Part shown: in pieces, positions 1-64,000 of the stretch
How positions within the stretch are numbered: position 1 is the first letter of the stretch
Layout of the letters: every line of letters starts with the position of its first letter
Assembly (NCBI GenBank): GCA_043228905.1
Contig: JBHGNT010000007.1
Coordinates: 14,446,001 to 14,510,000 of the forward strand
Length of the DNA: 64,000 nt
Direction of reading: 5' to 3'
From: Azolla caroliniana
Lineage: Eukaryota > Plantae > Polypodiophyta
The notes under the pieces: model-generated
Databases searched by the model: none
The model's input: only the letters and a program-made list of their open reading frames with translations
Told to the model about the DNA's origin: nothing
Translations under genes and position numbers: made by a program

Positions 1-396
1 ATCTAAAGTAAATGTAGCTTTATTTCATCATCATGTTTTTGTTATCTAAAGTAGCTAGTAATAAACATAGACCTAGACAAAGTACCTTTTTAAGAGATCA
101 TTAAGACCTCCATGATCTTCTTGAATCAGTGATGCATGTCATCAATGATTCTTGTTTTTTCATATGTATGAGTACATTTGTGTACGAGCATAATTAGGTT
201 GTAGAAATAATTAAGGTTTCCATACAATTCTTCTTTTGTCACATAACCACCAAATGACAAGCTAGTTTTAGTTTGTGACAAACATACATCTACATGCTAG
301 GCATACAAGACTTTTGTGTGAATTGATCTTGTTTTTTGTTTGTTTTTGAAATATTAACCAACACCTTTCGCTTACCTAAACATTTTTATGTTACAG

Positions 397-606
397 GACA
401 TAAGACCTCCGATCCCGTCTGATTGCCCTCCACAGTTGGAAGTTTTGATGAAACAATGTTGGTCTACAGATCCTTCTACAAGGCCAGAATTTTGGGAGAT
501 ATTAAGAACATTGAATTTGTTTCAGCAATCCCTTGATAGTGGCATTGTGACATTTGAGTCACCCCTTCATGAGAGATGCTTACCATCATGGTTAGATTCG
601 GAATAG
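397..606 (+). CDS. Terminal exon of a Ser/Thr/Tyr protein kinase (Raf-like MAPKKK type); rest of gene lies upstream of the window
   Basis: Acceptor ttacAG at 395-396, then DIRPPIPSDCPPQLEVLMKQCWSTDPSTRPEFWEIL (kinase subdomains X-XI, CW...P..RP.F), stop TAG at 604-606. Confidence 0.85.
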   Translation, partial: DIRPPIPSDCPPQLEVLMKQCWSTDPSTRPEFWEILRTLNLFQQSLDSGIVTFESPLHERCLPSWLDSE

Positions 607-2149
607 AAATTTTGGGTTATATATAAAAATCCTCCTTATAAAGTCCCTTAGGCCAATGGACAGAATTCTTTATTACTTACATAAGGGCATTTTTTCCCTT
701 GCCTAGTTTACATAGCCTAGTATTGTACATATAGCAAAAGGTTTAATTAGAGCTCAATTTGAGTTTATCCTATTGCGGATTGTTTCTCACATCAATTTGT
801 GAAGTTCTAGGTCATGAAGTGGTATAGACATTGTAGAGGAAGTGCTAAGTTTAAATATGAATTATTTCATTCTTGTAGTTGTATCGACAAGGACAAGTTT
901 CTAAAACAATAAAAAAACTTGGATTGTGGTTGTCCCCTAAGAGTTAGTGGCAACTATCTCTTGATTGCTTTGATAGACTAAAAGTTATTGATGATTGATA
1001 TTTTGGTGAACATTATCCACAATGTGGGGAAGGCATGAATGAATTACACACAATAACCGAAAAAGAAGCGGTCAGCTCATATTGGGTCAATTGGATTTCG
1101 ATATACATTTGTTGTTAAGTGTGTGCATTCAAAGCCTATTTAAGAATATCTTATTAAATAGCTTTTTCATGAATAAAATGTGCCCTTTTCCTATTCAAAT
1201 TGTAGCCACTTGTCTTCTTTGCTTTGCATCTATGAGGTGTCTAAAAACAATATTATTGCTTCATTAATGGAGAGCATGTGCAAATATTTGACAATACTGG
1301 TGTGGTTCCGTTCCGTCAATTCCCAATTATAAAGAATTTTTCAAAGTAGCGACTTAAGCTTTTCTATTATTACACCAAATTGGGGAGCCTTGGTGACAAG
1401 CGTGTAGACAATGTTGGGATGGGTGTGTCATGACCTCTTTGGAGGTTTGGGCCCCAAAATTACGTTACTCTTTACCTTTTGGATCTGCAAGATTATAGAC
1501 TCATCACCAACGGAGACAATGATTCGAAATCAACTATACATTCATAAGTTTGAAGAGATTTCTAGATTTTGCGTTTTTTTTTTCAAGCTATTTTCACATA
1601 CACAGTTTAAGATTGGGATATTACAACCACAAATATAATTGTATAAATTTAGGCATCCCTTTTAATTGACCTTTCTAACTTTTCCACGAAAGAACCATCA
1701 TTTACCTTGAACTTTCCCTTTCTTTTCCCTTTCTGAATTTTTTTATTTAAGTGTTGCGAACAAGTAATGGGCATTCCTACCAATAAAAATTAATCACGAT
1801 ATCATATGAGACTACATAAAACAACTTGTTTGATTACTGAAGGGGATGTGAAAATGTATTCTAATTCAAACAAAATGGTATTAATTTTCTTATCTTTGGT
1901 AGGTAGTTGATGCACATAATGACAATAACTTTAAGAAATCTAGATATTTGGTGTGGCCCACAATGTCATCCTTGATCTAAGCAAAGATAAGCAAAGAGAA
2001 TAAACCTTGCTAAAAGATAAGGGTAATTATACGTTTTAAGAAACATCTAAGACTAGGTATACACCTAACCATGACTTTTCTATATCACGACATAGTTCAT
2101 GTTTGCTCATACTAATTAACCTTATTGATATGATTCATTAATGTTGAAC

Positions 2150-2510
2150 TTAGAAGTGGAAGCTGTTCCAATGACGTGGTTACTGCTCGTTTGTGCTTTT
2201 GGCAGAAATGGCGGAACACGCCTATGGTGACACAAGGAGGAAGTGGCCTGAGGTGGAACTACCAGCTCCCACGCTAGCTGTTTCAGGCTCACTTACCACC
2301 CTCCCTTCGCTGTCGACCCCAAGAGGTGTCTCGCACTGAAGGGCATCAATTTTAGCTATAGGTACTTACATTAAGTACTCAGTCTGAAAGGCGATGTAGC
2401 TAGTCTCATTTTCTTGAACCTAATCGGAGGGAGATTCCTCGATCTATGTATAAGCCTCCTTGTACAGTCTCTTTGTAATAATCCTTCCTAACTAATGGGA
2501 AAGTAGCTTC
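2150..2510 (+). mobile_element. Degenerate 3' end of an L1-type LINE
   Basis: Translates to RLCFWQKWRNTPMVTQGGSGLRWNYQLPR*LF, similar to the LINE ORF2 C-terminus at 5020-5271 (KWGGSPMV...KWIYQPPRWLF). Confidence 0.55.
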
Positions 2511-3444
2511 ATTTTGGAAAAAAAAAGTGGAAGCCGTAACAAATAAAATGTTATCAATATCCTTATACATTGGATGTGATTAAAGGAATATTAAATAATA
2601 TTGATATCCTTAAACAAATATTAACAAGCTCTATCACATGACCTAACATTTGAAAGATGATAGCTAGAGGATTTTAGAGCACCAATGATTGCAAATTTTG
2701 GTGTTGTACTCTTCGAAGTTATGACATTTTCTATAGAAAAGCAACAATAAATTTACTAAGATTTGAGAGAAAAAGTTGGGAATTTTTCCAATTGCTTTAA
2801 AGGCTATAGGTTGAGTTGAACTTTTGCCTATGAAAGGAGAGAGAAGAGAAGCACAAGAAACTGTATGCAAATGCACACTTTCTATTGTCTTAATATATAT
2901 ATCCAATAAGAGATTTTGGAAGTCATCACTAGTTAAATCTAAAGAAATTATAGTTTATATATTCATTCGTTATTCAACGCAACTAAACTCGAAATAAGGA
3001 TATGGTGGCCGACTTTGTACTTTGCAACAATAAGTTGGTCAATTCAATCCAATATTCATTGGTATACGTTTGTTTTTGGTGTTGCACATGAACAAGTTGA
3101 TCATAAAAGTCTCTTTACAAAATAAGGGGCTCTTTTTAAAAAGGCTTCCTAGTTTGAGTTTGGGATAATGTATACTAACCCTTTGCTCCTAAAGGATGCA
3201 CTCTTTAAGGTCCCTTTTTTTTGCAACGTAACATTATCAATTCTATGGAGTTAATGTTGCAACCTCACAAAAAATTCAAAGAGAGCCTTATATTTAGATA
3301 TTCTCAAATATGTATTTAGTTGTTTACAAGAGAGTTCACTAGCGGTGCAATATGTGTTCAATAAAATTGTATTGGGGTCTCCTAAAGTTATCCATTACAA
3401 ATTACCCCAACATGGAGATGTATAAAGAAGCACTAATGATCTTG

Positions 3445-3835
3445 CATAGTTGTTAAAAAACGTGTATTCTATCTATGTTTAGAGTTACATTTTAGAACTG
3501 CCGTTTTTTAAAATTTGACGTATTCTAAAAATTTGACTATTCCACGTATTTTACATATTTAACAAGTATTTATCATTTCAATTTTTTATTTTTATTTTTT
3601 TAAATTCTATTTTTTTAGAAAAATCTTTAAAATTTAAAAAGTATTTAACGTATTTTACAAGTATTCTACACATATTCTAAGTATTTAACGTATTTTACAA
3701 GTATTCTACACGTATTCTAAGTATTTAATGTATTTTATCTATAAAATACGTATTATAAGTATTAAAAAAAAGCTAGAATACATAGAATACGTATTCTACA
3801 CGTATTTAATGCTAAGTAAGTATTTAACAACAATG
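3445..3835. mobile_element. hAT-type MITE (391 bp)
   Basis: TIRs CATAGTTGTTAAA / TTTAACAACAATG (1 mismatch); perfect 8-bp TSD TGATCTTG (3437-3444, 3836-3843); internal GTATTCTACA/CGTATT repeats. Confidence 0.85.
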
Positions 3836-4257
3836 TGATCTTGGCCTGGGTAATGAAAGGGGTATAACTTATAAGGGTTGTGATCCATGTGCACATAATC
3901 TTCGTATTATGCACAATGTATTGATTTGTTGCTTGTGAAACTTTTAATCGTTTCAATAGGAAACAAAACATTTTCTTTGGCCTTCCCAACTTAAGTGTGA
4001 CATTGTCCACTACATGGTGCTAGGTTGGCTTGACAAAGCCAACTAAGGGAGGCAAAGGAGATGGAAAAGCATGCTATATATTATTCTTGCATTTTACAAA
4101 GTAGGAGGGAAAGGGCATTGAGTGGTGACCATGATAAAGAACATTCTTTGGTGTTCTTCTCATATTGTTCATCGTTCTTGTTCACAGAAAAATAAAGTAT
4201 AATTCCTTTAATACTTCAAAATATAAGTTGCACTCTTAGAGGTTTTCAAACCGTGGA

Positions 4258-4568
4258 AAGCACCATTGGTCAACAAAACTAATTGTTTCATAGAGGGAGA
4301 ATATATATAACTAATAAATTATTACAAAACTTAATTAGCACATTTCACGTGCCGATTAAGAATTTTTCCCAAATTAAATGTACTTAGATGGATAACGAAA
4401 CAGAAAACAAAACTAATTAAGCACCATTGGTCAACAAAACTAATTGTTTCATAGAGAGAGAATATATATAACTAATAAATGATTACAAAACTTAATTAGC
4501 ACATTTCACGTGCTGATTAAGCATTTTCCCCAAATTAAATGTACTTAGATGGATAACGAAACAGAAAA
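4258..4568. repeat. Tandem duplication, unit ~160 bp
   Basis: AGCACCATTGGTCAACAAAAC...GGATAACGAAACAGAAAA occurs twice head to tail. Confidence 0.85.
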
Positions 4569-4699
4569 GAAAAAAGAAAATTTGGTATGGCATTCTTTTC
4601 TTGACCTAAGGGTAGATTATTATCTTAAAAACTAGAACCATAAATTGATTATCTTAGAGTACTATGGCAAGTTTTTTTTTCCAAAAATTTACTACTTCC

Positions 4700-5275
4700 A
4701 GTAGTAAAGTCAATGTACATAGGATATTATACATCTCATATTGTACATGTCAACTTGCATGGCTACGAAGAGACAAACAAGTACAAAGGAATCAACAAAA
4801 AATAAGCTAATAATCATCGCACCAAGAGGGATGAACAACCTTCTCGTCATGGATACGAGCCACAAAACCTATGAGTCTCCCACCAACCGTCCCTCTGAGT
4901 TGTGAGCCACATATGAACCTTAGACAAAATCGGATTTCGAGTATAACAACATGCATTCGATGAGCACAATATTACTCGACAACATACCCTCAACAAGGTG
5001 AGCCTCATACGACCCTAATTCAGCATAGACATCCTCCAATCTCCTCACGTGGCAACACCCACCTATTTGCAATGTTTGGTGCCTTCGGAGGGAACAACCA
5101 CCGTGGTGGTTGATAAATCCACTTTCCATTGCCATCCACCATCTGTACCATAGGCGAACCTCCCCATTTCAGGAGGAAATGGCCTCTAGCTTCTTCACTA
5201 GTGTCCGAGGTCCCTTGATTGCTTTCAAACTCTCCTTGTAATGTAGAAATAAGATAAAACCAGATCATCATTAAA
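4700..5275 (-). mobile_element. 5'-truncated L1-type LINE (ORF2 C-terminus plus 3' UTR)
   Basis: ORF 5020-5271 IWFYLISTLQGEFES...FLLKW resembles the ORF2 end at 10002-10212 (IWHMLITTLRAQYE...FRKRW). Confidence 0.6.
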
Positions 5276-5299
5276 CTCTTACTTGGTGGGGTTTGTCAA

Positions 5300-6188
5300 G
5301 ATAGATAGATAGATAGATAGGTAGATTATATTATCGTCTTCGGAGGTCAAATATGACCTATGAGACCAAAAATATTACATCTCATATGATATGTGTGAAA
5401 GTGAGTAGTGACTATCGATGTTCAAGAACTTTACCAATGAATGTTGCAATCGAGAGTGCACATTGTGGTTGTGAGAGAAATTTATGCAAGGGTTGGGCTT
5501 GATCGAAGACACGTGGAAAGCATGGTTGCATATGATCAAAGGCAGAGCATTGTATCAAAGTGTGATACTTAGATTCACGAACTTGTTTACGGAAAAATGT
5601 GCATAGCCGGTCACTCTCATCACTTGTGCCCTAACGCCCTGTCTCACATCGCAATGCATGTTGGCTAAGTCGCATGGAAGCAATGGTTCGAATGGTAGAT
5701 AATAGGATGGGCTATAACATGTATTGATGTGTACGGTTTCCCTGTTCTGTGAAGAATGTGGTTTTGTAGTTAGGTGCAACATGTGTAGTATAATGTGTGA
5801 AACGTGAGCCTCCACATTTGTCCCATGTCATGATACATTGGCGTTGCAAAAAGGCATCATTTATAGAGGAATCTAGTGATGCATCATGAAGCAAGTGTCT
5901 TGCATCCCATCTACCAAACCGTTTTCCTATATCTTGCATCCAACTGGAACACAAAATTTTGTTTTATGCGTCTTTTGGATCTTTTTGCTCGCTTCCCATG
6001 CAATTCTAGGAAGTCGATGTGAGGGACTTTTTTGAACCTTAAGCATGTATTCAACAACCGTTTCCATGGCCATGATCTCAATGGGAAGCGATTCTGTCTC
6101 AAGGAGGAGGAGGGTGTAGGGCGTTTGTTTCTTAACTTGTAGAAACTTTGTAAGGAAGTGTTTTTTGACATTTTCAAACTCTTTCCAC

Positions 6189-6245
<57 letters not shown>

Positions 6246-6360
6246 CGAAAGTTGAAGGGAGTACTAATGTGACAATTTTCTTTATTGGAGCAAGTGGAAA
6301 TCCTTTCCTCGGTGGAATGTTCGTCTTGCCTATTGGCAATTCAACATGTTCCATTACCCA
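5300..6360 (-). mobile_element. Degenerate RTE-like LINE 3' portion ending in a (TATC)n tail
   Basis: Minus strand gives SQHALRCETGR*...RLCTF...ESKYHTLIQCSAF (C-terminal LRCETGR/CCHC region of RTE-like LINEs); (GATA)n at ~5300-5325. Confidence 0.6.
6191..6243. repeat. (AG)n microsatellite
   Basis: Perfect AG run. Confidence 0.95.
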
Positions 6361-7240
6361 TGTAGTGTAGTGTAGTTAGTGGGTGACCATACTTAATGGT
6401 CACACCCATTGTAAGTAGTGTTTTTACACACCCAATGTAAGTAGAGAGAGAGAGTGTGTGTGTTAAGACAGAGAGAGAGAATTGAAAGGAAAGTATTATA
6501 TTGCACTATAAGATGGATTACAAAGAGTATGCAACATGGAGCTCAAGAATGGTGTTGAACCAATTAGGTTTTCGGATGATTAGTAGATCCCTATTTATAA
6601 GTCCCTATAGAGTATTCTAGAAGGTTCTAGAATATAGAACACTCTTGAATATTCTAGGACATTCTAGAATATTTATAGAGTATTCTAGAAGGTTCTAGTA
6701 TATAGAACACTCTAGAATATTCCAGGACATTCTATAATCTAGAGTAATCTAGAATATTCTTATGATATTAGATCATATATTCTAAAAACTATACATATAA
6801 ACATATCTTTACAATGGTGAAGGATTTGACACGTTGTCGTAGTGTAATTCGCACACTACGTGAAATATGTAAGAATTATCTGATTAAGTATGAATAAAGA
6901 AATAAAAGAAAATATTAAAATATATGTTACATGCATAGGGCAAGATTCAAACCCTATACCTCCATGTAAACAAACCCCAAACCTTACCATTGTACTAACA
7001 TATCAGTGATCTAAGTATAGATTTAATAGATATAAGACTTATATTTACGCCTATTTTATAAAAAGCAACCCATGCACATTTAGAGTGCGTAAAAACTTTA
7101 TTTAGAAGAAAAATGCAAATAAAGAAAAAGTTACTCATGCAAGTCTAGAGTGCATGAGTAGTATATTTAGAAATTAAAAGCATGGTAGAAAAAGCTATTC
7201 AGGGACATCTAGTGTGCATGAACACTGTAGAAAAACATTA

Positions 7241-10212
7241 TTTAATTCCCAAGGATGGTAAAGATCTAACTATACTTGATAATTGGCGACCTTTGACGAT
7301 TCTCATTAATGCATATAAGATCATGGCTAAAGTTGTAAGTAGTCGATTGAAGACGGCCCTAGGGGACATAATACATACTACGCAAACTGACTTCCTCGAA
7401 AACTGGAGCATTGTTGACAATGTGATAACTTTTTGGGAGTATTCAGCATGGGCAGAGGAGCAAGGAGTGGACCTAGCAGTAATGTTACTTGATTTCGAAA
7501 AAGCATATGACAGGATCTCATGGAAATTCCTAGAAGCAGTGATGGATGCCCTAGGCTTCGAGCAGCAATGGATCCTTGGATTGGCTGCCTTTTATAGGGA
7601 TGCTTCCAGCCAGGTTTTAATGGCTGGAAGCTTGGGGAAGAGCTTTAGGATGATACGATCGGTACGCCAAGGATGCCCATTGGCCCTGTACTTATTCATT
7701 ATTGTAGTGGAAGGGTTGCATTATCAGATTAGTGATAGATATTGGCAAATACAAGGCCTTCCCCTACCCGAGGATGTAGGAATGATGCTTGATACAAAAT
7801 ATGCTGATGATACAACAATCTATGTTAAGGGGGATGCAAACAACTTGGACAGACTACAAAGTGCAATAAATGAGTTTTGTAGGGGGTCGGGTGCGAATAT
7901 AAACTGGAATAAATCTGTGGGCATTTGGATTAGCAATAAGCCTGTGGTAAATTGGGCTCCAAACCCTAATTTCAGATGGTTGAGGAGAGGAGAAGCTACT
8001 AGATACTTGGGTTTCAAAATCGAGATGGACATTGATCGCTCAAAACACTACACTCTACTTGTGGACAAAATAAAAGCGAAGTTAATATGGTGGAATGCAA
8101 GAAAACTATCCTTTGCTGCCAAGATTGTGATTGCAAATCAGGTTCTAATGGCCACTATATGACATACTGCGGCATGTTGGATAATCGCACCCAAGTCGAT
8201 GAAATTGATAAAAAAGTTGATCAGAAATTTCTTATGGGGGGCACTGAGGAAAAACATGCTTGTGTAAAGGTTGCATGGACTACACTCATAAAAGATAAAA
8301 GTGAAGGTGGGGTGGGACTAATAGATCATGTGGTGCAAACGAAGGCCTTGGTAGGCAAATTGGTGGTCAGGAGCTTGCAACCACCTGAGGCACCTTGGAA
8401 GATTCTCTGGCGACGCAGATGGAAGATGTGGTTGCCAAGACATGGTGGAAGTTGGCCAAGTAGCGCTTTTTGGGGGTTTGTGCCTGAAATGCGACCCAAA
8501 TACCGGGGATGTACACAGAATATATGTGCTGTTGGAATTATGAAGGCATGGAATGGAATAAGAAAGGGAATCGTTTGTAGGTGGAGAAATGATGCATATG
8601 CTCGAATGTACATGCCTATTGTTTGGAACCCATTAATTAGAGATGTGGATGGGCTGATGATAGGACAAAAAGCAGGCTTCAAATGGGCCAATTTAATCAA
8701 TGCCCAAGGGAATACATTGGCAGATTGGAAGAGATTTCTATGTAATGATGTGGGCACTCAAAATGCTAGAATATGGAGGATAAACATGGGTAAATGCATG
8801 CTAATGAGGATGACAGATGCCTTTGCATGCAGCGGGCAAATCTTGGAAGATGCAACCATAAGTCCCTCTGAAATGGAATGGACAGGACTTATCGATGCTG
8901 AAAATTATCTAATTGGAATTCAGGGAATGAAAGCCGGTTCTAATGAGGCATGCTACTACAAAATAGAGCATAGAAGGGTAATATGTGAGTAACCAGCCTA
9001 TCAAACTGAAAGGCCGATTAGGTTGCTTGCAAAAAATGGAAAGGCTATGATAGTTGACCCCGAGCCGAGTGAGCTCAAACCAACGACAATGTGTTGGCCG
9101 ATAGAAGGGCATTCAAATACGCTATCATGGGACCTCGCGATGTATTTCTAGAAAACTCAAGGTCAAAGTGATGGTGCCAAGTTGGTGCAATTTTTCAGGT
9201 ACAACACGAAAATCGGGAGGCAAATTATCCTAAAACAAGAACACCAAGATATTGCAGCTTGTAAATTTTGGATACAAGAGGGCATTAGTGAAAGGAGATT
9301 AGCTAAATTCTGGAAAATGATATGGCATGACAGTGGTGATTGCAAGATAATGATGTGCTTATGGCTTATTGTGCATAGAGCCTTGCCAGTAGGGGCGTGG
9401 GCTAAAGGCCCCAATGTAGACCCTAGATGTACTTGTGGACAACTAGAAAGCATTTCCCATTGTCTCTGGGAATGTCATGAAGGTATGGTTGTATGGAGAA
9501 GGGCATTACAATTGCTTTGCCATGCCTCTAGCTCATTTACCCTCAATTGGGGACATGCTTGTTGGAATTGTCTTGATGATGACGTAGAGAAATTTGATAG
9601 CACATGTACAACTATGTACAGAGGGGAGAATGGAACTATTCGATTGATCACTGGTAACAATGCACCTAGAAGTAATGCCCAGAAGCAGAAAATTGAAGAT
9701 CTATGGATGTTGCTAGCACCCATAGTATGAACCATACGTACCATACGTGCATTCGCATTCGCGAATGATTAAATCATTCGCGAAAGAAAAACACCCTCAA
9801 AGAATGATAAATATCATACTTTTGGATTAACTATTTATTATGAGGTAGATAAGCGTAAAAATAAAAAAAAAACAAAAAAAAACATTAAAAAAATGGGAAA
9901 AAAACAAAAAAAAAACACAAGAATGTTAGGATAACATTCACATTCGTTTTCCAAAGTAGGAAAACGAATGTTATACTACACGAACACGAATTTTACGTAC
10001 TATGCTAGCACCCATTATCATATGGAACATTTGGACCGCAAGATGTACCAGGGTATTTTCAGCAAACAAACGGCCTACAGCAGAATCTATTAAGCTAATA
10101 TGGCACATGTTAATAACTACATTGAGGGCCCAATATGAGCGGATTGATGGAATAGATGATGCTTCAGATTTAATGAGGCTGAATTTTAGAAAACGATGGT
10201 GTACTAAAGAAA
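7241..10212 (+). mobile_element. Internal L1 LINE ORF2 fragment (RT plus zf-RVT) inside the 5' LTR of element A
   Basis: NWRPLTILIN, LDFEKAYDRISW, SVRQGCPL, YADDT motifs; C-terminal CxC...ESISHCLWEC; stops and frameshifts. Confidence 0.9.
9721..10004. mobile_element. hAT-type MITE (284 bp) inside the L1 fragment
   Basis: Ends CATAGTA / TACTATG; perfect 8-bp TSD CTAGCACC (9713-9720, 10005-10012); LINE frame LLAPI resumes after it. Confidence 0.85.
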
Positions 10213-13200
10213 GGGTTGATTAATAAATTATATTCGTGGGATTCCCGAATTTGCCATCTATTTCTCTCTTGCAATCTAAATTCATATGGTTGTTGATTTT
10301 TATAAGGGTTGATTAATAAATTATATTCGTGGGATTCCCGAATTTGCCATCTATTTCTCTCTTGCAATCTAAATTCATATTCTTTCCTAAACATTAATTA
10401 AGACACTATACTCGTAGGATTCACGAGTTTCATATCTTTCTTTCTTATAATCTATTCATATTCATAACTAAACTCGTCTCAAATTATTCCTCCTCCTAGT
10501 CCAAAACCCCAGCGGTTCCCAACCGACTCACGCAACGATCCAGCGCCGAAAGGCACGACACAGTTGGTGAACTCGACGTGTACATGGGTGGCAAGGAGAT
10601 GGAAAATCAACAAGAGGCTAACAATATGATGACAATGTTCGAGCGGATGCTACAAGAACAACGCGCGATGTCGGAGATTGCGGCGGCAGTAGAGCGGCTT
10701 GTGTAACGGAACGAGCAATTCAACGGGAAGGATGTGTCACGTTATTTGCGGGACTACAAGGCGGAGATGCTACGGTGCGGAATATCGGAAGGATTGCAAG
10801 TGACATCCTTCAATCGGGTGGCTACGGACGGGCTTCAAGGGAGTATCCACGGGATATGACAACAAAATCCGATGTGGGAAGCGTTTGAAGAAGCGCTGAA
10901 GAACACGTTCGCTACGAGGACTCTTCCAAGGCAAAGCGGAGGGGATTCAAAGATTGGATGGAAATGCCGGACAAGGGACTGAAGGTCCTTGATGTGTTTT
11001 CGGCATTCGAAAGTCGATTTGGGAGGTTGTCCGCAAGAGATCAAGCTATCCTCACATTGCACAAAATGATCATGTTCTTACAAGCCGTGGATGTCCGAGA
11101 CTGGGAAGACCTTGGAGTGCTTCTAGAGGACATGACTACTGAGAGTAGTGGCCTTACCAATACATGGGAAAACGTGCGGGACATTGTCATGCGATACACA
11201 AAAAGGGGCCAATGGCTTGGTAATGAAGAAAAGAGGGTTTCAGAACCGAATCCGAAAATCAAGATCCGGATTGGAAGACCATCAACCATGGGCTCGGGAG
11301 ACTACGACCGAGAAGGGAATCGATGCAACCACGGTGGAGCAGTTGCTGAACGAGATGGAGAATCTGAAAATCATAGTGGTGAAGAAGTTGGAAGACTGTC
11401 CCACAAGTTCCAAGTATATGGACCGTCGGTGCATATGGTGCGATAGCACTGAACATGATCGGAAGGATTGTGATGAGCACAAGGAGACGCTATGATGGGA
11501 TCTTATCTACTACGAGGGAAATCAGATTCATTCGATGGACTCTCGGAAACCACTCCGGCCGAACTTCCGAAAAGGCGGCATGAAGAAGGTCCTAGAGGAG
11601 ATAGTGGCGAAAAGAAATTATGCGACAACTGCGGGAATACGTGTGGGGGAGTCATCTGGAGCACAGACATCTTTTTGGCCGAAAGTGCTAGAAATCTCGG
11701 AGAAAGTCGCTTTTGATGAACTCCGGAGCACTGCGGAAGGCATTCGGGAAGCTATGGGATGGGAGTGCCCCGTAGATAAGAATAACATACATGCATTATG
11801 TCAATTGCATGAGGTGTATGTAGATGAGAAATGATGGTGCACGGATGATGCGGCCAGGCCATCAGAGACACCGGAGAGTTGGAACTCTGAAGGGAAGGGG
11901 AAAGGAAAAACAATTCCGGCATTCAAACTCGCTTCGGACATCGAATAAAGGACGGACCTAAAGAAGGTGTTCGAAGAGAGAATCCTTGATAGTCTGGTGG
12001 AATTTTTTCTCGTTGGGAATTACTCGGAATAACAAAGAAGGAATTCCACAATCTTCTTGTCGATCTCGTAAAACGAAAGAGACAAACTACGGAGGAAAAT
12101 GCTCCAAGGGTGAATGAGAATACCGTTCTAATGAATGACACGAAAGTGGAGGATGAAATTCCGAACTCCCACTACACAAGGCCACACTGGGCACACGCAA
12201 CTACGGTCCGATTCGGAAACATCAAAGAGCCCATACTAGCATTGATTAATCACGGGTAAGAGATCAATTTGTTGTCCAAGGAGTTCTACCAAAAGGGGAA
12301 ATGGCCTATAAACACCAGCCATGGATGGAAGATCCGGGCAGCCACAAAAGCCACGAAAGATCTATTTGCGGCTTGTCCGGATATGACGGTGAAGATCGGA
12401 GATGTGGAGATTGACCAAAATTTCTTTGTTCAAGATGAGGTCTCACATTCCGTGATCCTCGGGCAACCCTTTATCACGGCTTCACGGATGGAGACAAAGG
12501 TGCTCGATAGTGGAGCGGCTTTTGCATGAATTTGGAGCCAAAGCAGAGGGAAAACCATCCAATTCCTAACTATGCCATCGAATCACGAAAGGAACAAGAG
12601 AGAGCTCTTGTCCCAACCAAAAATGGTTTTTTAAAGTGGATTGTTGCGGAGTGGGGAAATGATAGTCCGAGAAGCCCTAATACCCCACATAGGAAGAAAA
12701 CTCTCAGAGCAAAACAAGTATGAATCGGTCTGGATGGGGCATGTACATACACGGACATAACCGGAGTAATGAAGAAAGAATTCCGAAAGGTGCAAGATGA
12801 GTTATGGTTTGCATCAATCATAAAAGAAGATGAAGAAATCGTGGGAGTAGTCAAAGAAGTGTTCAATGGGAGCACACTACAATGGCTTGAAGAGCTTGTG
12901 GAAGAGAATAGCCAGGGAGACTGGGTAGTCCCGGTGGAATTAGTTGAGATTTACGAGATCATTGCGAAAATGGGGCCGGATGCGCTCCGCAAAGAAGAAG
13001 CAATGGTATGTACAAAATATAAGACCGTGGAAAAGAAGGTGAAACTGTCCGCGGGACCGTTACCCGCCAATAGCGAACAAAAGAGGAAAGAAGTCTCGAG
13101 AGATCTGACACTTCGGAAGTCCGTGGATATCGGACATGCCTTCACGAATGAAACCTGGAAGAAACTTCGGATCGGTGGAGGTGGGTTCCTCTTACAGAAC

Positions 13201-15698
13201 GAAGAAGAATGGTTTCGTGAGATGCTGGAGCAACATGGAAAAGCATTCGTATTCACATCAAGAGAGATAGGGTGCGTTAATCCGAAGATAGTAGAATCGA
13301 TGGTGATCTTCTCGATTTATCATGTGTCGTGGAACCTGAAGCCGATTCCGGTGCCACGGGCGCATATTCCGAAAATCATTGACTTGCTCAAGGAGAAGGT
13401 GGCGATGGGGATTCTAGAGCCATCAAATGCTCCGTACTCAAATAGATGGTTTACGGTTCCTAACAAGAATGGGTCACTCCGATTCATTCAAGATTTGCAA
13501 CCGATGAACAAAGTCACGATCCGGAACTTCAGAGTCGGTCCGATAGTGGACGAATTTGTGGAAGTGTTTGCCAGACATGCGATATACTCCATCGGAGACC
13601 TATACTCCGGGTATGACCAATTCCAACTAGCCGTGCAGAGCCGAGATATCACTACAATGCAAACACCGATAGGATTAGTTCGGATGTGCATGATACCACA
13701 AGGAGCGACAAACTCGGTCGCACATATGCTGAATGCAATGAACAAGGTGCTCCGAGACTGCATTCCGGAGATAACAATGTCGTTCCTACATGACATTCCG
13801 ATGAAAGGATGTGCGGTGGAAGAAAAAGATGAGACTATGGATGATCGAGGATGCTGAAAGTTTGTAGTTGACCATATTCGCGATTGCGAGAAAGTGCTAC
13901 AGAAGTTAGAAGATGTGCACCTAACACTCTCCGGAGAGAAATCGGCATTTGGACAAGAAGAGATATTGCTAGTCAGACATCTATCTGGGCCCTATGGCCG
14001 AAGACCGTCACTAGTCAAGATTGATGCGATTCAAGCTATACAAGAAATATGCGAGTCACAATCTGAAGTTCGTAGATTTCTTGGTGCATGTGCATTTTAT
14101 CACATATGGATTCCACACTATGCACACATTGCGGACCCACTCTATCACTTGCTGCGGAAGGGTAAGAAGTTCGAATGGAGGCCGGAACATATCAAAGCCA
14201 TAAAGAAGCTCAAGAAAACACTACGGAGGGCAAAAGCACTTAAGAAGCCAAACTATGACCGACCGATCATAGTGATGGTTGATACAAGTTCAATCGGGAT
14301 CGGATGGGTCATCAATCAAGTCGAATCGAATGGTTCGCAATATCTGATCCAATTCGGAGCAAAAGTTCTCAATGAAAGGCAACACGGATATGCACAAGTT
14401 AAAAGAGAATTATGGGGAGTCATGTTAGTGATAAAATCAGATCGAGATTATTTGATCAGAGCCAAAGTAGTGATCGAAACAGATTGTCTTCTGATACTCG
14501 GGATGATGCGGTGTTGTACGATACCGGATATGGCTATGCTAAGATGGATTGCATATGTAAAGTTGCTTAATCCGGAGGTACAACACATCTCCAGAAAAGA
14601 CAATGCGGTAGCGGATATGCTTTCAAGGGCATGGTTCGGAGACGACATAACCGAATCCGATAATGAAGAAGTTTCCGAAAACTACTTTAGAGCACATATG
14701 CCGGGTGAACGTAATCCAAGAATTTCGGGAAGCCGAATACGAGGGAGAAAGCCTGATGATCGGGAAGGTGCTAAAAGAAATCGAGGAATCATCGGACAAT
14801 ATGGAAAAGAGAGCTGAGATCCGAAGTAAGAAGCGGCAAGTATGGAAGTTCTTCTTGAACAATGGATTAATCTGGAGGGAGCCGAAAAGACCGGATGGCA
14901 TACCGCTGCGGGTAGTCGGAACAAAAGAGCAATGAAATCGAATAATATTCGAATTTCATGAATCCGATTGGGCTGGACATCGGGGAACATGGGCAACATT
15001 TTCGAAGATCAAGCAAAAATATTGGTGGAAGAATATGTACAAAGATGTAGTGGAGTTCACGGGAAGCTGCGAGAAATGCCAAATCTACTCAGGAGTTCGG
15101 CACCGAGATGAATTACATCTGACATTCTCACCGAAAATCAGCTTCAAATGGATGGTCGACATTGTGGCCATGCCCACCGGGATCAGACAAAAGAAGTACT
15201 TGGTATTAGCTCGGGAAGATCTGACGAACCAAGTAGAAGGTCAGGCGCTAAGGAGGAAAACATGTTTTGCAATATGTCAATTTCTCTTGGAAGAAGTGTT
15301 CTGTAGGTACGGGTGCATAGGACAAGTGATTGCGGATCAGGGAGAACTTGACTATGATAAAGCTAGGGAATTCTTCACCAAACATGGAGTACGATTAACA
15401 CTAGCCACGACATACAATCTGGAAGCCAACGGGAAGATCGAACGAGGACATAGTCCAATCGTTAAAGCACTTGCAAAAGCATGCGATGGAAGGGTGAAAA
15501 TTTGGCCGTAGATGCTTTCGTATGCACTATGGGTAGATTGCACAACGCATAGTTCCGTGATAGGTTATATGCCAGCGGAACTTATGACCGGCCAAGCACT
15601 GGTAATGCTGGCGGAAACCGCAATTGCGACATGGACAGTGCTGCCGTGGAATGAAGAGATGAGTTGAGAAGAACTACTAGTGGTTTGGATACGACAAC

Positions 15699-17944
15699 TG
15701 CCACGACACAGTGACGTCAAAGACACACTTAGTGAGGATTGAACTCGTAACCTCACATCTAGTATTCTTGTTCCATTCCATCTTGTCTCCTTCATTTTTG
15801 TCTTCATGCTCGTGTCATTCCCAACTTCTTAAGTTCCACGCTCTTAGCCCCATCATGCATGCTTCGTCGTAGTCCATGGTTGGTGTGTCTGTGACAATTT
15901 GAATCCCTTCCAACTAGAAGCATCACCCTTCTTCGTCATCGCCTTCGCCTCTAGAGTTACCATCATCACTGTCCTTGCTTCCGGAGTTACCATCATCAAC
16001 ATCCCTGTCTTTGACATCATCATTTTCAACACCTCTTCGCCAAGCTTCATCCTCATCAACACTACTTTGCATGGTCTTTCATCATCATCATTGTTCCACC
16101 CTCTTCATTGTCATTATTATCATCTATAGGCATCATTTAGCATCACAATTTTGGTGAGGATTGCCTTCGATCGCTCACCTTCCCAGTTGCTGTGGGGGTC
16201 ACAACCGCTCACTTTCCTGGTGAGGATCGGATCATTGCTCGCTTGCACTCCATTTCCATTTTAGTTCAAGTCTCGCTCCACATTCCTTTGGCAAGGACCG
16301 ATTTTGATCTCTCACCTTCTACTTCTGGTGGGGGCCACAACCGCTCACTTTCCTGGTGGGGATCGCATTAGTTTCTCGCTAGCACCTCTCATGATAGAAG
16401 AAGATTTTGGTGAGGATTGATTTCGATCGCTCACCTTCCCAGTTCAAGTGGGGGTCACAACCGCTCACTCTTCTCGTGGGGATCGGATCATTGCTCACAC
16501 GCATTCCATTTTCATTTTAGTTCAAGTCTCGTGCCACTTTCCTTTGGCGAGGACCGATTTCGATCACTCACCTTCAAGTTCCGGTGGGGGTCACAACCGC
16601 TCACTTTTCTGGTGGGGATCACGCTAGTTTCTCGCTAGCACTACCATTTGTGCTGTGTTTTGGGTCAACCTCGACTTACCCTCTCATAATAGAAGAAGTC
16701 GAGTTGACTGCTTCACTTGCACTCCTTTGCCCGTTCGTGTTCCAATTCTTGGTGAGGGCAGCATGGTAGCTCACCAAGGTTCGTGTTCCAGTTCTCGGTG
16801 AGGACCCCATGGTCTCTCGCTCCCGTTCGTGTTCCAGTTCCTAGTGATGATCGCATGGTCGCTCACGCCCGTTCGTGTTCCCGGTGAGGGCAACATGGTC
16901 ATTCACGCCCATTCGTGTTCAAGTTCCCGGTGAGGGCCGCACATGGTCGCTCACGCCCGTTCGTGTTCGAGTTCCCGGTGAGGGCCGCATGGTTGCTCAC
17001 CTGTTCCTGTTCGCGTTCCCTATGAGGGCTACATGTTCGCTCACTCCCGTTCGTGTTCTAGTTCCTGGTGAGGGCCGCATAGTCGCTCACTCCCGTTCAT
17101 GTTCCAGTTCCCGGTGAGGGCTGCATGGTCGCTCACTCCCGTTCGTGTTCCAATTCCCGATGAGGGCTGCATGGTCGCTCATGCTTGTTCATGTTCCCGG
17201 TGATGACCGCACATGGTCGCTCACGTCTGTACGTGTTCTAGTCTTCGGTGAGGGCCATACATGGTCGCTCACACCCATCGGGGTTCCTCTCCGGTGAGGA
17301 CCGTACATGTCGCTCACGCCCGTTGGTGTTCCAATCTCCGGTGAGGACTGCACATGGTCACTCACACCCATTGGTGTTCTAGTCTCCGGTGAGGACAACA
17401 TATGGTTCCTCGCCCGTTAGTGCTCCAATTCCCGTTCACCCCTACACCACGGTTTCAAAAAGGCGATCGTAAAGGGGAGGATAATGTCACGACACAGTTA
17501 GTGAGGATTGAACTCGTAACCTCACATCTACAAGATATCATACTCAACCATTTTGATATAAACATGCATTTGTATATAATATTGGTTTAGTATTATATAG
17601 TCTAGCATATAGTACATTTCAGAATCAAAATATTCTAGTCGGTAGTATATTCTAGAAATATCGTACGTCATATTCGAGATGAGTATATTCTAGACATATT
17701 TCTCGAGTATATTCTAGAGATATTAATTCTCGGAACATGTATAAATACTTGTAACCTCCTTGGTCCCTTTCAAGGGATTCAACACGAGTCATTGACACAT
17801 CAATCTAGTATTCTTGTTCCATTCCATCTTGTCTCCTTCATTTCTGTCTTCATGCTCTTGTGTCATTCCCAACTTTTTAAGGTCCACGCCCTTAGCCCCA
17901 TCATGCATGCTCCGTCGTAGTCCATGGTTGGTGTGTCTATGACA
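15699..17944 (+). mobile_element. Non-autonomous, non-coding LTR element (TRIM/LARD-like) inserted in the integrase of element A
   Basis: 5' LTR 15699-15896 (internally deleted), 3' LTR 17485-17944, PPT AAAGGGGAGGATAA, TSD ACAAC/ATAAC; host frame IRQL|ERRP resumes. Confidence 0.85.
16730..17430 (+). repeat. Tandem array of ~46-bp hairpin-forming units (~15 copies)
   Basis: Consensus GGTGAGGGCCGCATGGTCGCTCACTCCCGTTCGTGTTCCAGTTCCC. Confidence 0.9.
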
Positions 17945-18303
17945 ATAACTAGAGAGAAGACCGAAAGACATAGCGGAAGCATTATGCCGACAACAAGAAC
18001 CATGGTTCCAAAACAAAAGTCGGTTCCAGAACAATAGTCGATTCAACACAAAGCACCGTCTATGACCATGAAAAATTGAAGAACGAGATTGGGTGATAGT
18101 CTATGACAATAGTTTGGATCATCAACACACAACAATCCGGAAATTCGCTAAAAGGTGGTTCAGACCATACGAAGTTCGGAAAGTTTTCGACAACGGAACC
18201 TACCAACTAAGTGAGTTCGATGGAATGGTACTACGGGTGCCTATAGCGGGGAAATGGGTGAAGATTTTCAAGAAGCGAACTGACGATGAACCCTACGTGA
18301 CCT

Positions 18304-18734
18304 TGTAAAAGAATAACGTGTGTGGAAGCGTAACAGACACAACCACGTAACACAGATGACAAAGAGAAGGTTTAATGGAAATCTTTGAACACGACACAAC
18401 ATATGCAGGAGAGACAGAGAATGAGAGAGAGAGCGAGCAGAACACACAAAACTTAGATTAAAAAATAACTCTCTGTAACTCTATACAAGATGCGCTCAAT
18501 CGACGCTTTTTATACAAGTCCTTATGGACAGACAGAAGTATTGTCAGAGTACTGACACATACTTCAATGCTCATTAATGAGCCTCCTACACTAACTCCCA
18601 AAATTATTCCTTATGAGGAATAACGCTCTAACGGCCTCTCGGCTTACGCACCGTTACGACCTTTGTGCGTACGGTTTTATGCACCCAGTCTATGCACTGG
18701 GTTACGCACCCAATGTTGAGCTTGTATCTCAACA
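18304..18734 (-). mobile_element. Solo LTR (431 bp)
   Basis: TGTAAAA...CTCAACA with perfect TSD GACCT (18299-18303, 18735-18739). Confidence 0.85.
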
Positions 18735-20250
18735 GACCTTAAACAAGATTGTCAACGAGGAGCAATCGGATTGAAAGATCTCGGTGGTGCGGAAAGCGAA
18801 GAAAGTGGGCTAGAATTGATAATCGACATAAGGGGAGAATCTGAGAGTGCTACAGATGAAGGAGAATAACATGGATCGGAATTTCGGCACATACCGGAGG
18901 ATGTGCGGGTTCGGAGGGGGCGAGTGTCATAGTGTAATTTGCACACTACATGAAATATGTAAGAAATATTCGATTAAGTATGCATAAAGAAATAAAAGAA
19001 AATATTAAAATATATTTTACATGCATAGGGCAAGATTCCAACCCCATACCTCCATGTAAACAAACCCCAAACCTTACCATTGTACTAACATATCATAAGT
19101 GATCTTAATATAAATTTAATAGATATAAGACTTATATTTACGCCTATTTTATAAAAAACAACCCATGCACATTTAGAGTGCGTAAAAACTTTATTTAGAA
19201 GAAAAACGCAAATAAAGAAAAAGTTACTCATGCAAGTCTAGAGTGCATGAGTAGTATATTTAGAAATTAAAAGCATGGTAGAAAAAGCTATTCAGGACCA
19301 TCTAGTGAGCACGAACAATTTAGAAAAACATTATGCTATGTTTAGCCTCTTCCATCACTATATAGGGAAGAGAGAAAGATGTATATGGTTAATTTTTTGT
19401 AAGGGTTGATTAATATATTATATTCGTGGGATTCACGAATTTGCCATCTATTTCTCTCTTGCAATCTAAATTCATATTCTTTCCTAAACATTAATTAAGA
19501 CACTATACTCGTGGGATTCACGAGTTTCATATATTTCTTTCTTATAATCTATTCATATTCATAACTAAACTCGTCTCAAATTCTTCCTCCTCCTAGTCCA
19601 AAACCCGACTCACGCAACGATCCGGCGCCGAAAGGCACGACAACGTATATAACAAGGTTGTGGGTTCAAATCCTTTTGAGTCATAATGACAAGTCATCAT
19701 GATACTACCCCCCTTCTTCGACGACACGTATGACGGATCTTATGGTTTGTACTAGGACTTGGTTTACGAGGATATCGGACATTCGCAAGATTTGTTACAG
19801 GTTCCCAAGTTCGATCATTGGGTGTATAGCCTAACCAATCAACCAAGTAATACAACTTGTTGTGCATGATTCTAATCGAGAATGGCAACAACCTCCAATT
19901 CGGGCCCTTCAAAGAACTCAACAGGTGGCGGGGGAGTTGTAAGAGGACCCAGAATTGAACTTGTGGTGTAAGGTTCCAAAAGGGATACATGAAATACCGT
20001 ATGAAGACGCATTGCGGAGGGAGGCCAAGATGAAATGCAACATCACTTATCTTACTAGTGATCATGTACGAACCAAAACATTGGTAATCCAATTTACCGC
20101 AAGGCTTATTGGTCTTGATGTTGTATTCGAGAAGCCATACACGATCCCCAACACAAAACTTTTTGGAGTCTAGGTGATGACAATCCACAAGCCTCTTGTG
20201 TGTAACTTGAGTATCATGCCAATTGTGGAGACTCCCAAGGAGGTTACGTG

Positions 20251-21107
20251 TGTCAGGAACAGTACTAAGACAGAGAGGGAATTAGTACTAAAAGATGCGA
20301 GTTAGTACTAAGAGAGAGAAAAGGGTGTAGAACTCACGAGAGAAGGAGAGAGAAAGAGAGAAAGAGAGGAGAGATAGAGAGAGAGAGAGACATAGAGAGA
20401 GAGAGAGACATAGAGAGAATGATGATAACAAAAGATATATTATATTATATGAAGAGTAAGTATAAGAATAGCTATGAGGCGTAAGACTGGCGTTGAACCG
20501 ATTTGGTTCGAAATAATGCCTTGTGCCTCCTTTTATAGTATTTTCAGGAGTACTCTTGAAGTTTCTAAAATGTTCTAGAGAAATCTAGAAATATACATCA
20601 ATTTTCTATAGTAATATAATAAATGAAAATAATATCCTTCGTATTACAATATATAGTCTAATGGCAAGGGATCGACCCATGTAACATAAGGTCATGGGTT
20701 TGAATCTGGCCATATCATGAGACTATCCCCCTTTGAAAACGACGAGTGTTACGAGTCGTTTTGGATTGAGGACCCAGTTTGTTTGGATATTGGCAATGGA
20801 AGTCTTCAAGAAGAGTACGAGCATTGGACACATTCTCAATTGGTTCCCAAGTACGCTCGCTAGGGCTATATCCTAGCCAATAGACCAAATAGTAGAGCTT
20901 GTTACGAACAATCTTTGAATCGAGGATGGTGGCAACCTCTTACTCAGGTCCATCTTCAAGTTTGATTGGAGGTGGAGGTGGTTTGATACGACCTAGGATA
21001 GTGCTGTCTTGATAGGGTTGTAGAAGAGAACTATGAAATATCGGATGTATCTATAGTTGCGGAGGTAGATCGAGACGTAAAGTGACATCATTAATTTTTC
21101 CGATAAT
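20251..21107 (-). mobile_element. 3' end of a Tcn1-like chromovirus (chromodomain plus 3' LTR 20251-20722)
   Basis: KLYYLVYWLGYSPSERTWEPIENVSNA chromodomain; PPT next to 20723; LTR homologous (inverted) to 23514-23927. Confidence 0.8.
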
Positions 21108-23355
21108 TGTTGGCCGGAGTATGATCCAAGGAGCAAGTGAGAAAGGGGCGAGCCGAAATAAGTAGATAATTATTTAATTAGAAATATTATTCGGAACGGA
21201 CGGATTTGGAATAGTTGTACTGATCTAGATCCGAACCAATTCATAGCCGGTTGCCAATATGGCACCGTTTTGTATTTAGACCGGAGGCCTATAAAAGGAT
21301 CCGACGCAATGTAAAGAACTACGGAAGTAATATAAGTTTTGGAATTAATTAAGTAACGTGTTGATTGTCTCGTGTACTTGTCGTCTGTGCTTAATCATCA
21401 ATCTTATGTGTGTTAAAAAATCAAATCATCCTAACCCTAACCACACCTTTGGTGAAGTGATCCGGAAGGACACCTTGTGTTTGTGGCTAGTCCGGCCCAG
21501 GATAAACACAGTTTTGGCGATCACGATTCCTGCAACGTGTAGAGAACACTGGGGAATGGATGACTAGACCGACGAACGACCCGATTACTGAATGAGGAAG
21601 AAGACTAGCTGAAAGAGTGCAAAGGCGGGAAGCCTTCCAACAAGCGACCGAGGAGATCCGATAGGACTAGTCTTTTCCCAGAGTGCTTCGGCGGGTCACG
21701 GAGGAAGCACTTCAGTTGCAAAATCAACAATTTTTCGATGAGGGCAGCAACATGAGTAGTTTGTAGGAGGCAGAATCGATACTGCAAACCCTCGCCGTAG
21801 GCGATGGAGACTCGAAGGCATTCTCCGCCATGGAGTTGGAATTAGATAGTGAGTAGAGTGTTTAGTCGAACTATCATAGCAACCACAATACTCCAGACGA
21901 CCCGGAGGAAGACGATTCGGAACACACATCGACACCGGAACCGACAGAAAAATTAACCATATTACTAGTGGTGCGGCAATCTAATGATAAGACCGAATGC
22001 CAACCGATGCCACCACCGGAACGACTAGCGGAGAAAATAGAGGAGCGCAAACCGACACCGCCACTAGATTGACAGGCAGAGAAAGCGGAAGAGGGCAAAC
22101 CGACACCGCCACTAGACCGAGAGGTGGAAGAGCGCATACAGACACCACCACCCCCGACACAACCTTTTGAAGAAAACATCATGCCGTACCCCTACTTGAA
22201 GACCGAGATGAGCTAGATGCGGAGGCACACGTGTATACTTGCTTGCAAACGTGGGAAGCAAACCATGTCTCACAACGACTGACGGACACAGAAGCCGAAC
22301 TGTCCAAGATTGCGGAATTCGGTATGACGCTGGAAGGATCAGCGGCACGGTGGCACGCAAAGCACCTGCCCGGAAGCTTTGTGACATTTGATTCCCTAAA
22401 TACCAAATTCCTGCGACTATTCCACTGGCAGGTGGAATAGAGAGAGTTGGTCGGCCAATTTTACACAACTTATCAAGAGGAACACGAAACAATGCCATAG
22501 TTTATTATCCGGTTTCAAACACTCCATAATCAAATGAGGAGCCCGAAGATGAGGCAAAGGCAGTATTTTTGGCTGCACTATGGGAACCCCTTCGAACAGT
22601 GTGCGTGGTACTGGACTTTCGGACCAGTACAATAGATCAAGTCATTGACCGGGTATTGGAGATGGATAAGAATAGCTCTCTGATGTCAATGGGAGATCTC
22701 CAACGAGCTCTTCCGAAAGACGAGGATCTCCAATTCCATTAGGCAGTGCAATGCACAACATGCCTGAACCTTGATCATTCCACACTAGAATGTACGATGA
22801 GAACACACTGCATGCTATGCCACTCACGGTCACACACAATGGACCGGTGTGAGTACAATTTGCTAAATGGGCAAGCAACACCCGTTCGGCACATTGAACC
22901 CTGGAATGAGTAGGAACCTGACGAAGAATGATTCTGGAGGGAGGACCGATACCGACAAGAACGCGGAGATCGGTATAATGATAGAAGATGGGATGACTAT
23001 GACCGAGACCACGATGACCAACGCAAAGACAACTATAACCGAGATCGATATGAGCGCGACTACTCCCCGAAGTACGACAACAGACGGTACCCGGCATGAC
23101 AGGGTTACCGGAATCATCGATGCAACAATCGAAGAGGACATTTTCGCTGGGACGAGCATCGGGAGGCAGCCCGAGAATACAACTGGGGACTGGATACAAA
23201 CACAACTGTGGCACCACTGGAACAACGAAAGACGGAAGACAACAACCGAATGACTTCTGGCACTATTATTATTATTATTGCTGGAAGGAAGGTCACTATA
23301 GTAGCCAATGTCCGGTCAAGACGAATGAGAAACCACCGGCGGTAAACATGGTAAT
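21108..23355 (+). mobile_element. 5' part of a Gypsy element (LTR 21108-21508, PBS, gag), truncated
   Basis: TGTTGG...TAAACA LTR; TGGCGATCAC PBS at 21515; Gag KIAEFGMTLEGSAARW; CCHC-like CWKEGHYSSQC at ~23280. Confidence 0.7.
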
Positions 23356-26300
23356 TGTCATGATATGACAAGACTCAAACCGATGACCTTATGTTACATG
23401 GGTCGAGTTCTTGACCATTAGACTATATGTTGTAATACTAAAGATATTATTTTCATTTAAGTTTTACTATAGAAAATTGATATATATTCCATATTTCTCT
23501 GGAACATGGTAACTGTCATGATATGACAAGACTCAAACCGATGACCTTATGTTACATGGGTCGAGTTCTTGACCATTAGACTATATGTTGTAATACTAAG
23601 AATATTATTTTCATTTAAGTTTTACTATAGAAAATTGATATATATTCTAGATTTCTTTGGAGCATTCTAAAAACTTCAGGAGTACTCTTGAGAACACTAT
23701 AAAAGGAAGCACAAGGCATTATTTCAAACCAAATCGGTTCAACGCCAATCTTAAGCCTCCTAAGCTACTATTTTATATTCTCTTAACATAATATATATCT
23801 TTTGTTATTATCATTCTCTCTCTCTCTCACTCACTCTTTCCTTCTCTCAAGAGTTCTACACCTCCCTTAGTACTAATCCTCATCTTTTAGTACTAATTCC
23901 TTCTCTGTCTTAGTAATGTTCCTGACAATACTTCTTTTTCTTAGTACTGTCTGTTCCTAACATTTTGAACCGATTTTCGTGTCCTTCCTTCTCTACCTTA
24001 TCTTCTTACTTCTCACTCCCTTCATACTAATCTCTTATTCCTCTTTTCTCTCATACTATGGCCATTGTTAGTGCTCAAGAATATCAATCTGTTTTCTTGG
24101 AGTTGCAATGCTTGAAAGAGAAGTTTCTCGTATTGGAACAAGAAGATCAACGACTGTTGGGGGAGCTTCAAAAAATCTCCTTAGAGAAGTAGCAGATGCA
24201 ACAACAACATGGGGAACTAGTGTTACGCGTGCAACCACTCAAAGCAACCATAGTAGCGATGCAACAACAAGGACCCAGTATGCAAGGGATTCATAAAGAA
24301 CCCAAGATCGGTCTTCCCATGAAATTCGATGGAACACGATCGCAGTTTAGAGAATTCCTTAATCAGGTACGATTAATAATTCAAATGCATCCTTCCCGAT
24401 ATCCCACTGATGCATCACGAGTGGGTTTAGTAGGCATGTTGTTAAGTGGCTCAACTTTGGCATGGTTTGCTGCGTTGTTAGAAAAGGAATCTCGTTTACT
24501 AAACAATTTTGAAGAGTTTTTAAGTGAGTTTAAAGCCTGTTTTGGAGGTACTGACAACATAAGGACAACAATCAACAAAATCCGAAGATTACGTCAAGGT
24601 GATCATCCAGCCTCTGCATACGCTGCAAATTTCTTCCTACTCGCCTCCGATATCCCCTGGGATGATCAAGCACTAATGGAGCAATTTCGTTACCGTCTAC
24701 GTAATGATGTCAAGGATTTACTCTTGACCTTCCCCGAAGAACCAAAGTCATTGACAGAAGCAATAAGTCACACGGTGAGATGTGACAACCGTCTTTTCGA
24801 ACAACGTTCGAAACGTCAGTTCCAGATGCCAAGGGCAAGATTAGAGCCCACCTCAATGGTAGCAAAACCTTTTCCAAGGGAGTCATATAATGTGTGTCCA
24901 GTGAATACTCCAACTCTGATGGAAATTGACACTACACGTCGTCGTGGACCATTACCTTAAGAAGAAAAGCAACGACGCCGAGCAAATCGACTATGTCTTT
25001 ATTGCGGTGGACCAGGGCATATTGCAGTGAACTGTCCCCATAGGCCAAGAAGACAAGTAAACCAAATAATTGCTAGTTCTAATTGTACTAAACCGGAGTC
25101 TAGTTAAGTAGGAATATATGATAGTCCTACTAGTACTAATAACCCAAATCTATCGAACAAATTTGATGTCCTTAGTCAGTTAGAAGAAGAGTTAAACAAC
25201 TAAGTCCAACCAAAATAGGAGCTGTTTGGTTGGACAACCGTAGATCTGTGTCGCCCATTAGTGGTTCCATTCCCTCTAATCCAATTAGCAATGTGTTCTT
25301 AGCCCAAGTAACACTTAGTACTAAAAGTACCTCTCCAGTAGATGTGTCAACACTCCTAGATTCCGGAGCTAATTCTTGCTTCATGGATAGGAAATTTGCC
25401 CAAGCTCATCAGATATCCCTAAGAAAACTATCGTGTCCAGCCTCTGTAGTAGTCATTGATGGTCGTCCCACTGCTTCTGAAAATATCATACAAGAGTCAG
25501 AGCCCGTTAATATTGTCCTAGATAATTTAGCATGTGTAGTATCCTTTAATATAATTAGTATCCTAGAACATCCCATTGTTTTGGGATTACGATGGTTCGA
25601 GTTACATAACCCAGACATAGATTGGAGAACAAGAGAAATCCGGTATTGACAAACCCGAGGATCTACTCATAAGATTGCAACCATTTCGCTACATCAGTTG
25701 CGTGAGGAAGGATGCAAGGAAGAAATGTTTCTCTTCGCAGTATCAGTAAAACCCTCTAACACCACTAAAGAGGACTCCACCATTCAACTTCTAGAGAAGT
25801 ATCGTCATTATGCCGATGTGTTCGATAAAGTACAAGCCAATACGCTTCCTCACCATCGACTGTATGAATGCCCCATCAATTTACAACTGGGAAAAGAGCC
25901 ACCATGGGGACCAATCTACAATTTGTCACCAACCAAGCTAGAAGTCCTTTGAGCCTATATAGAGGAGAATTTGGCAAATGGTTTCATTCGACATTCGAAA
26001 TCTCCAGCCGGCGCACCCATTTTCTTCGTCAAGAAAAAGGATGGATCACTTCGTCTCGTCGTAGATTACCGTGACTTGAATAAGGTCACCATTAGGAATA
26101 GGTATGCACTTCCCCTTATCTCACGTCTTTTAGAATGGATCAATGGTGCAATGTTCTTCAAAAAGATCGACTTACGAGGAGCATATAACCTTGTATTGAT
26201 CCGACCAGGAGATGAATGGAAGACTGCATTTCGCACCAGATATGGGCACGTTGAGTATACAGTCATGCCATTCGGCTTCACTAATGGAACAAAAGTATTC

Positions 26301-28583
26301 TAGCACATGGCAAATGATATATTCTGAGACCTCTTGGATGTTTGTTTGATCATCTATTTGGATGATCTACTGGTTTATTTGAAGGCCCAAGAAGAGCATG
26401 ATTCTCATGTACTGTTAGTACTAAAACGACTTCGAGAACATGATCTTTATGCTAAGCTGGAAAAATGTAGTTTCAAGTGCAACCACGTAGTATTTCTCGG
26501 CTATGTCATTTCCTCGGAAGGCATTTCCATGGATCCAGCTAAGGTCAAAATGGTGGTAGAGTGGTAGACTCCGCGTTCATTGCGAGATGTGCAATGCTTT
26601 TTAGGCTTTGCCAATTTCTACCACAAGTTTATACATGATTACTCAAAGCTTGTTTTGCCTCTCACACAACTTACCAGGAAGGGACAATCGTTCGTTTGGT
26701 CTGAAGAAGCAAACATGGATTTTGAGAGTCTTAAGAAGGCATTTACATCAGCTCCTATTCTAGCTCATGTTGATTTGGAGAAATCATTCATTATCGAAGC
26801 ATATGTGTTAGATTTCGCCTTGGGTAGCATTCTATCACAACAAGGCGATGATGAAAAGCTACATCCTGTTGCTTTCTACTCACGCAAGTTTGACGCCGCC
26901 GAAATCAACTATGAAATTCATGATAAGGAGCTATTAGCAATAGTGGACTCTTTTACGCAATGGAGGCATTTTCTAGAGGGATCTTCTCATCAAGTCACCG
27001 TATTCAGTGATCACAAAAACCTTGCCTACTTTCAGAATGCTCGTGTGTTAAATCGACGTCAAGATCGGTGGGCACAATTCGTCACTCGTTTCGACTTTAA
27101 AATTAGATATCGTCCGGGGAAGCAACAAGGGAAGGGAGATGCATTATCACGACGCTCGTATCTAGCACCACGTCTTGTCGAGCCAACTTTCGATAACCAA
27201 AAGCAAGTAATCCTGGGACCAACACGATTGCAAGCAACACATGTCTTCGGTATGCCCTTGGATTCCCACGTTATCGATACCATACGTGAGGACTTGAGGA
27301 CAAATGCTTTCACCCAAGCCATTCTAGCACAAATTGATCCCTCTCGACCATCTTGTTCACAGTCGCAACAACTAGGTACGGACTATCGACAATTCGAATG
27401 TCATGATGGATTACTATTCTTTAAGAAACTCTTGTATGCTCCTAATGGTTCTTGTCTCCTTCAAGTAGTCCAAAAATGTCACGACACATATATAGGTGGG
27501 CATTTTGGTAGTACTAAAACATTAGATTTAGTACAACGAGCATTCTGGTGGCCCCATATGCGACAATTTGTCGAAGATTTTGTTCGGACTTGTGATACAT
27601 GTTGCAGAGCAAAAATGCCAAGGTATTATCCATATGGTTTATTAGAACCATTACCACTTCCAAGCAAGCCGTGGTAATCCATTGCTCTAGAATTCATCAT
27701 AGATCTTTCGGTCTCTAAGGGATTCGATGCGATCTTAGCAGTGGTAGATCGATATACGAAGATGTCCCATTTCCTGTCCTGTACTAAGGAAATCTCCAGT
27801 GAGGAAACCGCCGAAACTGTCATGTGTGAAGTATGTCAACATCATGGCCTTCCCGATAGAATCATTAGCGACTATGGACCCAATTCGTCTCGAAATTCTG
27901 GAAGCACCTCTTTAAAATGCTCAAGGTCACTTGTAACCTCTCCTCTGACTACCACCCACAAATAGAAGACCAAGCAGAACGAACAAATCAAATGTTGGAG
28001 CAGTATCTTCGGTGTTTTCTAAGCTATCATTAGGATGACTGGGCGGATATTCTCCACTTCGCCGAATTTGCGTATAATAACTCTATCCACTCATCAACAA
28101 AGGTTACACCATTTTATGCTTATACGGGCTGTCACCCCCGATGGTGTGTATTTGAAACCCCAGAGCTACCCACAAATCCTTGTGCAGAGGATCGTTTGGT
28201 GCGGTTATGCAAGATACAAGCGGATTTATCTACTCATCTACAACAAGCTCAACAAACACACAAGGTTTATAAGGATCGTCATCGGCTTCCATCCAGTTTT
28301 AACATTGGAGATCGGGTATGGCTACTACAACGACACATCAAGACTACTCGCCCATGCAAGAAGTTGGATTATTGGCGATTAGGTACTTTCCGTATTATCG
28401 GAAAAATTAATGATGTCGCTTTTCATCTCGATCTACCTCCACAACTTCGAATACATCCGGTGTTTCATAGTTCTCTCCTTGAACCCTATCAAGACAACAC
28501 TATCCCAAGTCGTATTAAACAACCTCCACCCGTGATCGAACTTGAAGATGGACCTGAGTACAAGGTTGCCGCAATCCTTGATC
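23356..28583 (+). mobile_element. Tcn1-like chromovirus, 3'-truncated (5' LTR 23514-23927 with a 158-bp junction duplication; gag-PR-RT-RH-INT-start of chromodomain)
   Basis: Gag EPKIGLPMKFDG; CLYCGGPGHIAVNC; protease LLDSGA; [15 protein letters not shown]; RNase H NYEIHDKELLAI; integrase GHFG...CDTC; EYKVAAILD. Confidence 0.9.
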
Positions 28584-31265
28584 GAAATCGACAGAGATGT
28601 TGTAGAAGGATCAACCCACTGGACCTAATTAGCGATTCGACAAACCGTCGAAGAAAGCGAACCCAACGATCATTCTACCAAATCTAAATCAGCAAGAGGT
28701 CCACTAGTCAAAATTGATTCAACTACAAGATTGACAGGACACGAAAACGACAGAGTTGATATGACCAACTTGCGGAAACAAGCTGAGGTGCCAAGAGGCC
28801 AAGCCGAACCAGCCAAGGCACAATTCCCTCCGTCAATCACTCCTGAAAAAGGGGAGGATGATTCAACATCGTTGAAATCCTATTACAGGGGTGAGTCATC
28901 CAACATGACTCTTGAAGATGGTTCAAGTAATACGAATCGGCCGCCTAGACCAATTGAAGAAATCGAACCAAAAAAATTGGCACCCAAAAGATTTGGACGA
29001 GTTTGAAGGTCAACAAAATTTTATTAATCGGGTCTTGACTATGTCAACTACACAGATGTAGGCGAACCGAGGAAGCCATCGCTGCGTCAGATGTCGACAC
29101 ATGGCTACAAGCCATGCAATCCGAGATGGACTCGATTCATCGGAATCAAACATGGGAGCCAGTTGACTAGTCACAAAAGGATTCAAACGAGGACATGGGG
29201 TCTACTACAACGAGATATTCTCACCAGTAGTCAAGATGACCACCCTTCGACTCGTACTTGGGGTCATGGCAACTGAAGACCTAAAGCTTGAGGAATTCGA
29301 GGTCAAGATGACATTCCTACGAGGATATTTGGAAGAAGACATATACATGTCTCAACCAACAGACTTCATGGCGACAAGGGAGGAAGGCCGCCTCAGATGT
29401 GGTCCCAAAAGTTTGACTTCTACATCAGGCAGCTTGGCTACCACTGATCTAACTCTTACCCATGCATGTATGTTTGGCAACTGGCCGATGAGTCTTGGAT
29501 CTATTTGATCCTATACGTTGATCACAAGCTCATTGTAGGGAGCAATTGAGTAGAGATCAGAAGCTAAAGCGGAGCCTTCAGGACAAGTTCACAATGAAGG
29601 AACTCAGACAAGCCTGACACATACTGGGCATGAGGATTGCACGAAATAGGAAGACAAAGACTCTCCAGCTCTTCCAGTCCAAGTACATTCGAAAGGTGTT
29701 GAGGAGCTTCAACATGGAGAAATCAAAGCCAACACCAACACCACTTCTGACATCAATCTGACTATCGAACAGAGACTCTCCTTCGACTGAAATACGGATA
29801 ATCGGAAGTCGACATTAGGCTAACTTTTCACCTATGGTGGCGGTGCCATATCATGGTTGATGCTTCAATAGTGCATAGCCCTGTCTATAATAGAGGCAAA
29901 ATACATAGCAACATCGGAAGTAGCGAAAGAAGCAATCTGGCTACATGGATTGTCCGTCGATTTTTCTGCGACAAGTTGAAATAACCATCAAGAGTCGACC
30001 ATCTATTGTGACTCTCAGAGTACAATACACCTCATTCGAAATCCAGTCTACCATGGGAAGAGTACCATGGGAAGAGTCGACCATCATATCTGGGAGCTCC
30101 ATATTGGAGAGGTATATCGACCCCCACTCCTTGCAAAGCCGTAGGGAAAACCCTAAATTGTGATGCTAATATCTTGTGGAGGGATAAGACCTAAGTGTAA
30201 AATCCGCCGTCATGAGGTGACTTTTAATCAAGGGCCTCTGGTGGTTGTGTAGTTCACGCTTGTAACCGGTGTGACGTTTGCAATCGATATACCATCCACT
30301 TGCAGGTGACCGCCAACCACTTGGCAGGGATCAATGTGTAGCACATTCCTACCTAACTTGGCAACTCACATGCCATGGGTTTTGTGGTTGTTTGGATGCC
30401 TCACGCATTGCAAGTTAAGCGTGGTTGAGCCAAAACATTACTTGGATGGGTGACCTCCTAGGAAGTCCTGCTTACATCTACGGTAGCAATGGGTTTGGGG
30501 GGACCCATTGCTATCAAGTGTGGACACGCTCCATATTCGAGTGGTATATCGACCCGCACTCCTTCCAAAGTCGTAAGGCAAACCCTAAAGTCGAAGACTG
30601 ACCCAATCAGACGAGCTGAAAGGGCAAAGTCCATAGAATCGGACTGTCAAGAGGCTAATGATGCAACACTAAGCAAGGATGCCAACTCGACAAGAGATGA
30701 TCAAAGGGTGAACGAACCTGAAGACAGATTGCGGCTCCAGCAAGGAGCATAGAAGCAAGCACGAGAAAAGTAAACGATCAACCCGAGGCCGAGAGTCAGA
30801 ATCAGACATGAGTGATCTAGACAAATGAAACCGATTCAGATGCAAGATGATTCGAGAAAGTTGATACAACCGACTCAGACAAGCCTACCTCGATGACTTA
30901 GATCCTAGACTACTAGCCGAATTGGGCTAGATCTCGACTATACCTCTGTTGATTCGGCCATATGCCGACCGACGTGCAATCGTAACTTTAGTTTACAGGG
31001 GTGTTTGTTAGGATAAAAGACCGACTCCTTCTATATATATTGTATTCTTAGTGTGAACATGATCTTGAGCTAGAGCTTGAGTATAAAAGCTCACTCTAAC
31101 ATTATAATTGATGTACTTTTCGAGTTCAAAGATTATTGCAATACAGTCTTCCTTTTAGCATATCTCTATCTCTCACTCTCTCCCCTCCTATGGAATAGTC
31201 CATATTTACTCTTACATTGTCTATTGAACTAACCAACAGATCCTCAATCATCTTCCGCATCAACA
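28584..31265 (+). mobile_element. 3' half of a degenerate Ty1/Copia element (RT, RNase H, 3' LTR 31006-31265)
   Basis: VKMTFLRGYLEEDIYMSQP; EAKYIATSEVAKEAIWL; IYCDS; PPT and LTR start TGTTAGGATAAAAGACCGACTCC related to the Copia LTR at 36586. Confidence 0.8.
30095..30590 (+). mobile_element. Cassandra-like TRIM fragment carrying a 5S rRNA internal-promoter segment (30413-30469)
   Basis: AGTTAAGCGTGGTTGAGCC...TACTTGGATGGGTGACCTCCTAGGAAGTCCT matches the 3' half of plant 5S rRNA (A box, IE, C box); flanked by ~60-bp direct repeats at ~30097 and ~30529. Confidence 0.75.
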
Positions 31266-32380
31266 TTTCTACATATTATCTTCCATCAGATAGGTTGACC
31301 GGATGGTTGACGACAAGACTGACTAGTCGGACCGGCCAGATAATCGATGACAAGACTAACAAGTTTGACCGACCGGATGGTTGACGACAAGGCCGACTAG
31401 TCGGGCAGACTGGATGGTCAATGACAAGACTAGTGAGTCAGACCGACGGGATAATCGACATAGGAGTTGGCTAGTCGAATCGACTAGACTGTCAACTTGT
31501 GGGTCAAACAGTCGAGTCGACTAGTCAGGTGAGTAACTGTTGTTATTGAATAATAATAACAACTTATTCCTCCTATAAATATGTGGAGCTAGGGAAAACC
31601 TTAGTGTGTCTATTGTAGTAGGAGTGGAATAAAGCGTTGTCATGAAGATTTTCAGCAACGGTGTGAAAATCACGTGGAAAGGAGAAAACGGAGAAGGGTT
31701 CACTTTCACGGTTCTCTGACTGTTTTTTATTAGTGAGTTATCCCACATATATATGCAGCTAATACAACTGTCTCTATATATATACCAACTTATCTCACTC
31801 ACTCTCACACACCCACACACATATATATATTTGTATATACATATATATGTGTATATTTGTATGAACTTCTCTTTGGCCAACTACCTTTCGATCGAATCCC
31901 GTTTCGACTTTCGGTCGATTTCGGCCGACCGACTCTTGTTTCGGCTTTTTGACTGATTTCGGCCAATCGAATCTCGTTTCGGCCTTTGAAGTTGATTACG
32001 GCCAACCGACTCTTGTTTCAGTTTTCTGACTGATTTTGGCCAGCCGACTCTCCCACAAGGAGGGACAATCTTACATAACACAATTGACTTACCACAAAGC
32101 CAAGTTATTTCTTTAAAAAGTTGTATTTTCATCATTATACTTTTTCATATGTAAATTCTCATACATGAGAGCTTGGATGAATGACATGGTTATTAGGCAT
32201 CACATGTAATGCATGAGCGCCAAATGGCAAACATGCATCGCATGCATTTCATGCATCGCATGCATTTCATGCATCACATGCATTTCATGCATTACATGCA
32301 TTGTATGCATGTCTTGCACCCTCACATGTATCATATGCATGGGGGCATCTATAAAAGAGTGGAGGAAGAAGAAAAGAATC

Positions 32381-33608
32381 TGTTGGGAATATGGGGCTAA
32401 ATCGAGATGATTTAAACTTGAAGCACAATTAACACTAGATGAAACCACAAGACGAAAATGAAAGTACACCAAAATTTTTAACGTGGAAAACCCAAAATAG
32501 GGAAAAAACCACGGGAACCATAGGTTCCAAACAACTTCACTATACTTCTGAGTACAACGGAATACAACCTCACTAGAGGAATGTATCTACCTTAAGGCAA
32601 TGGCCTTGGTTACAACCTTCACCCAATCGGGTGGATATAATAACAAAGATTATAAATTGTGTACGACCTCTCTAGGTTTTGACTAGAGGAACGTACAAAC
32701 CTCAAGGCAACAACCTTGGCTATACAATAGTGGGTACAAATGAGTACAGACTCTTTAGGTTTTGACTAGAGAAAATGTCTTAGCCTCAAGGCAACAACCT
32801 TGGCTACAATCTTCACCCGATTGGGTGGACAATACAACAATAAGAACAAGAAATGTGTTAGCCTCAAGGCAACAACCTTGGCTGCAATCGTCACCCGATT
32901 GGGTGGATAATACAACAATAAGCACAAGAAATGTGCTAGCCTCAAGGCAAAAACCTTGGCTACAATCGTCACCTGATTGGGTGGATAAACCAACAAGAAA
33001 TAATCAAGATTATAATTCTTCGCCCAACTGGGTGGATGGAAAAACTAAGAAAAACGGAAATAAGAAAAACATAAAACAAAGAAACCTAATACAACAAGAC
33101 AACATAGCTATTGTTCAATTGTGGTTCTCTGACAACATGAACAACCCCTTGTAGGTCTCTGTCTCTACGTTGGTAGAACACTCTTCCTCTTGCTCACTCT
33201 TTCGTTTTCTGTTTTTCCTTTCTCTCTCTATTTTTCTGTTTTCTCTCTGTTTTCTGAATTGCTATATATTCTCAGAAAAAATCAGCACCTGCTTTGTTTC
33301 CTCCTTCTCCTTTTATCTTTTTCTCCTTGTTGTCCAACATTTATGTACCTGTGTTCACACACAAACGACACACACCAAAGAAAAAACATACAAAAGAGAA
33401 AAGGGCATACATATATAACTATATAAATATGATTATAAGTAATTATAACTTATCTCCTTCTTGGCCATATGCGCATTTGGTGCTTAGTCGACTCCCAATC
33501 GACTGTATGCTCAGTCGACTGCTGCCACACCACTGATTCTCAATCAGCCCTTCGGCTCTCAGCCGGATCCAATGTTGTGGGCTCCACTTGAGTGGACAAG
33601 TTCCTACA
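32381..33608 (-). mobile_element. Solo LTR (1228 bp, probably Copia-type) inside the 5' LTR of B, with 78-bp tandem repeats
   Basis: TGTTGG...CCTACA; perfect TSD GAATC; absent from the 3' LTR of B; 78-bp units at ~32770-33040. Confidence 0.85.
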
Positions 33609-36600
33609 GAATCATCAATAAATTAATCAAGGAGCTATGTAATCAATCAAGGAAACAATAATAAAAATCTAGTTATCTTATTTGTGATGTATCTTGTCTC
33701 TAAAAATTGAAGTAAATGGTTCAATCTCTATCTCAATCTGTCTCATAATTGGAATCTCCATCTCTCAATCTCTCTGTATCTATCTTAAATATTTTCTCAC
33801 TAAAGCTAGTACAATCTTCGAATCCTTCCGGTCAAGGACCCCAGTGGTCCCGCTTCATTTCACGAACACGCGAGGATTCCCTCGACATATTTCTTGGTGA
33901 ACCCTACGTGAAGAAGCGGTAGGAAGGATCAAGACGACGATCAACTGATACTTGGAGATGGCATCCTCAAGCCATCAAGCGGGAGAGTTCGAAAGGATGA
34001 TGGTAATCGTCGAACAAATGATGAGATCTTGGGACAACGATGCGAGCATGGAGAAGGCTATCGACCGTGTCGTGGAGATCGAGGGTCAATTTGATGGAAG
34101 ATATATTACGAAGTTCCTTGATGCATAGAAAAGGGAGATGAATCAGAGGGATGTGTCTAAAGCACGTCAAATCTCGAGTTTCAAGTGAGTTATCACCAAC
34201 AACATCCAAGGGCGGGTCATCGAGCTTCAAGAAGGGAAAACAACATGGTATGAGTTGGAGAGAGCAATATTAGCATAGTTCGTGACCGAGGATTTGTCGA
34301 GGATGACTCGACGTGTCTTGATGATGTAGATAGAGAAGAAAAATAAGAGGATCAGCGCCTCAAGGGTGTATGACGAGTTCGATCGGATGTTTAGTCATCT
34401 TCCCCCCACGGACCAAGTGCTTCTTGAGGACAAAACTTTGTACTTCCTGAAACCTGTGGATATGAAGGATAGACGAGAATTGGGGACTCTCCTTGAAGAT
34501 GATACCCAAGAGAATGGGCTTGCGACAGACTGGATTATGGTGAAGCGAGTGTCCAACAAGATCGACAAGCGTTGTGAATGTGTTGATGACACTGACTTGG
34601 CATGATTAAGTGGGGAGAAAACGGTCACGATAGCGAACATGAATCATCGGGGCCCGAAAGGAAAAGAACCCTTTAGATGTGTGTGGTGCGACAACATGGA
34701 CCACATGAGAAGGGATTGTGTGAACCTTCGAGAGGCCATTCGACAAAATATCGTATACATGGATGACAACATGATCTGCTTGAGTGAAACTCGAAGACCC
34801 TTGCGAGTGAATTTCGGAAAAGGGGAAATGAAGAAAGTGATGGAAGATGCTAAGGTGACTCGTGTGGATGCGATGCACTATGCTGCATTGGCCGGAATGA
34901 GAGTCGCAAAAGACGAAAATGAAGTTGCTAGAATGGGAACAAAGTTTTTGTCTATTGTTCTTGAGTATGAGAAGAAGAGGAAAGTTACTTCGAATGAAGT
35001 ACAGCTTGCGGACCGAAGTGTGCAAAGTATAACCGGATGGTCGGATCTAGTAGACGACAACACCATACTTGTGGAAGTGATGTGTGAAAGCCACGAGGTG
35101 TTTGTGGATGAAAAGAAAAAAAGAATGGAGGAGCAAAATAACCCATCAAAAAGACATGAAACAAGGAGCATGAAAAAGAAAGAAGATGCAAAAGCAAGTC
35201 GAGCTTTACGGACGAAGGATGGAGACTCAAGCCGGAAAGGGGAGTTGAGCAAACGAGTCAAAGAAACGGTTCGGCCAATGAGGGTTGATGTCAAAGACGC
35301 CACTCGAAAAATGTCAAATATGCCCACCTATAAGCTAAGGTCAGACATAGAGCAAACGAAATATTTGAAGAAGATCCTCGAGGAAAGTGTTCTTGATAGC
35401 CACGTGACCTTGTCCTTGAGGAAATTGCTCAGCATTACGAAGAAGGAGTTCCAGGATACGATCGTGGACCTCGTAAAGAGAAAAAGGCAACAATCGGACA
35501 AGGAAGAAGAGAAGCCACGAAAAGCAAAAGAAAATGCCATAACGATGGCAAGGGACGAAGTCGATGAAGATATGGTGGACAGACAGTATATTCAGCCTCA
35601 TTGGGCACGAGCATTGATGGAGACGCCAGTAAAGTTGGGAGAGAGAAAAGAGACAGTCGTAGCTTTCATAGACCATGGGTCCGAGATCAACCTTTTGTCG
35701 ACTGAGGTCTGCAAAAAGGGAAGACGACTCATAAATATGAATAATGGGTGGAAGATCTGTGCGGCTACGAAAGTTACCGAAGACTTGTATGGGGCATGTC
35801 CTAATACCCCCATCACGATTGGCGACGTTGAGATAGATCAACATTTTTTTGTTCAAGATTCGGCGTCCCATCCTATCATTCTTGGGAAACCGTGTATGGA
35901 AACCAAAGTGTTCAACAATAGTGTTGCATTTTCTCGAGAAAGGAGTCTTGATGGGAAGAAGGTCGTATAGTTCTTGACTATATGTGCCAACCATGAAAGG
36001 AATCGAGATTGTCTCGAAGAAGATGCTTCGGATTTTTAGGACGGGCTATTTGCGAGCGGGACGTGAATAGTCCAAAAAATCATATGCCCCAAGAAGAAAG
36101 AAAAATTTGCGAATTTGCGAAAGGAGGGTTGTACGTATCCTCTAATGGAGTGTGCAACATCAACATGTTTGTCAAAGAAGATAATTCTCGAATGCAAAGC
36201 TTCGAGGAAACCTTTAAAGAAGAACAAATAATGGAAAGAGATGAAAGCATCGAATGGGTAATGGAGGAAGCCTCATTTAACGACACCATTGGTGAAATGG
36301 AGAATGTCGTGGAATTGAGCCCTCGTAGCTAGGGATTAATTCAGAAAAACTCCATGGACATGTACGTTGCCATCGACAAGTATAGCAAAGAATGAAGGAA
36401 GTTGCTCGGGATCCAAGCCTACGGGATCTAAGAGGAATCAGACATGTATTCACTAAAGAGACAAGAAAAAGCTTCGTGTCGGGAAAGATGAATTTCTCTT
36501 GTTAGAAGAGGAAGTCACATTTCGGGAAATGCTTGAAAGACATGGGAAAGCATTTGCTTTCTATTCGAATGAAATCGGATGCGCATGTTGGCATAAAAGG

Positions 36601-39600
36601 CCGACTCCTTCCACTTTGTATCCTAGTGTGAACTCGTCCACATAGTTAGGGCTTAGTATATAAGCAATGACCTAACGTTGTAAAGTAGAACTTCTTGATC
36701 AAATTATCGGATATCGAGTCTCTGAGTGTGAGAGACAGAGAACATAATAGAACTTCCATTAAAGCTTCAATCTGTGTATATCTTTGCTTCTCTTTCTGTG
36801 TTGTTTTTTGAGTACGAACTGAGACAAATCCTCATACGTTTCCGCATACACTTGCTTCAACTGGTATTAGCGTGATCTGCTGCTCGGCGGCAACAGACAA
36901 CAGAAAAGGTTGAAACAAAAGACCAGGTTAGTAAATCTCACTTCCGAGAGAATCATGGCATCAACATCTGGTCCAAGAGTTGAAATCCAAAAATTCGACG
37001 ACAAAACATTGCCCTATGGAAGGAGATGATGCAGAACGTATTGATTATTCGAACACAGGTCGAGGCCATTTGACACTCCGAAAAGCCTACTCCAATGTTA
37101 GCCGATGAGTGGAGATCAGTAGACGAAATTGCACGCTCCACCATTTGAATGCACCCAGCCGAAAACATCGACTTCAGCATGGCAAAAGAGACGACAACGT
37201 TGTCATTGTGGGGAAAGTTACAAGCCAGGTACGAGAAAAAGTCCTCATCCTTAAAACTGATATTGATCAAACAACTATTCAACATGAAGATGAGAGAGAC
37301 CGATTCGGCTACCACCCACATCAACACCTTCAACTAGGTGTTCTCAGAACTCTCCTTACAAGGGATCAACTTCGAAGAAGAAGTGAAAGCGCTTGCCCTC
37401 TTATGGAGCTTGCCTACAAGTTGGGAGGTATTCTGTACGACATACGCCAAAAGTCGACCGATCCTAAATCTGGATGAGAAGATCGGCCAAGTCCTCATCG
37501 AGGACATTTGGCGAGAATCGATGGGACTTACCATCGATGAATTGGCAGAAGCCCATCACTCGATGGAGTTGTTCGGCCGACAGAGTCGAACGAGAGAACA
37601 ACCTGACAGAACCAGTCGAAATACCAACCGATCAAAATCAAGGGGAGATCGACAATGGTCGAAGTCGAGAACGGCCCGATCAGGTGAATTCTACACACAT
37701 TACATAAAAGCTTGCCACAATGTTTCCGACTGTTGGTCGATCAAGAGAAAAGAGAGTGGTTGGCGATCCAAGCAGAATCGAGGACGACCCGACTCCGACC
37801 ACTCTCCTACAGGCAACCAAATCAATGTTGCCCATACCCGATTAGGAGAAATTCTCTCCTTAGAGGATTCAGTGATCGGAGAAGTCCTCTACAATGCACA
37901 GGATGCACACACATGGCTATTGAACTCCGGTGACACATTCCATGTGATCCCGAACATTGAACGGTTCATGAACTTTTCAGCCGATGCCAGCGGCACAGTT
38001 CGACTAGGCAACGGGCAAGACTGCAAAATAGCAGGGACCGGAGAGGTCCCCATCAGATTGCCAAGGAGTCTCGTCTCCATCAACATGCTAGCAGGAGTGC
38101 AATAGAATAACCCTGCACCGAGTTCGGCACGTAGCTGATTTGAAAAGGAGTCTGGTTTCCATCGACATGCTAGCCGAAGACGGGTACAAACTGATTTTGA
38201 GTGAGTTGGTATGGATGATCAGCCGAGGAAACCTGAAGATAGGAGGAAAACAAAAGTATAGTAACTTGTACCCATTAATGGCGATCAATCCAGAAGGGGT
38301 CGTGAACGTAGCCGAAAAGACCGACCCAAACTTATGGCATGGTCGACTCGGTCACATGTCTCAAGCCAAACTTGATCGGCTGATGGCGGTCGACTACATC
38401 GGGCCTAAACTCCAAGCAAAGACAGACTTCTGCGAGGATTTTCGATATGGGAAACAAACCCGAAGTCCACACACTCTCCACTACGAGATGGTACGACAAC
38501 CCCTAGAGCTCGTGCACACAGGTATATGTGGGCCCATGCCAGAGCGATCACTAGGAGGCTCCTGGTACTTCATCACCTTTGTAGAATACTATACATGGAA
38601 GGTCTGGGCCTACTCGATCAGGTCCAAAGACGAAGCACTCGAGGTCTTCACTTGGTGGATATTTGAAGTGGAGAACCGGTCGAGACACAAAGTGAAGACA
38701 CTCAGATCTGACAATGGAGGTGAGTACACGTCCAGATCCTTCAAAGAGTACCTATCCAATAAAGGGATCGAGCATCAAAAGAATGGAGTGGTAGAACAGA
38801 TCAACCGAACAATCCAGGAGAGGGCGACGACAATGCTCCAGCAAGCCGGACTGAAGCTTGAATACTGGGCAGAAGCTTTGTAGATGGCAATATACCTAAT
38901 AAATTTGGCGCCGTCAAGAGCAATCAGGTTCAAAGTGCCATAGGCACTATGGTCAGGCAAACAACCGACCTACGATAGGCTCCGTGTATTCGGATGCGAA
39001 GCCTACACGTTCATCCCTAGGGATAAAAGGACAAAATTGGCACCCTATGCAACGAAATGCATATTTCTCGGTTATGGAACCAATGGGGAATTTGACTACA
39101 AGATATGGGACCATGAGAACCGGAAACTGATCTGGAGCAGTGACATAGTCTTCAATGAAGACTCTATCTTCCCTCAGCGGAACCACCAGAGAACAGTTGG
39201 TAAGAAGGTATCCTTCGAAGACGACAGAGTTATCATAGAAGAACCATCCCACCCAGTTTAATCAGAGATTCGACAAAAAGTCGAACTCGAAGACAAAGCC
39301 ATCAAAGATAGAGCCGATCCGACAAGAGTCAAACAAGGAAAAGTCAACAAGATGCGAGTAGGAAACATAACCGATTCGACACAGTCCAAAGGAGAGGACA
39401 ACGTGACACCAACAAAATCCCGACTTGGGGGTGGGTCACCTAACAAGATTCCTGACACAAATGGTTCAACATATACCGATCGCCCAACCGAGTCGATAGA
39501 AGAATCTGAACCACTTATCTTGGCGCGTAGGAGATCTAGACGAGCTCGAAGGCCAATAGAATTTTTTCAACCATACCTCGACTACGTCAACTAAACCAAT

Positions 39601-40326
39601 GCAGGCGAACCAAGCACTTATGAAGAAGCTATGACCGCAACGGACGCCGACACATGGCTGCAAGCCATGAGATCCGAAATGGACTCGATTCACAAGAATC
39701 AGACATGGGAGTTGGTTGAACTACCAGCTCGAAGGAAGCCGCTACCTTGCAAATGGGTTTTCTGATACAAATATATATCCGACTCAGGAAAACCCAAGTA
39801 CAAAGATTGGCTTGTCGTGAAGGGATTCAAACAAGAATATGGGGTCGACTACGACGAGATATTCTCGCCATTAATCAAGATGACCACCTTCTGACTGTTA
39901 CTAGGAGTTGTTGCGGCAGAAGACCTAGATCTAGAGTAGTTGGATGTAAAGACGACATTCTTGCATGGAGATCTTGAAGAAGACATCTATATGTCTCAAT
40001 TGGCAAGCTTCATGGCGACGGGGGAGGACAACCACCTCGTGTGTCAGCTAAAGAAAAGTCTATCAGGCTTGAAACAAGCGCCGAGGATGTTGTATTAGAA
40101 GTTTGACTCCTACATCAGGCACCTTGGATACCGCCGATCTGACTCCGACCCATGCATGTACACTCGACAATTGGCTGACAAGTCTAGGATTTATCTAATC
40201 CTGTACGTCGACGACATGCTAATTGCAGGAAGCAATCAAGCAGAGATCAGAAAGCTGAAGTGGAGCCTTCACAAAAAGTTCACGATGAAAGAACTCGGAC
40301 AAGCCCGTCACATACTGGGCATGAGG

Positions 40327-41454
40327 TGTTATTGCTAGGGCCGGACAACAGCCTAACACAGGGTGTCCCCTTAAGAAACTTTACCAAAGTGTGGTACGAC
40401 AGAATGATTTACGGCACAATGCTTAATTAGACCTTAATTGGTTACTTAGCAATCCATAATTAACACGCGTAAGATATAACAATGAATAAAGAACGGTAAT
40501 CAACACTGGAAGATTAAGACAATAAGCTTTATTAATTATCCACTCTTGATTACATTGTAATCGGGCCTTTATATAGGTCTCCGGTGCGAAATACAAACCG
40601 GTGCCAATCGGCACCTTTACGGGATCGTTCCGGATCCGGATCGGCATACCGATTCCGGTCCGTCCGTCCACATCTTCTTATATATTAATATATATATTAA
40701 GACTACTAATTACAACAGTTCCCGAATAACTATTCCTTTCACACTCTGGTTTGGACCTCCTTAAGCCTTCTTGCCGGCCGGTAACACATGGCACGCCCGT
40801 GGGACAGTACCTTGTACGTCGAACCCATTATCCGGCCCTTTTACGCTTCGTCCAAAATGTCCAGAATGCTTTGCTCCAAAATTTCCAATGGCTCATCGGG
40901 AATCTGTTGTTGCTGTTGTGGCTACTGCTGTTGTTCCGTTTGTGGCTGTGGCTGCTGCTCCGTTTGTGGTTCTCGCTCTGTTTGTCGCTCTGACACCAGC
41001 GTTTCCTTCGTTGGTTCCTCCGTCGGAATTGTTTGTGGCTGACTAACCCTGGCCATTTCCCCCTTCGGTCCTCGCATCGGCGACGGTTCCTCATCACTAA
41101 GGTTGATCGTTGCCGCCTTTCGTGCTTTTTCTTCCCGGATCCGGGACCACTCATAGCTTTCGAACTGGATCTGAGCCTCCAGCCGATCGTCGTCCAGTTG
41201 AGCTACGAGCTGCCGGACCTGCACCAATTGTTCATCCGCCAGGGCTGTGAAATCTTCCGCCAGCTCATCCCTTATGGCAGTGAAGTCCTCCGAGGTCAGC
41301 GTATAACAGTCGTCGCCCTCCTTTCGCCGGTTTTCCACGTCCGCCCTAAGCAATTGGAGTTCCGCCGTATTCTGCGCCCATTTCGCCCACCAACGCACCG
41401 AGCTGTCATCAATCAAGGTTTGGTCTTAGTGAGCCATGACCGAAGGATGCACTG
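40327..41454 (-). mobile_element. 3' part of an LTR element (LTR 40327-40786 plus a coiled-coil ORF remnant 40922-41416), related to the element at 21108
   Basis: Reverse complement of the LTR aligns by eye with LTR 21108-21508 (CCTATA(T)AAAGG...CAATGTAA; CCACAC(C)TTTGGT...GGACACC...GTCCGGCCC...AACA). Confidence 0.7.
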
Positions 41455-44400
41455 ATGTACGGAGAGTCAAGTGTGATGAGCGAGGGTCGAATGTTATCAT
41501 GATGTTGTGTATGTGTAGGGGGCATAAATGTAATTGTGAGTCTATACGTATGTGAACACATGCACACATGTGTGCATGTGGATGGATACGAGGAGGTGTG
41601 AGTGAATGTCCAATATGAATGCTCGAGGGGGCTTACACCCCTATGTATCTACCCCCTCTTGTACTATTTAACCCCTTATGGGGAATGAATGAAACATGAA
41701 TAACCATTTTCTCTCTCAATCTCTCAATCTCTCAATCTCTCAATCTCTTGTCATCTCTCTTTCTCTCTCTCTCCCCCTCAACGTTGAATCCCCTTGGGAG
41801 GGGTGTGGAGCCATTCTAGGCACCACCCCCCACCCCGTAATGCTTCTCAATGCACATGATCTCTTTCGCCATCAATCCCATACTCTCCATCATCATTATA
41901 ACCACCATGTCTATCTTTATCATGATTATCATCGTCCTTAACCCTAACCCTAAAACCTACAACACCTTTTGACGACCGCAATGGCGAACCCCCTTTGAAG
42001 AAGAAGTCCAAGAAGAATACGTGACGGCGCGAGATGCAAGAAATGGTGAAAATGTGCGAGTAACGACAACGACGTAGATATGCGAGTGCGCAAAATGATG
42101 ACGTTGTGCGAGTGTGCGGTTAGTGAGAAATGACGGTGGCAAAGTGCGAGACGAATTCGAAGCATGATATGCGATGACAATGTAAGAGAAATCGAATCGA
42201 CGATGTGCGGTAAAGTCATAGAATGAGACACAACTATACGGATGTGTGAGTGTATAAGAACTAGCAATGTGCGTGTGCAGGAAACGGATACAGAAAGAGA
42301 CGGTCGGATGGGACGACGACGAGAGAGACACTGAAATAGGAGGTGCAAACGATGATGGCAATGGAGAAAAGGAAAAGAAAAAACTGGAATCAAGTCAGAG
42401 TCGAATAGGGCTACGGATGTTAGACCGACCATTAGACCAACCACGACAAAACAATAAGAAAAGAAAAGGAAGAAAAAAACTAAAACTTTGGCCGGAATGC
42501 AGATGCAGCCGAAAATCCTAAATAGGGACAACAGCCATAGGAGCGTGTCCGTACAAGCGGTGACAGAGCGGTTGTCTGAGAGTGATCAAACCAACCAACG
42601 ACCGAATGAAGCGGCGGCGACCAGACAAGGCTGATAGAGACGGCGAAGACGTCTGACGACGGCCAGAGAATTAGCGGCTAGAATGGCAACAAAGCCGGAA
42701 TGCCGACCAAACAGTGGTACGGCTGGAGAGTGACAAGAACGACGGCCAAACAGCGACCGAAGCGGTCGTAATGGTCGGACGGTGGCCGGAAAGCCCACTA
42801 GAGTAGACGGCCGAAACAACGACAGTGAAGCCGAAAAGTGACGGATGGAGAGACAACCGTCAGACATCAACGGCCAAACGACAACCGGATGACGACTGAA
42901 CAGAGCGACCAAGCGACGAACCTCGGCCAAAACAGATGGCCGACTACGGACTGGCCGGATAGGGCCGACAACAACGATAAATGGAGATGAAGATGACTAG
43001 ATGGGCCAGACAGAGACACGCTGGACAAAGGCGGACAAGAGACAAGCTGGATAACAAAGGTGACAATCGGGACAACAGAACTAGACAAAATGGCCGGACG
43101 GTCAAAACGGACCACAAGCCGGGACAACAGTCGCAACCGATGCCGAACCAACAAAGACGGTGACGGAGATGGACGGACAACAGCCGAATGTCCAGAAGAG
43201 CCGGAAGGTCAAAATAATGGCTGGACACCGGCCGGAGCGACAGCGGTGGCTGGAAAATCGACGACCGGATCGGCGATGACACTGAAACAACGAGCCAGAC
43301 AAGAGACACAAAAGTAGACGACGACAGAGAGGCGGCCGCCGAACAATGGCCAAGAAGAATGACGACGGACATCAATGGTGCTGGTCAGACTACGGCCAAT
43401 GAGGAAAATGGAACACAAGAAGGAAAGAAGAGGGGTATAGAAGAAGAAGAACAGACAGAGAAAAGAAGAAGAGAAGTGGGAAACGAAAGCAGAAAGAAGT
43501 AGAAAGAGATGAGGGATACGCACAAGAGAGAGTGTAATAACGGACCACAACAATAACCTAGAGATAAAGACGAAGTTGGAGCATTACAAAAACAAGAAGA
43601 CAGGAATGGATAAAGACAAAATTGAAGCAAAAGATAGGAAGGGAAGAAAAATAGAGAAAGGGCAAGAGAGAATGGTAGGGGTATGGAACATAATTTAAAA
43701 ACATGAGGGTATTTGATAATATTTCAAAAACAAAGGGTAGCAACCTAAAATTTCATAAACTTGAGGGCACCGACGAAATTGTAAAAACTCATCCACCTAA
43801 AGAAATGGATGTGATCAACAACGACAACTCACACAAAATTAAAGGAAGAACACACATACACACAACGTGCTTTTGGACCCATGATGAAGTTCGTAAGCCG
43901 ACAGAACGAGAATGTTTGTGTCGCGGACGATTTGCTGACCGACAAAGATGTTCGAGTCAAGCATTCCGATCGAGGGAGTCGATCGTTGAAAGGACCGATG
44001 GAAGTTCCGGTCGAAGAAATATCATCATCAAGGCATGTGGGATCACGTGCAAGGCACTTTCCCACGGGCGTGCCATATTGTGTTACCCCGTATGAGATGT
44101 ACAGAGAGTCAAGTGTGATGAGCGAGGGTCGAATGTTATCACGATGTTGTGTATGTGTAGGGGGCATAAATGTAATTGTGAGTCTATACGTATGTGAACA
44201 CATGCACACGTGTGTGCATGTGGATGGATACGAGGAGGTGTGAGTGAGTGTCCAATATGAATGCTCGAGGGGGCTTACACCCCTATGTATCTACCCCCTC
44301 TTGTACTATTTAACCCCTTATGGGAATGAATGAAACATGAATAACCATTTTCTCTCTCAATCTCTCTCTCTTTTGTCATCTCTCTTTCTCTCTCTCTCCC

Positions 44401-44589
44401 CCTCAACGTTGAATCCCCTTGGGAGGGGGGTGGAGCCATTCTAGGCACCACCCCCCACCCCGCAATGCTTCTCAATGCACATGATCTCTCTCGCCATCAA
44501 TCCCATACTCTCCATCATCATCATAACCACCATGTCTATCTTTATCATGATTATCATCGTCCTTAACCCTAACCCTAAAACCTACAACA
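41455..44589 (+). mobile_element. Non-autonomous LTR element (LTRs 41455-41964, 5'-clipped, and 44081-44589; purine-rich non-coding interior)
   Basis: Near-identical ~510-bp direct repeats ending CCTACAACA; no recognisable gag/pol. Confidence 0.85.
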
Positions 44590-46818
44590 TGAGGATCGAG
44601 CGAAATTAGACGACCAAGACTCTCCGACTCTCCTAGTCCGACTATATCAGGAAGGTGTTGAAGCGCTTCAATATGGAGAATGCAAAGCCAACACCAACAC
44701 CGCTTCCAACGTCGATCACACTATCAAACAAAGAATCTCCCTCAACGGACAAGGAGAGAGAGAGCTTAATGGAAAGATGCCCTATGCATCGGCCATAGGA
44801 AGTATCATGTACGCAATGGTGGCGATCTAACCCGACTTAGCCTTTGTTGTAGGAGTGGTGAGCCGGTAAATATCAAACCTAGGACGGAAGCATTGGTAGG
44901 TTGTTAAGCACATCCTGAGGTATCTGAAAGGAACCATACATGCATAATTGACTTTGAGATTGACAACCTCAACCAAATTCGAAGGCTACACCAATTCTGA
45001 CTATGCTGCGAACAAGGACAATCAGAAATTGACATGAGGTTACATCTTCTCCTATGGTGGCGGTGCAATATCATGGAGGTCAAAACTTCTAGAGTGCACG
45101 GCTCTATCGACCACAAAAGCCAAGTACATAGTAGCATCGGAGGCAACAAAGGAAGCGATCAGGCTGCATCGACTTTCTGTCGACTTCTCAGCTATAAGCC
45201 AACCTGACCGACCAACGCCGACCATCTATTGCGACTCACATAGTGCAATTAACCTCATTAACAAGCCCGTATATCACGCAAAGACGAAGCACATTGAGGT
45301 ACAGTATCATCACATCCCAGAGCTCACAACCGAGAAGAGGCTCGAAGTCCGGAAGATCAACACCGAGGCGAACATCGCTGATTCCTTGACAAATCCACTC
45401 CTAGATCAATGCTTCAGAGCACTAAGGACAAAGATGGGACTACGACAAGCAACTGGGCAAAAGAGAGTCGATCGAGGAGCAGAAGCTAAGAGTCGATTGA
45501 ATCAATCATGATAATTAGCCATGCTAGGCTCGACACGGACCTCACCTATGCCGACTCAACTATATGCCAACCGACTTGCAACATAAATCTAGATTAGTGT
45601 TGTAATCTAAGTTTACGGGGGAGACAACCCCAAACACATGTACATGTAGGCAAGAGTTTTGTTGGCATAAAAGGCCGACTCCTTCCACTTTGTATCCTAG
45701 TGTGAACTTGTCCACATAGTTAGGGCTTAGTATATAAGCAATGACCTATAGTTGTGAAGTAGAACTTCTTAATCAAAATATCGGATATCTAGTCTCTGAG
45801 TGTGAGAGAAAGAGAATGTAATAGAGCTGCAATCTGTGTATATCTTTGCTTCTCTTTCTATGTTGTTTTCTGAGTATGAACTGAGACACATCCTCATACA
45901 TTTCCGCATACACTTACGCTTCAACGCCCATCCAAAGATAATAGAATTGATGGTGATATTCACAATACCACATGTGCCGTGGAACCTAAAGCCGATACCA
46001 GTCCCAAGAGCACACATTCCGAAGTTAATCAAGCTCTTAAAAGAGAAGGTCGAGATGGGAATTCTGGAGCCGTCAAATGCTCCTTACTCGAATAGGTGGT
46101 TCACGGTACCAAAGAAGAAGGGCACCTTAAGGTTCATACAAGATCTTCAACCAATGAATAAAGTGACAATCCGCAATGTCGGGATCGGTCCAAGTATCGA
46201 TGAGTTCGCAAAAGCATTTGTGGGAAGGTCTATTTATTCTATTGGCGATCTCTACTCAGGCTACGATCAATTTCAACTAGCAGTCAACAACAAAGACATC
46301 ACAACAATGAGGACTCCGATTGGATTGGTATGGATGTGCACCATACCTCAAGGTGCAACCAACTTTGTAACACACATGGTAAATGCCATGAACAAGGTAC
46401 TAAGAGACTGCATCCCAGATATTACGATGACTTTCCTTGATGATATCCCTATAAAAGGGTGCCCTGAATTAGAAAAGGACAAGTTTTTAGATCAAGATGG
46501 ATGTCGAAGATTTGTTTCAAACCATATTGAAGACTACGAGAGAGTGATACAAAAACTAGAAGGAGCTCGGCTCACATTTTCCGGAGAAAAGTTGGCATTC
46601 GCCCAATGCGAGGTCGTAGTAGTAGGGCATCTTTGTGGAACATATGGACGGAAACCTTGTCCTGAGAAGGTGGATGGTATATCCTAGACAGAGGTGTGAA
46701 GATTCTCGAGAGCGTGTGCCTTTTATCAGATCTGGATTCCACACTACGCTCATGTCGCCGAGCCATTATATGGATTGCTAAAGAAGAGAAAGAAGTTTGA
46801 ATGGTGAGAGGAGCATAC

Positions 46819-49800
46819 TGATGATGAGAGAGAAGAGAAGAGGAAGAAACAAGAATACTTTAATATACTATTACGAAAATAATACAATCCTCTTAGACTC
46901 CGAAAGTAACAACCCCAAACAACTACTTCAACATACTATTAACAAAATAGCCTTTCCTTCTTCTCACTTTCTTCTACTAATCTTCTTCTTACTTCTTCTA
47001 ATCTTCTTCTTCTTCCTCACATCTTCTTCTTCACATCTTCTTCTTCACTTCTCCTTGTAGATCTTCTATCCCTTCCTTGTAGATATTCTATTCTTCCTCC
47101 ATCCCCCATATTGCTAAGAATACTGCATAGTTATAGGCTTTTAGTTGCGTTATTCTTGCTTTTTTCTTTTCTTTTCTTTTACATATCCTCGAGTTTGTGT
47201 GGCACTTGTGTCGTGCCTTTCGGCGCCAGATCGTTTGCGTGAGTAGGGTGGGAACCACTGGGGTTATGGACTAGGAAGAGGAAGAATTTGAGGCGATTTT
47301 AATTATGTATAGATTATTAGAAGCTTGTGAATCCCACAAGTAGAGTTGTTTTAGTTTGTCTTAATCATAGTAATAAATTGAAATAGTTTAGAATAGTTTA
47401 GAGTAGAAATAGAAAAGAGATCAAACCTTGTGAATCCCACAAGTATTACATTAATCAATATTTATGTAAGAATATGAATTTAGATTGAAAGAGATAGATT
47501 ATATAAAACTTCGTGAATCCCAGAATTATATTAATTGGTGTTTTAGGAAATATATCCAATTTCCCAAATATTTTTCACACACCTTACATTGTGCTCCCCA
47601 TCCTTATGTAGTGATGAGGGAGTCTTAGCAATCCATGCTTTTTCTTCTCTAACTATAGACTCCATGTTTTTTCTGTCGATAGACTACATGCTTTCTTTAA
47701 CATGCTTTTTCTAAAAGTGATCATGCGTTTTTATTATTATTATCTAACTATAGCTTTTTTATCTACAAAATATACGTGAAATAAACCTTCTATGTGGGAT
47801 GTCTACTTTTTAAACATTAATGAAATGCTAGTGTAATGGTAAGGTTTCACATTATTAACATGGAGGTGCAAGGTTTGAATCTTGCCCTATGCATGTTATA
47901 TATATTTTATTGTTTTCTACTATTTATTCATATTTATTAAATCGGTACTTTATAAGTTTTTCACGTAGTGTACAAAATACACTACGAAACTCGCCCCCTT
48001 TGAACCTGCACATCCTCCGGCATGTGCCGAAGTTGTCGGTGATTGTTAGTCTCGTCCGTCCGTTCTCCGCATGGTTGGTTTCGTCGCCGGTCATTTTTGG
48101 TTGCCGGCCCCGTTCGGTCTCTGGTTTTTGGTTGCCGACTCTGCCCGGTTTCCGATTCAGTTCGGTTGCCGACCCTATCTGGTCTCCCATTACTGGCCCT
48201 TGTAATTCTTCTTTACTTGTAGTACCCTTCGTTTCTCTTTCTAAGTCAGCTTTGTCTCTCCATTTTGAACACATCCATTCTTTCCACCCGAACCATTGTC
48301 GCCATCCGATCTACCATAGTCTTCGTTCACTCTTTGCATTGCCATGAGTGGTTGTCATGGTCCCTTGTGGTCCTCTTAAGCATCTCTGCATGTTGTCTCT
48401 CTCCGCTCCGCGCTTGTCTTCCGTAGGTTCTACCCACGCGTCGATGTCGACCTCTGAATACACACTCGTTGTTAGGTCCTTGTGCGGCTTTAATGCATGC
48501 TTTATTTCTCGTTGTTGCGCATGCGTCGTATTACGCCATAGCACATGCTTCGTATTCCATCGTAGTGCATGCGTCGTATTACCCCGTAGTGCATGCTTCT
48601 TTTTGCACTGTAGTGCGTGCTTCTTTTTGCACCGTAGCGTGTGCTTCTTTTTACGCCGTAGCGTGTGCTTCTTTTGGTGCCGTAGCGCGTGCTCCGTATT
48701 ACATGCTTCTCCCATCGTAGACCCGACCTTCGCGTTGTCGTGCTTTTGTTTAAATCGTAATTTCAGACGGATCATCTTCCATCCGAACCGGCTTCCGACT
48801 TTACCTTCCTTGCCGCCACCTCCCGTCTCTCCTGTCTCACGTTGGTTCTCGGACGCAACCGCCGAAGTCTCTAAGATTAGTGCGCATGACCCCTCGGTAT
48901 TATCATCCTTTGTCATTTCAACCATAGCCACCTTTTCAGCTATCTCTCTATCGTATGCATCGGTCTCGGCCTTCGTTTTCTCTCCGCCATCTTTTGTCTC
49001 TTCGGTCTCACGTTGCTTTTCGAATGCAACCGCCGAAGTCTCTGGAATTAGTGGTGGGGAAGTCTCGATATGGCCATTTGCCATTGATTCGTCCATAGCC
49101 ACCTTCGATTCGATGTCATCTTTCGTGGCGACCTCCTCAATCAAGTCCTCCTTGCTCTCTTTCACTGCATCAATTATGCAAACATCAATTATGCTTACCC
49201 CTTTTTCACCCGATGTTTCAGACACTTGTATTCCGAAATCTTCTTCTACACTTAGGTTATCGGCCTTATCCTTCGCCGTCGTTCTTTCGCAACACAAGAG
49301 GGTAGCTTGTTGTACACCCTCTTCCGTCGCACCATCATGTTGTATTTCGGCCTTCATATCGGCTCCATCATTTGTCTTCAATCGACCATCCTTCATCAAC
49401 CATGTCATTGACAAGATTCTCATCTTCCTCTCATCATGTCTCCAACATACCCTTTGGACTTCGGCCCAATCTTCGGTAAGACCATTCGCACCGTCATCGT
49501 CTTCGAGTTCAATCCCGATGTCCTTCCTTTCTTTTCAATTGATCGATTTTACGAACATTAGGACTTTATCCTCTCCCACCAATCTTTGTTCCCGCTTCGA
49601 GAGTCGAACAAAACGATTCTCGAACTCTCGGAATACTTGTGTTGCACTCCGGTAAGTCTTCTCCGATGCCACCCATTCGTCCAATTCTCGCCGATCTTGT
49701 CACTTCGATCTCTTGAAATCATATGCCTCTCGTAAAGCTTCTTCAAAGGACCCCCATGTCGGGTTTTGTTGCCCTATTTTGTGGATTCTCTCTTGTAACT

Positions 49801-52800
49801 CATCTGTGACTACTCAATTGAAGGATGTCACTTGCAATCCTTCCGGTATCCCACATCGCATCATCTCGGCCTTGTATTCGCATAGATAGCGTAACACATC
49901 CTTTCCGTCGAATTCCCTGTTTCTTTGCACAAGCCGCGCTACTGCTGATTTCATCTTCGACATTGTGCGTTGCTCTTCTTGCATCCGCTTAATCATCATC
50001 ATCATCATATTCATCGCTTCTTGTTGATTCTCCATCTCCTTACCACCCCTCTTCACGTTGGGTTCACCACTTGTGTCGTGCCTTTCGGTGCCAGATCGTT
50101 TGCGTGAGTCGGGTGGGAACCACTGGGGTTATGGACTAGGAAGAGGAAGAATTTGAGGCGATTTTAATTATGTATAGATTATTAGAAGATTGTGAATCCC
50201 ACAAGTAGAGTTGTTTTAGTTTGTCTTAATCATAGTAATAAATTGAAATAGTTTAGAATAGTTTAGAGTAGAAATAGAAAAGAGATCAAACCTTGTGAAT
50301 CCCACAAGTATTACATTAATCAATATTTATGTAAGAATATGAATTTAGATTGAAAGAGATAGATTATATAAAACTTCGTGAATCCCAGAATTATATTAAT
50401 TGGTGTTTTAGGAAATATATCCAATTTCCCAAATATTTTTCACACACCTTACATTGTGCTCCCCATCCTTATGTAGTGATGAGGGAGTCTTAGCAATCCA
50501 TGCTTTTTCTTCTCTAACTATAGACTCCATGTTTTTTCTGTCGATAGACTACATGCTTTCTTTAACATGCTTTTTCTAAAAGTGATCATGCGTTTTTATT
50601 ATTATTATCTAACTATAGTTTTTTTATCTACAAAATATAAGTGAAATAAACCTTCTATGTGGGATGTCTACTTTTTAAACATTAATGAAATGCTAGTGTA
50701 ATGGTAAGGTTTCACATTATTAACATGGAGGTGCAAGGTTTGAATCTTGCCCTATGCATGTTATATATATTTTAATGTTTTCTACTATTTATTCATATTT
50801 ATCAAATCGGTACTTTATAAGTTTTTCACGTAGTGTACAAAATACACTACGAAACTCGCCCCCTTTGAACCTGCACATCCTCCGGCATGTGCCGAAGTTG
50901 TCGGTGATTGTTAGTCTCGTCCGTTCGTTCTCCGCATGGTTGGTTTCGTCGCCGGTTATTTTTGGTTGTCGGCCCTGTTCGGTCTTTGGTTTTTGGTTGC
51001 CGACTCCGCCCGGTTTCCGGTTCAGTTCGGTTGTCGGCCCTATCCGGTCTCCCATTACTGGCTCTAAACGCCTCTAACTTTATTTCTCCTCAATTTCATT
51101 TATCTTTTAACTCTTGAACCTTTCATATTGTGCTTTATTCTTCTATACCTTTGCATCCAATGTATTTGTCACGGTCTTTTCCTATGAGCAAAAATTGACT
51201 TGACATTTAGCCCCCCTCCTTGCTTTTTGGTGAACCATTTATGGTGAACCCTAAGCTACTAATAAAACCAAAAAATTCTCCTTCGCCTTATTCATGGATA
51301 TAGACAAAGAAGGAGAGAATAAATAAAAAGAAACAAATTATGTGAGTAAAACCCCCGCTAGTTGGTAGGAAAAACCTCACACTCCTAGACACATACACAC
51401 ACACATAGACATTGACAATAGCCACCACTATCTTTCTCCTTGTCAACACAAAGAAAGAGGTTACAAAAAATATTATATCTTCCGCAACTCTCCAAATACT
51501 AGGTGGACGATCGGATACATAACTCTTGATAGAAGTAAGCATGCCAACATATGAATAAATCTTTCAAGCGATCAAACTTTTTGCACAAACACCTTCAAAA
51601 CTTTGAGACTTTTTGGAATTTTCACCTTTTGAATTTCTTCGATCTTTGATTTATCCATATAAATTCCTTCTTGGGACACGAAATTCTCCACACTACCTTG
51701 TTTTGTATGTATGACCATTTCATCTAGAATCTCATCTCGAAAAGGAACCAAAAATTGATCTTCTTTGGTTGAATCAATCGAGGGTTTGAAGTTTATGTCA
51801 TTCTTCTTTAGAACCACAACAATAGGTGAGACAAACTTCAAATCTTCCAACTTCATGTCTTCTCCTCTTATCTGTGAATAGTCAACAATGAATAACTTTG
51901 GAAACTTAGAAATAAGAGAAATAAACCTTTGATGCTCTCCTCGAATATTTTTGGAAATCATCTTTTCTTTTTCCCCCAAAGTCATAATACTTTTCTCCTC
52001 AATGACTTCTTCTTCCTCGTTAGACACCATGTGGAATGATTTGTTTTCCCTATCCCATGAAGATTCATCAATTGTTATGCTTTCCTCTTCTTGCTTGCCA
52101 TTGTCGATAGATGATTCCTTCTCCTTTATACATTTGATTAGTTGTTGTGGATCCTTTGATGGTGATAAGTTCATGATACTCCAGTCATGCATTACAAGTA
52201 ATTCTCTTGGCTCTTGATCAAATTGTTGTTGAAGAGTCGATGCCCACATAACTTTGTTGCTACTCAATGCAAATCCAAAACACAAATGTTCCACAAACAC
52301 CTTCATACACTGCAACTTGGCACTTACCAATGCTTCCTTACACGTATTGATCTCCAAAAGCCAATCTCCAGCTATGACTTCTAGGTTACCTTCTTCATCT
52401 TGCAACTCTGTTGTGGGTACTTCACCATCAACAACGTTTTCGATCATATCTTCCATTTCATCTTACACATATTCATCATCAATCACCATATCGCTTGTTG
52501 TATCAATAATGTCCTCAACATGATGTACATTGGCATCACCATCCATAACATCGCTTCTCAGAACAATCTCCTTGGATTCTTCTTTCACATCATCATTCTT
52601 TGTATCATGGTTGTCCTCATGAACTAGATGGGGGAATTCCACATTCATCACCTCTTCTTCTTTGTCTTTGGAATCACCTTCATAGACATCATCATAACTC
52701 CAAAAATTTGAATAATGATATGAGGGAACCTGTTGAATCGGACATTGCAAGTATGCTTGTTGTTGGCTCATGATTGATCCACAATTATCATAGCTTGGAC

Positions 52801-53941
52801 TTATAGTATATGACGTTGATACTCCATATGCTTCACCGAATATCACCTTCTTCAATTGTTGATCATAACTTTGACATACTTGAAGCAAATCATGGAAAGA
52901 CCTTGGATACTTCATATGCACTTCATATTGAAAATATGGATGTAGCCCTGCTTTGAATCTTTGCATCTTGAAATATACATCTTCAACACCTCCAACAAGT
53001 CGAATCCAAGTGGACCATATATCCAAAAACGTCTTCTTATACTCGAAGTAGCACATTGATGAAACCATACGCAATTGGAAACGTTCTCTTCGTAGATCTG
53101 TCGCATCATGAACTCCATATCTTGCCATTAGTTTGATGATGAATTGGTAGATCTAACCATCAATGAGTGGATAACCGTTCCTCCCGTTATACGAAAAGGA
53201 TCGACCCTCCCTGGAGCGCCAAAATGATGAAGAGAGAGAAAAAAAAGATAGAGAAGAGAAGAGGAAGAAAAAAGAATACTTAAATAAACTATTAAGAAAA
53301 GAATATAATCCTCTTAGACACCAAGAGGAACAACCCCAAATAACTACTTCAATATACTATTACTAAAATAGTATTTTTGCCTTCTCTCTTTCTTCTACTA
53401 ATCGTCTTCCCACTTCTTCTAATCTTCTTCTTCTTCCTCACTTCTTCTTCTTCACTTACTCTTGTAGATCTTCTATCCTTCCTTGTAGATATTCTATTCT
53501 TCCTCCATCCCCCATATTGCTAAGAATACCACATATTTATAGGTTTTTAGTTGCGTTATTCTTGCTTTTTTCTTTTCTTTTCTTTTACATATCCTCGAGT
53601 TTGTGTGGTGCGTTTTTCATATAATTATTTCTGGGTTTTCATACAAGAAAGCTCTCTGTGTTAGTTTTCTTGCGAATCTTTTCTTTTGAAATTTGGATAA
53701 AAGATGAAGAAGTTATGAGCTTTTTTCTCTACCTTGCCTTTTCTGCTTAATTTCCTGCGTTTTTCTTCTTTTTCTTTTTTTCTTCTTTTTCTACTTTTGA
53801 AAAACGCCTCTATCATTGTTTCTCGTCAATTTCATTTATCTTTTAACTTGTGAACCTTTCATATTGTGCTTTATTCTTCTATATCTTTGCATCCAATATA
53901 TTTGTCACGGTCTTTTCCTATGAGCAAAAATTGACTTCACA
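46819..53941 (-). mobile_element. Element C: internally deleted Gypsy-derived LTR element inserted in the pol of B
   Basis: 5' LTR 53225-53941; 3' LTR 46819-47202 + 51063-51205; PBS TGGCGCTCCAGGGAGGG; PPT AGGAGGGGGGC; TSD CATAC/CTTAC; gag-like ORF 52463-53128 and RT scraps (FVSPIVVVLKKN). Confidence 0.8.
47203..51062 (-). mobile_element. Element D: gag-only (TR-GAG-like) relative of element A present as about 1.3 tandem units
   Basis: 781-bp LTRs at 47209-47989 and 50074-50854; PBS TGGTGAACCCAACGTGAA (tRNA-Trp); gag MENQQEA...FDGKDVLRYL; no pol; 47990-48197 repeated at 50855-51062. Confidence 0.85.
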
Positions 53942-56612
53942 CTTACAAACGCGAAGATTGTAGAAACTACTTCTTGAAGCTTGAGCGCTAAGGAAGGCCG
54001 ACTATAATAAAGGAAAGCTGATTTATGTGAGTGTGGATACAAGCCCAACCGGAATCGGGTGGGTCATCAACCAAGAAGGAGAAGATAGTTTACAGTATGC
54101 CATTTGGTTCAGAGCAAAGGTGCTCAGCGAACAACAACAAGGATATGCCCAAGTCAAGCGGGAACTTTGGGGTATTGTGTCTACGGTTAAGGTAGACAAA
54201 GACTACCTGATCGGGTCAGAAGTGATAATTGAGATGGTTTGTCTCCCAATCCTCGGGATGATCTTAGTGTGTGTGACACCAAATCTGGCTATGTTAAGGT
54301 GGATCGCTTATATCAAGTCTTTGAACCCAAAAATCCGCCACATTGTAGGAAATAACAACACCATGGGTGACATGCTCTCAAGAGCAAGATTCAAGAATGA
54401 AAGTGACATGGTTTCGGAAGATGAAGACGTCACCCTCGACTTCTTCAAGACAACCCAACTGTCGGCGGAAGACAAGGACATGCCAAACCTCCACGCCTTC
54501 AACGAGAATGAGTACGAGGGAGCGTGGTTACTGATCGGCAGGTTCTTGAGAACAATGATGGCGGATGCTTCGTGGACGAAGTAGGACGCTCTACGAATCC
54601 GAAAGAAAAATAGCAATGCCACGTCAAGTAATGGTGAAGAGAGAGGACCAAGCAACGATGATGTATAAATTCCACGAGAGTCCTTGGGCATGTCATAGAA
54701 GAACATGGGTGACGTTTGAAAAGCTGAAAGAGAAGTACTAGTGGTTGAGCACATATAAAGATGTACTTCATTTCGTGCCCACATGCGAAAACCGTCAAGT
54801 ACATTCGAACATACGTCACCATGATCAGTTACGACCGACATACCCACTCGCCATACACTTCAAATGGATGGTGGATCTAGTGTCAATGCCAATGGGAGTG
54901 GAATAGATGAAGTACTTGGTACGGGCAAGAGAAGATCTGACAAATCAGGTAGAAGGACGAGCCTTGGCAAATAAGATGATGTCAGCCATTTGCAAAATTT
55001 CTACTCGAAGAGGTCGTTTGCCGATATGGATGTGTAGGAAAGATAGTGGCTGACCGAGGGGAGTTGGGCGCATGCAAAGCAATGGAGCTCTTCGAGCGAC
55101 TAGCCGTGAAGCTCTCCCTCACGAATGCCGACCATCTGGAAGCAAATGGAAATATCAAGCGAGGGCATGGACCAATAGTTAGAGCCATCGTACGAGCATG
55201 TGATAGTCGAGTCAGGAACTAGCCGCGACTATTGCCCTATGCCTTGTGGGCCGACTGAACTACGCACAGTTTTGTGACAAGCTATATGCCAACAGAGCTT
55301 ATGTATGGGCACAAACCAATAATGCCCATTGAAAAGAGGATCGCCTCTTCGGTAGAGATACCATGGAAGAGCGAGATGACCCGAGAAGAATTATTAGCGG
55401 CACCAATAAGACAACTCCAAAGAAGACCTAAAGATCTAGAAAATGCGCGAAAAATAATGGAGGCAGCCTGAGTGAAGAACAACATTCGGTTCGACAAGAC
55501 ACATCAAATGCGTGCCAAGAAAATTGAAGGAGATTGGGTATTGGTCGACGACATCAGCCTTGACATTAAACACAGGACAACAAGAAAGTTCGCGAAAAGG
55601 GGGTTCGGACTGTATGTGTTGACAAGTGCCAACGACAATGCCACCTACCACCTTGCGAAGCTAGACGGATCAAGGTTGGCCATACCCATTGCAGGGGAAA
55701 GAGTAAAAATCTTCAAGAAAAGACAAGATGACGATCTTGACCTCGATGACCTCAACAATGAAGATGGTAAGCCGGAACTCGCAAATGTGAGTGAGGTCAA
55801 CGAGGATGTGGAGGAATCAGATTGATCACCGTAACTGAAATCTCACACTCTCTTCTTGGCACGTACTAGAGGACATGCGGTTTGGTGGGGGTGGATGTCG
55901 TGAAGATTTTCGGCAACGGTGTGAAAATCATGTGGAAAAGGGAAAACCGAGAAGGGTTCACTTTAGCTCTTCTCTCATTGTTTTTTCTAAGTTAATTATC
56001 CCACATATATATGCAGGTAATACGACTCTCTCTATATATATACCAACTTATTTGGCACATATATATATGACTGTGTATATATGAATTCCATTCGACCGAC
56101 TACCATTTGATTCAATCTTGTTTCGGCTTTTGGTTGATTTTATCCAACCGACTTTTCTTTCGACTTTTTGACCGATTTTGGGCAGTCGACTCTCTGGTTT
56201 CGGCTTTTTCGTTCGATTTCAGCCAACAGACTCTTGTTTTGGCTTTTTGACTGATTTCGACTAGCCGAGTCTCCCACAAGGAGGGACAATCTTACATAAC
56301 ACAATTGACTTACCACAAAGCCAAGTCATTTCTTAAAAAAGTTGTATTTTCATCATTATACTTTTTCATATGTAATTTCTCATACATGAGAGCTTAAATG
56401 AATGACATGGTTATCATGCATTACATGTAATGCATGAGCGCCAAATGGCAAACATGTATCACATGTATTTCATGCATTACATGCATTATATGGATGGGGG
56501 CATCTATAAAAAAGTGGAGTAAAAAGAAAAGGATCATCAATAAATTAATCAAGGTGCTATGTACTGAATCAAGGAAACAATAATAAAAATCTACTTATCT
56601 TATTTGTGATGT

Positions 56613-57612
56613 ACTGAACCGGATGATGAGTACCCGGCAAGGAAGACCCGGTGAGAACCGGATGACGCAGACCCGGTGAGAACCTCTCACCGGATGAAGG
56701 GACATAGATATAAATATGTTTTTGTTAGCCCATTGTGGCTATATTTGTAAATAGCCCGAAAGTCATATTTGTATATATATGACCTAGGGCAAACAGGGGT
56801 ACGCTTGTTGGCATTATCATTGTATAGAGCCATTGTGTGTGTAATTGTTGTATATAGCATAGAAGAGGGAAAGGGAGAGAGAGACGGAGAGAGACAGAGG
56901 GAGCCTCTGTTGTAACCGCCAGGAGAAGATTGTGAGCACGAGGTCGTTGCCTTTGTGCTCCCTGTTGTATTCTCCTTACATAGTGATAGTTGGAGTTTGT
57001 GAACTCCCGTGGTTTTTCCCTCTCAGGGTTTTCCACGTTAACATCATGTGCATTCTCTTCTGTTTGTGTACTTACTTCCATTTCTTATTTTTCTGTGTTT
57101 GATAATCATGAAGTGATTGAAGACTCGGTTGTGCCCGAGCACTATTCTGCATATTCTTTTCAATCTGGTATACGAACAAAACGACACAGAAAATGGAAGA
57201 TTCGTTGGGAGGCATGTTCAAGCTCACCGGCTCCAACTACTCAGTGTGGAAGTTGAAGATGAGGGATATGCTCGTGGTCAAAGATCTTTGGTTGCCGGTT
57301 CAGTTCGAGGACAAGAGTCCGGAAAAGATCGATGCCACGATATGGGAGGTGATGCACATGAAGACAACGACATATATCCGGTGTTTCATCGACATGAGCC
57401 TGTATAACAACTTCAATGAAGAGAGGAAGGCTCATGAGCTCTGGGAGAAGATCGACATTATGTTTCAGAACAAAAATGATGTTAAATGGGTTTTGGTATT
57501 TTGGAAGCTAGTGAGGCTCCGGTACCAAGACGGCTCCAGTATGGCGAAGCACATGAATGCCTTCCAGGGGCTGATTCACCAGGCAACCTTGTTGGAAGTA
57601 CCTCTCGCCGAT
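56613..57612 (+). mobile_element. 5' part of a Copia element (LTR, PBS, gag N-terminus)
   Basis: TGGTAT PBS at ~57166; gag MFKLTGSNYSVWKLKMRDML...LWEKI. Confidence 0.75.
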
Positions 57613-58025
57613 AACTACAAATGTGGCCATTTGGAATGCAATCAAGATAGAATGGACGTTTCGATGAAGCGTTGACTTGTTTTTACATGCTGGAGATTGT
57701 TTTTACCTTTACATGTGGTCCCCTAGCTTGTCGTAGCAAAGGCTTGTGGAAGTGTAGAAGCTATTGACAAGGGAAAATAAATTCACGGTGACATTGCGGA
57801 TATGGCTCTTGGGGATAATGTTACAATGGTATTGGGCAATGCTTCGATGGACATGTATGACAAATGTGGTAGGTTTGGAACAACCAAGGAAGTGCTGGAA
57901 ATGTTTGTTTTTCAAGATGTGAATAGCTTGGAATGCACTCATTATAACATATGTCCAGCATGAACAAGGCCACAAAGCACTCGATTCATTTGAACAAATG
58001 CAAAGTATGGGCATTTCTCGGATTT
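57613..58025 (+). pseudogene. Degenerate PLS-class PPR fragment
   Basis: VLGNASMDMYDKCG and VNSWNALIITYVQHEQGHKALDSFEQMQSMGIS across frameshifts. Confidence 0.75.
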
Positions 58026-58356
58026 GGATAATGGCATGGCATCATTGTAATTTCTTTGCCTATAAAGATTGGCGAGGGGTTTTTTTCTTACTTATCTTAC
58101 CTAGAAAGACTGGCTAGAGTCATTCGGCATGGCTTTACAATATTCGAAGTAATATTAGACTATTTTGTGCATGGCCTCTGGCCACTTTCATTTTAATACC
58201 AATGGAAGATATTTTTTCAGGAAAAATAAATAAATAAATAAAATTACCTAATTATTACCAGGAACCTTATCCATGAATTCTCACTTCCTCCTTCTTAGGG
58301 GATTGATCCTTAGATAAGTGAAGGTGACTTGTCAAATGTGGTAATTGGTTTGGCGT

Positions 58357-58870
58357 TGTTGAGCGAGCAAGCTCAACTAGGGCCAAGTTGGTTGAACAAG
58401 CCGAGAGCCGGATTGGATGGAGACTGATCGGCTAGGCCCGAATCGGCTGAGTAAGCCGAAAGCCGAATTGGTTGGTCGTTAGAGGCCTATATTCCTATTC
58501 TAGTAAATAGGATTATTCTAGGCAGAGTTAGTGTCAAGCTCAATTAATGAGCATAAGTACTTGTCAGTACTTGTGTCAGCCCACTCATCAAGGCTTGTAT
58601 ATAAAATGCTCTCTGAGCACATTCATTGTATTGAGTAGAGAGAACATTTTGCTAATAGATGATTGTTGTTGTCTGTTCTGACACCATGTAAAAGAATATG
58701 TGACATTTTGCTAATAGATGATTGTTGTTGTCTGCTCTGACACCATACCATGTAAAAGAATATGTGTACGGAAACATATGCGAAAGACACAAAGTACAGT
58801 TGGTTAGTTGGAAACATGACAGTTAGGTAAACACAGAGTTGAGATGAGAGAGAGAAAGAGACAAAAAGAG
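58357..58870. mobile_element. Rearranged LTR remnant related to the solo LTR at 18304-18734
   Basis: TGTTGAG...AAGCTCAAC start and ATTAATGAGCAT...TGTCAGTACT motif on +; the other terminus TGTAAAAGAATA appears inverted and duplicated at ~58687 and ~58751. Confidence 0.55.
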
Positions 58871-60330
58871 AGCCCGATTAACGTACTATCACTGAGATAA
58901 CTGCAAAAAATCCCTTATCTCTCGTGATTTGCATTCCAAGAAATTTTTTCTTGGGCCTAAGTTCTTCATGATAAACTCCTTCCCTTATCTCTTGTGATTT
59001 ACATTCCAAGAATTTTTTTTCTTGGGCCTAAGTCCTTCATGACAAACTCCTTTGACAATTGCTAATTCAACCTTCAAATACCATCCATATCTAAACCTCT
59101 ACCAACATATCATTGACATAAATTAGCAAATGATATAATTGGACGTACATATTTTGAATTAACAACAATGATCAACAACAATGATCAGCATTGCACTTCC
59201 AAAAACCTTCTTGTACATGGAACCATTGAAACACTATCTTGGGGGCTTGCTTTTAGGCCATACAAACTCGTCTTCAGGCTACATATCATGTTTTCCTTCC
59301 CTATTTTGTTGGAAACCTTTTATCTAGTGCACATGTATCTCCTCGTCCAAGTCTATGTAAAGAAATGTAGTCTTCATGTCTAATTGTCCAAGATAAAGTT
59401 TTCAATGGCAAGAGTACCCAACACTAATCTCATAGTATTCAGCTTCACAATTGGAATAAAAAACGTCGGTGTAAATCCTTTTTACTAGTGGGGATTTTTA
59501 TTTTTGTGAGCCATCAAGCACATCTTTCAATCCTTACCCATTTCTTATGAAATGCCTTCTTCCCCATAGGTAACTCAAGCTAGATCAAAGACTCCCATTT
59601 CTTATGAAGTGCCTTCTTCCCCATAGGTAACTCAAGCTAGATCAAAGACTCCCATCGCATTTCTCTAGTTGAATATTGTGCCACTCATTGCACCCTTTGA
59701 GATATTCCAATTATCATCATGAAAGATCATAGATTAAATAAATTCTACAAACCAAATAATAATCTACAAAAATGAAAACCCATTGACATCTACGAATTAA
59801 GAGTGTAACCGATTGATAATCAATTGGGACGTGACAATGCTTATGACTAGGTCATGATAATATGATATTGGTACAATGATAAGATTGAAATTAGAAATAA
59901 AAGCCCTTTTGACATTAAAAAGACTTCAAAGACTTTATTTATGTATGCTTATCAGTAGGGCATAGGCATAATATTATGAAATTGGTATGATGATCAAGAA
60001 AGAATTAGAAACAAAAACCCTTTCAAATTTTAAAAGACTTTATCTTTATTCACAACAGTAAAGCTCAAGATATGAGATTATGCCACTTCAGGAAGTTCTG
60101 CATCAACAGGTTATTTTATTTATTCACAGCACTGAAGCTCAAGGTATGAGATTGTTCCACTTCATTGATCCGAAGAGACCAGTTGAAACTGTTTTGGACC
60201 AAAAAAAAAACATTTGAGACATTAAAGAAGTTGCTTATTTATTCACAACAGTAGAGCTCAAGATATGAGATTGAGCCACTTCATTGAGCTACATGACATA
60301 GGAAAGGGCTTGCTCCCACCAATAGTGCAT

Positions 60331-62419
60331 TTAATCTTGAGAAGGAGATCGTGGATATTGGCTATGACGTTCCTCATACCTCTCATGCTCTCCTCGACGA
60401 TAATGTTCTTCTTGAGAATATGGCTGACGTTCCTCATACCTCTCATCCTCATGATCATGTTCTCCTCGACGAGAATGTGACCTTGTTCTTGATCCTTCTT
60501 TTCTCGCATCATAAAGAGGGAATTCTTTCTTTTCTCGCATCATAAAGAGGGAATTCTTCTTGAGAGTGTGACCTTGTTCTTGATTCTTCTTTTCTGGCAT
60601 CATAAGGAGGAAATATAATCTCTTCGTCCCTACCCAACTCCTCAAGGGTTTGTCGATCCACATTGAAGGCTGCCGCAAGAACTTCCTTTGGGATGCCATG
60701 GTATACGGAGTTGCGACCCGCAAGGAAAGAAATTGACAGCCTAGGAAAACAAGGCATCAAAACCCAATGCAGCATTTATATAAAAGAAAAAGGAGTAAGC
60801 AAACAAGAGACTAAAAAGAGGATATTAGTACCTATGCGATGTTAGGAAGCTAACCATCTGGATCCCTTCTTGGCCAGCAACCTTGATCAAGGGGAAGAAT
60901 TGTGGTACGAGTATGAAGGAGCCTCAGTGCACCTCCTCATTGAACACACTTCGTCCGTCACCATTCGATACTTGAATCTGTCCACTGCCGCAAGTTACAT
61001 AGATAAGCTGGTGAGCATTAGTAGAGAATCCAGGAGCCACCATAGCATTCTATCAAAATGCAAGAAACGGAGGATAAACATGTCAAAAGACGTATAGATG
61101 CTCTTGGACCACACCAAAGACCTCCAGTTCAACCCAATCATTCTTACCTCCTGAAGGGAGACTCTCCCTACACTAAATCCAACATTGTGAAGTGCAGGCA
61201 ACTTCTGGGAGGTAATAATGCTCATGAAGCCGCCATTCTCGACGAAGATATCAGGCTGAGATGATGGAGTGTATTGAAGCTCCTGAAAGATGTTCGAGGA
61301 GGTATCATCATCGAACAATGCTTCTTCTTCATTATGCCATCGTCGACTCCTCCCAGATGAGGATGAAGAGGAGTATTGTGTGGAGCGAGAACTTGTCTCA
61401 GGGAAGCGAATAGGACTAGTAACACAGAACTATGCCAACCTCGGTTTGGCGCTCAAGAAGAGACCCAATTGTGTCTTCATCAACTCCCCAAGCAGTGGCT
61501 AGGGCCTTGTGACTGAAGCCGTGAAGGAAGGATCCGAATCGACGTTGTTGTCCACCTGAGAGGGAAAATTGCTACAAGCACAGCACATAGGAAAACACAT
61601 CAAATCTGATCATGTTATAGCTGTCTCTCTATAATATAAATGTAGAAGATTAAAAAGAAAATAATGGAGGCCTTCTTCTTCTTACATTGTAGTGACTAGG
61701 ATGAGGAGAGGCAAGGCTAGCTATGTCAGCAGCACACAAGACGCGGTGCACCTCTTTCCCACAATTATACCACCAATAGATGGTACCCTTCGGAAGAGCA
61801 ATCACATCTCCCCTCTCCACTCGTCGAAACATATGGTCCAGAGCCGATAATGCCACTACCGCTACCACTTCCACTTGGGAGGACAGCACCCATATATCCA
61901 CAACCTAACCAAATACATTCATGTAGATTCATAATAATACATATCCTAATACATCATCATTTGTTGTTGGATGGATCAAACCAATCTTATATTATGATTA
62001 CGATACCTTGGATCACATAAGCAACCTTGGGGACATTGGCATAGTTTGGCAAAAGCAAGCCGTCTTGCTCGAGCTCTAGCTCTGCAATCCGGACCCCGAC
62101 ATTGCGGATAGCACGATCGATATCATCTTTCATCCAAACACGCACTACTCCACCTTCAGTTTGTAACACCTCACAAGGTTCCCCAAGATCTAGATCAAGA
62201 AACTCTTTCTTCCTTCTCCTCTTTCTGTCTATCATCATGATTATCGAGCGTGGAAATTAATGTCGTAGTATAGAGATTCGATCGACCTTTGCAACCTTCC
62301 AATGAAAAATATTCAGAAGGAGCATCACGACCTTCCAATGAAGCATATGATTCATCCACCACACAACCTAGAAGAAGCAGCAGGAATACCCATATCATCA
62401 AATGGTTGTAGTAACGCAT
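60331..62419 (-). pseudogene. 11S globulin/legumin-like bicupin storage protein pseudogene, 5 exons (62419-62007, 61904-61686, 61571-61148, 61049-60832, 60740-60331)
   Basis: Signal peptide MRYYNHLMIWVFLLLLLG; GLLLPNYANVPKVAYVIQG, RGDVIALPKGTIYWWYN, PDIFVENGG, NAHQLIYVTCGSG, VPQFF, SFLAGRNSV...VLAAAFNV; GT-AG introns; frameshifts and an in-frame TGA at 60924-60926. Confidence 0.88.
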
Positions 62420-62459
62420 AATGAGCAAAATATTGAAAGGATATCTTTGTGGGAATAGA

Positions 62460-62565
62460 TAGGATATATAAATGTGATACAACACAACTGGAGATTGAGG
62501 GCATATATATGATCTATTGTAATGGCATGCAAGGGATTGTGCATGGAGGTGTGTGTCCACATGGC
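62460..62565 (-). promoter_or_regulatory. Globulin promoter: TATA box and two RY (CATGCA) elements
   Basis: TTTATATAT at ~62464-62472; CATGCA at 62526-62531 and TGCATG at 62540-62545. Confidence 0.6.
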
Positions 62566-62619
62566 AGCACAGCTCAAGGGTGATGATCATCATGAGTGTA
62601 CTACTATTAATCAACATTC

Positions 62620-63650
62620 ATGTGTTGTAATCACCTTACCCAAGGTTCCTTCTAAAGACTACTTCTAGTATGTACATACTTGCAATCATGTCCAAACATA
62701 TTTCATAAGTCATCACTCGTATGCCCAAACACCGCAAAGTCATTCTATATAGCTTCGGAATCCATGAATGGGGCCTAATGAATGGTTGGAATATATCAAA
62801 GATGATACTTCGGAATGTTTTTTGGCTTGTTTTCTATCCGAATATCATGACAACCAAGACGAATGCTCTCCACTCGATGATGAATTAAATGTTCTCCGAA
62901 TATTAATGTGACATGCAAACTTGGTTATATATAAACTATCAAAACCATACAGGAAATATAAATTCATGGTTTCATCTAGAATGGAGTTAGTAAAGAATAA
63001 AGAAAGGAGTCGAAAATATAATTGCAAGCATTCCCTAACCTTCCTTCCCGTTCCACTTGGAAACAACCACTCTAATTGGGATGAGCCAGCTTATTGATCT
63101 CCTCCTTCACTTGAGGCACATAGTTGGGGTTCAATGGATATCGGTGGTGTTCAACCTGGATCACATCAGTTTTGAGTTGTAACTAATGTTGATAGAAATT
63201 GGGTTGTAAACCTTATCATCGTTGATGATAAGGTGGATACCTCATATAGTTCATAAGTTTGTGGTGAAAGTTTGGATACCGCCTTATATACTTTGGCTTG
63301 AGGTCGTCCTCTAAAGCCAAAGTACTTCTTCTCACTCTTTTTCCAACATCCTGAACTCGTATATCTCTTGGTCGAGTACATTGCATGCCATTGCAAATTC
63401 TACCAATAATTCCAGATAGCTCTATTCCGTGGACTCCATGGGATAAGCGTTGATCTAATCCATCATCTTGTTGGCTATGACATTGTGTGGCACGGTCATG
63501 GCTTTGAATAGGGTTGAACATCACCAACATTTGTATTACAATTTGACATAATGAAAGAATAAGAGAATAAGGAGAATAAGATATTAACAGTGCTAAACGA
63601 CATCGACAACCCCCAAACGGAGAACATGAGATAAATATTACCAATAAATA
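62620..63650 (-). mobile_element. Highly degenerate Gypsy RT remnant
   Basis: Minus strand scraps YPLNPNYVPQVKEEINKL, IIEWRAFVLVVMIFG, NDFAVFG. Confidence 0.55.
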
Positions 63651-64000
63651 TTACCTTTTATTATACCTTGATTTTTCAATAATAGGTCCAAAGAAGAGGG
63701 AATAGCCTAACGAATAAAGTCTCAAAATGTCGTAATGAAGAGGGTAGCTCTCAAACCACCACTCGCTCCCACATGTTTTGGATCATTATGGGATTGTCCC
63801 ACTTATTAGAATAAGTGGTTTCCAAATATCCTACCCTCACACATTAAAATTAGCTATAAGCATAGTTCCTAAATGTTAGAATCTTAATTAATGTTAACAA
63901 AAATTAAGAAAGAAAGAGTGCCAGTACACCCCTTAGCGAAAGTGAGAGATGGATTTATGTCCCTCGCCGGCGTCTCATACTACAATTTACAAACATGGAT

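Follow-up and report, generated by a model that had tools for sequence, protein, structure and literature searches.

The nearest described relatives of the LTR module reported here are the Helenus/TRIMp3 elements, whose LTRs hold a tRNA-like sequence with boxes A and B (Kojima 2024, PMC10886601). Helenus elements are short non-coding TRIMs of 311-1263 bp in which the tRNA part lies in sense (in a Selaginella LTR and, in the supplement to that paper, in animal LTRs) and is likely the promoter of the element RNA. The same paper considers that their autonomous partners rely on Pol II and probably do not have such an LTR sequence in common with them. It also remarks that 'not a few' LTRs in Repbase hold tRNA-like parts, of which it analyses TRIMs only; a prior, unpublished notice of modules like ours is therefore possible. 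Cassandra and Ajax, also TRIMs, likewise have a Pol III internal promoter within the LTR, but it is of the 5S type-1 class and the elements are non-autonomous, and the Cassandra promoter is the one from which the element itself is transcribed (PMC10886601). Outside LTR elements, B-box DNA possibly works without a tRNA product in the yeast tDNA and ETC barriers that bind TFIIIC and in the mouse B2 SINE boundary, which are host loci or SINEs whose activity has been shown by experiment (PMC4228148). Finally, the U3-R region of HIV-1 has a sequence like the tRNA-Lys3 gene, which matches the primer tRNA (PMC6468702).

The module that we describe is real, and it is of the same kind as the known tRNA-type LTR promoters but new in its setting. 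Those promoters sit in tiny non-coding TRIMs and likely drive the element's own RNA, whereas here the same boxes are found reversed in full elements that encode proteins and represent two distant lineages. Boxes that run backward cannot make genomic RNA, and would therefore be kept for another reason. The elements encode gag-pol and have a TATA-like box, a companion non-coding element being 2.2 kb long, and the module is mostly antisense and without the tRNA stems of the Helenus tRNA part. Thus, they are not Helenus, since they are neither short non-coding elements nor carriers of a sense copy. The module also differs from a tRNA gene, which has a cloverleaf; from a tRNA-derived SINE, with its common body, tail and target duplications, since the module flanks stand at background identity; from HIV-1, in having no match to the primer tRNA; and from the yeast and B2 sites, in being LTR-borne, known from its sequence and provided with an extra AGGT. 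The available text on the Phygy and Tcn1 clades, to which we assign these elements, makes no mention of tRNA-like LTR sequence (PMC6317226), and that on moss chromodomain integrases does not mention tRNA, SINEs or polymerase III (PMC7466625). In the openly readable literature, as distinct from subscription papers and Repbase, we found no published account of such a module in moss gypsy LTRs.

Domain searches and self-BLAST identify the window, by which we mean the whole 64-kb stretch of DNA that was analysed, as a nest of plant retrotransposons. The host is likely a moss-like plant. Element A (6835-19642, + strand) is a non-chromovirus Ty3/gypsy element with a tRNA primer site and a 4-bp target duplication, ACGT, at 6831-6834 and 19643-19646. 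Its 5' LTR (6835..10560, +, with the PBS following) is interrupted at ~7242-10210 by a LINE-like insert with RVT_1 and zf-RVT domains, and is matched in self-BLAST by the 3' LTR (18925..19642, +), which follows the polypurine tract. The pol of A (12724..15511, +; RT, RNase H and integrase) is broken, and the Pfam domain search found no chromodomain in it. Its named relatives, from Riccia and Adiantum, are at most 60% identical, and metagenome proteins reach 86%; in a quick tree it groups with the Phygy-type loci L003, L004 and L076. Element D, a relative of A, is present as two LTR copies (47209..47989 and 50074..50854, both -) that are 98% identical. The features of A and D, namely a non-chromovirus character, a short internal part, a 4-bp NCGN target and a tRNA primer site, fit the Phygy clade, a placement by features and not by a tree with named references, in which the domains, the ACGT duplication and the primer site were established on A. 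A preference for NCGN targets is described for this clade (Neumann et al. 2019, PMC6317226).

A second group comprises the chromovirus-type elements B, C and C' and the non-coding element N (15700-17945). The integrase end of B (19700..20248, -) contains a chromodomain (Pfam Chromo and SH3_Tf2-1; 40% to P0001). For C, whose gag-pol was located by domain search at 24193..28600 (+), the chromodomain (PF00385) is seen in its closest relatives; gag-pol domains are encoded by A, B and C. The 5' LTR of C spans 23356..23963 (+), the LTR proper being 23514-23963 with its first 158 nt tandemly duplicated, and the 3' LTR of C' (20251..20722, -) is 77% like it. The LTRs of N lie at 15700..15897 (+), with an internal deletion, and at 17485..17945 (+; self-BLAST). 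Both C and N have next to the 5' LTR a primer site that is the complement of the R-region start, indicating self-priming; an R-start motif is common to B, C and C', and U3 repeats are common to B and N. Self-priming together with a chromodomain characterizes the Tcn1 clade (PMC6317226), and by these features, rather than by a tree with named references, B, C, C' and N are classed as Tcn1-type. Where four module-bearing LTR families had been distinguished in a preliminary description of this DNA, the module is indeed present in each, but these features reduce the families to two lineages, Phygy-type (A and D) and Tcn1-type (B, C and N). Given the shared R-start motif, the shared U3 repeats and the self-priming of C and N, the four are not four independent cases.

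We searched both strands of the 64 kb for an A box and a B box with at most two mismatches in all and a gap of 25-50 nt, using consensus box patterns. This strict scan returned eight matches, all in Ty3/gypsy LTRs, all antisense and all with a gap of 32 or 33 nt, against a mean of 0.6 in 20 local dinucleotide shuffles. A looser cut-off gave 22 matches against 11.25 in shuffles, so the other 14 are about what chance would yield. A weight matrix built solely from 28 metagenome-contig modules, with the window excluded, recovered the same eight plus two B-box halves (19655-19673 and 15735-15753); ten shuffles gave 0.0 and 0.6. Neither the strict scan nor the matrix found a free module copy outside LTRs within the window, and three further LTR families in it (31638/55896, 41454/44096 and 36586/45660) have no intact module. 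The window modules have a feature of a type-2 promoter, an A box and a B box at tRNA spacing. With 25-50 nt allowed, the gap is 32-33 nt in 35 of the 48 strict matches from the window and the Phygy loci. In a tRNA, G19 and G52 are equally far apart, and a true tRNA gene in the control locus L115, which the matrix also found, has a gap of 33 nt.

In element A the modules lie at 6944..6997 (-) in the 5' LTR, where the A box, 33 nt and the B box follow one another, with a T at tRNA position 56, and at 19034..19087 (-) in the 3' LTR, with a G at that position. The two D copies have theirs at 47829-47881 (+) and 50694-50746 (+). The module of B was severed by the insertion of A. Its A-box half, with three mismatches, is at 6807..6834 (+), and AGGT with the intact B-box half is at 19647..19672 (+; 27.8 bits by the matrix), near the left edge (19691-19704) of the minus-strand 3' LTR of B; with the 4-bp target duplication counted once, 17 + 16 = 33 nt separate the boxes. 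The C' module (20654..20706, +) has a gap of 32 nt and a T at position 56. In C, one module lies in the duplicated start of the LTR (23372..23425, -; strict scan and matrix) and one in the LTR proper (23530..23583, -), with a T at position 56. The 3' LTR of N carries a module at 17505..17558 (-) with a gap of 33 nt, C56 kept and an A at position 52, and its 5' LTR retains the AGGT and B-box half at 15735-15753 (-). All ten sites named in the preliminary description hold the motif, in position and strand. The module has the LTR edge on one side and the TATA-like box on the other. From the edge to the end of the B box is 108-109 nt in A and D and 16-19 nt in the Tcn1-type elements, the distance in the C LTR proper being 16 nt. 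The earlier statement that the module is always antisense and within 170 bp of the LTR start is accurate for the window (10 of 10 copies, all within the first 165 nt); it fails in the relatives, where sense and paired copies occur.

These relatives come from a protein-anchored scan of metagenome contigs, from which the best 80 of 256 Phygy-type loci were used. LTR starts were set from the polypurine tract, independently of the module: 43 were found, 3 were dropped because that tract context was missing, 2 were added by hand and 6 were too short, leaving 36 that were tested. An antisense module is present in the first 400 nt of 12 of these (in L047 it lies in a second LTR that is nested) and a sense match in 4 (the one in L022 is not retained by the matrix), against 0 of 394 pol segments and 1 of 720 shuffles. 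In that interval 22 of the 36 have no module. Carriers are scattered over all main branches of a quick pol tree (L026 left out) and have sister families without the module; with module-less starts so frequent and sister families differing, the module is dispensable. Every carrier contig belongs to a single accession series, and the four tested starts from other sources (L045, L055, L060 and L078) are without it. Nested inserts of a single family in L029 and L072 carry an edge module, and the one in L029 has a Tcn1-type R start. Among 42 distant chromovirus loci (L001 and L082-L122; 207 kb, identity no higher than 61%, many truncated before reaching the LTR) there was no module and only a bacterial tRNA gene, and scans of viral contigs gave 0, 1 and 0 loci.

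Arrangement varies among the carriers. Two antisense copies per LTR are found in L036, L041 and L077, and a sense copy lies upstream of the TATA-like box in L009-L011, L021 and L028. The TATA-like box is flanked on both sides in L041, L077 and the first LTR of L022, by an antisense copy upstream and a sense copy downstream that point away from it.

We aligned 33 modules, kept from 50 loose matches for their LTR context and a gap of 32-33 nt after 7 near-duplicates and 10 coding or off-gap matches were dropped; they are related to one another and not independent. A few weak matches occur in coding DNA, mostly with a gap of 31 nt. At positions outside the search the modules resemble tRNA: A44 is present in 30 of the 33 modules, G45 in 29, G46 in all 33, T47 in 31, T20 in 27, A21 in 26, a pyrimidine at 33 in 32 and A38 in 27. 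The AGGT at tRNA positions 44-47 is matched with at most one mismatch in 31/33 modules, compared with 1/15 chance matches. Phygy and edge-type (Tcn1-like) modules share an identity of 0.96 at 44-47, 0.31 at 24-43 and 0.29-0.33 in the flanks, so that the lineages have in common only the A box, the B box and AGGT. The preliminary description had proposed tRNA-type A and B boxes conserved above their flanks and shared by unrelated lineages, and had taken equal conservation in the flanks, or a frequency equal to that in shuffled sequence, as evidence against the module. Among the relatives the boxes and AGGT form kept islands in sequence that is otherwise at background, module frequency exceeds that of shuffles, and the lineages concerned are two gypsy lineages. 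When close relatives are compared, conservation of the boxes exceeds that of neighbouring sequence by little (A versus D: B box 0.72, spacer 0.65, A box 0.88, flanks 0.72 and 0.63).

No tRNA fold accompanies these islands. In the alignment no stem pairs above column shuffles (acceptor 97/231 vs 89.4, D 66/132 vs 69.0, anticodon 69/165 vs 71.9, T 104/165 vs 103.7), and none of ten module folds is a cloverleaf, whereas the control tRNA folds as one. ARAGORN reported no tRNA in the window or in 20 module-bearing loci and one in the control L115, and Rfam gave no tRNA match in the window or at three module stretches. A shifted T-arm hairpin that we had noticed by eye in A/D-type modules was discarded, its pairing not exceeding that of shuffles (91/165 vs 86.2). 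Sequence islands at fixed spacing persist where no structure does, whichever way the module faces, and do not match a primer tRNA; the module is therefore likely constrained as DNA.

The missing primer match bears on a very improbable alternative, in which the antisense module lets the 3' end of the genomic RNA base-pair to the primer tRNA and so aids reverse transcription. The antisense orientation and the U3 position are as such pairing requires, and Ty3 has a bipartite primer site. HIV-1 offers a precedent in its tRNA-Lys3-like U3-R stretch (PMC6468702). Against this, module positions 62-73 match the primer tRNA deduced from the PBS at 64 of 216 letters, about chance, on which count we rejected the pairing; sense copies keep the same boxes; and C and N need no primer tRNA, since both prime on their own RNA (PMC6317226 for self-priming).

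Alternatively, the module could be a working Pol III promoter that yields an RNA of ~100 nt antisense to U3, with either the RNA or the act of transcription under selection. The A and B boxes are complete and at working distance; a T4 run follows within 60 nt downstream in 13/18 Phygy antisense modules, against an A4 run in 1/18; and five of ten module folds are fairly stable hairpins (z <= -1.98). The module also keeps G46, pyrimidine 33 and A38, which are RNA-level marks of tRNA. Cassandra, moreover, is transcribed by Pol III (PMC10886601). Yet when the modules are collapsed to 12, the T4 run is present in 7 against 4.6 expected, a level reached in 227 of 2000 shuffles and not significant, and it stands in the same place in 6/13 module-less LTRs. 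The folds vary between families, and edge-type modules, ending 16-19 nt from the LTR edge, mostly have no internal terminator. An upstream CAA, present in 36-45% of angiosperm tRNA genes (PMC11700998), is found in 0 of the 12 collapsed modules. The outward Pol III promoter suggested in the preliminary description thus gains no support from terminator or CAA start signals, and we regard such a promoter as unlikely.

The scattered distribution, for which at least seven changes of module state are needed on the pol tree (FastTree, with outgroups and three long branches removed), could also reflect a neutral relic of an old tRNA-derived SINE in U3 that hitch-hikes as LTR segments shuffle between families. 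Another U3 motif is common to the Phygy-type LTR E and the Tcn1-type insert in L029, and insertion of a SINE has been proposed as the origin of Helenus (PMC10886601). Decayed copies, in L011, N, family C and E, are likewise in keeping with a relic; in LTR E (55896-56495) a lone A-box half remains at 56313..56323 (-), its B-box half missing and its likeness to the L022 module judged by eye. However, three short islands are kept at constant spacing, with the sequence between and around them at background identity. There is no common SINE body or tail after the B box and no free copy outside LTRs in the window, and tandem and paired copies retain their boxes, so we consider a neutral relic quite unlikely.

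There is, in our judgement, only a remote chance that the module is a landing pad or tether steering the integration of other elements, or of the element's own cDNA, to Pol III sites, as yeast Pol III complexes target retroelement integration (PMC4228148). The preliminary description had raised an integration-targeting signal, of which no sign is seen in the window: among its few insertions none directly precedes a module, the LINE-like insert stands 244 nt away from the A box of A, on its upstream side, and A itself sits inside the B module at an ACGT site that fits the NCGN preference of Phygy.

The reading we favour is that the module binds TFIIIC, the known reader of A and B boxes, and acts as a boundary, so that neither silent chromatin nearby nor read-through closes the Pol II promoter of the LTR; a chromatin barrier was also among the roles suggested in the preliminary description. 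We hold it tentatively, somewhat short of an even chance, and what argues for a barrier is the anatomy of the LTRs together with the yeast precedent, in which TFIIIC sites act as barriers, insulators and roadblocks (PMC4228148). The module would be a tRNA-gene-like DNA element cut down to an A box, AGGT and a B box at fixed tRNA spacing, derived from a tRNA gene or a tRNA-derived SINE. It may have spread by exchange of U3 segments, or its distribution may reflect repeated loss; selection would have acted while a family was active, with decay following insertion. TFIIIC docked on the module would guard the LTR Pol II promoter. Such a guard would fit both the site of the module, with the LTR edge and the TATA-like box on its two sides, and the bracketing pairs, in elements for which insertion into heterochromatin is proposed. 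Heterochromatin has been suggested as the target of moss chromodomain integrases (PMC7466625). The yeast B-box consensus does not include AGGT, which TFIIIC alone therefore does not explain, and it leaves the invariant G46 unexplained too. A bolder version is that two unrelated autonomous LTR lineages domesticated a stripped tRNA gene to serve as a movable TFIIIC boundary, which in some families stands as a divergent pair on either side of the Pol II promoter, and so stay active in the heterochromatin where they insert, with AGGT as an undescribed plant extension of the B box; this combination seems to us rather doubtful. If a TFIIIC barrier were true, it would be a transposon-encoded defence against silencing, and TFIIIC sites would lie wherever these abundant LTRs lie. 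It would also allow a direct test of TFIIIC boundary function in plants, in a group whose mosses are open to gene targeting, with ready controls in the modules that are naturally intact, decayed, doubled or missing.

The state of position 56 counts against this reading, as do the module-less majority of Phygy LTR starts and the slim advantage of the boxes between close relatives. Mutation of C56 cripples TFIIIC binding in yeast (PMC4228148), and C56 is absent from 7 of the 8 full window copies. Of 28 metagenome modules, 27 retain it (17 CA, 10 CG and 1 TG; the search slightly favours C56), and because these relatives keep it, its loss in A and D may be decay after insertion. Family C does not fit that explanation: at position 23535, no other letter reaches 40% of contig depth in three DNA runs, and T56 is therefore the majority state of the family in those runs. 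With T56 in the majority and no contig-depth peak over the module, the family C module may be dead. Five contigs of run X14, which may be an RNA run, match the C LTR, a result that is silent on expression. On the LTR of A, where the TATA, R and U5 bins are as deep as the B box and summed contig depth is not a copy number, the contigs of four DNA runs are far deeper over the B box than over neighbouring U3, with a peak over the B box of the 3' LTR module: depth in run X1 is 188,543 over the B box and 4,908 and 793-4,301 in neighbouring U3, and the other runs are alike.

Related loci on other contigs carry halves of the tRNA-type module, in which AGGT and the B box occur without an A box. Such halves lie at L006:272, L008:6109 and L037:4268; L038 has them 617 and 768 nt from the start of its LTR, and L077 has one 277 nt from the start. 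In these five loci, those within the R region are sense copies, and those within U3 are antisense duplicates. The halves resemble B-box-only sites for the Pol III factor TFIIIC.

A palindrome-rich ATGCAT motif is a second instance of U3 parts common to separate lineages. Shared by Phygy LTRs and one Tcn1-type LTR, it lies upstream of the TATA-like box (window 56420-56470 and 32200-32260; L022, L036 and L029:3970-4005). In chromovirus B, TTCnnGAA/GAAnnTTC units (4 and 6) form an array within U3 (window 6596-6785), reminiscent of a heat-shock element. Similar TTCTAGAA repeats are common to this U3 and to the non-coding element N (window 17620-17720).

Tcn1-type self-priming is present in N as well as in chromovirus C. 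The start of R (C, 23726-23750; N, 17766-17795) and a stretch past the 5' LTR (23964-23980 and 15898-15914, respectively) are mutually complementary, and in both elements the R start paired by this primer stretch is ~30 nt downstream of a TATA-like box. GC-rich tandem repeats with periods of ~46 nt and ~256 nt make up the interior of N (window 16148-17434).

Element D (window 46826-53945) appears to be a tandem with duplicated flanks rather than a clean insertion: 47203-48200 matches 50068-51065 at 98%, and 46826-47202 is like 53247-53608. A LINE-like element (RVT_1, zf-RVT; window 7158-10210) sits inside the 5' LTR of element A, in the same orientation as A.

Chromovirus pol is also matched by 41 contigs (L082-L122) filed under prokaryote genome assemblies; eukaryotic contamination of those bins is the likely source of most of them.

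Follow-up and report, generated by a model that had tools for sequence, protein, structure and literature searches.

A conserved tRNA-end module replaces the polypurine tract in Ty3/gypsy retrotransposons and suggests plus-strand priming by a host tRNA

Results and discussion

A conserved module resembling the 3' end of tRNA-Arg(UCU) occupies the position of the polypurine tract (PPT) in Ty3/gypsy LTR retrotransposons, copies of which lie in the window analysed here (the whole 64,000-nt stretch of Azolla caroliniana DNA). The sequence of this module suggests that host tRNA-Arg(UCU) primes plus-strand DNA at the site, a reading to which we assign a probability of roughly 60%. On balance, the elements would belong to a Gypsy clade of seed-free plants that has no PPT and in which both strands are primed by tRNA through mirror-image sites, with some families using tRNA-Arg(UCU) at both ends. 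Under either of the two leading mechanisms, with the host tRNA or the element's own RNA as the primer, these elements depart from the priming described for LTR elements.

To our knowledge, retroviruses and LTR retrotransposons are taken, as a fixed rule, to prime their plus strand from a PPT. The existence of an abundant family with a tRNA site, or an RNA resembling a tRNA end, in place of the PPT indicates that this rule can be broken in nature, and it offers a direct test of the requirements that reverse transcriptase (RT) and RNase H place on a plus-strand primer. If a tRNA site does replace the PPT, tRNA fragments could control both strands. Furthermore, annotation based on the primer-binding site (PBS) can flip such elements because the better tRNA match lies on the strand opposite gag-pol.

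The tRNA-end module beside the LTRs

The 16-mer TCCCACGGGCGTGCCA was found at 44060-44075 on the plus strand, with a spacer of five bases before an LTR that starts with TGTTACC at 44081, and at 40789-40804 on the minus strand (to 40805 including the preceding G), with a spacer of two bases before an LTR that starts with TGTTACC at 40786 on that strand. The first-pass annotation had placed tRNA-end sites next to both LTR starts (44060-44075, plus; 40789-40805, minus), and these exact positions were reproduced, with a chance expectation for the 16-mer of 6e-6 hits within the 64,000-nt window. It had also described both sites as lacking a purine tract, which holds: the 20 bases preceding each of the LTR starts at 44081 (plus) and 40786 (minus) are 43-45% purine. 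Purine tracts do exist in the same window before the LTRs of other elements, at 18925 and 55896.

Metagenome contigs were scanned for the exact 16-mer plus the LTR start, yielding 123 matches at 121 loci in 39 of the 64 parts of the collection; L006, L016, and L073 were removed as chance matches without module context, leaving 120 matches at 118 loci. Since 75 of the 78 first-listed loci derive from one series of assemblies, the scanned loci probably represent a single host or a small number of hosts. Only exact copies of the 16-mer were accepted in the scan, so that its invariance is partly selected, and only four further near-copies were found, each with one or two CpG-type changes. Viral contigs contained neither the module nor a relative of the polyprotein P0004 described below.

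The site had been put at 17 bases and assigned to the 3' end of tRNA-Arg(UCU). It is present as given, but the conserved unit measures about 40 bases; the assignment stands by match to the tRNA in a family contig (L002), except that the copy lacks C66. Using this complete 76-base tRNA-Arg(UCU) with CCA as the reference, the module consists of tRNA nt 49-58, a 13-base insert, and nt 59-76 without C66. The block of nt 49-58 matched at 7 or more of 10 positions in 81 of 84 distinct modules versus 1 of 84 control windows, and many of the changes within this T-arm block would mispair with the tRNA. The insert is placed between A58 and G59 and forms a hairpin, the helix of which showed two-sided changes in five of its six pairs (69 such cells in 79 distinct rows), a count that is inflated by related rows and comes from an alignment leaving out L099, which has no hairpin. 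None of 500 shuffles reached as high a covariation, slid controls gave 5-23 cells, and two adjacent hairpin pairs each switched in 26 rows. No compensatory change was seen across the 79 rows in the outer T-stem helix, the 3' side of which is fixed by the scan; this helix was paired in only 79% of cells.

Upstream of the 16-mer, conservation continues for about 24 bases and then ends. The module was separated from the LTR by two bases in 92 of the 120 matches, and no purine run exceeded 6 bases in 99 of 113 when the 61 bases up to and including the CCA were inspected. Public contigs were aligned to element A of the window (described below) together with 66 bases at the start of its neighbour B. 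Their depth peaked at 40784-40825, with loose ends at 40827 in all four runs, indicating that many families share just the module piece. Moreover, non-coding families retain the module without the extra ORF found in coding relatives, which argues that the module acts in cis.

In phage and bacterial collections, a version of the motif without the insert matched 15 genes, every one of which is a tRNA-Arg. A full tRNA mimic was considered and rejected, as conservation stops at about -26, the position of the stop codon of the extra ORF, and there is no tRNA 5' half. ARAGORN predicted no tRNA in the 64-kb window, and Rfam gave no match at the two window sites. Single-strand folds of the module were no more stable than shuffles (z from -1.3 to +0.9), and wobble polarity in the five varying hairpin pairs (15 plus-type versus 10 minus-type cells) gives no indication of the strand on which the hairpin acts.

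Elements A and B are joined within a single target-site duplication

The two window sites had been attributed to two different elements. These elements, A and B, are not separate insertions; they are fused and make up a single insertion (40327-44589) with a shared target-site duplication, since TGAGG flanks both ends (40322-40326 and 44590-44594, plus strand) and an interrupted copia pol frame resumes across the insertion. This frame, in the copia pol remnant that holds the left TGAGG copy, stops at ILGMR before the insertion and resumes with RIERN after the right copy.

Element A lies on the minus strand and comprises its 3' LTR (40327-40786; TG...CA, with the U3 end at 40786 and the U5 end at 40327), the tRNA-end module (40789-40828), and the broken 3' end of the extra ORF (40841-41452), which in relatives sits between integrase and module. 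The module of A contains the T-arm 5' block, the hairpin at 40807-40817, and tRNA nt 59-76 less C66, its CCA end being two bases from the LTR. Joined to A on the plus strand is the 5' LTR of the non-autonomous element B (41454-41964), without its first 15 bases. The internal region of B (41965-44080) is non-coding and purine-rich on the plus strand, with no plus-strand ORF of 150 aa, and is followed by the 3' LTR (44081-44589); the two LTRs of B are identical in 483 of 494 ungapped columns. The degenerate PBS that had been noticed after the left LTR of the 41454-44589 element was found as TGACGACCGC at 41970, and this decayed 5' PBS (41970-41991, plus) continues with five bases and then CGAACCC, which is complementary to a tRNA T arm. 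Relatives (L012, L022, and L065) carry TGGCGACCAC where B has the decayed TGACGACCGC. The module of B (44037-44075, plus) includes the hairpin at 44047-44057, and its CCA end is five bases from the LTR.

Both outer ends of the A+B insertion are U5 ends, and the arrangement can be explained if two cDNAs became fused, either prior to integration or in the course of it, a matter separate from the priming question. The relatives available for judging microhomology at the A-B fusion were only about 75% identical and did not align over the last 40 bases.

The related element C fixes the orientation of the LTRs. As the first-pass annotation had reported, its 5' LTR (21108-21508, plus) is followed by a PBS and gag. 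The 5' PBS (21515-21547, plus) consists of the 10-mer TGGCGATCAC at 21515, a hairpin at 21530-21542, and GAAC at 21544-21547; the gag (21569-23345, plus; PF03732, E 1.3e-5) is broken, and one 120-aa piece of it is 78% identical to the intact polyprotein P0004. The claimed homology between the LTR of A (minus) and that of C (plus) was also recovered, the TATA block and the U5 end of the two being alignable and 248 of 558 columns invariant; the pair is absent from the self-BLAST of the window, indicating a distant match. In addition, the LTR of A is 70-77% identical to four family loci (L017, L064, L066, and L068).

Orientation and classification

The site sits at the PPT position of the element. 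The earlier placement on the 3'-LTR side was upheld, with pol and the extra ORF lying in sense upstream of the site in relatives. Orientation by pol, which had been proposed as a check, was obtained from three loci (L004, L019, and L039) in which integrase, the extra ORF, and the module follow one another in sense; their integrases are 74%, 70%, and 56% identical to that of P0004, respectively, and L004 and L019 each have an extra ORF of about 1,100 aa. Likewise, the extra-ORF remnant of the window matched 37 loci and was in sense and upstream of the site in all 37. LTR, PBS, and gag were on one strand in L017, L036, L068, and L039, which are among the module-LTR-PBS contigs that may be short-read collapses of two LTRs, but in five loci (L008, L053, L061, L021, and L001) the sequence continues past the site and the LTR into flanking DNA that is different in each copy. 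Antisense matches to P0004 in four loci (L047, L067, L074, and L078) are read as neighbouring or nested elements. Locus L064 was dropped as proof of orientation, its pol being only 27% identical to P0004, of another lineage, and 1.6 kb from the extra ORF.

The elements are Ty3/gypsy LTR retrotransposons. P0004, which was found with the window gag, is an intact polyprotein of 1,901 aa in which Pfam identified gag, RT, RNase H, and integrase in that order; the LTRs are direct and end in TG...CA, a target-site duplication surrounds the fused A+B, and the PBS is of tRNA type. The RNase H domain, the integrity of which the first-pass annotation had wished to see inspected, retains its motifs in P0004. 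What is missing is the polypurine tract before the 3' LTR, a feature ascribed to 'most' elements in the text of a survey of plant elements and thus usual, not obligatory (PMC6317226).

Pfam detected neither a chromodomain nor a second RNase H in P0004, and a quickly built RT-RNase H tree (89 rows, no reference lineages) set P0004 away from chromodomain-bearing rows, both of which fit a non-chromovirus. In the same tree, P0004 grouped with relatives from Riccia, Marchantia, and Adiantum (about 50% identity), apart from seed-plant rows; relatives were also seen in Pinus. Tat (including Ogre and Retand) was rejected because only RT-type RNase H families matched P0004 and no archaeal RNase H was present. 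Phygy and Selgy were ruled out by the 5-base duplication (seen at one site), the tRNA-Arg PBS, and the 1,100-aa extra ORF, as these lineages are described in Additional file 5 of the survey with a 4-base duplication, a tRNA-Trp or tRNA-Ala PBS, and no extra ORF (PMC6317226). As for Athila, P0004 falls outside the seed-plant rows of the tree, which contains no Athila references, and the PBS corresponds to tRNA-Arg, versus the tRNA-Asp, tRNA-Asn, and tRNA-Ala listed there for Athila. For the extra ORF, no Pfam family reached the cut-off, and only weak look-alikes were found (Transposase_32, 0.87; ATHILA, 0.86 in 17% of members).

The 5' primer sites of the family

Among 18 contig junctions with module, LTR, and PBS, a count that leaves out one false row (L015) and comes from a scan selecting for the module, nine carried TGGCACGCCC and nine the TGGCGAC type, with the module unchanged. 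The 5' primer thus switches while the module keeps matching one tRNA, suggesting that the module has an outside partner and arguing against pairing with the element's own PBS. TGGCACGCCC, the complement of the last 10 bases of the module, is the ordinary 5' PBS of sister families. The first-pass annotation had named TGGCACGCCC as an ordinary PBS with a normal PPT opposite as the finding that would overturn its orientation; instead, the same contigs bear the tRNA-end module at the other junction, with no purine tract.

The 5' PBS regions of autonomous elements, which come from two or three lineages only, had GAAC 19-23 bases after the 10-mer in 8 of 8 cases and a hairpin before GAAC in 7 of 8. 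Read on the minus strand, the module shows the order 10-mer, hairpin, GAAC, with GAAC at 22 in three of the five copies shown (background 4%).

Alignment of the junctions to tRNAs, likewise proposed as a check, succeeded for the module and the TGGCACGCCC-type PBS, both of which matched the tRNA-Arg(UCU) of L002, and the tRNA identity of the PBS is demonstrated for this type only. The PBS of window elements B and C are of the TGGCGAC type. A search for a tRNA matching the TGGCGACCAC site found none; the TGGCGACCAC-type PBS may match another tRNA-Arg, as the first-pass annotation proposed. The L002 tRNA lies antisense to the element at the PBS, its first 14 bases are those of the PBS in L050, and its 5' end abuts extra-ORF sequence. 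This whole antisense copy at the PBS points to tRNA-Arg(UCU) as a physical primer for the RT of the family, and the L002 tRNA, at one contig end, may be read as a copied minus-strand primer, which would place this tRNA in the particle.

A model for plus-strand priming and its alternatives

The genomic RNA has the same sense as the tRNA at this site, so that pairing with the tRNA is possible on the minus strand alone. In the proposed mechanism, RNase H would clear the RNA once minus-strand synthesis is done, and the tRNA would then pair by its last 10 bases, bulge C66, and pair 7 more; the DNA hairpin would loop out at A58, allowing the T-arm block to pair again. RT would extend from the CCA across the 2-5 base spacer into U3, RNase H would remove the tRNA, and integrase would trim the spacer. 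A duplex calculation with RNA parameters gave 10 + 7 + at least 9 pairs for the tRNA on the minus-strand site with the insert looped out. Against this mechanism stand the capacity of the module's two T-stem halves to pair mutually and compete with tRNA pairing, the many T-arm block changes that would mispair with the tRNA, the lack of special stability in single-strand folds, and the result that no sense copy of the true tRNA was found before an LTR in the 118 family loci. The arrangement may have originated by replacement of the PPT with an inverted copy of the primer-site region.

The element's own RNA is a possible, though less probable, source of the primer. RNase H would then cut after the CCA and spare a tRNA-3'-end-like fragment, made up of a 10-bp hybrid and the hairpin, so that the module would be a non-purine PPT and a second tRNA would be unnecessary. 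Such an RNA is already paired at the site after minus-strand synthesis, the prevailing 2-base spacer (92 of 120) suits a PPT-type end, and the module can fold into a long hairpin on the plus strand; the choice of the Ty3 PPT, moreover, is described as resting on hybrid geometry and fit to its own RT (PMC5371799). However, this account gives no reason for a two-block match to one host tRNA while the 5' PBS switches, and it leaves the PBS-like layout of the minus strand unexplained. The T-stem helix of such a fold also lacks compensatory change (its 3' side being scan-fixed) and is paired in 79% of cells. Priming by the host tRNA is preferred: the switch of the 5' PBS beside an unchanged module, the layout shared by the two junctions, and the tRNA in L002 all favour pairing in trans.

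The remaining explanations are improbable to differing degrees. Pairing of the module with the element's own 5' PBS, either for RNA cyclisation or for self-priming of the minus strand, with the plus strand relying on another signal, draws on the exact complementarity of the PBS 10-mer and the last 10 bases of the module in 9 of 18 junctions; it is nevertheless unlikely, given that the other nine junctions and elements B and C combine the same module with a non-complementary TGGCGAC-type PBS, that L002 indicates a real tRNA at the PBS, and that the vicinity of the LTR offers no other plus-strand signal (purine run of at most 6 in 99 of 113). It is slightly harder still to accept the module as the PBS of an antisense transcript, with the element copied from either strand and each tRNA site standing at the PPT position of the other strand: the mirror-image junctions of several families and the U5 ends on both sides of the window insertion would agree with it, but the ORFs and the TATA block all point in a single direction, and the two-U5 insertion is accounted for by the fusion of two cDNAs. 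Finally, the use of TGGCACGCCC as the ordinary PBS of sister families and the antisense pol or gag matches in four loci might suggest that the orientation is wrong and the site an ordinary PBS, which is barely credible against the sense order of integrase, extra ORF, and module in L004, L019, and L039 and the location of gag beyond the opposite junction in L017, L036, L068, L039, and window element C, provided that the contigs showing the sense order are correctly assembled.

Comparison with known systems

A literature search covering titles, the starts of abstracts, and few subscription papers returned no description of a plus strand primed by a tRNA in this way. Helenus TRIMs have a tRNA-like sequence within the LTR and keep both PBS and PPT, whereas the 3' fragment found here lies outside the LTR, in the place of the PPT. 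The present elements share with the plant non-chromoviruses Athila, Tat, Phygy, and Selgy the lack of a chromodomain match, a single GAG-PROT-RT-RH-INT frame, an extra 3' ORF, and a 5-base duplication, as these features appear across that group (Neumann et al. 2019, PMC6317226), and with Ogre and TatIII a tRNA-Arg primer (PMC6317226). They differ from Tat in having no archaeal RNase H, from Phygy and Selgy in their tRNA-Arg primer and 5-base duplication, and from Athila in that tRNA-Arg is not among the Athila primers listed (PMC6317226). Passages of that survey and its Additional file 5 make no mention of PPT loss; its Additional files 1 and 3 may list such elements.

In LTR retroelements, as outlined in a review of Ty3, the plus-strand primer is an element-encoded, purine-rich PPT that resists RNase H (Rausch et al. 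2017, PMC5371799). The canonical Ty3-type scheme resembles the present one in its tRNA-primed minus strand, the order of RT, RNase H, and integrase, the TG...CA LTR ends, and a plus-strand signal beside U3, the difference being a purine-rich PPT there and a mixed-base tRNA-end module here (PMC5371799). Box 0 and box 1 of Ty1 offer another parallel, as a 10-base PBS is combined with outside tRNA contacts; in Ty1, as far as the account goes, these contacts occur at the 5' PBS only (PMC3592414), whereas here they are proposed for both junctions. Ty3 and Drosophila Gypsy possess bipartite or double primer sites whose complementarity to the tRNA resides in the genomic RNA, and the second sites are described as binding parts of the tRNA other than the 3' end and as serving the minus strand or bridging RNA ends (PMC5371799; PMC1635307). 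These double sites are similar to the present arrangement in that another tRNA-related site is located close to the 3' end and the T arm makes contacts in addition to the acceptor end, but in the present elements the RNA has the tRNA's own sequence, and it is the minus strand that would bind the CCA end.

Structure of the fused insertion and neighbouring repeats

The stretch at 40322-44594 is a single insertion in which two different elements (A, minus strand, and B, plus strand) are fused head to head; both of its outer sides are U5 ends, and one 5-base duplication encloses the pair. The fusion likely originated from the joining of two cDNAs around integration. The related element C (21108-23345) ends after gag, lacks its own 3' end, and is nested within a second, minus-strand LTR element. 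A conserved U5 block (CTTTGGTGAAGTG ... GACACC), located ~60 bases before the LTR end, was identified at 40370-40395 and 21445-21475 in the window and in the metagenome-contig loci L017, L064, and L021. This block is common to autonomous families and may form a structure with a role in priming.

Elsewhere in the window, a LINE-type RT remnant (7158-9730) has its insertion site just inside the LTR at 6835-7241, the partner LTR of which lies at 18925-19334, and a 46-base unit forms a tandem array (16730-17430) within an LTR element.

Probable primer tRNA copy and extra ORF in metagenome loci

In L099 (~301), the 16-mer that ends the tRNA-derived module is present without the hairpin, preceded by a GA repeat in a rearranged LTR. 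In L049, two CCA-less tRNA-Lys loci, either genes or pseudogenes (1062-1137 and 2756-2828), lie within 3 kb of a module-LTR end.

In L002, an entire tRNA-Arg(UCU) including CCA (1190-1265) lies antisense at the PBS, adjoining extra-ORF sequence. It is likely the primer tRNA copied at full length, in which case the family RT can read through modified bases.

The extra ORF itself (1,100 aa) lies in sense orientation between the integrase and the module in both L019 (71-3397, minus strand) and L004 (1381-4890, plus strand); its N-terminal domain and its acidic end are conserved. Compared against Pfam, these two ORFs matched zero families at the cut-off, their weak look-alikes being Transposase_32 and ATHILA.
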